From Trichosphaerium sp. ATCC 40318 (lineage: Eukaryota > Protista > Tubulinea): 64,000 nucleotides of DNA. Position numbers and translations under genes: made by a program. Positions 1 through 64,000 of this stretch are shown here, piece by piece; position 1 is the first letter of the stretch; every line of letters starts with the position of its first letter. The stretch lies in the NCBI GenBank assembly GCA_038496445.1, contig JALMLS010000447.1, positions 124,001 through 188,000 on the forward strand, in the 5' to 3' direction. The notes below the pieces were generated by a model, which searched no databases, had not been told where the DNA came from, and saw only the letters and a list, made by a program, of their open reading frames with translations.

Positions 1-450
1 TTTCACTTGTTTGTAATTTTGTCTATTATCACGTGGTAAGAGTTTCGGTTATCACGTGTTTTCAAATCTTACGATGGACTCAATACATTTGTGTATGTAT
101 TTAGATTCATTGCTAATAATTTGATGAAGCATACGACAAACAGAAGAAAGAGAGATCAAGTCATATCCTTCAAGGTTGTCCAAGAACTCGAAAATTATTT
201 CAGTTGGACAATCTACAAACCAACGTTTTAGAGTCACAGAAACTGACTTCAACGCGTAATTGGTACCTGTGAAATAGCATTTGGATGTATTGGGCCTCGT
301 TTTGGTGTAACGGCTTTGATGAGATGGTAAAACCAATTGAGGACCATGAATAAACGGGTCTCGTGTATGAACAGCGTATGATACTATCCTATTAGAAGTT
401 TAAACAAGTTTTAGTTTAATACTCGTTTATCACCTTTCAAACGACTCCAT
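1..450 (-). CDS. F-box protein, 5' part (left-arm copy; runs off the window)
   Basis: FVDCPTEIIFEFLDNLEGYDLISLSSVCRMLHQII is F-box-like and is followed by a GTAAGA donor. Start codon uncertain. Confidence 0.65.
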
Positions 451-885
451 CAATATTTCACGGCATTGAAGTTGCCATAGCTTTTGTTTTAGTCTGTTTT
501 TCTCCTTTACAGCTGTTAACTTTGATCAAACATCGACGTTGTACCTGTTGTAACCTTGATATTCTCTTTTCCATCTTAAATACGCACGTGTGGATGTAAT
601 AGTCCAATCTACAAACCCAGTTCTTTGAATGATGGACAAAGACTTACTGCGCTCACAAACCTGAAACTCTGTCATAAAATTTCGCATCATATGCGCTGCA
701 GAAATGAGTGTCTGACATGACATTATTATGTGTAGTTAAGTATCATCCGGGTAACCACCCGAAGTACAAAGATAGCCAAATATTTGACTATTTTAAAGAA
801 ACATAAATAGTGAATAAGTGTGCAAACAACACGTGATAAAATTATATTTATTTAGTATCGAGCAATTACAGCCAGCTACTACTCC

Positions 886-3360
886 TTAAATGATAGTATC
901 AGGGCTTGCATCTACATGTTCAAAAATCCATTGCTGATCCCTGTTCATAATATTTGTAGATCCTACTACAACCTATTCATCGTTAAGCATGTTATTAGCT
1001 TGGAAAGAAGACATACGTTTTGACCTTTTTTTCCTCCTGCGCCACCATCAACGGATCCATAAGTACCAAACAGTCTAAATGCTCCATTTGGACCAGGAAC
1101 TTTTCTCCATTTTTGGTTAGGATGTGTGTTACAACTCCATACTCGTATGTTAAAGTCATCTCCGTAAAGACAGTGCTGTGTATTTTTCTTTTTGTACTGG
1201 TATAGGTTATTACCCAATGGAATCTCAACCCATTGTTGATTATCGTTATTAGCATCATACCTCCAAAGGTAAACCTTTCGCAATAAACATGTCAGCAAAG
1301 ATGGACAAGAACAATATTAATCATGAGCAAACAAGTAATAAGTATGTACTAAAACAAGGGTCCTCATGACAACAAAACTATTGAGGCATGTCGTACATTT
1401 TGACTTTGTGCTATATCATTGTCCAAAGCAAACTTAAGGTTATTGCTCTTTCTGAGTATATACATATTGTTACTTTCAAGTGACACTGATGATCCGGTGT
1501 ATCTTGGTAAGCAACCAAGTTTGATTCTTGAATCGATATACTGGCATGCAATGCTTTGGCTATTTCTAGAAAATCTATCGTACAACCAAGATCTAAAAGA
1601 AAACATGAGAAAAAACCGCGAAAAAAAACCAAAAATCTCCCACAAACAACATCACGTGATGAGTTTTCTCTTTTGTTTGTAATAACTCACGGATTATTTT
1701 GTAGGCCCGAATTCATTAAACCAAGACCTCTAGGATCATGAGGCATATCAACCAAGTGACCAACCTCATGTGATATGATTCTACGAAACTTGTACGGTGC
1801 ATAAAATCTAGCATGACACCTTGAGCTTCTTTGCTATTTTTCTTGTTAGATCAACATCTATCTACGGCAGTACTTACACACAAGTCCCCCAGTGGAGCAG
1901 CACCTGCAGCACCAAGATCCGGACAGTCGTGAACCAGTATTCCAGCTGCTACAGTAGACGGTACATTCAAAAGTTCTCTCCAATTATCCATAGTACTAAG
2001 CATTCTATAGCTAGCAGTTACAGGCGGACACTGACTACCACCTTTCGTGTTCCAAGCTTCAGGACCTAGCCGGCAATGTAAACAATAAAGTATAATGTAA
2101 GCACATAGTAAAGGTATCTTACCTGGAGACCTTCTAACATCGAGAACTCGAATAGTAAGGCGAAGGTTCTAAGTTCGAACAATAAGTCACAAACCAAAAG
2201 AAACAAGAAAATACGTACAAGATCAGATTCGTATACAACTGAAGATTCCAACACAGCTACAATAAAATTGTTATCCACATAACGCCAGCCACTTGACATA
2301 AATAAAAAAACCCCGTTCACATACCAACTTTAATCATATTCCGAGCATTCTTTTTTCCTCCTGCCCTATCATGGAATGATACAGAAGCCCATACACCTGT
2401 CTGTAACTCGTGTTTTCTTCGCGGACAAGGATTAGGTGGTGGAGAATAGGGAAGTGTACTTCCTTTTGGAACCTGGATCGCTTGCCTAAAAAATTTGTTG
2501 TAAGCAAAACAACCTTTTCTTTGGTCTCAAAGAATGTACCGTTTGCTTGATGAAAACTCAAACTCTCTATGAATATCGTCTACAGCGGGTACTTCAGGGT
2601 CCCTATATCATGTTAGAATACAATCTCTTTGTAAGGGTAGGATGTGTACCAGATGAATACGTGAGCATCTTCACCATAGCCCATACTTCGCTTTGGCAAG
2701 AATTGTTTGTGTCTTAGTGAAAAATTAACAATTACGGTGACATTCATTGAGATGTTGTTTACCTTGACAATGAGTCAAAACTAACACGAGTGCCATTGAT
2801 ATCAAGAGATCCCATAAATGTTCCATCTTCTCGAAATACAAACCGTAAATCATGATGCTTATCATTGACGGCCTTATACATGTCTTCACGTATAGGTACA
2901 ATTGTTTTGACTCCTTCTTCATGATGAGTTATCTAAAACACATAATGTAAGTAAAAAAATGGTGAGTTTAAACACAAAAAAAAATATCACGTGCCTCAGC
3001 TCCTTTGGCAAATACCGAATGTTTGATACACGTGAAAGTCCATTTTTTACCATTCTCGAATTGAAATACCATTTCTGCTTCACTTGGTAAAGCTTGGTTT
3101 GAGCCATCTAATGAACGAAACGATACTAAAACCAACAGTTAACTTTTTGTTCAAAAAAAAAAAACCCAAAGCCGTACTCCACCTAATTTGTTTCCTCAAG
3201 AAAAGAACGTACTCTTGTCAATAACATGTAGTTTTTCAGTATTCGCCCAGTGCTCTTCTTGCCAACATAGTACAGTTGTAGCTATAAGCACTAGATAAAT
3301 AGTTACCAAAGATTGAACTAATGAAGAAGAAGCCTTACATGAAACTAGCAGACGTATCAT
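886..3360 (-). CDS. Paralogous reprolysin-like metalloprotease + ricin-B lectin without the GPI tail (predicted secreted)
   Basis: Same exon structure mirrored. Zinc motif HEVGHLVDMPHD at 1770-1735 and GLMN Met-turn. The last exon reads VVVGSTNIMNRDQQWIFEHVDASPDTII*, with the stop at 888-886. Confidence 0.85.
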
Positions 3361-3794
3361 TGAGAACAAATCCTTGTACGTTGTACTCAGGGTATTGGTA
3401 ATTAAATTATGATAGTTGGTAATCGTTTTACTCGGGTAGAACCCTGGTAAGTTCACAGTGGACACTTACCCGAAGTTTAGCCGAATATCCGTAAACCAAA
3501 ATATATATTTCCTCCTACGTGAGTAGCACTGCAGTATCTAAAACCGAAAGTAGTTTTTGAAATTTTTAAGCGAAGTACACAAACCTCGCTAGTACAAGGG
3601 TTTTACATCTTTTTCCAAAGAGCAGAAATATACTGCTGGTTGTTACTGGATTGCTTTTTGGGTAAAACTGTAAAATGACAAAACAACACCTCGCTAGAGT
3701 TATGTTTTCATGTCTCTACAACTAGCGATACTAGTTGTTGTTTTACTGCGTACTTAATAAAATGACATTGTTGGATAAAAACGTATTTTTTGGT

Positions 3795-3996
3795 TTGTAC
3801 TAGATGCAAGCTAATATAGAGCACTGTTCGCTTTCGGTCGGGCCCATCGCTTCGCTCGGGACAAGAACCCGACCTTCGCTCACAAAATGTCATCCATTGG
3901 TGGGTATGGCAGCACAGGTTATATGTGACTAGGTACCAAAATCCACATGAATGGATTTTGCTTCAGACAGAAAATCTCTTCCCTGCTTGTACTAGA
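3795..3996. mobile_element. ~182 bp hairpin-rich segment present only in the left arm, bounded by the 10-bp direct repeat TTGTACTAGA
   Basis: TTGTACTAGA occurs at 3795-3804 and 3987-3996; the right arm has a single copy at ~11253-11262. Internal stems: GGTCGGG...CCCGACC and CAAAATCCA-catgaa-TGGATTTTG. Confidence 0.55.
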
Positions 3997-6580
3997 GTGT
4001 CAATTTTTTCACGCTAGCCAAAACAAACTAGGTATTTACAACTGCGGCTTGTAGCCACAGCTACATCAAATGACATTATATATTTAGCAATTATTGCCTT
4101 GTATCATTCAAGTTTTTTGAGACAGCAAAAAAAATCCAGTTTCGCCCTAATCTATCAGATATGACGGATTTTACACTTCTGACATATCTTGCAAATGTAA
4201 TTTTTTAATGTGATATACCCTTACGCCTGTCCAATGGATCCAAACCGTTTCCAACCACGTGATTTAACAAACCCGTAAGAACATTTTTTTATTTACATAT
4301 TTGACACCTGGCGGCGTTTACAAAGCCTGTAGCAACGCTGGTGGTGTTTTGGGAGGTTTTAACGTTATTACACCTACCTTGCTATTTGGATGCTGCCATA
4401 GCACTTTCGTTAGCGCGGGGTAGGCGCTAGCGTAGCGCTGGTAAGTTAGACAAGTACGTTGATTTTTTGAAGCAAAACATAAAGTAAACCGTGTTAGAGG
4501 CATTCGTACCGTGTTTGGCCACTACTCAGGTGTCAAAAACGTATTCCTTTTTCACACAGATGCTGTCTTCAATGATAATAACAGTATTTGCTGCTTACCT
4601 GTACATGCGCTTACTCTTTAGAGGCACACATTTACCCCTATGACACGTACATAAAAAGTTATTTCTTTGCTACCTGTGATTAATCACAACCACTTGCCAC
4701 CCTTTGTTTACGGCACTATAAGCCATAGAGCGTACGTAACAATCATCAGATCTACCGTTAAGACCTATACGAGGGTTAAACATCAAGCTGACGACCAGAA
4801 ATATTACAAAAGGTGGGAAATTGTATTGTAACTCGGTGTAATTTAAATGGCGATGATAAGCATCAGAATGATAAATTATACGCTCAAATACTTACCTGGT
4901 AGAATAGCAAGCGTTGGTTCTTTACCTTATTGCCATACCACACCAAAGCAGTCTCACCTCCATCAGAGAAGTGAAAGGGTTCACTAATACGTGTTAGTGG
5001 CAGTTTTAACGTATTGAATTGTTTTGGGCCGCTACAATTCGCCTGCGTGGTTTCCACACGCTTAAAAACGCTATTGCGGAGTCTGCGTACACGTTGGAAG
5101 TCATTTTGGGAATTGTGACGCAATTGCGCTCCAAAGATCGTTGTAAAGTTAGATCCCCATGCCCAGAACGTAGGGTAGTACGATGCTTTCAACAATGGGC
5201 ATATGACTTCAAAATTTGGTTATTCTGTGTTTGATTTATAGTACAGCTGCGGCGGACTGATAGCTAAGCCAAGTGAGAAGCGTGATACGCAATATCCAGC
5301 AAACCTTTTGTGTAGTAAGTGTAAGCCGCTATCGCAAGCGAACCAACAGCTAAATAACCAAAACCTTTTGACATATTGCGTGCTTGCTGCCAGCAAAGGT
5401 ACACTTAACCAAAATACGAACTTAGGTGGTTTTCTCTGGACAAATTTTCACTAATTTTAAATGACAACGTGTTGTACAACTAGTTTGTTTGCACAAAAAA
5501 TAAGCAGCTACTTATTCACGTGTGATGGCTGACGCTTTACCCGTTTATTTATTGATGGGCGTGTAGCATAGAAACGTATTGAACAAGAACTGCGGTTGTA
5601 GGGAAGTTGGAGTTTATTAATTTACATAAACTTCATTCAGTTTTTTTTGTGAGTTAGTGTTGCAATAGCTTCTCTCAATGGCGTGTGGCGGAAAGCAAAG
5701 CCAAGGTATTTTGTAACGACTGTTGCTTCCTTCGATGTCCACTATTCGCTTTGACTGCCTGTGGTTACGGCTATGGGGTTTGCTATGGAGGAGGACAATT
5801 GATCCATATAAATGGAGAAAAAGAGCGAGCTGGTAGAGGGAGAGTTCTATGTTGACTGTGGTGAGAGGAAGCAATATGAAGATACAGAAAACGCTTTAGC
5901 AAGATATCCAGATTTAGCTTCCAAGTGGCTTTCAGGCAACTATGTAATAAATTCTTTGTTTCGCGCAATGATTGACGGTGACAGTATCACCATTCCGTTG
6001 TATTCATCCCAAAACGTACGGCTGATTCTCAAACCTACCAAGATTCAAGCACATTGACATGCAGGTGTTTTGGCAGTGAACTCATCCTGATTGTTATCTT
6101 GGCTTACTCTCACACGTTGCTGTGTAACGCGCTGCAAATTATTAGTTTTAAATCCTAAAATAGTTTTGATTACACTGACACGTGATATATTTAGATTGAA
6201 TAAATCGGTTGATTACACATGCTCGTTTACGTTTCTAGTCTGATGTTAAGATTCGCGTAATGTATTCACGATGTTTCTCGTGAGATTTCACATAAAACTT
6301 ATTGATAGAGGGCTTCTTGTCACGTTTCTGCTTTAAGAATGACCGCGATCAACCCTAAAAGCGGTAGTATAGACTATAAACTATACCATACCATTAAATA
6401 GGTTGATAAAGCTCCAATACATAGTATTAGCACTCGCTAACACTAGGTATCGCGAAAGAAGTGCTCGTGCAGCAAAGAGTTTATCGAGGAAACCAAATAA
6501 AAATTGTGGTTGTCACGTCATTCTTGTTCACTGACTTGAAAAAAAATCAATAACAACCAACACAAACAACAACAAGCTAA

Positions 6581-7485
6581 ATGTCAAACAAACAAACATC
6601 AACCAACAACAAAACAAAGAAACTTGTCACTCAAAAGAAGAAACCATCAAAGGCACCAGTGTACGTTAATTTATCGTCAAGTGAAATCCAATGATTACTG
6701 ACACTCTTCATGATAGTACAAAGAAACCCACAGTTAACCCTGCAACTGTTGGAGGAGGTGTCGGAGGCACATTCATGAAGTCATTGCGTATGTTCTAAAG
6801 CCTGTGATGTATTCTAACAGTTTATGATAGCAAAACCTTGTGGTGTTGCTGGTTTGGGACCTTGTATCGGAATCATCAGCCCAAATCCAAATGGCACATG
6901 TTATTGTGCTCATATCAGCGACTCTTGCTCAATGAGAACATGGTGGACACCATACGATAAGATTCAAAAAGCAGTTCGTACAGCTTGGATTGAAGAAAAA
7001 ATCAAATCTGGTTTAGGTATGTAATTGTTTGCTTTGCTACTTTTGTGATCGTGATGTATGACTCACCCTATGGTCTAGGAAATCAACCAATCAGTAAAAG
7101 AACATTTTACGTGATGACAGGAATGCCAAAAGCAAATGCAACATTTGCGGCTGTACTTGAGGTATTGAAGGGTGCTCGCAAAGTGATCAATAAAACAGGA
7201 TGTAAAAGGTTTAAAAGTGGATTCTACTTGAATTCCAAGGGTGTTATTCGTCCACTTGTTGAACCTGATGCACTTTGGGCATGTGGTTGGGTTAAAGGAA
7301 CAACACTATCACAACGTTATAAGAATATGCCAAATAACAAGGTCAATGGAGATGGCGTATTTGACGTACCTGATATGAAAAAGTTTGATACAGTCGTTTC
7401 ACAAGTTCGTAAAGTAAAGAAGGGTTTGGTCAGTAAAGATGACCCAGCACTCAAAAAATTCAGGCATGTATTGGCGAAGGTATGA
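6581..7485 (+). CDS. 4-exon basic protein with a CheD/CNF1/YfiH/NTAN1-like Cys-His motif (putative deamidase/hydrolase)
   Basis: Exons ~6581-6660, 6717-6788, 6831-7016, 7079-7485 join in frame via GTACGT/GTATGT...TAG introns. The N-terminus is Lys/Thr-rich; the motif is VAGLGPCIGIISPNPNGTCYCAHIS. The gene model is solid; the function is inferred from the motif only. Confidence 0.65.
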
Positions 7486-7913
7486 TCACGTGCGAACTTT
7501 CGTATCATTGGATGATACGCCTTGTATATACTATAAATAAACAAACCCTTTATCAAGTATACTTTTTTTATTTTATTCAGCTGAGGTAAGTCACCGACAA
7601 TATAGGGCTTAGAGTAGCAGTATTTCTAATTTCTAGATTCTAGAATTTATCTGTAAAGTTAATTGGATGGGCATCTCTCAGAGCTACATGTAGAATCAGT
7701 TTTCAAACACCCAAGTATCGACCATCGATTGCAGATAGAAAGACAGAATAAAATAAAGTCCTTCACAACTTGTACCTATTGACCCATCAATGCCGTAATT
7801 CAATAACTCGATCAAACTTGCTCAAACTACAAAAAAAACAAAGACGGCTTTTTTGAAATTTTAAAAACGTTGTTATTACAAGCAATTATACAAAAGGGGT
7901 TTGAGTTTTAAAT

Positions 7914-8335
7914 TTATTCGTCATAGTATTCACCTTCTTCTTCATACTCATCAAGACAGTATCAGAAGCAACCTCTTCGTAATCCTTCTCCAACGCACCC
8001 AAATCTTCACGAGCTTCGCTAAAGTCGCCTTCCTCCATGACTTTTCCGACATACCAATGGACCTGAAAGAGAGAACGAAAGTAACTTGGAACAAAGAGCG
8101 AAAAAAAATCCAAAAGTTTCTGAGAAACTGAACATACAAAAGCGCTTGGCGAACATCAAATCGAATTTAAGGTTGCTGTGTGAAAATGTTTCAGCAATTG
8201 CTGTAGTGTTAGCAAGCATAAGAACAGCTCGGTAAACCTTTGCTAGGTTGCAACCAGGTACAACTGTAGGTGGACGGTTGTTGACACTGCACTTGAAACC
8301 AGTTGGACTCCAGTCTACAAATTGAACTTTTCCAG
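7914..8335 (-). pseudogene. TUBA: Alpha-tubulin 3' fragment, frameshifted, retains an intron
   Basis: Reads [53 protein letters not shown] / [29 protein letters not shown]. Frameshifts at KR(A)F and in the acidic tail, GEGM changed to GKVM, and the N-terminal ~3/4 is missing. Confidence 0.92.
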
Positions 8336-9340
8336 AGGAAAAAAGTCAACACCGAGTGGCAATGCGATAGTGTTGTAGGGCATTATACCTCGCTAATTCG
8401 CTTTTAGCTCATTGAACACTTCTGTGGTGCGATCGTACTGTGTACAGTTTGCGTGGATAGGTAAAATGCTGGGATCATCTTTAATGGTCTTTTGAAACTG
8501 ACATTAAAAATTTTGTTATCTTTTAAGGTTCATAAGTCATACAATGAAGGACAACATAGTAGCACAAATAGTTCACATTGACCATTTTGACAGAAGTTTT
8601 AATTATTAATATGCGTTGCGTGGATTACACGTCAACAGAACTGCTAAACTAATGTACCAAATAAAATAATGGCTATTAATAAAACAGGTTGCCGCAATAA
8701 TATGTATGTGTTGTAGACATGGATTTAGTTTTTTCCAGAACTGACAAGACGTGTCAGATCTTGTAGTTTTTGATAGATCTTGCAAAAACTAACAGAACTT
8801 GCACGATCTGTCAGATCTGACTAAACACCAAAACCAACAGGTACAGACAGCAAAAAGTTGCAAGCAGACAGTACCAACACGCAGGCAACACCTAACAGTA
8901 TAGATTCATTTGTTTTTTGAAAGGGTTGATATGGATGTTGGGTGTGTTAGGTTGTTGGACTCCCGTCCTGTGGGTTTGATGAGGGGTTGCCAGTACCCGT
9001 CTGGCTTGACAGCGGCCTGAATAACATTTTCATGTCCTTACCAAGCAAGTTTAAAGAGCGACATCAAGCAAATAGCAGCTGCATATGAATTACCATGTAC
9101 ACGTGTTACAGAACGATTCATAATATTTCCGCTTCAATTTACCATCTATCACGGATATGTTGTCATTGCGCTCATAATTTATTGTACTGTAAAGCTGAAG
9201 AGAAGTGGAATTTCTTGTAAAAAAAAGTCAAGTATTGTAAAACCATTTTCACTGACTGTTTTACTGTGCTCTTCGCTCTTTAACTTAAATCCATTTCACA
9301 GCCTGTTTGTTGTGCCGCCACAGAGCTAAGAAAGCAAGTC

Positions 9341-10219
9341 ATGGCACAAACGCGTCCTTTAAATAATTCACTTCTAAAGACCACTACAATTGCTCACTTA
9401 CCTGTTGAGATCATTTACGCTATTTTTAAAGAGGTAGCAACTGGAAAAGTTGTAGTTGTTGCTCTATGGAGCCTATATAACCTATCAGTGTGTAAACAAT
9501 GGCATACAATAGCTGCAGATGATGTATTATGGCGTGAGGTTTACAGTATCCATTACAACCTGGAAAACTCCGACTACACAAGTGGATATTTCTACCCTCC
9601 ATTTTTCAACCAAAATCCACAAAATCCAAGAAGATTGGACTTGTCACTCACGTGGAAGCAAAAATGTTTCACAGAGTGTATCTTTATTGATTTAATGAGA
9701 CATAGTGGTTTCTTGATGGACTATACCATAGAATATCTTTGTTCTACATCAGGTAGCAGCTTGTCAGAAGACGATTGTGACTATCAAATAGTTGTTGAAA
9801 AATTCGATGCACTTGTTTCTACTCACATTGATGCTGTTCATACTTTCTTGGAGAAAGTACTTCTTGATAAAAAGTATTATGATGCATTCTTGGTTTTGCT
9901 CAATACATGGGATAAATCAGCGTCATTCATGGAAGAGGGGTTTTACACTGATGCTCGTATGGACCACCCTCCATCTGAAGTTATACGTCCAATGGTAGGG
10001 GCAGTATTTACTGGAAATACACTCAAGAACAATAAACCAGCATGGTTAGAATTTTTGAAAGATGCTGCAAATGATTCTGATCTTTCTGTGTCTATAGCAG
10101 AAATTGGTGAAGATATGTTTCAGGTAGTCGATGAATATACACCAGAAGATACAGAACTTCTAAAATTAATTGGTGATACTATGAGTGTTGAGTACATGTT
10201 TGAGTATCGTAATCAATAA
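9341..10219 (+). CDS. Intronless F-box protein, 292 aa, acidic C-terminal region of unknown function
   Basis: IAHLPVEIIYAIF...LSVCKQWHTIAADDVLWREVY is a typical F-box motif. Confidence 0.85.
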   Translation: MAQTRPLNNSLLKTTTIAHLPVEIIYAIFKEVATGKVVVVALWSLYNLSVCKQWHTIAADDVLWREVYSIHYNLENSDYTSGYFYPPFFNQNPQNPRRLDLSLTWKQKCFTECIFIDLMRHSGFLMDYTIEYLCSTSGSSLSEDDCDYQIVVEKFDALVSTHIDAVHTFLEKVLLDKKYYDAFLVLLNTWDKSASFMEEGFYTDARMDHPPSEVIRPMVGAVFTGNTLKNNKPAWLEFLKDAANDSDLSVSIAEIGEDMFQVVDEYTPEDTELLKLIGDTMSVEYMFEYRNQ

Positions 10220-11149
10220 ACTTTAGAGAAACGATGAAAGAAAAAAACAAAATAAAGGTTGAACATATTTTTTATTGTGTATGCGTACAAAAGTTGCAGT
10301 CAAGCAGCTTTAGTATCAAATGCTGTTGTCATCTGTTGAACCGTGTTTCTAGAATCACTACCATTAGTCCTTGCACGGACCCACGTCATGGATACTGCAA
10401 CATTTTGCCGGTAACCGCTTTCCTCACTGATGTACAAGTAATATTGAAACGCTTATGTTCCACCATTTGTTCATCAAAAGTACACTGAATTTGACCTAAA
10501 ATTGCGCTATTTTGTTTATGCTAAAAGTGCTATGTAATGACAATATACCGCACACTGTACTTAACTATTCCTGTACCTTAATACATAGAAGATTTACAGG
10601 CTAACCTAATTGCCGTCTCAACGAACTCACTTTCTAGAAAATATTAGTAAAACTTGAAAGACAATAGTTGCCGTTGAACATTATTTTTTTTCCTATTCTT
10701 TGTTCAAGAATGTTAGTCACTGATACACGTGACTGTCTCATCATGTTTGTTAACAAATACTGTCTCAGATGTAGGCAAGAAACACAAGTGCAAGTTTATG
10801 ACCTAATTTCTTGTCACAAGGGCTGCTCCCATCTTTTTGATTTTCCATAAAACGACTTGATTATTATACGTGTCTACCCCTTGCCTAGACAGTCATATTC
10901 TGAGTGTTTGAAAAAAAACTACACGTGCGATTTTCTGTTCTTGAGGCTTTATGGATTGTTACCCATTTATGCCGTAGCTGTTTAGTAGCCACACTAAAAA
11001 GGGCGTTCAAGTAATTATAGAAGATCACCACTGAGTTGTTTCGAAAAAAAAAAAACATGCGTTTTTCGCTTCTATCACTGGTGTCCGGCAGTAAAACGTG
11101 CTTAAAAATGTGGAAAATACAACCTTTGCGAATTTGATCTAGCGCAAGC

Positions 11150-14100
11150 TAATTGCGCTAAATATATATAATGTCATTTGATGTAGCTATGGCTGCAAGC
11201 TGCAGCTGTAAATAACATAGTTTAGTTTTGGCTAGCGTGAAAAAATTGACACTCTAGTACAAACCAAAATACGTTCATGTCATCTTCATCAATTACGCAG
11301 TAAAAAAAACAACAAGCTTCGCTAGTTGTAGAGACATGAAAACATAATTCTAGCGAGGTGTTGTTTTGTCATTTTATAGTTTTACCCAAAAAGCAATCTA
11401 ATAACAACCAGTATATTTACACTCTTTGGAAGAAGATGTAAAAACCCTTGTACTAGCGAGGTTTGTGTACTTTGCTCAAAAATCCAAAAAAATAACTTAG
11501 GTTTTAGATACACTGCATATTTATTGAGTGCTACGCGCGTAGGAGGAAATATGTTGGTTTGCGGATATTCGGCTAAACTTCGGGTAAATGTCCACTGTGA
11601 ACTTACCAGGGTTCGGCCCGAGTACCATAATTTAATTACCAATACCCTGAGTACAACGTACAAGGATTTGTTCTCAATGATACGTCTGCTAGTTTCATGT
11701 AAGGCTTCTTCTTCGTTCGTTCAATCTTTGGTAACTATTTATCTAGTGCTTATAGCTACAACTGTACTATGTTGGCAAAAAGAGCACTGGGCGAATACTG
11801 AAAAACTACATGTTATTGACAAGAGTACGTTCTTTTCTTGAGGAAACAAATTAGGTGGAGTACGGCTTTGGGGTTTTTTTTTTTTGAACAAAAAGTTAAC
11901 TGTTTGTTGGCTTTTAGTATCGTTTCGTTCATTAGATGGCTCAAACCAAGCTTTACCAAGTGAAGCAGAAATGGTATTTCAATTCGAGAATGGTAAAAAA
12001 TGGACTTTCACGTGTATCAAACATTCGGTATTTGCCAAAGGAGCTGAGGCACGTGATATTTTTTTTTGTGTTTAAACTCACCATTTTTTTTACTTACATT
12101 ATGTGTTTTAGATAACTCATCATGAAGATGGAGTCAAAACAACTGTACCTATACGTGAAGACATGTATAAGGCCGTCAATGATAAGCATCATGATTTACG
12201 GTTTGTATTTCGAGAAGATGGAACATTTATGGGATCTCTTGATATCAATGGCACTCGTGTTAGTTTTGACTCATTGTCAAGGTAAACAATATCTCAATGC
12301 ATGTCACACGCACCGTAATTGTTAATTTTTCACTAAGACACAAACAATTCTTGCCAAAGCGAAGTATGGGCTATGGTGAAGATGCTCACGTATTCATCTG
12401 GTACACATCCTACCCTTACAAAGAGATTGTATTCTAACATGATATAGGGACCCTGAAGTACCTGCTGTAGGCGACATTCATAGAGAGTTTGAGTTTTCAT
12501 CAAGCAAACGGTACATTCTTTGAGACCAAAGAAAAGGTTGTTTTGCTTACAGCAAATTTTTTAGGCAAGCGGTCCAGGTTCCAAAAGGAAGTACACTTCC
12601 CTATTCTCCACCACCTAATCCTTGTCCGCGAAGCAAATACGAGTTACAGACAGGTGTGTGGGCTTCTGTATCATTCCATGATAGTGCAGGAGGATATATC
12701 AATGCTCGGAATATGATTAAAGTTGGTATGTGAAGGGGGTTTTTTTTTATGTCAAGTGGCTGGCGTTATGTGGATAACAATTTTATTGTAGCTGTGTTGG
12801 AATCTTCAGTTGTATACGAATCTGATCTTGTATGTATTTTCTTGTTTCTTTTGGTTTGTGACTTATTGTTCGAACTTAGAACCTTCGCCTTACTATTCGA
12901 GTTCTCGATGTTAGAAGGTCTCCAGGTAAGATACCTTTACTATGTGTTTACATTATACTTTGTTGTTCACATTGTTGGGTAGGTCTTCATGCTTGGAACA
13001 CGAAAGGTGGTAGTCAGTGTCCACGTGTAACTGCGAGCTACAGACTGCTTAAAACTATGGATAATTGGAGAGAACTTTTGAATGTACCGTCTACTGTAGC
13101 AGCTGGAATAATGGTTCACGACTGTCCTGATCTTGGTGCTGTAGGTGCTGCTCCAACTGGGAACTTGTGTGTAAGTACTGCCGTAGATAGACGTTGATCT
13201 AACAAGAAAAATAGCAAAGAAGCTCAAAGTGTCATGCTAGATTTAATGCACCGTACAAGTTTCGTAGAATCATATCACATGAGGTTGGCCACATGGTTGA
13301 TATGCCTCATGATCCTAGTGGCGTTGGTTTAATGAATTCGGGCCTACAAAATAATCCGTGAGTTACAAACAAAAGAGAAAACTCATCACGTGATGTTGTT
13401 TGTGGGAGATAAATTCTGATTTTTTTGGGTTTTTTTCATGTTTTTTTCTCACAGTTTTCTTTTAGATCTTGGTTGTACGATAGATTCTCTAGAAACAGCC
13501 AAAGGATTGCATGCCAGTACATCGATTCAAGAATCAAACTTGGTTGCTTACCAAGATACATTGGATCATTGTCACTTGAGAGTAATAATATGTATATACT
13601 CAGAAAGAGCAATAGCCGCAATTTTGCTTTGGACAATGGTAGAGCACAAAATGGTCAAAATGTACGTGCCTCTATAGTTTTGTTGTCATGAGGACCCTTG
13701 CTTTAGTGCATATTACTTCCTTGCTCATGATTAGTTTCTTGTCCATCTTTGCTGACGTGTTTGTTGCGAAGGTTTTCCTTTGGCCTTATGATGCTAATAA
13801 CAATAATCAACAATGGATTGAGATTCCATTGGGTAATAACCTATACCAGTACAGAAAGAAAAACGCACAGCATTGTCTTGACGGAGGTGGCAATAACATA
13901 CAATTATGGAGTTGTAACACACATCCTAACCAAAAATGGAGAAAAGTTGCTGGTCAAAATGGAGCATTCAGACTGCTGCTTGGTTCTTATGGGTCCGTTG
14001 ATGGTGGCGCAGGAGGAAGAAACTATCAAAACGTATGTCTTCTTTCCAAGCTAATAACATGCTTAATGATGAATAGGTTGGATTAGGATCTACAAGTAGT

Positions 14101-15119
14101 ACGAACAGGAATCAGCAATGGATTTTTGAACATGTAGATGCAAGACCTGATACATTGAGGAGAGCTGCATCATCGTCAAGTGCTCAACAATTCGCTGTCG
14201 GTATCATGTTGTTAACTTCACTTGTATTTTGTTTCATTTAAGTAGTAGTAGCTGGCTGTAATTGCTCGATACTAAATAAATATAATTTTATCACGTGTTT
14301 TTGCAGTTATTGGAATACACTATTTATGTTTCTCTAAAAGAGTTAAATATTTGGTTATGTACACGTACTTTCGGGTGGTTACCTGGATGATACTTTGGCT
14401 ACATATAACATGTCATATCGTCTTCCGCAGCGCATTTCATTCGTAATGTTTTGACGTAGTTTAAGGTGGTTGTGAGCGCAGTAAGCCGGTCTGCGTCCAT
14501 CATTCAAAGAAATTGGGTTTGTAGATTGGATACACGTGTATTTAAGATGGAAAAGAGAATATCAAGGTTACAACAGGTACAACGTCGATGTTTGATCAAA
14601 GATAACAGCTGTAAAGGAGAAAAACAGACTAAAACAAAAGCTATGGCAACTTCAATGCCGTGAAATCTTGATGGAGTCGTTTGAAAGGTGATGAACGGGT
14701 ATTAAACTAAAACTTGTTTAAACTTCAAATAGGATAGTATCATACGCTGTTCATACACGAGACCCGTTTATTCATGGTCCTCAATTGGTTTTACCATCTC
14801 ACCAAAGCCGTTACTCCAAAACGAGGCCCAATACATCCAAATGCTATTTCACAGGTACCAATTACGCGTTGAAGTCAGTTCTGTGACTCTAAAACGTTGC
14901 TTCGTAGATTGTCCAACTGAAATAATTTTCGAGTTTTTGGACAACCTTGAAGGATATGACTTGATCTCGCTTTCTTCTGTTTGTCGTATGCTTCATCACA
15001 TTATTAGCAATGAATCTAAATACATACACAAATGTATTGAGTCCATCGTAAGAGTTGAAAACACGTGATAACCGAAACTCTTACCACGTGATAATAGACA
15101 AAATTACAAACAAGTGAAA
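11150..15119. repeat. Right arm of the large inverted duplication
   Basis: Mirror of 1-4093. Paired ORFs in the track include 2334-2561/12489-12716 and 3196-3465/11524-11841. Confidence 0.97.
11677..14241 (+). CDS. Pre-pro reprolysin/ADAM-like (M12B) zinc metalloprotease + ricin-B lectin + GPI-anchor signal; ~13 exons, ~590 aa
   Basis: Splicing gives an open frame (approx. exons 11677-11824, 11918-12048, 12112-12281, 12338-12400, 12448-12510, 12565-12725, 12792-12829, 12880-12925, 12982-13170, 13215-13357, 13466-13661, 13772-14032, 14077-14241). It shows a hydrophobic N-terminus, a prodomain ending SSSKR, and reprolysin-like segments (VYESDLNLRLTI, AWN..C, DNWR, HDC...VGAAPTGNLC). The zinc motif is HEVGHMVDMPHD (13278-13313), followed by Met-turn GLMN and FSRNS. 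Three ricin repeats end NQQW/NQKW/NQQW, and the tail is SSSSAQQFAVGIMLLTSLVFCFI*. Confidence 0.88.
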
Positions 15120-16055
15120 GATTGAAACCTTTTTTTAAAGACAACTGCAACTATTGGCGTACATCCCTTTCCTCTTTACTTCTTTACTTCCACTTCTCTT
15201 GCTCTCATTCTAAATAATATTAGAACATCCCTTCTCATCATCAACATGGCAATTATCAAAGAAAGCGAGATGTCTCACAAGGTTGTTTAAGTCTGGTTCG
15301 AAAATAAACAAAACAATCGATCAACACCTTCATATTACACAAAGGGTTCGTGTAATTCGTGCTGGTATCATTGGTTATAATTACACAGCATTTGAGCCAC
15401 CTGACAGTATGTTGTTTAACATGTCGTGAGAGTACTTTGAATGACAAAAGATTTAGGGAATTACAAATTGGAACAAGAAGAAGAACCACAAGGATGTTTT
15501 GAGTGCTTCAAACCAGTTCTTAGTTACACATTACAGTACTGTTCTTTTTACAATACTCTCCTTTTTTCTTACTACCCATTTAACAACTATTGCAGCATTA
15601 CAGCTATTTCAAAGTTTACACCCAAGCCCACAGCAAATCGATTCAGAGACTTCTTTGATTGGGATGTATATGTTTTCTTCTTGTCATTGATGGATTACTT
15701 GCCAACACCGGATGGTGTATTTCCCATTCATGAAAGACTACAATATATCTCAGACGCCATAGCAATAAAAACCAAGCAAACCATTGTTGTCTTTGAGGAT
15801 ATCAGGGAATTCATTGAAAGCATCGAAACAGTTCCATTAAGCACTTGCTTTCCTGAATTTGAAGGTACATTTGGTTGTTTATGGTTCAAGACTAACTCTC
15901 TTCAAGGTGGAGACTTTAGGGAATCTATTAAGTACATTGAAAGAAAGATAAAGAAAAGTCATGCCAATACATCAGTCATATTGGAAAATGTATTTCAATG
16001 GATGCAAATTGTTATGATAGTAAACCACGCATTCCGTATGGGATTTTGTGTTTAA
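14670..16055 (+). CDS. Multi-exon F-box protein (right copy; 1-nt deletion near 14880 relative to the left copy, possibly disrupted)
   Basis: F-box motif at ~14900-15005. GT-AG introns (approx. 15048-15097, 15159-15223, 15407-15456) join it in frame to ORF 15441-16055. Start uncertain. Confidence 0.6.
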
Positions 16056-16644
16056 ATAATTTTAAGTACCTGAAGTGGTGCTTACAAAGCCATAGCAATG
16101 TTGTGTTTCTTGCCTGTAATAAACACACTACTGTTAAAACTAACGCCCTTCCGTTATGAATGAATAATTTGAATATTCAATTAAAGCCTACATTCACAAA
16201 TATTCACGACTAAAAAAAATTCATTCATTATTCATGCACACAGTAAACAGTCGAAAATTGTGCAATTTGATGCCTGATTTTGACTGGATTTGTGGGTTTT
16301 GGTGTTCTGTTGACTATTCCAATTCGGTTTTCAAAGAACATACTTGTTGAATCTATCCATTTGGAACATAGCTAGGTGCTACAAACCAAAAGCTCAACAT
16401 TAGTGGTAGTGGTAGTGCTACTCAGTGCAGAGAAAGTGCTTACTACAGAAATCACTCTTGAGTAATTGTTAGAGTTTTTGTAAACCTTTTTATTCCCTTT
16501 AGCTCTTTAATGTCCTCTTTTGTTTGGTGTGTATATGTACTACATTAAGCGTTAGAAAGAACATACACATCCCTTTTCTGTGCCAATATTTCAAGCCAGC
16601 ATGTGCGTGAACCTGCTTTTTGTTATGGAACAGGCTCAACTTTA

Positions 16645-16995
16645 TCTGTCTTCACTCCTAAAAACACAGGCAGTAACAAGCTGTCCTATCACATCAAACT
16701 GTCTGGAATAGTTGTTTCAAAGAGGTAATGTGCAAGCTGGGCATTTGAAAGTTTGAGCATTTAAATCCATGAACTAGGTATTCCCAAGCCAAAATGACAA
16801 GTTTTTTAATTTAAACTTTATGATAAAGATTTCTTAGTACGTTCTTGAGGTAACTAGTATAATTGTGATTGCTATTATTGGTATACAGAACCTTTATTTC
16901 GCAGTCTGTTTCTTAAACAGACACACAGACATACAGATACTTAAAACCCGGCAACATTTATTGCTCTAGAACTGGTTTAAGAATATGCAGCTGGC
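16645..16995. repeat. ~350 bp non-coding block, inverted copy of 23252-23590
   Basis: Long near-identical stretches in reverse complement, e.g. gcatttgaaagtttgagcatttaaatccatgaactagg and ttcttagtacgttcttgaggtaactagtataattgtgattgc. Confidence 0.92.
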
Positions 16996-17216
16996 CTTCG
17001 TTGATAGAAGATATGGCATTTAAGTGTTAACTTGTTCACAATTTACCTCACATTATGGACTAGCATAAATGCATTGGACGGAGTTAAACCAAGAGGTAGT
17101 AGTCTATATTCACTAAAATACATTGAGGCCAAGTGTTGTCCTCATAGATTGATTTGATGGATTCTCGTCACCACAATCTTAGAAATTAAATTTTTATTGG
17201 TTTTTGTAATTGTACT

Positions 17217-18210
17217 CACTTGTCTTGTTTTACACCATTGATGTAATTAAAGTGCTCCACCAATTAGTTATTGTAACGCCATTGCTTGTATTCTCCATCT
17301 AGTTTACCATTGATGTAATTAAAGTGCTTCATCTATTGGCCATTGTCATTCCATTCCTGGTATTTTCCATCTAGTTTACCATTAATGTAATTAAAGTGCA
17401 TCATCAGTTGGCCATTGTCATTCCATTCCTGGTATTTTCCATCTAGTTTTCCATTGATGTAATTACAATGCTCCATCAATTGGCCGTTGTTATACCATTC
17501 CTGGTATTTTCCATTTAGTTTACCATTGATGTAATTGCATTTCTCCTTCAATTGCCCATTGAAATGCCATTCTTTGTATTCTCCTTCCCATACACCTTTA
17601 ATATTAATAACGTGTACACATAATTGGCCATTGCGATGCCATCGCTTGTATTCTCCATCTAGTTTACCATTGATATAATTATAGTGCTCCATCAGTTGTT
17701 TATCGTCGATGTAATTACCATGCTCCATCAATTTGTTGTTGTGACGCCATTGCTTATATTCTCCATCTAGTTTACCATTGATGTAATTACAATGCTCCAT
17801 CAGTTGGCCATTGGAATACCATGCCTTGGATTCTCCATCTAGTATATCATTGATGTAATTACAATGCTCATTCAATCGGCCGGTGTAAAACCATCGCTTG
17901 CTTTCTCCTTCTAGTTTGCCATTACTATAATTACAATACTCAAGCAAGTTTCCATTTTCATGCCATGCCTTGCATTCTCCATGTCGTACACCATGTTTCC
18001 AGTATTGCTGCTTTACAAGCTTGTTATCAATTCTTTTGTGCCATTTTCCATGCTTGTTCATACCAGCATCGAACCTTGTGGTCATTGCTGTGTGTTTTGA
18101 TAAAACTGGCCAAATTAAATACGCAAATGGGTCTAAATCGATAATATCCAGTTGAATCTCAAACGGAAGGTTTAATAGATGGCAACCAACTGATTGTGTA
18201 TTAAATCTCT
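17217..18210 (-). pseudogene. F-box-like + MORN-variant (YwqK-like) repeat protein; 3' repeats interrupted by two in-frame stops
   Basis: About ten 24-aa/72-bp repeats of the form NGQLMEHCNYINGKLDGEYKxW. LLNLPFEIQLDII lies in frame upstream of the ORF Met. The repeats continue past TAG (17333) and TAA (~17268) to TGA (~17217). It may still encode a truncated protein. Confidence 0.8.
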
Positions 18211-18989
18211 ATTAAACGGTTGTTAGGTTAACTCCTTCATTAATCCAAATTTTAATACCTCGCACGTGTCATTTATGACAGTATTGGTACTACTAGCGAG
18301 CATTCTAAATCAAATAATCAAGTTGCTTGTTTGGCTTATTGGGTATTTTGGTCGACACGTGTTGTTGTGGTCAATTTATTTATACACAGATATTTTCTAA
18401 CAGCGCCCTGTGTCGCATTCCTACCTATTGGTAGTTGAGATATCTGTGGTTTGTCGACGTGTCAAACATTGTCAAAACAGGTCAGGTAAACTGTTCCAAC
18501 TTTTTGAAACTTTTCTAAAAGGGAAACCCACAACTTTATGTACGTTACATTATAATAAGATGCCTCCTTAATACTTGACGGCTAGACATAATTGCAATCC
18601 AAATAATGAATGCCTTCGGGTAGTTCTTTACGAGCCATTCAAGAAAGAGATTTGAAAATGCAATTTAATGCTACAATCAAAATTGCATTGAAAAAAAAAA
18701 AGGATTTAACCACATAAACCCATCGACGAATGAACATGGTGGTGTCTGATACTTCTCTTTCATCTAATGAGCGCCCCATTGTGCCTGTGGAAGTCAATGG
18801 ATGTTAAACAAATAATAAAAAAAGATATTTGGAAATTCGTTTCGAATAAAAAAAATTTCAAAAAGTGTAAGCCATACGTACGCCATAAAAAACTCTGCGT
18901 GTTATTCATTTGACTGATAGAAAGCAACAGAAACTATGCAAAAAGAGTGATGAGGACTTGAGCACGCTCTCAAAACTCTATAACGCTGC

Positions 18990-20860
18990 ATTACAGTCAG
19001 AAGCTACCGGTAGTATGGGACATCTGGATTATTTTTATTTATGTTTTTACAAGTTCTCAGAGTGGCCCAATCAAGATTGTGTTTGGGTATCAAGTGTTCC
19101 AGAAGTTAAATTAGTATTTGCCGTTCGTTCTAAAGGAAATCAATTACACAAAAGAACATAGTTCCACCGTAAAGAATGAGGGAAAACATAAACTTCTTTT
19201 TTTTTGACAAGAACAATAAAGAGCTTGGTTGTCGTACGGTTTGTGGATATTTCTGATCCTGTCCCTTTGTATGAACGAACAGGACATATGCCTAGAGTAT
19301 TCAAAGGGAATATAAAGCAGATAGTTCCTCCGATTATGGTAATGTACAAGAGATTGATTAAACAGTATACAACAATCAGAACAATCCTTGGAGTTGATAT
19401 TGTTGAATCAATCTCTGTATAAGAAAGTATGACTGGATTGCTTAATGAACTTAAATTCCTAGCTTTTATAGCCTATGGTGTATATCAGAAAAGTGTCATT
19501 CTTAAACGAGCACGTGTATATGAGATATTTAACAGTGAAAAGAAAAAACAAAGAAAAAACAAAGAAAAAAAAACGGAAGAAGTTAAAAGACATTCGTTGA
19601 ATTGGTGCTTGAAAATCACATTGAAATGTCACAGGGTTATGAGCGTAATGATTGTATATAAACATTATTCCTATAAATCGCGTATTTTAAGCAGCTTTGT
19701 TGTGTTTCTCGTACCTCAAGGTTTTCTTGCCATAATTTTTCTCTACTGTACATTCTCGCGCTATCTCTCTTTGTAGGCGCCCACCATTCCTCTATACATT
19801 GGTTTCTGTTTTTCCAGCAACTGACGCCTTTATGTTTAGAGCAACTGACATAAAACATTACTCGTTCCTACAAAATACATTAAAACAAACAAGATACCAA
19901 CAACACGACAGGACTCAAGAAAAATATCTTTCAGAAGAAAATAAATAAAAAACAATCATAAGAACGTACAGTACTGTTTTGTAAACTAGTTCCAGGGCTG
20001 AAAGATATAGGAGCAAGACACACTAAAGTCCAAAATTCATCTTCCCTTGCAGTAGCATTCGTCCACCTACACCACACTTAATGGGACGCTTAAAAAAAGA
20101 ACCTCATACAGCTCTGGTTGTAGAATAATTTCGTATTCTTTTTCGAAAATAAAGCCATATGGATGACTCCCATCTGAAAGCTTTTTGCCTCGGTTTACAT
20201 CTGAAATAAAGTCGTCATTTACTGTATCAACACCTATGTTTTATCCGATAAGCTTTTTGTCACGTTTTTACCCAAATCAAAGCACAAAATTGATCACGTG
20301 ATTAATTACCATCTAAAGAATAATACCAAAACGATCCGCACACAGCGCCTAATATGATGCCTGCTGCAAAACCCATGAAAATAGCTATAAGAGGGAATAC
20401 AGTATTCCTTAGTAGCGTATAAGTAGGTTTTACTCCAACTAGAGGTTATCTAAGTTAGAACGAAAAACAAATCGAAAAAAAAAAACCAAAACAAAAAAAC
20501 TTCCAACAAAGAGAAGAGATGACGGTTGGTGCGCACGTGGTAATGATGGTTTGACATTGACGGCCAATAAAGAGCTGTAAACAATGAAACCTATTGTTCC
20601 TACTATCCCGAGTACTATGATAGATACACTCTATAAAAAGCAGAGAAGCGTCAACATGAAGCGATCGCGAAGTACTTTTTTTTTTGGCGTTTGATTAAAA
20701 ACAACAAAAACAAACCAAACGGTAAATTACTGTCACTACTACTACGTACACTGACTGATCCTATTATCCACAATAATGTAGCCAATGCGTTCAATGGCAC
20801 AAGTAAAACTGTGGCCCATAATAGTAAGCGTGAACTCGGCTTTACTGGCATATCCAAAAA
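18990..20860 (-). CDS. Putative multi-exon, multi-pass membrane protein (model uncertain, possibly disrupted)
   Basis: Hydrophobic exon segments (LLLWATVLLVPLNALATLLWIIG; VFPLIAIFMGFAAGIILGAVCGSFWVLFF; IVLIVVYCLINLLYITIIGGTICFIFPL) separated by T-rich intron-like tracts. I could not close the frame near 20100-20230. Confidence 0.35.
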
Positions 20861-22999
20861 ACAAAACCCAATAATAACGCTATGTGCTTTCTTGGTCGTT
20901 GTGCCCTTTTTTTTCGCGGAGTGTTTTCAATCCTACCCCGGAGAAGGTGTTATTCTTTTATTGTAATCTTTAAAATAAGCGTATAAATTAATGTTATGGT
21001 GCACGTATTCAATGGCTTCTAGTTAAATGAGAAAGAAAGCAAACCAACTTTTTTGGCACTCAATTGAGTTTTCCCATATCACGTGATACTATCAACTCTG
21101 TTTATCATGTACAGTAGAGTGTTGAGTATTGTGCACTAACGCTACAATATATTAACTTACCACTATTTCACATTACGATGAACTCGGTGGCTAGAAGCCA
21201 ATAGCGCTAGTGGCTGCAAAAAAGTCAACTGAACTTTATTGTTTGTAGTTTACTTTCGCACTTAACTTGTTTAGTTGTTAGCTATCTGTAAACCTCTGTA
21301 CCGGCGACATTGTCTAGAGTAGTATGGCAGTTTTCAGAGTATTACAAGTGAGTTATTTTTATTGTTGTAATAAAAAACACGAATAGAGACGGACACGTGC
21401 TAGTACGCGTTTCAAGTGAAAATCCAAGCGATTTGTGTAGTTTTTGGGGTTATTTGTGCTGTTTTTTTTTTTTGAGAAATAAAAATTATTTTCTCGTGGT
21501 TTTTCACTTCTTTCACGTGACGTGTCACGTTTTTAGGTACGTTTCGTTTATGCCACGTTTTTATTTTACCCGTTTTTTAGTATTTACTGCGGGGAGGTTG
21601 TTTATAACCCTAGAAATGAGGGGCTCTAAACAACAAGCAAAAGATAAGCTAAGAGAAACATGCATGTTGCCTTTTATTTTTAACTTGTGCTTCGCCCATT
21701 TTTATCTCTTAATATATTTGTTCACTTTAAAGTAGAGTGAGGTATTATTTATATGTATAAGATCTGTTATTAAGTAGAAATATAGCTTTCCTAGTCGCTG
21801 GTATTGCACAATCATGGGTCAACTTTTAATTTCAATTTAAAATTTTATCCCTTAACTTATAGTTACAAATAAAACCTCTGATTGTCCCCGTTGTCTTTGT
21901 AGTTGTAACCCATCTATAAACTCATCGGAATGGATGTCCTTGCTTGTACATTTTGACATACAACTCATTTGTGATCTCAAATAAAACAGCTAAATAAAAA
22001 GTACCCGACAAATAAAATTATTTTTGTTGTTGTAGGATTCTTTACTTGCGTTTTTCTTTATGATGACTATGATGATATTTTAAACTGTTTATCACAGATT
22101 GTAGTTTTGTGGATAATGTTTGTATTCCCATCTTACAACATAAGTTTACAAACCCACACATCGTGAAAAGGTAAAATCAAGAAGTTTGATGAAAGTGTTT
22201 TTTCTAACTAGCGATGTTCGGAGGATTCCAATATATTTGAATTATTCGCTATTGCTCATTTAGAGGTGGTCGTCCGATCCCAGCTAAGCCGGCTACAAAA
22301 ATCTGTACATATCAGGAAACCGCTTAGCATGTCAATCCGTTGGTGTTTTGGTTGGCATCACGTGCTTTTTTGAAAACTTCTACATGTAGAAGCTTTATAT
22401 GCAACTTGCATTAACGGCACTATAGCAGCAGTTGGCTCCCAATGGCTTTGAAATTCATTTTTGCACCACACTATTGATGAGTTTATCACGTAATCTTTCC
22501 CCTAAGAGCCGAATTACTATAAAATGTAGGGGTAACTGAGGAGTCAATTTGTTAGTGGTGTGGTGCCGAAAGAAAAGATGAAACTTCCAGAGTTCCATTC
22601 GCTTTGCCAGCGTATGTTATGTTTAAGTTATCTTTTGATTCATTGGTTTTCTTCAATGGAACTGGCAATGATGCGTGTAGCATTATTCTAGGCACTCTTG
22701 TTTTAAACAAAGTAAGCAATCAACAACAAAGCAAAAAGGGTCCATAGAAGTCAATTAAGTTGCGACAGGACTCCTGATACTAAAACAAGGTGCATCTACC
22801 CTTGAAGGAGTGTACTAATACATTAAGGGCATGGTTTCTCGGAATTATGCCTGTCCCAGGCTTCTGTATTTTTTGCTTATCCGACTCAAGTCATTGTTTG
22901 TTTAAAAGCCATTAAGTCGAGTCACTAAACAAACACCACTACTGTCTGTGAGCCCTTTAATACTACCATGTGTTTTGATCCAGGAATCGCATTACTCTT

Positions 23000-23590
23000 A
23001 TTGACTTGACCTGTTTTGACAATGTTGTATTCTTTGCATATTCTTAAAATAAACAGTTACAATTTAGTGTTGCCGTTTGCAAGGGTTACCTGTGTATGCT
23101 CTGGAAAATGTTGATTTGTATACTTATTGCAAGAATGCTTTTCTGGTATCTAACTAATAAGCAAGCTACACAATTACCTTGACGGTAAACTAGAGAACGG
23201 TAAACTCACAATGTGTGTAATATAGATATGTCGCTTAAAGAGTTCAAGAGTGCCAGCTGCATATTCTTAAACCAGTTCTAGAGCAATAAATGTTGCAGGT
23301 ACCTGCTGTGTGTCTATGAAACAGACTGCGAAATAAAGGTTCTGTATACTAATAATAGCAATCACAATTATACTAGTTACCTCAAGAACGTACTAAGAAA
23401 TCTTTACCATAAAGTTTAAATTAAAAAACTTGTCATTTTGGCTTTGGAATACCTAGTTCATGGATTTAAATGCTCAAACTTTCAAATGCCCAGCTTGCAC
23501 ATTACCTCTTCGAAACAACTATTGCAGACAGTCTGATGTGACAGGACAGCTTGTTACTGGTTGTGTTTTTAGAGTGCAAACTGACGAAGT
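23000..23590. repeat. Inverted partner of 16645-16995, preceded by decayed remnants of the MORN gene and its upstream region
   Basis: 23252-23590 mirrors 16645-16995. 23169-23195 translates HNYLDGKLE, a MORN-variant remnant. 23007-23026 mirrors 18466-18484 (tgacctgttttgacaatgtt). Confidence 0.8.
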
Positions 23591-23788
23591 TCAATAAAAA
23601 AAAAAGCCCAAGTTCAGGCACCCAAAAAATATGGTATAAGAGAGGACAACTCGAATCATAATGTATGTGCGTAGATTATAAACAAAACCGTGAGCTTAAA
23701 GGGAGGTATGAGAGTGGAAAACTTCAGTAACAGAGCATGTGGTTTGATGGTATTTAAAAAGTTTATATTCTTATTTTATTCTTATATT

Positions 23789-26429
23789 TTAATCACACCT
23801 CATGTGATCGCCACCTGTTCCTTTTTGCCATATACATTTAGGTCTATACCCAGGTTGCATAGCTTTAATCACAAGATCCTTCATTTTTTTAACATCGACG
23901 ATGATATCATGTTCAATCTTCCATGAGAAACAACATGGTTGAATTTCAAAAGGATCACGAACAAGACAATCATCAAAAGATATATCTGTACAGTCAAATG
24001 TATCACGGTTCCAAGGTGTAACTTCAGATTGATAAGCAAAGTAAGTAACATCTACAGCATTTGACAAGTGCATATATGTTTCACGGTCTGCATACCTGTA
24101 TTGTGAAGAATCAATTAGAAAAAAATAAGAAAAAAAAAAAAAGCAAAAAAACTAACATTGCGTGCTGGCGTAGTTTAAAAAAATATCAAGATATTGTCTG
24201 TTTGATATTATATATTTAATAAATAGTATATATGGGTATACCAATAAACTTTGAAAGCATAAATATTGGTAACACTCAAAAATGGAAAAAAAATATCAAG
24301 AAAAAAACAAGAAAAAAGAAACCCTCTAGAGACGTACCATGAGTTCCTATTAAAAATTTGTATATACGTAGATCCAGGAGCCATCCATAATACATTCATT
24401 GACCCTGAACCATGTACTTTAATGAGAATATCAACAGTAGACATCTAAGACACAAGAAGGTCAGTCTTTTGAAAACAATTTAACAAAAAATTGATGTACA
24501 TATTCTATCTGTTGACGAAGTGTCTTTCCTGATCCACTAAAGATGGAAACTTCAACATTAGGTAGCGTCTCAATCATTGCTTTAATCTCATCAAAGTTTA
24601 CAATTCTTCTGGTGACCTACAAAGACAGAAACTCAGAACACAATTCAAAATGCTGCATTAAAAAGAAACCCAAAAAAAAAGTTAAACTTTCGTCTTCATC
24701 TACTACAACAGCTTCAAAATTTCCATCATACCGAAAAAATACCAACATATAATCAATACATACTAAAGATACCCAAAATCGGAACAAACGACATCCAAAA
24801 GGAGAGGGACAAGAATGAAAACTTCAATTTTTGGATTTTCAAAAAAAAATATCATGTTGTACGTTTTGTGGTGTTCCATCATCTCTTCCTACGCTAAAAC
24901 CTCTTTTCCATAATGTAATACGTGTTATATTGTCAGCTTTACGCTTTGCCCACTGTTTCTTCAAACTGACGTCATGACGAGAAGCCATTATTAAACGAAG
25001 CCTCTTTGTTGTTTCAGCAGGCCAAGTAAGTTGATTTTGTATACCAACAATAGCGTAAGGTATATAAAACGGCTTATGAGTTGGTCCACGCTGAACAAGA
25101 CCTGACATAGTTAAGTAAGCATAAAAGTTGTTTAAGGCACTCAAGTTCATCCTTTTTTCTTTGTTTCTCGATACTTGACATACCTGCATAGTGAATGTCA
25201 TCATTAGACCATGTCTTAGCTAGCCAATCAGCATACATTCCTCTTGAACCTTCTCTTGGAGGGTTTTCTGGATAATCATCTCTGAAAAAGAACCCGATTT
25301 CAGAGCTAGTTAAATTCCAAGTGTCAAACGTTTGAAGCATGCCTAGCATGCAATCATGTGTTATATGATATATATTAGGAAGACAATTAGCTATTACTAG
25401 ATGAAATTTATCATCTGTAAGCTAAATAAAGGAGTAAGAAAACTCACAAGACCACTTTAAAAAAAAAACTGAAAAAAAAGCAGTAAAACTTGTTTTTATC
25501 GGCTTTCACTTAAGGTGCAATGAGTGACTATACCTGTATGGTGTCTGCTGTTATTTTTGCTATTTCTGGCGAAGCATAATAAAGGTATTGGGTAGGTTCA
25601 AGAGCATTACCAGGACTCTCTAGAAACAGTAAAGGATCTGTTTTTAATGCAGGTGAAGAATTTGCATAATAGTAATGGTTGTCTATCACGTGTAGTTGAT
25701 AAACTAAACATGACGTCTGTTGTCTATAAGCATTCTGTAATATTTTACATATAATACCTAAATAGCACAATGCAAGTAAGGACACGAAACGCAAAGAAAA
25801 GTTTTTGAAAGTTGTTCGAATTTCACGCTTGAAAGTGCTCTAAATGGTATAAATCTAACGATAAAACGTTAAAACGCGCGTTTATATTATAGCGACGCGT
25901 ATTATACCAATATTGAGGGGATTTTAGGGTTTTTCCCACTTTCCGAAAACAAATCGTTTTATGGGCTTGGTAGTAGCGGTTTTGTTGTCTGTAAACGAGA
26001 AATATCAGATGCCCGCTGTTTTTTAAAAGCGTTCAACGTGGTATTTTATAAAATGATTTTAAAGTGGTTTTTATACCCTCCCACGCGTAGGCGATTGTTT
26101 TAGTGGTGTTTTAATGATTTTATCGTACTGTCCTTTATAAACGGTTTAGTCGTACCATTTTTCCTTACAAGACGCATCAGTGCTCTGGGCGGTCCGCTGT
26201 AGGTAGAAAGGCTGATTTCATCTGCTTCTGAATGTTCCACATATACTCGTTCTGCATACGCCGATTCTTGTACGTGTAGTGTGTCAGAAGACATTAACCG
26301 CCACCCGTAGAATAAAATATTTATAATCGCTACAGCCGCTAAAACAAACAAGAATATACGTCTTTTACTTATTTTAGGCTGAAGAGAGTTTAGTTTCTCA
26401 TGTAATTTAGCTACAGCCGGCCGTTGCAT
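23789..26429 (-). CDS. Glycosyltransferase family 61-like type II membrane protein (multi-exon)
   Basis: N-terminal KRR plus transmembrane segment (IFLFVLAAVAIINILFYGW). The C-terminal GT61 signature is RQQIEY|MSTVDILIKVHGSGSMNVLWMAPGSTYIQIF, preceded by RRIVNFDEI. Confidence 0.78.
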
Positions 26430-26799
26430 TGTATACCGTAACTACAGGCGATAGCTGTAGTATAAAGTAGTATTCCTCTCGTTGTAACAGCAAATATGGT
26501 AATTCTCAGTTCAAACAGGAAAAAAAAAAAGTGTTAAGTCAGGACGTTTCAGTCAAGTCTGCTGGTTTTTTGCCCATAGCGCCAAACAATCACCATTTTG
26601 CTTTGACAACTCTGAGTATTTTCATGGAGAAAGAGATTAACAGCACAGAGAGTGTAATTTGGTACAAAGGAAAATAATTAGTTTACTTTTTTTTTCTGTC
26701 ATTCTTTTTTTTCTTTTTCTTTTTTCTTTTTCTCCTCTTCTTCTTTCTTTTTTTTCTCAGTCTCATAAGAAAGTGTAGGTGGGAAAGGTACCATATCTC

Positions 26800-28230
26800 G
26801 CGCACTTTTGAATTCGGCTCTTATTCTAAATGGTGTTCGTCGTATCCATTTAGACAACAACCATTGCATACCCTAAAAGAAAAAACAATAAGCAACGAAA
26901 AAAAAAAAATTATTTATTTTAACACCAGAGTCATGTGATTGATCACGTGTCCATACCTTTATACGCTCTGTACCAGATATAAGTTTATTAACATCATTCC
27001 ATTCATTTCCGTCACATTCACGGAACAAAAAGGCATCAAAAGGTCCTAGATCGATCCCATTTAATTTAGAAGAACCAAAAAAAATGTCACGCACGGATTT
27101 TTTCTGTCTTGTCACCGAACTTTACCGAAAAAGTCTTTTTGTTGTCTAAAAATAATACAAACCCACTCTTGTTATTCTTATCTGGCATTGTAAATGCTTT
27201 TGGCTACAAAAAAGTCAAGTCAGTCCAAAAAAAAAACACCAAAAAATAATTCTTTCAAAGGTTTGGCAATGTTTTTCACGTGATTGTTTTTAAAATAGTT
27301 GCCAAGAGAAATGATTAATTTTTTCAGTGGCCTTGTCCAGTATAATGCTACGATAGTAAACGCCACGCTTCATTTGGTAGCTGTTGAATTTCCTTTAACC
27401 AGCACATCACACGTGATTGTTTTTTCAAAAGAAAAAAAAAATTAGTCACTTACCAATGTCTTGTTTACACTATCTTCATGGTGATGATGTAAAATAGGAA
27501 ATTCTCCATTATCATGTGGCAAATGAGTCCATAACGCTATTCTAGTCTAAATAACAAAGGCGATTACTACAAACATCTAGAACACATACAGCGAAATTGT
27601 TAAAATAACATACCTCTAAAGTAGCTAAAACAGGATCATTGTGCAACAAAACTTGCCTTGTATACGCTACATTGTCCATAGGCTATCATTAAAAAAAAAT
27701 AAGTACTGGAGCCGCCAACCCGATAATTGATTAAAAGTAATGTATCTGAAAACGTACGCTTATTCTTATATTTACAGTTGTGTTGAACGCTCTAAGTACG
27801 ATATAAGTAAAAGACACATAATGCTTTCGGAGCTAGTGTATATAGAGAATACTATTAACGCACGTTTTACGTATATGATCCGCTTCATAAGGAGTAATAA
27901 AATTCTTACATTTAAAAACACAAGAATCCTTAGCTATACGCTTAGACACGCATGCTCTTGGCACTATAAAAGGGTTTAATTGTAAATTATGAACGTACAA
28001 ACATTATTAAATAATACCACGTGATAAAAAGGTATATAACACGTGATTATTATCACGTAGTATCGAATAAAGCAAGAAATTAAAAAAAAAGGTTTACCTG
28101 TCAGTAAATATTGATGTAGTGGTGTATTGAGTATCTCACGCTGTTCTACTGATGCTCTTCCTATAGAATAAACATTAAAGAGTTGAATTAGTTCATTACC
28201 GATTGATAGTACCTGCAATGAAAGCAGCAA
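26800..28230 (-). CDS. Possible multi-exon gene or pseudogene of unknown function
   Basis: Short open segments bounded by AG and GT(A)-type sites, e.g. PMDNVAYTRQVLLHNDPVLATLE|gtatgt and LWTHLPHDNGEFPILHHHHEDSVNKTL|gtaagt. No recognisable domain; ends undefined. Confidence 0.3.
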
Positions 28231-31200
28231 GTAAAAAGAAGGAGAAAAAAACTATTAGAGTAGCCGTAAGGCAGTTACACATGCAGCACTCGTGATCGTA
28301 TTCTTCTTTTTGAGTTAAGTTATCCTTGAAAAAAAAAAAATTGTAAACAAAACACGTTTTGACGTTTTCTGACATAAACAGAAAATCTTTGGGTTTTATG
28401 TAAGTTTATCCGAATTCTGTCTCATTTTTTTTGGGTTCTTGGTACTGTTTTTTATAGATTTATGGCGTACTTGTGCTTCTACGTCTTTGTTTAATGGGTT
28501 TTCATTGTTATTATTTGCTCGGCGTCTTTGACGCTGTTCTCGAGTACTTTGAGACATATCTACGGGTGTTAATGCCAATTATGCACTGTGCAAATTCGTA
28601 CTGCTTTTTAAACGATACAAATGGCTTTATAACGTAGACCAAGCTTCATTCTTACCGGAAAGGTTGTCCGAACACGTTGGTACGTTGCCGACTGTACTTA
28701 ACTTCATTCACTATTTCCCTTATGAAAAACGTAATGCGAGCAACCACAACAAGGTATAGGCGAGTTTTAGGCGACGTCAGAAGTTTCTATGTTAGCTCAA
28801 AGCTATTTTCACCCAAATCGTGTAGTCATGATGTCCGCTTGTTCGCGACACTCTCATGAGCTTCCAACCAAGATCGCTCTTGTTGGCCCAAAATGAGCTA
28901 AAAACCAGGCAAAGCATCATAATCCGAACAGTACGTGCTTGGATATAGCTGCAATGCGTTTAAGGAGTTGTTTTGTAACCATTCAAGCGCCAAAAGGTTT
29001 AAAGTACATGCAGTACGCCAACAAACACTTTTATAATACATACGACCTTGTCTGAGCCAAAATCGTTGGTTTAGTCACTATAGGCGCTGAACCGTTCAAA
29101 GCCTTCGCAGACGCTACAACTATTCCTACACTACAGCCTTACACTAGTGTGCTTGCTTTTTGAGCTTTTTGGATTGAAAGCTACAACACCAAAATGACAG
29201 TATCGGTGTGGGGTTTGTTGACACTGTTTAGAAGCGTACTAGGCCTCCATGGCTTGATTTAGCAACACTGATTTTTGTTTTGAAAATTACGGCATGAGAC
29301 CTTTACTATTCTATTTAAGAAATCATCTGCACCCTACGACGCATGATTACTTTAAATATTTGCAGTGAAAGAACCAGTTGAGTAAACTAGCGCCAGGATT
29401 GAACGTCTCGTCTTTCACGTGTTTAGCGATTTTTTTTCAGTTCACCATGACTTTTTTCTTAGGTCAAGTGCATTTCCTTGTATGTATTTGGAGTGTTGCT
29501 TGCAATTATGCTATAAATGCCTGCCCTTATTTATTAATGGCAGCATACAAACAACATTTGAATTCTGACAATCGTTCAATAAATACCTATTGCTGTGTTT
29601 GATCGAACATTCAAGTCAGAGGCCAAAGCCTGAATGAACCTAAACGTGGTTCAGGATATTCTCCTGATGTGTAGTAACACGTGTGCCATCAGGTCTTATT
29701 ATATACATAACTTTTTTGAAGCAAAAAATACTGTGAATGTACCTGACGTTTCTCTTACTTCAAGCGCTACAAACGGTCTCACAAAGGTTCTTAATAAGTA
29801 AGGTTAGTACTTAATAATACAAAGAAAAGTGTAGTTCAGTTACAAAGTCAGATTCGTAAAAGATACCAACATAATAGAACGCTTAAAAAAAAAAAAGCAA
29901 TAAATAAATGGTACCTGTTTACCTTTTATATAGTTTCGGCAGTAGTTTCAGTTTGTTGTTGGTACCCAACATTAGATGCAATGACAAGAGTTAGATCTCT
30001 CATTGATTGAGTGGTGCTAAAAGGTATCGTGTCACCTTCAGGGATGGCAGACTTGTTATACTAACTTATCGCCAATAGAAGTATTATTGGCTTCTTACTT
30101 TTACCTTTTTTGAGTGTTTGCTCTACATCTCGCTTTTAAAAGTTTGGTAGATTTCTCTTTTCTGGCGTTACAACGGAGAGTGGAACAAAATGAAGTTTAC
30201 CTCAATAGTTAGTAAGATGGCTGCCAAGTGATTTTGTGACATGAACCTTTTGTGCTTAAAAAAACACGTGTTACGGTGTATAGTGTATGGCACAAGTCGC
30301 TCTTGATAAGCAAGTCGTGACTTAATAATAATGGCCATTAATGTGTTTTAACATGGTGTTTTACGTGTGTAAATACATCGCAAGTATTTTGGTTATTTTT
30401 GGTTTTGGCACAAGAGAAAAAAAAGTACACTCGTCCTGTTTAATGGCGCATTACATGCACTATGTGGTTTAAAGTATCTATGGGGAGCATGAGCGTTGTT
30501 TGTTCACAAACTCTGTTTTCATGCACAGCACACCCTTGATCTGCAAAAAAACACCATAAAGCACAACTTTATAATTGTGAGAAGTGCTGGTACAATATTA
30601 TAGGCGCTGTGGCACCTGTATAAGAAAAACAGCTTTTTCTGATTTTCTATACAACTAACACTCCCAAAAAGTGGTTATTATTGCTTTATACGCGCCTAGA
30701 AATCCAAATAGTAGAAGTACACCTCTTATTTGCTGTTAAACCGTTACATTTTTGTAAAAAGCACCCAGTGTATTGTATGTATTTAATTTTCATCGTTTAT
30801 AGCTATATGAAATTCAATAAAGTACTTTGGTGCAAGACTTTCGCAATTTATTACCAAATTTAGTGAAAAACTTTTTTCAAATTGAAAATTAGTGCAATTT
30901 TCACTACTGTAGTTGATTTTTACAATCCCTACTGGTGAAATAAATTACCACAAGATGTAATACAATGCAACCACATAATAAAAAAAATCAAAAAAGAACA
31001 GCGAAAAAGGGTAAATACAGCTTTTCTCCTCCCACACTTATGGGTCCACATTTTTTACAATGCCGTATGGCCTGAACAAGGTCGCATTAATTTTTAGGCC
31101 ATACAAGAGCACCAGCCGTTACCGGCGTGCATGTTTTTTTGCGATTTCTCAGTACTGCATGTAGTAAAAAATTATTTGATACCATAAACCCACGCAAAAA

Positions 31201-31453
31201 ATTTGGCTGAGTAAAACTGGTACAGCTAGAGCGCAGAACAATCGAGTTTACTAAAGCAAGTGTGAATTTTCTAGACTGGGATTTGACCATACGCCCGAGA
31301 CTATACGGTGTAGTCACAGGTTATTTTGTGTTACTTTGATACGTCATCAAAATTCATACTGTTATTGTTCGATGTAAATCCAGTGAAGGGCCACGTGTTA
31401 AGGTTTAAAGTGGTCAATAATGGTAGTTTTTATAGCGAAATCAACACTGCTTT

Positions 31454-31720
31454 ATGGAAGATAATAACACATTGAACCTTATTTACCTGCCTGTTGAAGT
31501 AATCGTTCATATCCTGAAGCAAGGCTCTTTTACGCTCTGCTCAGCACAAACATGTAGTTTATTTCGAGATATCATTCACAACCATGTTGGATACGGCGTA
31601 ATAAAGGTTAAATGCGAAAGGAAAATATCTCTTCTTTCTGGAAGCCCTTTACTTCAAAATACCCTATTGAATTTTGGTTTTTTTCTTCTGTCTATACCTC
31701 CACAGGGAACGCTTAGATAA
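31454..31720 (+). pseudogene. F-box-like N-terminal fragment
   Basis: LIYLPVEVIVHIL...AQTCSLFRDII; no long open frame follows. Confidence 0.45.
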
Positions 31721-32845
31721 GAAGTTAAGACTGGGAAGAAATCTACCATACATGGTATGATTCAGCATGTTTAATATTGAGGTGTTAGTGAAATATAGAT
31801 AGTGAGGTTCAACAACCTATATTCAATAGAATATTCATTTTAATCACATGACCTTGAAATTATTTATCGTAGTAGATTTGTTAGGTTGGTGTATTTTACT
31901 CGGATTATTGACATTACTCGAACCCAAACCATCCCTTGTGCATCATATTTAGTGTGGCGTTTATGTGAAATAGTGCAGCTTCGTACAAGCAAGTAAATGC
32001 TCACAGAGATGAACAAGACCAAATAAATGCAACCCAAAGTGAAAGGTAGTATATTAAACATACCAAGAACTGTGAGTCCACCAGTACATTGCTTTGGCAT
32101 TTTTAACTTCAAACCAACGCATCAAACGCTTACAGCATTGTAAGTTCATCGAGTGCTGCATGTGAAAGATGGGAATGAAGGGTGAGTACAGTTTCCTTAA
32201 TATGCCAAGCCCACCTTTTCCCCTTTGTACAGTTATTGGCTTTGACCATTGGTGTATGACATAAAGTTCATGTTTGGCGTGTATAGTGACAGTACTTGTA
32301 CAGACGTGGTGAATAGGCTTTGTCGCGTATGTTACAGCGATAATGAGGAGTACAGAGGCAAAGAGGAGTTGCGTTGTTAGTATGTCCGTCTGAATGTGAA
32401 CAAAAAGACACATAATTCCATTTTTGGCTTTGTGTTATATTGAACCAAAACAAGAAAGATTAACGTTTGTCAGTGTTTTAGTTTGTCATTACAAACCTTT
32501 TCCATACCTCATTTTATGGTAGTACAACATTTTTTTGTACTAAAACGAACAACGTGCTCACAGTGAATGAACCAAAAGTGGTACTGTCGTGTCTTTTTGT
32601 TCACATTCAGACTATCAATCTTTTTTTTTTTATCCACAATTCCAAGGTTTAAACAATACTTATTAAAATCCCCGTTTATTTATGGTTATATTACACTATA
32701 TCTACATTGGTATTTGTTCGTTTTGCGGGGTTATAGTTTTTTTTTTACTGAGTTGTTGCAAGAGCAAGAAAAACCTTTTTTTTTTCTCCCTTTTTTGGTG
32801 ATGTGGATGGTGATTTAAAGGGAAAAAAAATCATGGCTTTTGTGT

Positions 32846-35800
32846 TTACTCTACAAAACTATCTAATGCTCGGTCTTCAAATTGTGCATCTAGTCTATCG
32901 AATGGGGTATTGCTTTCGTTATCAGATGGTTCATATTTCGAGAACTTGAAATCATAATCCCAAATGTTCTGGACAACGTAATCTTCCCATTTACCGTCAA
33001 TGACGCCCTCTCCATTTATACCATTAGAAAGTATTTCTACTATTGGTTTCCAAGCAGTTTGTCCCAGAACACCTAAAAAAATCACGTGAGAAAAACGTGC
33101 AAAAGAGATAATAACGATTTTTAAGGAAAATTCAAAGAAAAAAAAGGAACGTACCATGTGGTTGTATCTGGTTGGATTTAGTGCTATGGAAGTACTTTGT
33201 TCTCATGTTCAAGTGACAAGTACTGTGTTTAGAGGACGAGAAACGGACTGAAATTCTATAGGTATCGGTGGTAACTTCAACACGGTGATTAGCTGCTCTG
33301 CTTCTCTTGATCTGTCCGTAAGCGAGCTTCTGCTTTTCACCAGCTTCTAAAGGCTTGTTGTTCAATTCAATACGTTGTGAACGGTTGTTACGGTCGCATG
33401 AAATGAACATTCTGTCCTTGCCTATTTAAATAAAGTAAGAATCGATCCAAAGTCTTGTCTTTGTTTTTTTTTTTTTTCCTTTGAAACGTACCGATAGTTA
33501 TACCGATTTGACCCATGTAAGTCTTTTTACTCTTTAGGCGGAGATCAGCGTTGACAAAGTACGAGTTTAGGACAAAGTGAGAGTCACTAATGATAGCATA
33601 GTACTTGTCAGGGAACGCGTGGAAGTCTAGAAGTTGAGGTAAGCGATGATTGCCTTGATGGTTTTTTTTTTTTCTTGTTTTTCCGTACCGAATTTTTGGC
33701 CGTTGAATCCGACAAAGTGAGGATCTCCAGAGATACCAGGATTGACACATCGGAAGGTGAATACGAATACTCTCTGTTGGTTCGTTGTAGTATTGCGTAG
33801 TGTTAGTGTCAATGTGATGGCTTGTTCTAAAAGAGAAGTGTAAGAAAAAAGAAAGAAAAAAAAAGAGTCGAGGTATTAAAGAATATCGTACGTGGTGCTA
33901 GCGTCACGTTTTGTGAGTTGAATATTGGTGCTGGACCGACAGTATCTGTGAACACTGATCCGTCAATCGAAAATTCAAAAGTGACTTCGTCTGCGTTAAC
34001 GGTTTCAACACGGACGGAGATGACGCTGTTTGGAAGGAGTTGTTTGTTCAAAGTCAATCCAGACTTAAGAAAAAAAAGTTAGTTTAAGTCAGACTCTAAG
34101 ACAAAAACAGTTTTGAAGCTCGCTTGAGTTCTTATACGTACAGGTGGTAGTGGGGTTACAACTATACCAGTTTCAGGGTTGAATATGAGAGGTGGTGGAA
34201 GTAGGTCAGGAACGGTTATGAGGCCAAAATCGATGGTTAGATCAGCGGATGGAAGATCACCTGTCCTGTGGTTGGCGCATGTGTAATCGAAGAATTGACC
34301 GTTTCCGAATATATCTAAGTTCTGGATAGCTGTAGCATCAGAGTCAATGCTGTCATCTCCACCTTGGTCTAATATGGTAGGAGAATATCCAGTGCCACTA
34401 GTAGAGGTGTAAGAAGAAGAAAATGTAAAACTCTAAAAATAGGTTTGACATACGATAAGTTGATGCAGATGATGTAATCTGTGTTAGGGTATATTCCATG
34501 TGTTGGAGTATCAAAAGTGTAGTTACCACTCGCTATAAGAGTGTAAATACATGATAAAGAACAAAAGAACAAAGGAAAGACTCAAAAAAGTTTCCAAGAA
34601 TATTTTAAGAAAGTTTGACTTACAATCTGTCGTGGTTGTGGCGTATACTACACCGTTGTTAAGGATAATAACATCGAGGCCTGTTAATCCTACATCTCCA
34701 ACATCTAATAAAGAATGTCAATTTTTTTTTTTTTGCTGATGTTTGTTGTTAGTACCTTGTAGACCGTCGCCGTTGATGTCAAGGAATACGAAATTACCAA
34801 TGACAACAGAATCTGGTAAGAAACCGAAATCAATCAGAACATTTGTATCATTATTAGGTGTTTGTGCAACAGCGCAAGCTGCAATATCATCATTAACACC
34901 ATCACCATCAGTATCAATAGGCCTGTGAAAATACAAAGTGAGTACTTGAAGAAAACCCAAAAAGAAATAATGAAGAAAAAAAACCACCAAGTCGTTTTTC
35001 GTTCTCTTCTTTTTTTTGGTTCATGGTTTTTGACGTACTGTGGGAAGCCCTTGGAATCTAGACCGATTGGTGCTGGTTGATTTGGTGGAGAAGGCCATAA
35101 CAGTGGGTTTGGACCGTAAGGTACGCAAACAGTGTATTCTGTGTTAGGATCAAGGTCTGTAAAGTTGTATCTACCATTAGGATCAGATCGAGTCGTGTTT
35201 ACAATGGTGTCATTGATGTATAGCAAGATAAGGACATCAGGTATACCAGTTTCACCCATGTCTAAAAATAACATTAGTAAACAACAACAGCAAAGGGCAC
35301 AAGAGGGGAAAGAGCGCCGAATAGGAAATTTTTTATGTTGTTTTGAAATAAACTTTTTTTAACACGTGCCTTGAATACCGTCTCCGTCATCGTCTCTAAA
35401 GATGAAATCTCCAAAAGATACACGTGGTGGTACAACACCAAAATCAATAGTTAGATCTGGTGTACCGTCAGTGGAGGTTGTGACTTCAGCGCATGAAGCT
35501 CTATCATTTGATCCGTCTTGGTCTAGATCAAAAGTAGTAACTTCAACACCGTTTGAGTCAAGTGCTGGGTCTCCTCCTGCGCCTGCGACTGGAATATTTG
35601 GGAAGAATCTTGTTCCAGTTACTGCGAATACATCTACACATATAGTGTAATTTCTGTTTCGTAGTATAGGAGGCGAGTCGAAGGTGTACTCTCCGTTTGG
35701 ATCGGTTGTTGTTGAATCGATAAGTGTACCAGTTTCATCAAAGATGAAAACTGGAATTCCAGGTTCTCCGGGTTCTCCAGGATCTTGAACGCCGTCACCG

Positions 35801-38800
35801 TTATCGTCTCTGTACACGCGATCTCCGATTATAGCTGGTGTTCCTCTGATGACACCGAAATCGATTGTGATATCGGTTCCGCCAGACTTAAGTAAAAGAG
35901 TTAAGTAAAGGTTTTCTTATGAAGTGGTTCGTACGTTTGGAGTCATTTCGGAGCTACAACTGAGTGTTGTTCCGGATACTAAGGCGCCATTCGAGTCTGT
36001 TGATGGTGTGCCTTGTCCTGTTGGACTTGGTGATCCAGAGAATCCCAAGGTGCTGAGATCGAGGCATACAAGTACTGGCATGTTTGGATTAAGGTTTGGC
36101 ACATTGTTGTTGGTCAATGTGTATGTGCCATCCACAAGAGTAGTGGTTCTTGTTAGTTCGGTTACACCGTCTGATGTGAATATTATAACTTCAGCGCCAG
36201 GTATACCAGGTTCGTTGTTATCTAAGAGGAAAAGTCAGAATCTTTGCAAGAAAAACAAAAAAAGTTTTGATAGAAAAGGGGTTACCTTGAACGCCGTTGT
36301 TATTGATATCATCAAAGACGACATCACCGATTGTGAATGGAATCAATGTAAATCCAAAATCGATATCTTCGTTAATAGTACCAGGTACGCCTGTTGGTAC
36401 ACGTTCGGCGCAAGAGAGACTATCAGGAGTTCCATCCATATCGACATCCAAAAGAGTATTTGTGAAAATACCGTTTGAATCTAAAGTTTCATCTCCTCCT
36501 TGGTTAACAGGTGAAGGAGCAACTGATAGACCTTCAATGACGACACATATAGTGACTTCAGTATTAGGTGGTAGTCCATCTGTTGTTGTGAATGTGTATT
36601 CTCCGTTAGGGTCTGTTGTTGTTCTATCAATGATTGTGTTCGTATCAGGATCGATAAGAAGGACATCAAGGTTAGGAATACCGCTCTCGCCTGGATCTAA
36701 AAAAAAAACCTTGGTTAGATATCACGTGATTGTTTTGATTTTTTTGATTTAGTTAATATTTACCTTGGACGCCATCGTTGTCTTCATCATCAAACACTCT
36801 GTCACCAATGGATACTGGTAGTGGTGGGTTGGTTTGGAATCCGAAATCGACGTTGTCATTTGTTTCACCAGGATTAGGGGAAACAACATCAACACATGAA
36901 AGAGCACCGCGTTGTGAGCCATCAGAGTCAATGTCATCTTTTTAAAATATTAGATTGGAGTAACACTAAAGTCATATATAAAGAACGTACCACTATCAGC
37001 GTTTGCTGTTGTAGGGAAGTTACCAACAGGAATTTCAACACAAACTGTGTATGGTGTGTTTGGTTCTACACCATCTGTATCTGTATCGAAAGAGTACATT
37101 CCGTTGTTGTCTGTTGTATCTTCTGCGACTGGTGTACCGTCTGTCAATGTTATGGTTACACGTACATTGTTCAATGGTGTATCACCAGCATCTAGAGAGA
37201 AGGTAAGAAATTAGAAAAGCAAAGAAAATAAAAAGTTGTTCGCAGTACCTTGGACGCCGTCTCCGTTTGTGTCCGTGAAGACGAGATCTCCGATCATGAC
37301 ATTATCTGGTTGGAATCCAAAGTCGGTCGTATCATCAACAGTATTTGGTAGTCCGGATCTTACAGGTGCGCAAGATACAAGTTCAGTACCGAAGGTAGCT
37401 TGTGTTGTTTCAAGACCGTCGGAATCTAATAGAAGAAAAAAGTTAGAATACAACAAATATCTCTTCACGGTATTGTCTTTTGAGCGTACCAATTATATCA
37501 TCAGTACCGGCACCAGTTGTTGTAACCTGTAGTCTAGGTACAGCTGATACGAATCTTACACAAACGACGTATTGGGTATCTGGTATTACGCCGCTGGTTT
37601 CATCGAATTCGTAGCTTCCATCTGGTCCTGTTGTCACTGTTGAAACAGGGGTGCCATCTGGTAGCAATAGCACGACTTCAAGACCAGGTATAGGAGTGTC
37701 AACAGGTGGGGCTAGGAAGAGATGTTACGAGTTTAAGATACGATGGTTAGTTGACGTACTGTTTAAGCCATCTCTGTCAGGATCTAAGAAGGTGTCACCT
37801 CCGATTGTTACTTGTGTAGGTGGAGGTGGTGTTGGCTCAAATCCAAAGTCAACTGTGTCATCGACTACACCAGCTGTAGGTGTTTCAATGGTAGTACAAC
37901 TGAGGCGTTCTGGTGTGCCTAAGAAGAGAAAATGAGTGAAAGTGTTCGTTTTTTTTTTTTCAGCTGAAAACTTTTTTTTGTCTTACCATCGCCTGTTACA
38001 TCAATGAATGTTTCGATACCGTCAGAGTCAACATCATCATCAATACCAGCGTTTGCAGGTATAGTTGGATCCATGCCTGTAGGTACTAGAGCACAGATTC
38101 TGAACATTGTTGTAGGCAAGAGTGCAGCTGTAGAAAAATTATAAGAAAGATGTAATAATAAGTTATGTATTCGTACGGAAGTTATCAGAGCTGATGGTAT
38201 ATGTACCGCCCGTTGTTGTGGTCTGAGCGATTGGGGTATCATCATTAATTGGTAAGACAAAGATAGGTACATTATCAAGAGGATTATCTCCAGGATCTAA
38301 TAAAAGAAGAAACAAAGTCAGCATGAAGTAAAATAAGAGAAAAAAAAAAAAAGAACAAGTTCGTTTTCTTCCTTGTTTGAGATGAGAGCGTACCTTGAAT
38401 ACCGTCTGAGTTTGTATCTTCGAATACAGTATCTCCAATAATAATAGGTGTTGGGTTAAATCCGAAATCGATTGTGTCATCAGTAGTACCAGGAGGACCT
38501 GAGGTAACATTTCCACAAGATAAGACTTGAGGACCTGATCCGATATCGAATATCAAAGGAGAACCATTTGAATCAGTGCTTGGGTTTCCTGTTGTCATTG
38601 ATGGTGAAGGTGTAACAGTAGGTACAATAACTGTTGGATCAATACAGACAGAGTAAGGTGTGTTTGGATCAACATCAGTAAACTCATATGTTCCGTCTGG
38701 TTGGGATATCGTTGTTCGTACTACAACACCGTTTTCATCAATAAGGTAGATAGGAACATTAGGTATTCCAGTTTCGCCAGGATCTAAAAAACAAGATTAG

Positions 38801-41800
38801 GAAATCACGTGCTTGAAGAGGCGCATCAACACAAAAAAAAAGTTTGAAGAGTTTGTTTTTTTCTGTTTTTTTTTTCTTGGTTTTTGTCTGTGTTCGTACC
38901 TTGTTCGCCATCGCCATCTAAATCTGTGAATACGCGATCTCCAATTGATACTGGATCAGGTGGAGGAACATAGAAACCGAAATCAATTGTAAAGTCTTCA
39001 TTGTTAATATCAGGAGAAGTGAATAGAACACACGAAGCGTCATCATCTAGTCCATCATTGTTAAGATCTACAGATGAAGCTACACCTCTGCTACCGCCTA
39101 TTACTTGATCGTTGGCTGGTACAGGTATGCAGCTGACTGGTACGCTAGTACAGATTGTGTACTGGGTCGTTGGGGCAATACCTAATAACATTAAGATATT
39201 TGACTTGTTTTGTGTTTTCTTACCAGTGAGGGAAGTGAATTGGTATAATCCGTTAGCGTCTGTTGTTGTACTAGAAGCAAGCGTAGAAGGCATTGGGTCG
39301 GCTCCAGTGTACAAGTACATAGTAACGCCTGTGATAGCGGTATCGAGAGGATCTAAAGAACATTCCGTGAGAAACGATAAGTTATTTTTTGTTGTGTACC
39401 TTGAATGAAGTTTGATCCATCGTCCTTCCAGACAAAGTCACCGATACGAATAGAAGGTATGAAACCAGCGTCGTTATCATCGCTGACTTGGTTTGGTCCA
39501 GGTGTAGTCACATTGATGCAAGCAAGGAGTTCAGGAGTTCCATCGTTGTCAACATCAACATTAAGAATTTGATCGATATCAGAGTCGAGTGTATCATCAC
39601 CAGCGTTAGGTATTGTAGGTCTTACGTCAACGCCGATAGATAAGTAATCGAAGCAAATAATATACATTGTATTTGGTACGAGACCTAGAAAGAAAAGTCA
39701 AAAACAATGCACCTTCTAAAAGGAGATATATTTACCGTTTGTTTCTGTGAAGGAGTAGTCGCCATTAGGATCTGTAGGCTCTGTTGAAATAATCATTGTG
39801 CCTGTTGAGTCTAGTAAATAGACAGGTACGCCAGGTAGATTATTTTCAGCGATAGGTTCTAAGGGAAAAGAGATAAGTAAATATAACCGTTATGAAATAA
39901 AAAAAATTATGATATTACCAAGAAGGCCATTATCGTTGTCATCAATGAAAGTTTCTCCTCTTAGTTCGACATTAACAGGTGGTACAGTAATAGTAACGAA
40001 ACCAAAGTCATATTCGTTATTAGTATCTCCAGGCATTGGTGTGACCTAGGAGAGAAATCAGACCCAGACGTTGTTGAAGGAGAAAAAAAAAGAAAAAATA
40101 CTTACAATTGTGAAGCAAGAGACTGTTTCAGGTACTGAGTCTCCAGTTATGTCAATGCTCATTGAGCTTCCGTCAGAGTCGACAGAATCATCTGCGCCAA
40201 TGTTTTGGAGCGTTGGTTGCTCTCCTGATCTGATAGTAGCGCAGAGTAGGTAAGGTGTTTCCGCTAGTATGCCATCGGAAGTATCAAATGAATAGATGCC
40301 ATTTATGTCAGTAGAAGTCATTGATACGATATCTCCTAAAGGTGTGAGGATAACAACACTTTCATTAGGTATTGGAGTATCACCAGCATCTAAAAGAAAG
40401 TAAGTCAAAAAGAAAAAAAACACGTGCAAGAACAGAAGCACGACACGTGAAAAAAATAAAATGAAGAAAATCGATTTTCTCAGATTCTTTACCTTGAATG
40501 CCGTTTCTGTTGGTATCAAAGAACAAGAAGTCACCAATTGATACAGGAGGTTGAATGATACCAAAATCAATCGTATCATCATCACCAAAAGCACCAGGTG
40601 TTGGCGTCATGATGTCAGCGCAAACAGCTGGTGAGAGGGTCATATCTGGTGGATCTGAGAAGTCGAATGTAGAGTCTACACCATTAGAATCAATGGTGGC
40701 ATCTCCTCCTTGATTAGGCTGTGATGCTGATTCGCCAGGTAAGAGCTCAACGCATATTCTGTACATTGTTTCAGGGAGTATTCCATCCATTGAAACGAAT
40801 GTGTATTCTCCGTTTGTATCGGTTGTTGTTCGTGAAATAACAGTGCCATCAGGGAACGTGATGACAACGTTACGGTTTGGAACGTTGGCGTCCAAAGGAT
40901 CTATTTTTAGAACAAGTTAGAAAAGATGGAAATGATAGTGCGAAAACTCTTTCAAGTTTTTTTCGTACCTTGGACGTTGTTGCCGTTTGTATCAATAAAT
41001 ACGCGATCACCAACAGATATTGGTGGGTCAGTAACAAAACCAAAGTCGAAACTGAGATCAGAACCGCCAGGTGGAGGTGTAGTCTAAGGAACAAGTTTAG
41101 TTTTTTTTTTCAAAATTGTCTTTTTGTTTGTTTTTCAGACGTACAATTGAAACACATGATGCAGGGTCTGGAGTACCGTCACCATCAAAATCGAATGATG
41201 AAGGAGCGCCATCAGAATCAAGATTATCGTTAACAGCATTTTGTACTGTTGGAATAGTGTTTCTTGGGTACTCTGTGCAAATAATGTAATTTTCATTTGG
41301 TCTGATTCCATCAGTGCTAGTGAACCCATAGCGTCCGCGATTATTAGTCATTGTGGTAGCAATGACAGTGATCATATCAGGAAGTAATATAACAACATTA
41401 TGTCCAAGAACAGGGACATCTGATCGGCCTAAAAAGAGAACAGTGTTAAAAAAGGTTTGTAATTTTTTTGTCAATTAATTCTCACTTTGTTCACCGTCAA
41501 AGCCAAGATCCAAAAATACAAAGTCGCCAATGAATATATCAGGAGTCAATATACCAAAGTCGATACCCAGGTTAGTATTTCCAGGTGTTGGTGTAAGCTA
41601 CAAAGAAAGAAAAAAATTAGCTTTTGAAAAAAGTTTAAGCAAGTTCGACGTACGAATGGAGCTGTGCATGACGCTGGTTCTTGTGCACCATCTCCGTTAA
41701 AGTCGAATGTAGACATGGCACCATCAGAATCAATGGCATCATTACCGCCTACATCGGCTGTAGTAGCACGTTCATCTACAGTCAATTCGACACAAACAAT

Positions 41801-44800
41801 GTGTTCGGTTAAAGGCATAATTCCATCTGTTGTTGAGAAAGTGTATTCACCGTTAGGATCAGTTACATCACGTGCTATTTCCATGTTATCGCTTGTTCTG
41901 ATAACAACAACATTCTTTCCAGGTGCATTCGTATCTTGTGGGTCTAAAAGAGAGTATAAGAAAAGGAACAAGTCCACGCGAGAAAAAAAAAGTTAAGAAA
42001 GTTGAGGTGATTCTTACCTTGGATTCCGTCCGAGTTTGTATCGAAGAATACGCGATCACCGATGATTAAACTCAATGGTACAAAACCAAAGTCGATATCA
42101 ACATTATTAGAGCCAAGAGCAGGTGATATGATATCAACACAAGAAGCATCATCATCATTTCCATCTCCATCAAAATCGAATACAGATGAGATACCATCAG
42201 AGTCGATGGTATCATCACCACCAATATTCGGTGCAGTGGTTGTCTCTTGAGTGCGTACAGATGTACATACGCGGTATGCTGTATTTGGAAGAACACCTTC
42301 AGAAGTATCAAAGAGATAGTTTCCTGTTGGTGTTGTTGTTTCTCTGGCGATTTCTGTGGTTCCTTGAAGAAGAACAACAATTGCGTTTCCGATTGGTAGA
42401 TCACCAGCGCTTTGTGTTGAGCTTCTATCAACGTCAAGGAAGACAAAGTCTCCAATTGATACTGTTAGGACGTTGATAAAACCAAAGTCGTTTGAGAGGT
42501 CAATACCGCCGAGAGCAGGTGAAGTCTAAAACAAAAGTGTCAATAAAAAGTTGAACTAGTGATTTTTTTTGTCTTTGTACCATGTCGACACAAGATGCAT
42601 CTTCGTTAGTGCCATCACCATTAAAGTCAAAGAACATTGCTCTAAATACTCCATCTGAGTTTAAGCCATTATCGGATCCTTGGTTGGCAGCTGTGACTTG
42701 ATCTCCTGGTCGGATCGAAGTACAGATTGTGTAATCAGTTGAAGGAAGAACATTGTTTGTTGATGATGTGAACATGTAAATGCCATTCACATCAGTTGTT
42801 GTAGTGCTAATAACGCTTGAATCGCTTGTTAGCAAGAGAACGACAGCAACATTACCAATATTGGTATCCATTGGGTCTAGAAACAAAGTTAGAAAAGAGA
42901 TAACTTTAAGTTATAAGTGAATTCAATTAAGTTACCTTGGATGCCGTTACTGTCGATGTCAAAGAAGACACGATCACCAATGATGATTTCAGGGCTTTCT
43001 ATACCGAAATCGATAGTATCATCATCATTACCAGGAGGTGGAGAGGTGATCATAACACATGAGGCTGGATCAGGTGTGCCGTCCATGTTGAAGTCAAAAG
43101 TAGAAGGACTTCCGTCTGAGTCTAAGGTAGGATCTCCTGTTCCTCCCAAAGGTGAAGGTTCTTCTGTGGATTGGAGTTCGACACATATCGTGTAAGGTGT
43201 GTTTGGTTGAACTCCATCGGTTGGTGTATCAAAGGTGTACATACCATTAGGGTCAGTGGTTGTACGAGAAAGTTCAGTTCCATCATCTCGAATGATGACA
43301 ACTGTTCTCATTGGAACACCCATTTCTGGAGGATCTTGGATACCGTCTTCATCATTATCCATGAATACACGGTCTCCAATAGAAACAGGTTGTGGAATGA
43401 AACCGAAATCGTAATTAAGGTTTGTCATACCAGTATCAGGTGAGGTCTTTTGAAAAAAAACAGTTAGAAGAAAAAATAAACAAAAAAAAAGTTTCGGTAA
43501 AGAAAGCGTACAAAGTCAACGCAAGATACACGTTCAGCGACCATATCGATTGGATCAGTTAGGTCGATCATACTCAATGTACCATCAGAGTCAATAGTAC
43601 CATCTGAACCGGTCATTGGTGTAGTTACATCAAAACCGTCAGGGATTTGAGCGCAGATTGTGTAATCAGTGTTTGGATCAACACCATCGTTTGTATCAAA
43701 TGAATAGATTCCCATAACATTAGTTGTAGTCCTTGAAATGATTGTTCCTGCTGAGTTCAGGATAACGACAACATTGTTGTCTACATTAGTATCCATTGGA
43801 TCTTGAATACCGTTTCCATTAACATCAACAAAGACGCGATCACCAACAATCAAAAGAGGTGTTGTGATACCGAAATCAATCGTATCATCCATGTCACCAA
43901 GAACTGGACTTGTCTGTAATCAGTAGTTAGTATCTCTTCGATCTTGAAGTATGATAAGAAAGATTTGACTTACGATTGTTGCACATGAAGTTGTGACAGG
44001 TGCAGGTGTGTTGTCGATACCATCAGAGTCGATGGTGTCATCTCCTCCTTGGTTTGCCATTGTTGATAGCTCACCGGTTTGAAGAAGAACACAGATGGTG
44101 TATTGGGTACTTGGGAGAATACCATCTGCTGTTGTAAAGTTGTAAAGACCTGAACCGTCTGTAATATCAGTAGCGACTTGGACACCGTCACTAACTCGTG
44201 ATATAGTTACAGTACGACCCATAACTGGAAGGTCACCTCCATCTAAAGAAGGGTTAGAGAGGAGCGTATACTATATTGTCTTTTTGTTTTTTGTTCACGT
44301 GTTTTTGCCCAGCACGTGAATTTTGCAAAAAAAAGTGCTTCTTAACGTACCTTGAAGGCCGTTGTCGTTTATGTCAAAGAATACTCTGTCACCAACTTCA
44401 ATTGTTTCAGGAGCAACAGGAGCCTCAGTTGGAGGAGTAGTGGTTGGTGGTGCTGTTGGTATTATTTGGTCAATGAATCCAAAGTCGAAGGTGTTGTCGT
44501 TCACACCAGCAGAAGGAGAAGTCTGTAAAAAAATAGGTGAGTTGAGGAAAATAAAGTAAGTGCACTTACAATCATAACACAAGAAGCACGGTCAGGAGTG
44601 CCATCTCCATCAAGATCAATCATTGTTTCAGAACCATCAGAGTCAATGGTATCGTCTCCACCAAAGTTGGCAGTGATTGGATCTTGGGTTGCTGGTACTT
44701 GAACACAGATTTGGTAGTCTGTGTCTGGTAGTAGACCATCTGCAGTAGAGAACATGTAGTTGCCCATTGTATTGGTCATTGTGTTGGCAACTTCAACGCC

Positions 44801-47800
44801 CATTGAGTCGAAGAGTACAACAAGCACGTTTTCAATTGCAGTGTCTCCAGCATCTATTTTTGTAAACGTTAGACAAAATTATTTTGTAATTGAGTTTTTC
44901 TTACCTTGAGTGTTACTTCCGTCAACATCAACAAAAACGAAGTCACCAATCATTTGCATTGTTGTTCGGATACCAAAGTCGATATCGAGGTCATCATTGC
45001 CAAGAGTTGGGCTTGTCTGCAAATAAAGTTACAGATTTGTTCGAAAAAAAAGCAAAATGTTTGTTTCTTTTAAGGACGTACGATTGTAACACATGAAGCG
45101 CGATCTGGAGTACCATCTCCGTCAACGTCAACCATTTGGAGAGATCCATCAGAGTCAAGGGTATCATCTCCACCAACATCAGCAGTTACAGTCACTTCAG
45201 TGTTCAATAGAAGCACACAGATCATGTACTGAGTTGAAGGAAGAACGCCGTCTGAAGTATCGAATGAGTAAGCGCCAGTGTTATCTGTAGTTTCTCTGTC
45301 TGTTACAGTTCCATCACTGGTTCTTGTTATGGAAATAGGTCTGTTCATAACATCGAAATCGCCACCAGCTGAAAAAAAAATGTTAGAAAGAGCCTTGCTT
45401 CTTGCTGTATTTTTTCTTCAAATCACTTACATTGAACATTGTCGTTATCACCATCAAAGAATACACGATCACCAAGGGTTATTGTAGGGATATCAACAAA
45501 ACCAAAATCGTAGTTAGGGTTCATCATGTTGACTGAAGGTGAAGTCTAAAAACAGTGATTTAGTAATTATGTCGTTGAAGTAATAGAAAAATAACGTACA
45601 AAGTCAACACAAGATACACGATCAGGTGTGCCGTCTCCATCAATGTCAACAGTACGTTCGTCACCATCAGAGTCAATGGCGCCGTCCATACCAGCGCTGG
45701 TAGTAGTAGGGTTGTTACCTGCTGGGACAAGAGCACAGATAGTGTACAGTGTGTCAGGTAATAGGCCATCTGTTTCATCAAAACCATAGATACCACTCAT
45801 ATCTGTTGTATCTGTTGCAACAACAGTTCCACCTTGGATAAGTGCAACAAGTACACCATTGATTCCGGTTTCACCAGTTAAAAGACCATTTCCGTCAGAG
45901 TCGAGGAAGACAAGGTCACCAACAGATACAGTACCAGCGACAACGCCAAAGTCAATTGTATCGTCAGTATTGCCAGGGGTTGGAGAGGTGACATCAACAC
46001 ATGAGGCGCGCTCTGGAGTACCATCGCCATCAAAGTCGAATGTAGTTATTGTACCGTCTGAGTCGGTGGCTGTAGTACCCATTCCTGTTTGAGCAGGAAC
46101 ATCAAGAGCATCAAGTTCAATGCAGATGGTGTAGTCTGTGTTTGGTAGTACACCATCAGAAGTGTCGAAAGTGTATTCGCCGTTCATATCAGTGACATCG
46201 GTAGCGACAGGAGTGACATCATTGCGAGGGGTAATCACAACTGTTCTTCCTGGTACGTTTGTATCGCCACCATCTTGTACACCGTCGTTGTTGTTGTCCA
46301 TGAATACACGGTTTCCAATTGTGACAGGTTGATCAACGAAACCAAAGTCGATTGTAATGTCATTAACACCAAGTGCAGGTGAGGTCTTGTAAAATGTTAC
46401 TTAAGTAAAAATAAACCTTTAAATTAACGCACGATCATAATACAAGAAGCGCGATCAGGAGTGCCATCACCATCAAGATCAATCATTAGTTCAGAACCAT
46501 CAGAGTCGATAGTGTCATCTCCACCAAAGTTGGCAGTGATTGGATCTTGGGTTGCTGGGACTTGGGCGCAGACTCGGTACATTGTGTCTGGTAATAGACC
46601 ATCACCAGTAGAGAACATGTAGTTGCCCGTTGGATTGGTCATTGTACTGGCAACTTCAGCATCCATTGAATCGAAAAGTACAACAAGTACGTTTTCAATT
46701 GGACTGTCACCAGCGTCTAAAAAATGGAGTTAGCGCTTGTGAAGTATTTCTTAAATGACAGTACCTTGAACATTGTCTCCATTTTCATCAACGAAAACAA
46801 AGTCACCGATGAATTGCATTGGTGTATTGATACCAAAGTCGATATCAGTTCTGATATTACCAAGCGTAGGAGTTGTCTAACATTTTGTAAGCAAAAAATA
46901 CAAACATACAATTTTTTTGGAGACTTACGATTGTAACACATGAAGCGCGATCAGGAGTGCCATCGCCATCGACATCAACCATTTGAAGAGATCCATCAGA
47001 GTCAAGGGTATCATCTCCACCAACATCGGCAGTGACAGGTGTTTCAGTGCTCAAAACGAGAACACAGATCGTGTATTGAGTTGAAGGCATAACACCATCA
47101 GAAGTATCAAAAGAGTACATGCCCATGTTGTCTGTAGTTTCTCTATCGATAACCATGCCGTTACCTGTGTCTGTGATTGATACATCTCTGTTTACAACAG
47201 GAATATCTCCACCACCTGAAAAAAAAACATTAGCAAAGAAATAACGTGATTTTTTTTTGTCGTGAATTTGCAACACGTGTTATTCAACAGCTTTCAAAAA
47301 AAACTTTATTCAACAGAAATTGTATCGTACCTTGAACGTTATCTCCGTCATCAAAGAAAACGAAGTCACCAACACTTGTAGTCTGAGATACAAAACCAAA
47401 ATCGTAGTTGATGTTCATCATGTTGATTGAAGGTGAGACCTAAAGCAGAAAATGAGTAAAAAAAGCAAAGTGGAAAAAAAACCCGTACAATATCAACACA
47501 AGATACAAGGTCGTCCATGCCATCTCCATCAATATCAATAGAACGCATATCACCATCAGAGTCCATGGTAGTATCCATACCAGCCATTGCTGTGGAAAGG
47601 ACTGTGTTGGCTGGAATACGAGCACAGATAATGTAGCTTGTGTCTGGTAACAGGCCATCTGTTTCATCAAAACCATAGATACCGCTCATGTCAGTTGTGT
47701 CTGTTGCTATAACTGTTGTTCCAGATAGCAATACAACTTCAACATTTTCGATACCGCTTTCGCCTCCTGCACGTGACAAGTTAGTATTGCGAATTGGATG

Positions 47801-50800
47801 TTTAAACTCGTACCTTGGAGACCATTGTTGTCAGAATCGAGGAATACGAAATCGCCAACAGATACTGTACCAGCAACGACACCAAAGTCAATTGTATCGT
47901 CATTGCCGCCAGCAGTTGGAGAGGTGATATCAACACATGAGGCGCGCTCTGGAGTGCCATCGCCATCAAAGTCGAAGGTAGTTATTGTACCATCTGAGTC
48001 AGTGGCTGTGTTGCCCATTCCTGTTTGAGCAGGAAGGTCAAGAGCATCAAGTTCAACACAGATGGTGTAATCTGTGTTTGGTAGTACACCATCAGAAGTG
48101 TCGAAAGTGTATTCACCGTCCATGTCAGTGACATCAGTGGCGACAGGAGTGACATCATTGCGAGGGGTAATCACAACTGTTCTTCCTGGTACGTCTGTAT
48201 CGCCACCATCTTGTACACCATCGTTGTTGTTGTCCATGAATACACGGTTTCCAATGGTGACAGGTTGATCGATAAATCCAAAGTCGAAGGTAACATCATT
48301 GACGCCAAGTGCAGGTGTTGTCTAGTAAATGTAAGCATTGTCACAATATAAAAGGAACTTACGATCATAGCACAAGAAGCACGATCTTGAGCGCCATCTG
48401 AGTTTAGATCAATCATCATTTCAGAACCATCAGAGTCGATGGTGTCGTCTCCACCAAAGTTGGCAGTGATTGGATCTTGGGTTGCTGGGACTTGAACACA
48501 GATTTGGTACATTGTATCTGGTTCTATGCCATCTGCAGTTGAGAACATGTAGTTACCCATTGGATTGGTCATTGTACTATCAACTATAGCACCCAATGTA
48601 TCGAAAATTACAACAAGGACGTTGTCAATTGGAGTGTCTCCAGCATCTAATGTTCGAACGTGTTAGTAAAGAACTATTCATATTTTGTTTAGAGTTTTCT
48701 TACCTTGAGTGTTACTTCCGTCAACATCAACAAAAACGAAGTCACCAATCATTTGCATTGGTGTGTCGATACCAAAGTCGATATCGAGGTCATTGTTGCC
48801 AAGAGTTGGGCTTGTCTGTAAACAAAGTTAGAGATTTGTTCAAAAAAAAAGCAAAATGTTGTTTCCTTTAAGGACGTACGATTGTAACACATGAAGCGCG
48901 ATCTGGAGTACCATCTCCGTCAAAGTCAAAGGTAGTAAGAGATCCATCAGAGTCAAGGGTATCATCTCCACCAACATCAGCAGTGACAGGTGTTTCAGTG
49001 TTCAAAATAGCAACACAGATCATGTACTCTGTTGAAGGTAGAACACCATCAGCAGTATCGAAAGAGTACATGCCCATGTTGTCTGTATTTTCTCTAGCGA
49101 TAATCATGTTATCACTTGTGCGAGCAATAATAACTTCTCTGTTGATTACAGCAGGATCACCGGCATCTAAAAAGAAAAAAGGTAAGAACTCCATACAAGC
49201 GATGCATGTCAAGAAGAGCCCAAATGATCACGTACCTTGAACATTGTTGTTATCACCATCAAAGAAAACACGATCACCAAGGGTTATTGTTGTAGGTACT
49301 GCAACAAATCCAAAGTCGTAGTTAGGGTTCATCATGTTGACTGAAGGTGAAGTCTAAAAACAGTGATTTAGTAATTATGTCGTTGAAGTATTAGAAAAAA
49401 AACGTACAAAGTCAACACAAGATACACGATCAGGTGTGCCGTCTCCATCAATATCAACAGTACGTTCGTCACCATCAGAGTCAATGGCGCCGTCCATACC
49501 AGCTCCAGTGGCTGTTGGGTCTGTATTTGCTGGAACTTGAGCGCAGATAGTGTACATTGTGTCAGGTAATAGGCCATCTGTTTCATCAAAGCCATAGATA
49601 CCACTCATATCTGTTGTATCTGTTGCAACAACAGCTCCACCTTGGATAAGTGCAACAAGTACACCGTTGATTCCGGTTTCGCCCGTTGAGAGACCATCGT
49701 TATCAGAGTCGGTAAACACAAGGTCTCCAACAGATACGGTTCCAGCGACAACGCCAAAGTCGATTGTATCGTCAGTATTGCCAGGGGTTGGAGAGGTGAT
49801 ATCAACACATGAGGCGCGCTCAGGAGTACCATCGCCATCAAAGTCAAATGTAGTTATTGTACCGTCTGAGTCAGTGGCAGCTGTACCCATTCCTGTTTGA
49901 GCAGGGACATCAAGAGCGTCAAGTTCAATACAGATGGTGTAATCTGTGTTTGGTACAATACCATCAGTTTCATCGAAAGTGTATTCGCCGTTCATGTCGG
50001 TAACATCAGTGGCGACAGGAGTGACGTCATTGCGAAGAGTGATCACAACTGTTCTTCCTGGTACATCTGCGTCACCACCATCTTGTATGCCATCGTTATT
50101 GTTGTCCATGAATACACGGTTTCCAATAACAACTGGTTGATCAACGAAACCAAAATCAATTGTAATGTCGTTGACACCAAGTGCAGGTGATGTCTGTAAT
50201 TAAAAGTTAGCGTTGTACTCATAATAAAAAGTATACTTACAATATCGATACATGAAGCGCGATCAGGAGTGCCATCACCATCAAGATCAATCATTGTTTC
50301 AGAACCATCAGAGTCGATAGTGTCATCGCCACCAAAGTTGGCAGTGATTGGATCTTGGGTTGCTGGGATTTGGGCGCATACTTGGTAGTCTGTGTCTGGA
50401 AGTACGCCATCACCAGTTGAGAACATGTAGTTGCCCATTGGGTTGGTCATTGTGTTGGCAACTTCAATGCCCATTGAGTCGAAGAGTACGACAAGTACGT
50501 TTTCGATTGGACTGTCACCAGCGTCTATTGGAATATAACACATTAACAAACATATTTTAAGTGAGTTTATAGATTACCTTGCACGTTGTCTCCATTTTCA
50601 TCAACGAAGACAAAGTCACCGAGGAATTGCATTGGCGTGTTAATACCAAAGTCATTGTCGAGGTCTGAGTTACCAATAGTTGGACTCATCTGTAGAGAAG
50701 TGGTTAGTTAAAAAACTATTTAAAATCTACTTTTGATCCGTACAATAGTAACACATGAAGCGCGATCAGGAGTGCCATCGCCATCGACATCAACCATTTG

Positions 50801-53800
50801 AAGAGATCCATCAGAGTCAATGGTATCATCTCCTCCGATATCGGCAGTAACAGGTGTTTCAGTGCTCAAAACGAGAACACAGATCGTGTACTGAGTTGAA
50901 GGCATAACACCATCAGCTGTATCGAAAGAGTACATGCCCATGTTGTCTGTAGTTTCTCTATCAATAACCATGCCGTTGCCTGTGTCTGTGATTGACACAT
51001 CTCTGTTTACAACAGGTAGATCTCCAACACCTTGGAACAAAAAATTAGATCATCACAAACACAAAATAGAAGTGAAGTACTTTGAGTGTTATCATTGTCC
51101 AAGTCAAAGAAAACAAAGTCTCCAATGTTGACAGTAAGTGATACAAATCCAAAGTCGTAGTTGAGGTTCATCATGTTGACTGAAGGTGAAGTCTAAAAAA
51201 ATACAATTAGAATTTGTGAAATACAAGAAAAAGTAATGACAAAATAACGTACAAAGTCAACACAAGATACACGATCGCCCATGCCATCTCCATCAATATC
51301 AACAGCACGTTCGTCACCATCAGAGTCAATAGTTCCGTCCATACCAGCTCCAGTGGCTGTTGGGTCGTTACCTACTGGGACAAGAGCACAGATAGTGTAC
51401 ATCGTGTCAGGTAATAGGCCATCTGTTTCGTCAAAGCCATAGATACCACTCATATCTGTTGTATCTGTTGCAACAACAGCTCCACCTTGGATAAGTGCAA
51501 CAAGTACACCGTTGATTCCGGTTTCGCCCGTTGAGAGACCATCGTTGTCAGAGTCGGTAAACACAAAGTCTCCAACTGAAACGGTACCAGCGACAATACC
51601 AAAGTCAATTGTATCATCTGTATTACCAGCGGTTGGAGAGGTGATGTCAACACATGAGGCGCGCTCTGGAGTACCATCGCCATCAAAGTCAAATGTAGTT
51701 ATTGTACCGTCTGAGTCAGTGGCAGCAGTACCCATTCCTGTTTGTGCAGGAACATCAAGAGCGTCAAGTTCAATACAAATGGTGTAATCCGTGTTTGGTA
51801 CAAGACCATCTGTTTCATCGAAAGTGTATTCGCCGTTCATATCAGTGACATCAGTGGCGATAGGAGTGACGTCATTGCGAGGGGTAATCACAACTGTTCT
51901 TCCTGGTACATCTGCGTCGCCACCGTCTTGTACACCGTCATTGTTGTTGTCCATGAATACACGGTTTCCAATTGTGACAGGTTGATCAACGAAACCAAAA
52001 TCAATTGTAATGTCGTTGACACCAAGTGCAGGTGATGTCTGTAATTAAAAGTTAGCGTTGTACTCACAATAAAAAGTATACTTACAATATCGATACAAGA
52101 AGCACGGTCAGGGGTGCCATCACCATCAAGATCAATCATTGTTTCAGAACCATCAGAGTCAATGGTGTCATCTCCACCAAAGTTGGCAGTGATTGGATCT
52201 TGGGTTGCTGGGACTTGGGCGCATACTTGGTAGTCTGTGTCTGGAAGTACACCATCACCAGTTGAGAACATGTAGTTGCCCATTGGGTTGGTCATTGTGT
52301 TGGCAACTTCAATGCCCATTGAGTCGAAGAGTACGACAAGTACGTTTTCGATTGGACTGTCACCAGCGTCTATTGGAATATAACACATTAACAAACATAT
52401 TTTAAGTGAGTTTATAGATTACCTTGCACGTTGTCTCCATTTTCATCAACGAAGACAAAGTCACCGATGAATTGCATTGGCGTGTTAATACCAAAGTCAT
52501 TATCAAGGTCTGCGTTACCAATAGTTGGACTCATCTGTAGAGAAGTGGTTAGTTAAAAAACTATTTAAAATCTACTTTTGATCCGTACAATAGTAACACA
52601 AGAAGCGCGATCAGGAGTGCCATCACCGTCAACATCAACCATTTGAAGAGATCCATCAGAGTCAAGGGTATCATCTCCTCCGACATCGGCAGTGACAGGT
52701 GTTTCAGTACTTAAGATGAGTACACAGATCGTGTATTGAGTTGAAGGCATAACACCATCAGCAGTATCAAAAGAGTACATGCCCATGTTGTCTGTAGTTT
52801 CTCTATCGATAACCATGCCGTTACCTGTGTCTGTGATTGACACATCTCTGTTTACAACAGGTAGATCTCCACCACCTTGGAACAAAAAGTTAGATCATCA
52901 CAAACACAAAATAGAAGTGAAGTACTTTGAGTGTTATCACTGTCCAAGTCAAAGAAAACAAAGTCTCCAATATTGATAGTAAGTGATACAAATCCAAAGT
53001 CGTAGTTGAGGTTCATCATGTTGACTGAAGGTGAAGTCTAAAAAAATACAATTAGAATTTGTGAAATACAAGAAAAAGTATTGACAAAATAACGTACAAA
53101 GTCAACACAAGATACACGATCAGGTGTGCCGTCTCCATCAATGTCGACCATACGTTCGTCACCATCAGAGTCAATGGTGCCGTCCATACCAGCTCCAGTG
53201 GTAGTTGGGTCGTTACCTGCTGGAACTTGAGCACAGATGGTGTACATCGTGTCAGGTAATAGGCCATCTGTTTCATCAAAACCATAGATACCACTCATAT
53301 CTGTTGTATCTGTTGCAACAACAGCTCCACCTTGGATAAGTGCAACAAGTACACCGTTGATACCGGTTTCGCCGGTTGAGAGACCATCGTTGTCAGAGTC
53401 GGTAAACACAAAGTCTCCAACTGAAACAGTACCAGCGACAATACCAAAGTCAATTGTATCATCAGTATTACCAGCGGTTGGAGAGGTGACATCAACACAA
53501 GAGGCGCGATCAGGAGTACCATCGCCATCAAAGTCAAAGGTAGTTATTGTACCGTCTGAGTCAGTGGCAGCTGTACCCATTCCTGTTTGAGCAGGGACAT
53601 CAAGAACGTCAAGTTCAATACAGATGGTGTAATCTGTGTTTGGTACAAGACCATCTGTTTCGTCGAAAGTGTATTCGCCGTTCATGTCAGTAACATCGGT
53701 AGCGACAGGAGTGACATCATTGCGAGGGGTAATCACAACTGTTCTTCCTGGTACGTCTGCGTCACCACCGTCTTGTATACCATCGTTGTTGTTGTCCATG

Positions 53801-56800
53801 AATACACGGTTACCAACACTCACTGGTTGATCGATAAATCCAAAGTCAATTGTAACATCGCTTATGCCAGTAGCAGGGGACGTCTGTTGCACAAGTTAGA
53901 AGTTAAGTAAAAAATAATAAAAGACTTACTATCATAACACAAGAAGCACGGTCATTCATGCCATCTCCATCAAGATCAATCATTGTTTCAGAACCATCAG
54001 AGTCGATGGTGTCATCTCCACCAAAGTTGGCAGTGATTGGATCTTGGGTTGCTGGGATTTGAGCACATACTTGGTAGTCTGTGTCTGGAAGTAGACCATC
54101 ACCAGTTGAGAACATGTAGTTGCCCATTGGGTTGGTCATTGTACTGGCAATTTCAACATCCATTGAGTCGAAGAGTACAACGAGTACATTATCAATTGGA
54201 GTGTCACCAGCGTCTAAAAAATAGAGTTAGCGCTTATGAAGTATTTCTTGAATGATAGTACCTTGAACATTATCTCCATTTTCATCAATAAAGACAAAGT
54301 CACCGATGAATTGCATTGGTGTATTGATACCAAAGTCATTATCGAGGTCAGAGTTACCAATGGTTGGGCTTGTCTGTAAAATGGTCAGCATGTAAGACAG
54401 CTAATAAAGATTGGTAACATACGATATCAACACATGAAGCGCGATCAGGAGTGCCATCACCATCTACATCGACCATTTGAAGAGATCCATCAGAGTCAAG
54501 GGTATCATCTCCTCCGATATCAGCAGTGACAGGTGTTTCAGTGCTTAAAACGAGAACACAGATCGTGTATTGAGTTGAAGGCATAACACCATCAGCTGTA
54601 TCGAAAGAGTACATGCCCATGTTATCTGTAGTTTCTCTATCGATAACCATGCCGTTACCTGTGTCTGTGATTGATACATCTCTGTTTACAACAGGCATAT
54701 CTCCAGCACCTTAAAATACAATGTTAATACTTGTGATATTTAAAAACTTTATAAGCTCACTTTGAGTGTTGTCACCGTCCACGTCAAAGAAGACAAAGTC
54801 TCCAATGTTGACAGTAAGTGGTACAAAACCGAAATCATAGGTAGGGTTCATCATGTTGATTGAAGGTGAGGTCTAAACAATTATAAATAATCAAAGTCTA
54901 CAAACAAAAAAAAACATGACATACGAAATCAACGCAAGATACACGTTCAGCCATGCCACTTCCAATATCGACCATACGTTCGTCACCATCAGAGTCGATG
55001 GTGTCGTCCATACCAGCTCCAGTGGCTGTTGGGTCGTTACCTGCTGGAACTTGAGCGCAAATGGTGTACATCGTGTCAGGTAATAGGCCATCTGTTTCAT
55101 CAAAACCATAGATACCACTCATGTCTGTCACATCTGTTGCAATAACTGTTCCACCTTGGATAAGTGCAACAGTTATACCGTTGATACCAGTTTCGCCAGT
55201 TGAGAGACCATCATTATCAGAGTCGGTAAACACAAGGTCTCCAACAGATACGGTACCAGCAACAATACCAAAATCGATTGTGTCGTCTGTACCACCTCCA
55301 TTTGGAGAGGTGATATCAACACATGAGGCGCGCTCTGGAGTACCATCGCCATCAAAGTCAAAGGTAGTTATTGTACCGTCTGAGTCAGTGGCTGCAGTAC
55401 CCATTCCTGTTTGAGCAGGAAGGTCAAGAACGTCAAGTTCAACACAGATGGTGTAATCCGTGTTTGGTACAAGACCATCTGTTTCGTCGAAAGTGTATTC
55501 ACCGTTCATGTCGGTAACATCAGTGGCGATAGGAGTGACGTCATTGCGAAGGGTAATCACAACTGTTCTTCCTGGTACGTCTGCGTCGCCACCATCTTGT
55601 ACACCGTCGTTGTTGTTGTCCATGAATACACGGTTTCCAATTGTGACAGGTTGATCAACGAAACCAAAATCAATTGTAATATCGTTGACACCAGCGTTAG
55701 GTGATGTCTGTAAAGATGACAGAGTTAGAAAGTTTCTGAGTTTAACAAAAAGGTTACATGACGTACAATCATAACACATGAAGCACGATCAGGAGTGCCA
55801 TCACCATCAAGATCAATCATTAGTTCAGAACCATCAGAGTCGATGGTGTCATCTCCGCCGAAGTTGGCAGTGATTGGATCTTGGTTTGTTGGAACTAAGG
55901 CACATACTCGGTAGTCTGTGTCTGGTAGTAGACCATCACCAGTTGAGAACATGTAGTTGCCCATTGGATTGGTCATTGTGTTGGCAACTTCAACGTCCAT
56001 TGAGTCGAAAAGTACGACAAGTACGTTTTCGATTAGAATGTCTGTACCGTCTATTGTAACGTAATGTAAGTACTTAACAGATAAATATAAAAAAGTAAGG
56101 TTACCTTGAACATTGTCTCCATTATCATCAACAAAGACAAAGTCACCAATAAATTGCATTGGTGTAACAATACCGAAGTCGTTGTCATTATCAGTATTGC
56201 CAAGTGTTGGACTCATCTAGATGATAACCATTAGACATGTATATACGAATAGTTTAGACGTACAACATCAACACATGAAGCGCGATCAGGAGTGCCATCA
56301 CCATCGACATCAAACATTTGAAGAGATCCATCAGAGTCAAGGGTATCATCTCCTCCAAAATCAGCAGTAACAGGTGTTTCAGTACTTAAGATGAGTACAC
56401 AGATCGTGTACTGAGTTGAAGGCATAACACCATCAGAAGTATCAAAAGAGTACATGCCCATGTTGTCTGTGGTTTCTCTATCGATAACCATGCCGTTGCC
56501 TGTGTCTGTGATTGACACATCTCTGTTTACAACAGGAATATCTCCAATTCCTTAAAATAACGTGTAAGAAAAGTGACTTTTTGAAATACACGTGAAGAAA
56601 CACGTGTTGAATTTTTATCATACCTTGAACATTATCACCGTTATCGAAGAAGACAAAGTCACCAATGATAACAGTTTGTGGTACAAATCCGAAATCGTAA
56701 TTAGGATTCATCATGTTTACAGATGGAGAAGTCTACAAGAGTTAATACTAGAATTTTTTCGCATGTTTTAAAAAAGCAACGTACAAAGTCAACGCAAGAT

Positions 56801-59800
56801 ACACGATCATCCATACCATCTACATCAATATCGACAGTACGTTCGTCACCATCAGAATCAATGGTATTGTCCATACCAGCGCCAGTGGCTGTTGGGTCTG
56901 TATTTGCTGGAACAAGAGCACAAATGGTGTACATTGTATCAGGTTCAAGACCATCTGTTTCATCAAAACCATAGATACCACTCATATCTGTTGTATCTGT
57001 TGCAACAACAGCTCCACCTTGGATAAGTGCAACAAGTACACCATTGATTCCGGTTTCACCAGTTGAAAGACCATCATTGTCAGAGTCGGTAAACACAAGG
57101 TCTCCAACAGATACGGTACCAGCGACAATACCAAAGTCAATTGTATCATCAGTATTACCAGCGGTTGGAGAGGTGATGTCAACACAAGAAGCACGATCAG
57201 GAGTGCCATCGCCATCAAAGTCAAAGGTAGTTATTGTACCGTCTGAGTCAGTGGCAGCAGTACCCATTCCTGTTTGTGCAGGGACATCGAGAGCTTCGAG
57301 TTCAACACAGATGGTATAATCCGTGTTTGGAATTAAACCATCAGATGTGTCGAAAGTGTATTCGCCGTTCATGTCAGTGACATCGGTAGCGACAGGAGTG
57401 ACGTCATTGCGAAGGGTAATCACAACTGTTCTTCCTGGTACGTCTGCGTCACCACCATCTTGTATGCCATCATTGTTGTCATCTCTGAATACACGGTTTC
57501 CGACAGTGACTGTTTGATCGATAAATCCAAAGTCAATTGTCAAATCATTAACACCAACATTAGGTGACGTCTTATAAAATGTTAGTGAAAAAAAACCTTT
57601 AAATTAACGTACAATCATAATACATGAAGCACGATCAGGGGTGCCATCTCCATCAAGATCAATCATTAGTTCAGAACCATCAGAGTCAATGGTATCGTCT
57701 CCGCCGAAGTTGGCAGTGATTGGGTCTTGGTTTGCTGGGACTAAGGCGCAGACTCGGTAGTCTGTGTCTGGAAGTACGCCATCGGTAGTTGTGAACATGT
57801 AGTTGCCCATTACATTGGTCATTGTGTTGGCAACTTCAACATCCATTGAATCGAAAAGTACAACAAGCACATTTTCAATTGGATTGTCTCCACCATCTTG
57901 TGTAATATTAATCAAAATATTTCATACTATTTTGTAATTTCATACCTTGAACGTTATCTCCATTTTCATCAATAAAGACAAAGTCACCGAGGAATTGATT
58001 TGGTGTATTAATACCAAAATCATTATCGAGGTCAGAGTTGCCAAGTGCTGGACTCATCTGTTCAAACGTGGTTAGTAAAAATCTTGTAGTGTTTTATTGA
58101 GCGTACGATATCAACACATGAAGCGCGATCAGGAGTGCCATCACCATCTACATCGACCATTTGAAGAGATCCATCAGAGTCAAGGGTATCATCTCCACCG
58201 ATATCAGCAGTAACAGGTGTTTCAGTGCTCAAAACGAGAACACAGATCGTGTATTGAGTTGAAGGCATAACACCATCAGCTGTATCAAAAGAGTACATGC
58301 CCATGTTGTCTGTAGTTTCTCTATCGATAACCATGCCGTTGCCTGTGTCTGTGATTGATACATCTCTGTTTACAACAGGCATATCTCCAGCACCTTAGAA
58401 TAAAAAGTTAGAAAATAACGAATACATGATGAAACAAAGGCGTACTTTGGGTGTTGTCACTGTCCAAGTCGAAGAAAACGAAGTCTCCGATGTTGACAGT
58501 GAGTGTAACAACAAAACCGAAATCATAGTCAGGGTTCATCATGTTGATTGAAGGTGAGGTCTAATACAAATTTTAGAATAATATTATAAGGATATTGTAA
58601 AAGTGAACGTATTGAGAAATTTCAAAAAGCAACGTACAAAGTCAACACAAGATACACGTTCAGCCATGCCACTTCCAATATCGACCATACGTTCGTCACC
58701 ATCAGAATCAATGGTGTCATCCATACCAGCGCCAGTGGCTGTTGGGTCTGTATTTGCTGGAACTTGAGCACAAATGGTGTACATTGTGTCAGGTAATAGG
58801 CCATCTGTTTCATCAAAACCATAGATACCACTCATATCTGTCATATCTGTTGCGACAACAGTTCCACCTTGGATAAGTACAACAGTTATACCGTTGATAC
58901 CAGTTTCGCCAGTTGAGAGACCATCATTATCAGAGTCGGTAAACACAAGGTCTCCAACAGATACGGTACCAGCAACAATACCAAAGTCAATTGTATCGTC
59001 TGTAGCACCTCCATTTGGAGAGGTGATATCAACACATGAGGCACGCTCTGGAGTACCATCGCCATCAAAGTCGAATGTAGTTATTGTACCGTCTGAGTCA
59101 GTGGCAGCTGTACCCATTCCTGTTTGAGCAGGAACATCAAGAACGTCAAGTTCAATACAGATGGTGTAATCCGTGTTTGGTACAAGACCATCTGTTTCGT
59201 CGAAAGTGTATTCGCCGTTCATGTCAGTGACATCGGTAGCGACAGGAGTGACATCATTGCGAAGGGTAATCACAACTGTTCTGCCTGGTACGTCTGCGTC
59301 ACCACCGTCTTGTATACCGTCATTGTTGTTGTCCATGAATACACGGTTACCGACGCTGACTGGTTGATTGACAAATCCAAAGTCAATTGTCAAATCATTA
59401 ACACCAGCGTTAGGTGAAGTCTTTATCATAAAAGTTAGAAAAGTGTCCAAGAATTATTTTCAAATTATCAACGTACAATCATAACACAAGAAGCACGATC
59501 ATCCATGCCATCTCCATCAAGGTCAATCATTAGTTCAGCACCATCAGAGTCAATGGTATCATCTCCACCAAAGTTGGCAGTGATTGGATCTTGGTTTGCT
59601 GGGACTTGGGCACAGACTCGGTAGTCTGTGTCTGGAAGCAATCCATCGGTTGTAGAGAACATGTAGTTGCCCATTGCGTTGGTCATTGTATTGGCAACTT
59701 CAACGTCCATTGAATCGAAGAGTACGACAAGTACGTTGTTAATTTCAGTGTCGCCACCATCTGTAAAAAGTAGAGTAAGAAAAGGGAAAGTGATTTTTTA

Positions 59801-62800
59801 AACTAAGACAGCATAGCAAAAAAAATAGTACCTTGAACATTATCTCCATTTTCATCAATAAAGACAAAATCACCAATAAATTGAGCTGGTGTATTAATAC
59901 CAAAGTCGTTGTCGAGGTCTGAGTTGCCAAGTGTTGGACTCATCTAGAGGAAATAGTGTTAGAAAGTCACCCAAACAGTTGTAGACATACGATATCAACA
60001 CAAGAAGCGCGATCAGGAGTGCCATCACCATCAACGTCGACCATTTGAAGAGATCCATCAGAGTCGATGGTATCATCTCCTCCAAAATCAGCAGTGACAG
60101 GTGCCTCAGTGCTTAAAACGAGAACACAGATCGTGTATTGAGTTGAAGGCATAACACCATCAGCAGTATCGAAAGAGTACATGCCCATGTTATCTGTGGT
60201 TTCTCTATCGATAACCATGCCGTTACCTGTGTCGGTGATTGATACATCTCTGTTTACAACAGGCATATCTCCAGCACCTTAAAATACAACGGTAAGTACT
60301 TAAATAACAAAGTAAAAGTTGAAGGCATACTTTGAGTGTTGTCACTGTCCAAGTCAAAGAAGACAAAGTCTCCAATATTGACAGTCAAAGGTACAAAACC
60401 GAAATCATAGTCAATATTCATCATATTGATTGAAGGTGAGGTCTAAAGAACAGGAAGCATAAGTAAAAAGAGAAAAGTTGGTACAACGCAGAAACGTACA
60501 AAGTCGACGCAAGATACACGTTCAGCCATGCCACCTCCAATATCAACCATACGTTCGTCACCATCAGAGTCGATGGTGTCGTCCATACCAGCGCCAGTGG
60601 CTGTTGGGTCTGTATTTGCTGGAACTTGAGCACAAATGGTGTACATTGTGTCAGGTAATAGGCCATCTGTTTCATCAAAACCATAGATACCACTCATATC
60701 AGTCATATCTGTTGCGACAACAGCTCCACCTTGGATAAGTACAACAGTTATACCGTTGATACCAGTTTCGCCAGTTGAGAGACCATCGTTATCAGAGTCG
60801 GTAAAGACAAGGTCTCCAACTGAAACAGTACCAGCGACAATACCAAAGTCAATTGTATCGTCTGTAGCACCACCATTTGGAGAGGTGATGTCAACACATG
60901 AGGCACGTTCAGGAGTACCATCGCCATCAAAGTCGAATGTAGTTATTGTACCATCTGAGTCAGTGGCAGCTGTACCCATTCCTGTTTGAGCAGGGACATC
61001 AAGAACGTCAAGTTCAATACAGATGGTGTAATCCGTGTTTGGCACAAGACCATCTGTTTCATCGAAAGTGTATTCGCCGTTCATGTCAGTGACATCGGTA
61101 GCGATAGGAGTGACATCATTGCGAAGGGTAATCACAACTGTTCTTCCTGGTACGTCTGCGTCACCACCGTCTTGTATACCGTCATTGTTGTTGTCCATGA
61201 ATACACGGTTACCGATGCTGACTGGTTGATTGACAAATCCAAAGTCAATTGTCAAATCATTAACACCAGCGTTAGGTGAAGTCTTTATCATAAAAGTTAG
61301 AAAAAGTGTGCGATAATTATTTTTCAAATTATCAACGTACAATCATAACACATGAAGCACGGTCAGGAGTGCCATCTCCGTCAAGATCAATCATTAGTTC
61401 AGAACCATCAGAGTCAATGGTATCATCTCCACCAGAGTTGGCAGTGATTGGATCTTGGTTTGCTGGTACTTGGGCACATACTCGGTAGTCTGTGTCTGGA
61501 AGCAATCCATCGGTTGTAGAGAACATGTAGTTGCCCATTACATTGGTCATTGTATTGGCAACTTCAACGTCCATTGAGTCGAAAAGTACGACAAGTACGT
61601 TGTTAATTTCAGTGTCGCCACCATCTGTAAAAAGTAGAGTAAGAAAAGGGAAAGTGATTCTTTAAACTGAGACAGCATAGCAAAAAAATAGTACCTTGAA
61701 CGTTGTCTCCATTTACATCAATAAAGACAAAGTCACCGATAAATTGAGCTGGCGTGTTGATACCAAAATCATTATCGAGGTCAGAGTTGCCAAGTGTTGG
61801 ACTCATCTGTTGTGAATGTGGTTAGTAAAAATCGTAGTATTTTATATTGAGCGTACGATATCAACACATGAAGCACGATCAGGAGTGCCATCACCATCTA
61901 CATCGACCATTTGAAGAGATCCATCAGAGTCAATGGTATCATCTCCTCCAAAATCAGCAGTGACAGGTGCTTCAGTGCTCAAAACGAGAACACAGATCGT
62001 GTATTGAGTTGAAGGCATAACACCATCAGCTGTATCGAAAGAGTACATGCCCATGTTGTCTGTAGTTTCTCTATCGATAACCATGCCGTTACCTGTGTCT
62101 GTGATTGAAACATCTCTGTTTACAACAGGCATATCTCCAGCACCTTAAAATACAACGGTAAGTACTTAAATAACAAAGTAAAAGTTGGAGGCATACTTTG
62201 AGTGTTGTCACTGTCCAAGTCAAAGAAAACGAGGTCTCCGATGTTGACAGTGAGTGTAACAACAAAACCGAAATCATAGTCAATATTCATCATATTGATT
62301 GAAGGTGAGGTCTAAAGAACAGGAAGCATGAGTAAATATAGAAAAGTTGGTACAACACAGAAACGTACAAAGTCAACGCAAGATACACGTTCGGCCATGC
62401 CACCTCCAATATCGACCATACGTTCATCACCATCAGAATCAATGGTGTCATCCATACCAGCGCCAGTGGCTGTTGGGTCTGTATTTGCTGGAACTTGAGC
62501 ACAAATGGTGTACATTGTGTCAGGTAATAGGCCATCTGTTTCGTCAAAACCATAGATACCACTCATGTCTGTCATATCTGTTGCGATAACTGTTCCACCT
62601 TGGATCAGTGCAACAGTTATGCCGTTGATACCAGTTTCGCCAATTGAAAGACCATTGTTATTAGAGTCGGTAAACACAAGGTCTCCAACTGAAACAGTAC
62701 CAGCGACGATACCAAAGTCAATGGTATCGTCTGTAGTACCACCATTTGGAGAGGTGATATCAACACATGAGGCACGCTCTGGAGTACCATCGCCATCAAA

Positions 62801-64000
62801 GTCAAAGGTAGTTATTGTACCGTCTGAGTCGGTGGCTGCTGTACCCATTCCTGTTTGTGCAGGGACATCAAGAACGTCAAGTTCAATACAAATGGTATAA
62901 TCTGTGTTTGGCACAAGACCATCTGTTTCATCGAAAGTGTATTCGCCGTTCATGTCGGTGACATCGGTAGCGATAGGAGTGACATCATTGCGAAGGGTAA
63001 TCACAACTGTTCTTCCTGGTACGTCTGCGTCACCACCGTCTTGTATACCGTCATTGTTGTTGTCCATGAATACACGGTTTCCAACACTGACTGGTTGATT
63101 GACAAATCCAAAGTCAATTGTCAAGTCATTAACACCAGCATTAGGTGAGGTCTTTATCATAAAAGTTAGAGAAAGTTCAAGAATTATTTTCAAATTATCA
63201 ACGTACAATCATAACACATGAAGCACGGTCAGGAGTGCCATCTCCATCAAGATCAATCATTAGTTCAGCGCCATCAGAGTCAATGGTATCATCTCCACCA
63301 GAGTTGGCAGTGATTGGATCTTGGTTTGTTGGTACTTGGGCACATACTCGGTAGTCTGTGTCTGGAAGTAATCCATCGGTTGTAGAGAACATGTAGTTGC
63401 CCATTGCGTTGGTCATTGTGTTGGCAACTTCAACGTCCATTGAGTCGAAAAGTACGACAAGTACGTTGTTAATTTCAGTGTCGCCTCCATCTGTAAAAAG
63501 TAGAGTAAGAAAAGGGAAAGTGATTCTTTTAACTAAGACAGACGAAAAAATGATAAGATCAAGAAATAGTACCTTGAACGTTGTCTCCATTTTCATCAAC
63601 AAAGACAAAGTCACCAATAAATTGAGCTGGTGCATTGATAATACCAAAATCGATTGTATCGTCAGTGCCACCACCATTTGGAGAGGTGATGTCAGCACAT
63701 GAGGCGCGCTCTGGAGTACCATCGCCATCAAAGTCGAAAGTAGTTATTGTACCATCAGAATCAGTAGCTGCGGTACCCATTCCTGTTTGAGCAGGAAGGT
63801 CAAGAACGTCGAGTTCAATACAAATGGTGTAATCTGTGTTTGGAATTAAACCATCTGTTTCGTCGAAAGTGTATTCGCCGTTCATGTTGGTTACATCGGT
63901 AGCGATAGGAGTGACGTCATTGCGAAGGGTAATCACAACTGTTCTTCCTGGTACATCTGCGTCACCGCCATCTTGAATACCATCGTTGTTGTTGTCCATG
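32846..64000 (-). CDS. Giant SdrD B-like repeat protein (~62 domains in the window, roughly 7,500-8,000 aa, 5' end outside the window) with a C-terminal GDPH VWD/Root-cap/ITIH-C-like domain
   Basis: Each ~120-130 aa unit follows the SdrD B pattern (I/V)GD(R/F)VFxDx(D/N)xDGxQ...V.L....TTTD.NG.Y.F...P.T.Y.IC...T....G.DD.IDSDG...TIDFG. Short introns fall at recurring positions. The C-terminus reads ISGDPHFVGFNGQKF|DFHAFPDKYYAIISD...TYMGQIG...PH|GVLGQT...GVIDGKWEDYVV...FKFSKY, stop at 32846. Confidence 0.9.
33717..33728 (-). other. GD|PH putative autocatalytic Asp-Pro cleavage site
   Basis: Codons gga gat cct cac at the start of the terminal domain. The same motif is cleaved in mucin VWD domains, RGM proteins and ITIH heavy chains (DPHF). 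Confidence 0.7.
44480..64000 (-). repeat. Intragenic tandem array: ~10 copies of a ~1.85 kb four-domain unit (A-B-C-D)
   Basis: The A-domain MDNNNDG marker recurs at ~46301, 48237, 50109, 51954, 53799, 55623, 57488 (variant), 59337, 61199, 63067 and 63999. Confidence 0.95.

Follow-up and report, generated by a model that had tools for sequence, protein, structure and literature searches.

Two inverted adamalysin-like protease genes of Trichosphaerium sp. ATCC 40318, with ricin-B lectin domains, differ by a 26-codon segment encoding a GPI-signal-like tail

The adamalysin/reprolysin proteases (MEROPS M12B; snake venom metalloproteinases, ADAMs and ADAMTS) are among the closest described systems to the two genes studied here, which we call L and R. 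They have in common with L and R the HExxHxxxxxHD motif with a downstream Met-turn, an upstream HDC...G.A...C block and the same order of signal, pro-region and catalytic domain. They differ in that L and R have no disintegrin, Cys-rich or thrombospondin module and carry a ricin-B domain directly after the catalytic domain. Lectin-guided enzymes are known in other contexts, such as the polypeptide GalNAc-transferases with a ricin-B domain and the snake venom P-IIId proteinases with C-type lectin-like chains. In these enzymes, as would be the case in L and R, a sugar- or ligand-binding module on the catalytic domain selects the substrates, although the GalNAc-transferases differ from L and R in catalytic chemistry and the P-IIId proteinases in the lectin fold and its attachment (a disulfide-linked C-type lectin-like chain). 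Anchored and unanchored paralogs are found in the Leishmania MSP/GP63 proteases, which are metzincins of family M8. A GPI addition site is predicted for some MSP/GP63 gene classes and is missing from one of them (PMC6006689). As may be the case for L and R, these are paralogous metzincin surface proteases with and without an anchor site, but they lack a lectin domain and lie in tandem arrays instead of an inverted pair, and their classes are set apart by diverged C-termini and 3' UTRs, whereas L and R are set apart by one clean indel. Metalloendopeptidases have also been listed among the enzymes bearing ricin-B/CBM13 domains (PMC11212257). We found the reprolysin-like plus ricin layout in two metagenome proteins (P0024 and P0098) with the same order as L and R, an M12B-type catalytic domain and then a C-terminal ricin-B domain; however, their catalytic domains showed no detectable similarity to those of L and R except in the zinc motif, and neither a long pro-region nor a GPI-like tail was seen in them.

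The window, a stretch of 64,000 nucleotides of contig JALMLS010000447.1, contains most of a 4.7 kb inverted duplication. A repeat finder and self-BLAST of the extended region placed its arms at window positions -913 to 3768 and 16025 to 11277, with 92-93% identity overall; the left arm thus comprises positions 1 to 3768 plus 913 nt upstream of the window start, and the right arm (11277 to 16025) includes an adjoining F-box/G-alpha-like gene, recognised by Pfam on the flanking ORFs. Each arm carries one protease gene, L on the minus strand (3360-886) and R on the plus strand (11677-14241), divergently transcribed, so that the head-to-head pair described in the first-pass annotation is real. Several near-identical contig pairs in the assembly (C98/C45, C41/C185, C29/C13 and C165/C406), suggestive of uncollapsed haplotypes, raise the question of whether assembly could have produced the inverted pair artificially, for instance by fusing two haplotypes head to head. 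We consider this extremely improbable, because a single 268 kb contig carries both arms, separated by a 7.5 kb unique spacer with other genes, and the arms diverge by 7-8% with many indels, far above what is seen between those contig pairs.

Gene R (11677 to 14241, plus strand) was modelled by hand as 13 exons encoding 577 amino acids, the frame being open and each intron bounded by GT-AG: 11677-11824, 11936-12027 (with an in-frame alternative, 11918-12069), 12112-12281, 12338-12400, 12448-12510, 12565-12725, 12792-12829, 12880-12925, 12983-13170, 13215-13357, 13466-13661, 13772-14032 and 14077-14241. Gene L (886 to 3360, minus strand) was projected from R through the arm alignment, giving 13 exons and 550 amino acids: 3360-3213, 3107-3016, 2932-2763, 2712-2650, 2602-2540, 2485-2325, 2256-2219, 2168-2123, 2065-1878, 1833-1691, 1592-1397, 1274-1017 and 972-886. 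All 24 splice-site pairs of the two genes, 12 introns each, were GT-AG, the introns measured 44-122 nt, internal stops were absent and the ends of exons 9 and 10 of R matched the ends of the open frames in the paralogs. The two proteins were 85% identical and both frames were intact. The stop codons (886-888 in L and 14239-14241 in R) agree exactly with the limits proposed earlier, and an AATAAA lies 34 nt beyond each of them (14275 to 14280, plus strand, for R; 852-847, minus strand, for L), which speaks against a further exon beyond the shared stop in either gene. The genes had been described as invisible in the ORF track, and no ORF longer than 147 amino acids covers them. Pfam and database searches were carried out exon by exon, and the joined models were used for translation, alignment of the copies, dN/dS, hydropathy and the tail rule described below.

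Hydropathy and comparison with paralogs indicated an N-terminal hydrophobic signal of 32 amino acids (R 11677 to 11772, plus strand; L 3360-3265), which would be cleaved on secretion. The hydropathy peak at residues 12-34 is kept across the paralogs and, apart from the tail of R, is the sole hydrophobic segment; the paralogs share the start, the hydrophobic run and then a C-x-D/Q-x-E-Y/H-W motif. A pro-region of about 170 amino acids follows in each copy. According to the R model it contains the dibasic site SSSKR, whose end lies at 12508 to 12510 (plus strand) and whose Arg codon is split over the exon 5/6 junction. This site is a candidate point for removal of the pro-peptide, about 27 amino acids ahead of the first strand of the catalytic domain; exon 4 holds a second KR. 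The short pro-region exons had no Pfam match, Pep_M12B_propep included, possibly a further difference from the known M12B proteases, and one Cys (TFTC) is present in the pro-region.

The zinc-binding motif was found at 13278 to 13313 (plus strand) in R, HEVGHMVDMPHD, and at 1770-1735 in L, HEVGHLVDMPHD. HExxHxxxxxHD is complete in both copies, with the zinc ligands and the catalytic base (His/Glu/His/His/Asp) intact, and by sequence reading a candidate Met-turn, G-L-M, lies 5-7 residues past the HD in both, at the place where the paralogs have G-I/V-M. L and R depart from the M12B form of the motif, HExxHxxGxxHD, in having Asp in place of the conserved Gly. The Gly is kept in the nearest paralogs (C98, C41 and C136); members of a second subfamily show Asn or Asp there. 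Taken alone, exon 10 of R scored 15.3 bits with Reprolysin_5, under the cut-off of 27, and exon 9 had no Pfam match; the single-exon catalytic equivalents of the paralogs scored 32-43 bits with Reprolysin_5, above the cut-off. Exon 10 of R matched the paralog exon on C9 with an E-value of 5e-10. BLASTP of exon 9 against the same paralog exon gave no match, and profile comparison linked exon 9 to the paralogs (hhalign 89%, E 2e-6). The catalytic profile of the paralogs matched snake venom metalloproteinases, ADAMTS and ADAMs in the PDB with E-values from 7e-6, RVV-X being among the matches. Together, these similarities suggest that L and R are adamalysin-like (M12B-type) zinc proteases.

Pfam and sequence reading identified a ricin-B lectin domain with three QxW repeats, split by introns 11 and 12, at 13575 to 14136 (plus strand) in R and 1480-913 in L. 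The R lectin scored 30.2 bits with PF00652 (cut-off 29) and 32.4 bits with PF14200 (cut-off 25.6), and the L lectin 31.5 bits with PF14200 (cut-off 25.6). The subrepeats end in QQW, QKW and QQW in both copies, and the paralogs have the same three QxW at about +340, +540 and +740 nt past HExxH. The models and Pfam thus bear out the architecture that had been proposed: signal, pro-region with KR, M12B-like protease and ricin-B lectin right after the catalytic domain. The Asp of the L-D/V-D position, usually a sugar-binding residue, is present in all three repeats of R and in two of the three of L; in the second repeat L has CLY for CLD, Tyr replacing the Asp that R and the outgroups keep. The domain may bind sugars.

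L and R are two members of a family with at least 15 loci across the genome. The 13 others that were checked all end 6-9 residues past the last QxW, which makes the tail unique to R among them; L ends 13 residues past it. The family, the restriction of the tail to R among the checked loci and the layout in the two metagenome proteins are new with respect to the first-pass annotation, which had seen neither the family nor the reprolysin-like plus ricin layout in other public proteins.

Alignment of the arms and analysis of the junctions showed that the difference of about 80 bp reported in the last exon is a single in-frame indel of 78 nt (14154 to 14231, plus strand), present in R only and equivalent to 26 residues, with one substitution beside it; the same stop codon serves both genes. 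The boundaries of the segment lack GT/AG, and its interpretation as an intron was rejected. Around the indel the C-terminus of R reads ...LRRAASSSSAQQ followed by FAVGIMLLTSLVFC. The 78 nt encode the small residues that form the candidate omega stretch, then a short spacer and the larger part of a hydrophobic tail. R ends with AASSSS, a polar spacer (AQQ, or five residues by another reading) and 16 hydrophobic uncharged residues up to the last one. These are textbook features of a GPI signal, as had been claimed for the omega site and tail; attachment of GPI is what they would predict. A crude GPI-like rule was passed by R and failed by L, against a background of 16 of 2011 arbitrary frame ends of the same genome (<1%). 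A search limited to two transamidase subunits, Gaa1 and Gpi16/PIG-T, found genes for both in the genome (62.8 bits on C69 and 89.6 bits on C214, respectively).

The R tail thus looks like a GPI attachment signal that fits the usual rules. It could instead serve simply to anchor the C-terminus in a membrane, act as a signal for ER retention or degradation, or have no function, given that the test is a rule of thumb drawn from general GPI signals, which may not be those of this lineage, and that T-rich sequence easily encodes hydrophobic runs. However, 16 hydrophobic residues at the very end, with none left over for the cytosol, would make a short transmembrane anchor, the small-residue cluster stands at the expected upstream distance and transamidase subunit genes are present, so that we regard a tail of this other kind as quite improbable.

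No donor of the 78 nt was found in the genome at the DNA or protein level, the window giving 18-nt chance matches at most, and clear microhomology was not found at the junctions. Either gain of the tail in R or its loss in L fits the data, a choice that the first-pass statement that the duplication produced the two forms does not settle. Between the copies, all four exon indels were multiples of 3, which was not the case for the intron indels, and roughly 90 substitutions were present in the exons. The dN/dS ratio was 0.80 overall (p = 0.37) and 0.98 in the lectin, indistinguishable from neutrality, and the exons were more diverged than the introns. A bolder reading may be entertained, in which the 78 nt are a newborn GPI signal that a young inverted duplicate gained in one of its two lineages, and in which the family, given the greater divergence of the exons, is a lineage-specific arsenal of lectin-guided adamalysins under diversifying selection. 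We hold it as a tentative and rather unlikely possibility; if true, the pair would be a natural before-and-after case of a secreted enzyme turning surface-anchored.

The near-neutral dN/dS, most marked in the lectin, also means that one copy could be drifting. More likely this would be L, a young redundant duplicate on its way to loss, and the indel would then have arisen by neutral chance and would not divide any function between the copies. The polarised differences (10 L-derived against 5 R-derived) and the lost Asp of the second lectin repeat of L point in this direction. On the other hand, L has no stop, frameshift or lost splice site at about 5% divergence, every exon indel is in frame and the catalytic residues are intact. 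In a simulation, the chance of finding no stop was about 10% for the case in which half of the substitutions had fallen, unconstrained, on one copy. Drift of one copy to loss seems to us unlikely on balance.

Our preferred explanation, to which we give as a whole a probability of roughly 0.55, is that both genes are live and expressed and belong to a family of adamalysin-like (M12B-type) zinc proteases that are secreted and have expanded in this amoeba, and that the C-terminal ricin-B lectin, in place of the ADAM disintegrin domain, probably guides the enzyme towards glycosylated targets. The inverted duplication of about 4.7 kb would have come first, and the copies would later have come to differ by the 26-codon indel. 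R may be cut at an Ala/Ser site and tethered by a lipid anchor to the outside of the plasma membrane, and L, ending shortly after its last QxW, may be released as a soluble enzyme, so that the two would divide the labour between a surface-bound and a released form. The pair could thus be a tidy, as yet unproven, case of a familiar way in which an enzyme comes to exist both bound and free.

If this reading holds, a sizeable and unannotated protease family of the amoeba is directed to its targets by a sugar-binding domain, which would bear on how a phagotrophic protist attacks glycan-coated prey or remodels its own surface. With an identity of about 85% over the rest of the protein, the pair would isolate the effect of the GPI signal almost cleanly, and would be a handy natural system for the effects of anchoring versus release and for the origin or loss of anchor signals. 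Current understanding is not overturned, as chimeras of peptidases and lectins, and paralogs of which one is GPI-anchored and another secreted, were already known.

Scans of public collections and metagenomes with the 147-amino-acid ORF around exon 12, five window ORFs and the exon 12/13 junction, as well as a protein-guided scan, gave no match. A neighbour-gene control was equally blank, indicating that these collections evidently hold no reachable proteins of the organism and that the blank transcript search is uninformative. A representative database searched with exon 12 gave no match above 96 bits and no orthologue or full-length model. By Pfam scan, its best ten matches were ricin/CBM13 modules, mostly fused to glycoside hydrolases, lyases and other enzymes, and four of the ten carried type-9 secretion tails.

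The inverted duplication, detected with a repeat finder and by pairwise alignment, consisted of two arms of about 4.7 kb each, the left at window -913 to 3768 (negative positions lie to the left on the same contig, which was extended leftwards) and the right, in reverse, at 16025 to 11277, separated by a unique spacer of 7.5 kb. Each arm contained the gene of interest and an adjoining F-box / G-alpha-like gene. The region was eukaryotic in style, with a G+C content of 35-42%, and long ORFs were absent, in agreement with the first-pass annotation, according to which neither gene is visible as an ORF.

The exons of the right gene (R) were placed by hand from three-frame translations and the raw sequence. 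R ran on the plus strand from an ATG at 11677 to a TAA at 14239-14241, with 13 exons in an uninterrupted frame of 577 codons and introns of 44-111 nt, every one of them GT-AG. When these exon boundaries were projected through the alignment of the arms, the left gene (L, 3360 to 886, minus strand) showed an intact frame of 550 codons with all splice sites kept. Two in-frame alternatives fitted exon 2 (11936-12027 or 11918-12069). The start codon was supported by paralogs with the same M-I/W-R/K-L residues at the start followed by a hydrophobic run, and the ends of exons 9 and 10 by paralog open frames ending at the same places. An AATAAA was localised 34 nt past the stop codon in both L and R. 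L and R are divergently transcribed, as expected of the head-to-head pair proposed earlier, whose limits (886 and 14241) coincided exactly with the two stop codons.

A third, partial copy of the F-box region, 87% identical to window 14544-15324, which flanks R, was found at G000:C72:120317-121096 (window -3684 to -2905). The spacer and flank also contained ORFs, those at 9341-10219 (+), 17333-18085 (-) and 6824-7485 (+) among them; one was F-box-like (PF12937, 33.6 bits), one had MORN_2 repeats, and two gave no match in a Pfam scan.

The proposed architecture of signal, pro-region, M12B-like protease and ricin-B lectin was supported by Pfam for the lectin and through paralogs for the protease. 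The last three exons encode three lectin subrepeats, ending in QQW, QKW and QQW; the lectin exons scored above the Pfam thresholds for both Ricin_B_lectin and RicinB_lectin_2, and the L copy, likewise scanned, gave a ricin-B match above the cut-off. Pfam and database searches for L and R were made with individual exons. The C-terminal helix of the protease domain is followed directly, within exon 11, by the lectin, which therefore sits where ADAMs have their disintegrin module. The second repeat reads CLYGDDF in L (1151-1274) and CLDGGG in R (13772-13900) and in outgroup paralogs, the Asp, the usual sugar-binding residue, being replaced by Tyr in L.

The zinc site was found in exon 10 (HEVGH(M/L)VDMPHD, then G-L-M), with the Gly of the motif replaced by Asp in both L and R. 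The catalytic exons of R, too short for Pfam, gave on their own at best a Reprolysin_5 match of 15.3 bits (E 0.023). Exons 9 and 10 correspond to one single exon in another subfamily (contigs C9, C165, C24, C109 and C29), and this exon scored 32-43 bits with Reprolysin_5 and also passed Reprolysin_3 or Reprolysin_4; a profile of these exons matched snake venom metalloproteinases, ADAMTS-1/4/5 and ADAM33/8 in PDB, from E 7e-6. Exon 10 of R matched the C9 exon at E 5e-10, and a profile of R-type exon 9 was colinear with it across the HDC...G.A...C block (89% probability, E 2e-6). Because the paralog exons pass Reprolysin models and R exons 9 and 10 match them, we accept the predicted catalytic domain of L and R as adamalysin-like, with the Asp in place of the motif Gly as a reservation. 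The pro-region (about 170 residues) had no match in a Pfam search; it contains two KR sites, and SSSKR, about 27 residues ahead of the first predicted strand, is a candidate cleavage site.

The L and R proteins were 85% identical, and their sole large difference was a 78-nt segment (14154-14231) present in R and missing from L, corresponding to the last-exon difference of about 80 bp to which the tail had been ascribed. The segment is in frame, with one extra substitution at the junction, and L and R then share one stop codon. L ends 13 residues beyond the last QxW. In R, the Ser/Ala-rich run AASSSS is followed by a short spacer of polar residues and then by 16 hydrophobic residues, none of them charged, up to the end of the protein. 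Hydropathy revealed only two hydrophobic segments in R (signal and tail) and only one in L. Under a crude GPI-like rule, which asks for small residues at both omega and omega+2, a spacer, and a C-terminus that is hydrophobic and lacks charged residues, R passed and L failed; among 2011 stop-delimited frame ends taken arbitrarily from the genome, 16 passed, several of them resembling real tails of another secreted family. Thus the crude rule, hydropathy and the order of small residues, spacer and hydrophobic stretch supported the GPI-like tail that the first-pass annotation had seen in R. Genes for two GPI transamidase subunits, Gaa1 and Gpi16/PIG-T, are present in the genome. It is reasonable to predict from these features a division of labour in which R would be surface-bound and L secreted.

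Six-frame searches of the whole genome gave 41 ricin-B and 33 Reprolysin_5 matches, and colinear relatives of the R exons were found at no fewer than 13 further loci (contigs C98, C45, C41, C185, C136, C9, C29, C13, C24, C109, C165, C406 and C115). Near-identical pairs with identical search scores lay on separate contigs (C98/C45, C41/C185, C29/C13, C165/C406 and C94/C430) and may represent either haplotypes left uncollapsed in the assembly or segmental duplications of very recent origin; locus counts therefore overstate gene counts. L and R were each other's closest relatives (78-89% per exon, versus at most 53% to the next). Of the 13 other loci inspected, all but C136 had a frame that stopped 6-9 residues past the third QxW, with endings such as VFVRVTQ, VFVTPPK, KFEKPPTA and VYEPRLV, and a hydrophobic tail was found in none of the 13; thus the tail is unique to R among the loci inspected. 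A short extension, EHVDAxPDT, was common to L and R and missing from the other loci. The last lectin repeat of the C136 paralog (G000:C136:146086-146857) looked degraded, lacking a clean third QxW and having the odd ending VFVRVTQQQ, and this locus may be a pseudogene. Within a C45 locus, the terminal part of the last lectin exon (GDQQW.FVRVTE with its stop codon) was tandemly doubled, on the minus strand at about 1500-1700.

Parsimony over the family favours a gain of the tail in R, although loss from L by one deletion, the ancestor having had the tail, would be mechanistically simpler. No donor for an insertion of the 78-nt segment was found in the genome or locally, and its junctions showed no informative microhomology.

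Several features suggest that both copies may be functional. Neither has stop codons, frameshifts or lost splice sites; the four exon indels between them are all multiples of three, whereas those of the introns are not; L and R both retain the catalytic residues; and a copy that took, unconstrained, half of all 94 substitutions stayed stop-free in only about 10% of simulations. Against this, dN/dS between L and R was 0.80 overall (0.55 in the pro-region, 0.67 in the catalytic domain and 0.98 in the lectin), not different from 1 (p = 0.37); derived changes, where outgroups polarise them, numbered 10 in L and 5 in R (not significant); and L has lost the Asp of its second lectin repeat.

Identity between the arms was 97-100% at 11620-12900 (the 5' half of the gene) and 14540-15120 (far 3' flank), but only 90-92% over exons 9-13 (12900-14400). 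This could reflect patchy gene conversion that left exons 9-13 diverged, accelerated coding divergence, or both. Divergence between L and R was higher in exons (5.4%) than in introns (3.4%) overall (p = 0.026), which could be due to diversifying selection, the sample being small.

When a large representative protein collection was searched with exon 12, no protein exceeded 46-56% identity, so L, R and their closest paralogs are not represented there. Searches for transcripts of either copy came back empty, as did a control with the neighbouring gene, so this absence carries no weight for or against expression. The ten top external lectin relatives scanned were ricin/CBM13 modules, most of them joined to other enzymes and several bearing type-9 secretion tails; metalloendopeptidases are among the activities attached to such modules (PMC11212257). 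Two metagenome proteins among the 150 best matches had Reprolysin_3/4/5 and a C-terminal ricin-B in the same layout as L and R, which therefore exists beyond this pair, although their catalytic domains had only the zinc motif in common with L and R. Leishmania MSP/GP63 genes are a documented case of metzincin paralogs that differ in whether they have a GPI site (PMC6006689). L and R would resemble them as a metzincin-like pair with and without a predicted site of this kind. Matrix metalloproteinases, with GPI-anchored and secreted forms, are a further parallel.

Three alike frame ends (...CVDFVRFCVVPTFL...) also passed the crude GPI-like rule. We suspect that they belong to a minus-strand tandem array at 45567-63208, with at least nine ORFs of 244-299 aa, most of them about 1.9 kb apart within a range of 1.1-3.8 kb; Pfam SdrD_B domains were found in all three array ORFs scanned (E 1e-26 to 1e-31).

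Follow-up and report, generated by a model that had tools for sequence, protein, structure and literature searches.

The window, as we call the whole 64,000-nucleotide stretch that was analysed, carries on its minus strand a gene of 91 exons, which a dynamic-programming model places at 32849-64000 and continues past the window edge. The product modelled so far comprises 25,699 coding nucleotides and 8,566 residues (902 kDa), a length that is a lower bound since the 5' end of the gene lies beyond 64000, and its spliced translation predicts a pI of 4.05 with 15% Asp. Its introns, 89 GT-AG and one GC-AG, have a median length of 55 nt. The features of the locus are the following:

34214-64000, minus strand: array of 62 SdrD_B-like domains (aa 1-8230), delimited with Pfam PF17210 and a repeat HMM; 5' end open
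35262-35369, minus strand: the GC-AG intron (gene model)
34142-34213, minus strand: Pro-rich linker VPDLLPPPLIFNPETGIVVTPLPP (aa 8231-8254; spliced translation)
33738-34063, minus strand: beta-rich segment of ~87 aa (aa 8255-8341) on two exons, family unassigned (spliced translation)
33717-33728, minus strand: GDPH motif (aa 8345-8348), single copy (family alignment)
Asp codon 33725-33723 and Pro codon 33722-33720, minus strand: predicted scissile bond, aligned with the GDPH sites of FCGBP
32849-33722, minus strand: DPH/Root-cap-type domain of the VWD superfamily (family profile, RNA junctions, homologue model)
32846-32848, minus strand: stop codon TAA (gene model)
32660-32848, minus strand: stop codon plus ~190 nt of 3' UTR, with poly(A) addition near 32660 (RNA contigs)

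RNA contigs from three runs (X1, 2,583 nt; X2, 8,389 nt; and X3) match the terminal region. Their junctions (33072/33155, 33421/33492, 33626/33689, 33826/33892 and 34063/34142, continuing into the repeats) coincide exactly with those predicted from the repeats to the terminal exons, and splice junctions across 34397-38600 are also seen in them. Note that the exon borders upstream of 38600 are those of the model, where at least one exon, starting at 63532, looks slightly wrong. The contigs pass the stop codon and reach 32660-32776, and the loose end of X3 at 32660 is a run of 23 T, which places the poly(A) tail site at about 32660. Since the contigs join the terminal exons to the last repeats and end in poly(A), both belong to one mRNA, and a separate transcript for the terminal exons is ruled out by the contigs that span into the repeats. 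None of the three RNA runs, whose contigs terminate in poly(A) at ~32660, shows a different last exon that would encode a TM or GPI signal. Bacterial contamination was also ruled out, given the 90 modelled introns, of which those in 32650-38600 are confirmed by RNA. The locus is an expressed, intron-rich eukaryotic gene, and its product is both giant (>0.9 MDa) and very acidic. This protein is probably secreted, its own N-terminus and signal peptide lying beyond the window. One X3 contig, joining 33680 to 34995, was set aside as an assembly artefact: it is of low depth and links two T-rich intron stretches.

With an HMM made from the repeats, exactly 62 full-length domains of ~132 aa each are counted, a minimum because the gene runs on beyond 64000. 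Pfam SdrD_B (PF17210) matches the repeat exons with E-values of 1e-17 to 3e-31, and three of these exons score 108.5, 64.1 and 76.5 bits, passing the gathering score of 29.7 bits. The repeats, Ca2+-binding domains of Ig-like type, are rich in Asp, with DxDxDG-type Ca-binding motifs and ~2 Cys per domain. The distal part of the array (44523-63151) consists of ten super-repeats of ~1.85 kb with four domains each, which share 73-94% DNA identity, introns included, in a script alignment. Tandem Repeats Finder detected no array because the repeat period exceeds 500. A database search with the SdrD_B unit returned only two distant matches (39% and 35% identity), and neither the organism's own spliced protein nor a full-length giant homologue was found in the database searches. 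Among SdrD_B arrays in spliced eukaryotic genes, this one ranks with the largest seen.

Trichosphaerium amoebae carry calcareous spicules in their covering, and it is largely from this genus that the end-domain has its closest homologues. Together with the 15% Asp, the pI of ~4 and the 62 domains of Ca-binding type, this could suit a Ca2+-binding rod embedded in an extracellular coat, test or mineral, into which the GDPH end would be cross-linked, with no surface tether. The calcium sites of SdrD_B domains are, however, structural in known cases, and we consider such a role improbable.

The Pro-rich linker leads into the beta-rich segment, which is split by an intron (33827-33891; junction 33826/33892 present in RNA) and of which a 57 aa piece has no match in Pfam. 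The segment closes with a putative beta1 strand, RVFVFTFRC, whose lone Cys stands 8 residues before the predicted scissile Asp. The terminal domain that follows the Asp-Pro bond measures 220 aa (25.5 kDa, pI 8.8) and is encoded by the exons 33826-33689, 33626-33492, 33421-33155 and 33072-32849, all of whose junctions are present in the RNA contigs. It opens with GD|PHFVGF, holds DFHA, two family-conserved Cys, FSSSKHSTCH and HGVLGQT (at aa 8491, an intron splitting HG|VLGQT), and finishes in an acidic, hydrophilic tail (...RALDSFVE). Searched singly against Pfam, the terminal exons gave no match: each is too short, and the intron divides HG|VLGQT. The architecture first proposed, ~62 SdrD_B domains, a Pro-rich linker, a beta-rich segment (put at ~100 aa, here ~87 aa) and a GDPHFVG/HGVLGQT domain, is upheld by the spliced model and the HMM.

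The modelled 8,566 residues, with the N-terminus outside the window, show no TM helix, GPI-type tail or hydrophobic C-terminal tail, and the most hydrophobic 19-residue windows are beta-strands of the repeats. A sortase-type LPxTG is likewise absent from the modelled protein, where the loose pattern LP.[TSA]G has no match other than LPPSG, within the Pro-rich linker. Thus, the claim that the protein lacks an anchor holds for the modelled part (TM, GPI-type tail, sortase motif) and does not extend to the whole protein, because the N-terminus, which may carry a conventional anchor, lies beyond 64000.

With one 88 aa exon as the query, 20 homologues of the terminal domain were recovered, from Amoebozoa-type and other protist transcripts. 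The spliced domain of the window, searched by local HMMER, scores 270 bits against the profile of the homologue family (A1); the Pfam, PDB and structure comparisons used homologue proteins. The closest homologue, P0001, is 53% identical to it. Overall identity in the family is 20-53%, and G-D-P-H is invariant in the aligned members (16/16 and 18/18). A second invariant residue of the family is a His at Asp+14 (DFHG), where the protein in the window has DFHA. Immediately before GDPH the members differ in sequence, often with a Pro-rich linker there, and conserve no Cys; both family-conserved Cys lie downstream of the motif, inside the domain, and leave the lone upstream Cys of the window's protein without a conserved partner.

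In all members the module is C-terminal, following a haem peroxidase (P0006), CBM96 (P0004), SdrD_B (P0010) or Big_9/cadherin-like repeats (P0035). Members with a complete N-terminus carry a signal peptide, and none of the family members listed has a hydrophobic C-terminal tail or other anchor. The strictly C-terminal place, the signal peptides and the lack of another anchor fit a processing or anchoring device. By these comparisons the terminal domain is a portable C-terminal module on unrelated secreted proteins of related protists.

An AF2 model of the domain of the closest homologue (pLDDT 80.7) matched in the PDB the VWD domains of MUC2, MUC5AC, VWF and FCGBP, with a Foldseek probability of 1.00 and E-values down to 5.5e-6, as well as RGMB. 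In the Swiss-Prot AFDB, the top matches were the C-terminal regions of ITIH1/2/3/5, from about residue 650 to the end (TM 0.55-0.65, E ~1e-6), and in total 21 ITIH entries matched the model at TM 0.55-0.65. The modelling assigns the terminal domain a beta-sandwich of the VWD superfamily, behind which comes an HGVLGQT sub-domain; the invariant GDPH stands at the domain start, and the closest characterised fold match is the ITIH heavy-chain C-terminal region. At the profile level, 13 of the 16 homologues match Pfam VWD (PF00094, gathering 22.9 bits): P0017 (30.8) and P0010 (23.3) score above the cut-off, P0013 (22.9) at it and P0001 (18.6) below. Matches to Pfam ITI_HC_C (PF06668, gathering 27 bits) stay below the cut-off and concern 2 of the 16 homologues (best E 2.3e-4; P0009, 18.9 bits, E 0.0012). 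Moreover, the start of the domain, GDPH...FDG...DF.G, aligns residue for residue with FCGBP. The analogy with ITIH and VWD proteins, originally drawn from the motif, is backed by homology: the fold matches to ITIH C-terminal regions, MUC2, FCGBP and RGM, and the invariant GDPH.

The terminal domain is also homologous to the DPH/Root cap domain (PF06830) of streptophytes. The family profile matches a Klebsormidium Root cap family protein with an E-value of 3e-14 at 96% coverage, the domain of the window scores 32 bits directly against the Klebsormidium protein, and the best fold matches in the ESM Atlas and the AFDB clusters are Root cap proteins (TM 0.66-0.72). Root_cap was among the checks suggested with the initial annotation, and a resemblance to such proteins is seen. 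The layout agrees as well: the domain of the DPH/Root cap family is a C-terminal unit of ~250-280 aa with a DPH start and an HG(V/I)LGQT region at its end, behind a variable N-terminal part. Against Pfam PF06830 itself (gathering 27 bits) the protist members stay below the threshold, with a match in one of 16 homologues (E 0.06). The Klebsormidium protein, too, reaches only 19.4 bits with this model, whose 57 positions are tuned to land plants.

Streptophytes are known to have a DPH domain at the C-terminus of proteins whose N-terminal parts vary, and oligomerisation has been proposed for it; GDPH self-cleavage, VWD and ITIH go unmentioned in these papers (PMC10796529; bioRxiv 10.1101/2024.01.29.577848). 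The domain has been reported from streptophytes only, its BLAST hits being said to be all streptophyte, and a full-text literature search returned no paper containing both GDPH and "root cap". The domain family is already described, and its occurrence in protists extends the streptophyte-only reports. The statement that no described protein with this architecture is known has to be narrowed accordingly: the C-terminal DPH domain is known in streptophytes, and SdrD_B followed by the same C-terminal module also occurs in a transcript of another organism (P0010/P0024).

In FCGBP, autocatalysis at GDPH needs both the Asp and the His (PMC10880436), and both are present in the domain of the window. 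Cleavage yields a reactive Asp anhydride; in ITIH the C-terminal domain is lost through cleavage at Asp-Pro, and the Asp that thereby becomes C-terminal forms an ester with chondroitin sulfate, as is known for ITIH3 (PMC8267560). By analogy, a self-cleaving attachment of the stalk through its GDPH end-domain is plausible. The Asp side chain would attack the Asp-Pro bond in the secretory pathway and the basic 25 kDa end-domain would be cut away as a pro-domain, leaving the stalk with a C-terminal Asp anhydride. This anhydride would then simply be hydrolysed, or else a glycan or matrix partner would capture it through a hydroxyl or amine; by capture the stalk, a few hundred nm in length, would be fixed at this end in the cell coat or matrix, and the module would be a portable device for C-terminal processing and anchoring. 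Cleavage, release of the pro-domain and capture or hydrolysis of the anhydride is the explanation we favour, although we hold it tentatively. Within it, release of the end-domain after cleavage is likely, judging from an upstream sequence that is variable, Pro-rich and free of conserved Cys, so that nothing conserved would tie the fragments to each other; this is also the case in ITIH, but not in mucins, FCGBP or RGM. Counting against the favoured explanation is DFHA in the window's protein instead of the DFHG of the family. The coupling step has against it that in FCGBP the anhydride is simply hydrolysed without forming a cross-link.

That cleavage in FCGBP stabilises the VWD domain would also suit an end-domain which, cleaved or not, stays in place as a functional tip (a binding, lectin-like or oligomerising head). 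The protein would then be held by its N-terminus, which lies beyond the window, or by partners, with the SdrD_B rod projecting the head and GD|PH cleavage only stabilising the fold. VWD and RGM domains are interaction domains, and many plant Root cap proteins have little more than this domain, opening DPR and not DPH, behind a short N-terminal part, which argues for a function of its own. The cleaved halves might stay together non-covalently through the upstream beta1 strand, predicted before GDPH at low confidence in an extended homologue model (pLDDT ~50), and in the window's protein the Cys 8 residues before the Asp lies near the position of the FCGBP beta1 Cys. In autocleaving VWD domains of the GDPH type, the motif sits in the beta1-beta2 turn of the sandwich. 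However, the family has no conserved Cys upstream of GDPH, several members place a Pro-rich linker directly before the motif, and the conserved Cys pair inside the domain leaves no partner for this extra Cys. A module placed strictly at the C-terminus of unrelated enzymes and repeats also points to sorting or processing more than to a shared ligand-binding head. We rate a retained tip as possible, on the doubtful side.

Cleavage might also not occur at all, GDPH being structural in an uncleaved beta-sandwich through which a secreted matrix protein multimerises or adheres. The oligomerisation proposed for DPH domains agrees with this, and the Ancylonema ice-binding protein AnIBP ran in reducing SDS-PAGE as a spot of ~55 kDa, the size of the full-length prediction, which, as the one biochemical observation on a DPH-domain protein, counts against cleavage; the spot, however, is without MS identification. 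The His-to-Asn change that blocks cleavage in FCGBP (PMC10880436) is matched by the DPR of land plants, so that the family tolerates loss of a cleavage-critical residue. Against this stand the invariance of G-D-P-H in all aligned protist members at 20-53% identity and the fact that all GDPH-bearing VWD domains tested in the cited literature are cleaved. We find an uncleaved domain unlikely.

Should the favoured cleavage and a coupling to glycans be real, they would amount to an enzyme-free covalent fixing of eukaryotic proteins to the cell coat, a sortase-like outcome reached by ITIH chemistry, and would link three separate literatures, on root cap/DPH proteins, animal GDPH-type VWD domains and ITIH-glycosaminoglycan esters. 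A broader claim, that the DPH/Root-cap domain is an ancient, eukaryote-wide, self-cleaving C-terminal anchoring cassette coupling an Asp anhydride to a glycan hydroxyl, seems to us a long shot. If true, the cassette would correspond, in protists and plants, to the ITIH pro-domain. Arbitrary secreted passengers, a ~0.9 MDa SdrD_B rod in this protein and peroxidases, lectin modules or ice-binding domains in others, would become covalently bound to a coat, wall or matrix glycan with no need for sortase, GPI or transglutaminase. Some 2,000 plant root cap proteins, so far uncharacterised, would gain a biochemical function. Even without coupling, a family of protist secreted proteins is united by one C-terminal module.

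Among known systems, the staphylococcal Sdr proteins (SdrC/D/E, ClfA-type MSCRAMMs) share with this protein tandem Ca2+-binding SdrD_B domains (PF17210) that form a rigid stalk. In them 2-5 B repeats are combined with an SD-repeat region and, at the C-terminus, the sortase anchor LPXTG, whereas here at least 62 repeats are encoded by a spliced eukaryotic gene and end in a GDPH domain, with no sortase-type LPxTG.

ITIH proteins likewise have a C-terminal beta-sandwich of ~230-250 aa beginning at (G)DPHF, and neither they nor the protist family conserve anything upstream of the motif that could keep the two fragments joined. The structural alignments show only 17-22% identity, with ITI_HC_C scores below the cut-off; the ITIH passenger is a VIT-VWA body, here replaced by the SdrD_B array, and for the host of the window, a protist-like eukaryote, neither a chondroitin nor a bikunin partner is known. 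What marks the protist and plant family, unlike ITIH, is the 'root cap' sub-domain with HGVLGQT.

With the GDPH-type VWD proteins (FCGBP, MUC2 D4, MUC5AC, RGM, MUC4, SUSD2, BMPER) the family of the window shares the fold and the domain start. It differs in having no conserved beta1 Cys, interfragment disulfide or C8/TIL/E modules, in being terminal and not embedded, and in the extra Root_cap sub-domain. The Gln of FCGBP D10 that hydrogen-bonds the catalytic Asp (PMC10880436) corresponds to the His at Asp+14 in the protist family. Finally, in the DPH/Root cap proteins, AnIBP included, the domain follows a signal peptide and a variable N-terminal part as it does in the family described here, the land plants having DPR where the protist members have GDPH.

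The stretch 32846-64000 (minus strand) is the 3' part of a single intron-rich eukaryotic gene. Its exon chain was obtained with a dynamic-programming parser that used GT/AG borders, barred in-frame stops and scored codons by log-odds values derived from the long ORFs of the repeats; the last four exons were set by direct reading of the sequence. The resulting model comprises 91 exons and 25,699 coding nt, is open at 64000 and ends with a TAA stop at 32846-32848. It encodes 8,566 aa uninterrupted by stops (902 kDa, pI 4.05, 15% Asp, 128 Cys). The introns measure 40-116 nt (median 55), and most begin with GTACGT or GTAAGT.

We checked the model against contigs of four public RNA runs on 32650-38600. 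Junctions were carried by single contigs from runs X1 (2,583 nt), X2 (8,389 nt) and X3 (1,942 nt):

RNA junctions carried by single contigs
33072/33155, 33421/33492, 33626/33689, 33826/33892 and 34063/34142, minus strand: terminal exons
34397/34454, 34532/34624, 34704/34756, 34922/35039, 35886/35935, 36221/36286 and onward, minus strand: into the repeats

They reproduce the gene model exactly, bar the intron 35262-35369 (minus strand). This is the sole GC-AG intron among 90, all three covering RNA runs agree on it, and its GC donor, 9 nt from the choice of the GT-only parser, adds three residues. Since the junctions match and the T run that closes X3 at 32660 corresponds on the coding strand to poly(A), the exons of the GDPH domain are the true 3' end of the SdrD_B-repeat mRNA, ruling out a separate transcript for them. 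Neither did the RNA contigs over 32650-38600 contain an alternative last exon, one with an anchor being what the initial annotation had considered fatal to its proposal. Above 38600 the model alone sets the exon borders, of which at least one (63532) appears slightly off. Two divergent contigs were set aside. A low-depth X3 contig joining 33680/34995, in which 11 foreign letters separate two T-rich stretches of intron, was taken as an assembly artefact, and an X2 contig diverging at 32815 in the 3' UTR was taken as an allelic or alternative UTR, not an alternative coding exon. Elsewhere in the window, 17333-18085 (minus strand) holds an intronless 250 aa ORF with MORN-like repeats (YxNGKLDGEYKxW...), unrelated to the stalk gene.

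The stalk, aa 1-8230, consists of 62 full-length SdrD_B domains of ~132 aa, as counted with an HMM built from the repeats themselves. This agrees with the ~62 SdrD B-like domains initially estimated, and the Pfam SdrD_B profile (PF17210), which had been proposed as a check, matches the repeat exons at 64-108 bits. The consensus contains GDxVFxDxNxDGxQD, TDxxGxYxF, DSDG, DGDGxxDRxSC and iDFGF, with ~2 Cys per domain. Judged by sequence, its acidic motifs are of the Ca-binding type; the rival reading of a protein secreted as a matrix or mineral scaffold that binds Ca seems to us very improbable. The distal 40 domains form ten tandem super-repeats of ~1.85 kb (44523-63151), each spanning four SdrD_B domains plus introns, and the proximal 22 are more diverged. 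The super-repeats are 73-94% identical in DNA, introns included (pairs 1/2 and 6/7 reach 93-94%), a pattern that points to recent unequal crossing-over; the number of copies given by the assembly may be uncertain. The closest database relatives of the repeat unit are a metagenome protein (39% identity) and one from a Lewinellaceae bacterium (35%).

The stalk is followed, within the C-terminal 336 residues of the spliced translation, by two segments that precede the terminal domain:

Segments upstream of the GDPH site
Pro-rich linker: 24 aa
Beta-rich segment: ~87 aa, between the Pro-rich linker and GDPH, without family assignment

The predicted scissile site, ...RVFVFTFRCVNPGISGD/PHFVGFNGQKFDFHA... 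(the slash marks the bond), holds the sole GDPH of the whole protein. The terminal domain contains two Cys, FSSSKHSTCH and HGVLGQT, and its acidic tail ends ...DRALDSFVE. The layout initially described from the genomic sequence (linker, beta-rich segment, GDPH domain, HGVLGQT, acidic tail) is that of the spliced product. A cut at Asp-Pro would free a basic piece of 220 aa (25.5 kDa, pI 8.8) from a stalk with a pI of about 4. No sortase-type LPxTG, hydrophobic tail or TM-like segment was found in the predicted 8,566 aa protein. The suggestion that the GDPH domain stands in place of an anchor holds for the C-terminus only, as the N-terminus lies beyond 64000.

Pfam gave no match on the single terminal exons, which are too short. 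With the 88 aa of exon 33156-33419 as query, 1.84 billion representative proteins yielded 20 matches. P0001, an MMETSP transcript, was the best and shares 53% identity with the whole domain of the window. The module lies at the extreme C-terminus of every complete member, with 143-157 residues from GDPH to HG(V/I)LG and 51-87 from that His to the C-terminus. In A1, our alignment and profile of 16 members, the invariants are G-D-P-H, G, D-F-H-G, N, F, T-Y, C, R, F-S-x-S, S-x-C-H, H-G-x-L-G, G and Y. The window's spliced domain scored 270 bits against this profile (local HMMER), and departs from the invariants only at the Gly of DFHG: it reads DFHA (DFH codons 33675-33683; Ala codon intron-split, 33626+33689-33690), versus DFHG in 16/16 aligned relatives.

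The window's own domain was placed by local HMMER; the Pfam, PDB, AF2 and Foldseek results concern homologues 35-53% identical to it. Pfam VWD matches 13 of the 16 members, the cut-off being passed by P0017 (30.8 bits) and P0010 and equalled by P0013. In the PDB profile alignment, the GDPHfvGfxGqkfDFHG start corresponds residue for residue to the GDPH sites of FCGBP VWD domains. The AF2 model of P0001:242-464 (pLDDT 80.7, pTM 0.81) matches the VWD domains of MUC2, MUC5AC, VWF and FCGBP, and RGMB, in the PDB. Its top matches in the Swiss-Prot AFDB are 21 ITIH1/2/3/5 entries (TM 0.55-0.65), from about residue 650 to the C-terminus, a region that we take to be the pro-domain starting at the DPHF cleavage site. 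Plant Root cap (PF06830) proteins lead the matches from the AFDB clusters and ESM Atlas, with TM values of up to 0.72; protist "VWFD domain-containing" proteins rank next, with subtilisin, Apple and DUF305 domains among their N-terminal parts. The family profile search reached a Klebsormidium "Root cap family protein" (E 3e-14, 96% of the domain). Because of these matches, we assign the terminal domain to the DPH/Root cap family, as a protist member with a VWD-superfamily fold. The initial analogy with ITIH and VWD proteins is supported by the homologue's fold, and on this model the ITIH C-terminal pro-domain is the nearest biochemically characterised relative of the family.

The module is joined to diverse partners:

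N-terminal partners of the module
P0006, Trichosphaerium sp. ATCC 40318 (MMETSP0405): animal-type haem peroxidase (PF03098, E 2e-119), complete, with signal peptide
P0004: CBM96
P0010/P0024, another organism, 36% domain identity: SdrD_B fragment, architecture as in the window
P0035, ENA metagenome protein, 399 aa: Big_9/cadherin-like adhesin-type repeats, then the GDPH-containing domain

P0035, too, is a rod of repeats closed by a GDPH end, its repeats belonging to another family, and P0006 would be a handy enzyme-tagged case for cleavage or anchoring. Further members have several unknown domains as partners. Signal peptides start the complete members P0001, P0004, P0006, P0009, P0016 and P0022, and no hydrophobic C-terminal tail was seen among the members listed. 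Most protist members end with an acidic stretch, then small residues and E or an aromatic residue (GWAE, ADAE, GGAE, GMAE, AGGE, ASGE, GAAY, GAAW, AASY or AASF; bearers include P0005, P0007, P0010, P0011, P0013, P0015, P0016, P0018, P0022 and P0025), and the window's protein ends in SFVE (32849-32875). This short motif could be a sorting or recognition signal.

The ~10 residues before GDPH are variable, with Pro-rich linkers in P0004, P0007, P0011 and P0022 and no Cys conserved among family members; an extended model predicts a short strand upstream of GDPH, at a pLDDT of only ~50. The window's protein has a lone Cys (codon 33744-33746, minus strand) 8 residues before the scissile Asp (RCVNPGISGD/PH), close to where FCGBP has its beta1 Cys and without a conserved partner in the domain. 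A Cys at a similar position occurs in P0013 and is absent from other members. The Cys of the window's protein may be free or in an intermolecular bond.

None of the SdrD_B, VWD/GDPH, ITIH and Root cap/DPH families is new. The initial annotation knew of no described protein with this architecture, which stands for the fusion to a 62-domain SdrD_B rod; the layout of a variable N-terminal part and a C-terminal DPH domain has been published, for streptophytes only. The module's presence in this genome and in amoebozoan-type protists is also new, as is the explicit linking, by homology, of Root cap/DPH with VWD-GDPH and the ITIH pro-domain. Neither GDPH cleavage nor von Willebrand/VWD is mentioned in the streptophyte DPH-domain papers (PMC10796529; bioRxiv 10.1101/2024.01.29.577848), and a full-text literature search for "GDPH" together with "root cap" found no paper. 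The link provides a concrete, testable mechanism.

GDPH of VWD domains is cut autocatalytically between Asp and Pro, which needs the Asp and the His, with a contribution from a Gln at Asp+14 that contacts the Asp (PMC10880436). The Asp and His of GDPH are invariant across the family, as is a His at Asp+14, where FCGBP D10 has the Gln that forms a hydrogen bond with the catalytic Asp (PMC10880436). By homology, we lean towards a terminal domain that cuts itself off at GD/PH. That there is no cleavage at all would fit the spot of ~55 kDa seen for the Ancylonema ice-binding protein, the sole biochemical observation on a DPH-domain protein, which has the uncleaved predicted size and for which MS identification failed; land-plant members, moreover, carry DPR. 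We consider a lack of cleavage unlikely. Plant family proteins often have little sequence upstream of the domain, and the DPH/Root cap domain itself is probably active, for instance in binding or oligomerisation; that the terminal domain, cleaved or not, is kept as an adhesive or oligomerising tip is possible, if doubtful.

Self-cleavage, which we favour, would leave the stalk with a new C-terminal Asp. GDPH cleavage yields a reactive Asp anhydride, open to hydroxyls, amines or water. ITIH3 forms an ester between the Asp and GalNAc of chondroitin sulfate, a reaction that low pH late in the secretory pathway promotes; the FCGBP anhydride is only hydrolysed, and disulfides keep the fragments linked (PMC8267560). 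The family has no conserved disulfide that would hold cleaved fragments together. Once cleaved, the stalk might be captured covalently through this Asp by a glycan or matrix nucleophile, forming a tether, a step that we propose tentatively and by homology. In ITIH3, ITIH5 and ITIH6, GDPH sits after the first strand and before the second in a VWD-like sandwich that lacks annotation (PMC10880436), and the window's protein shares with the ITIH proteins the motif, the fold (as modelled for its homologue) and the position at the end of the chain.
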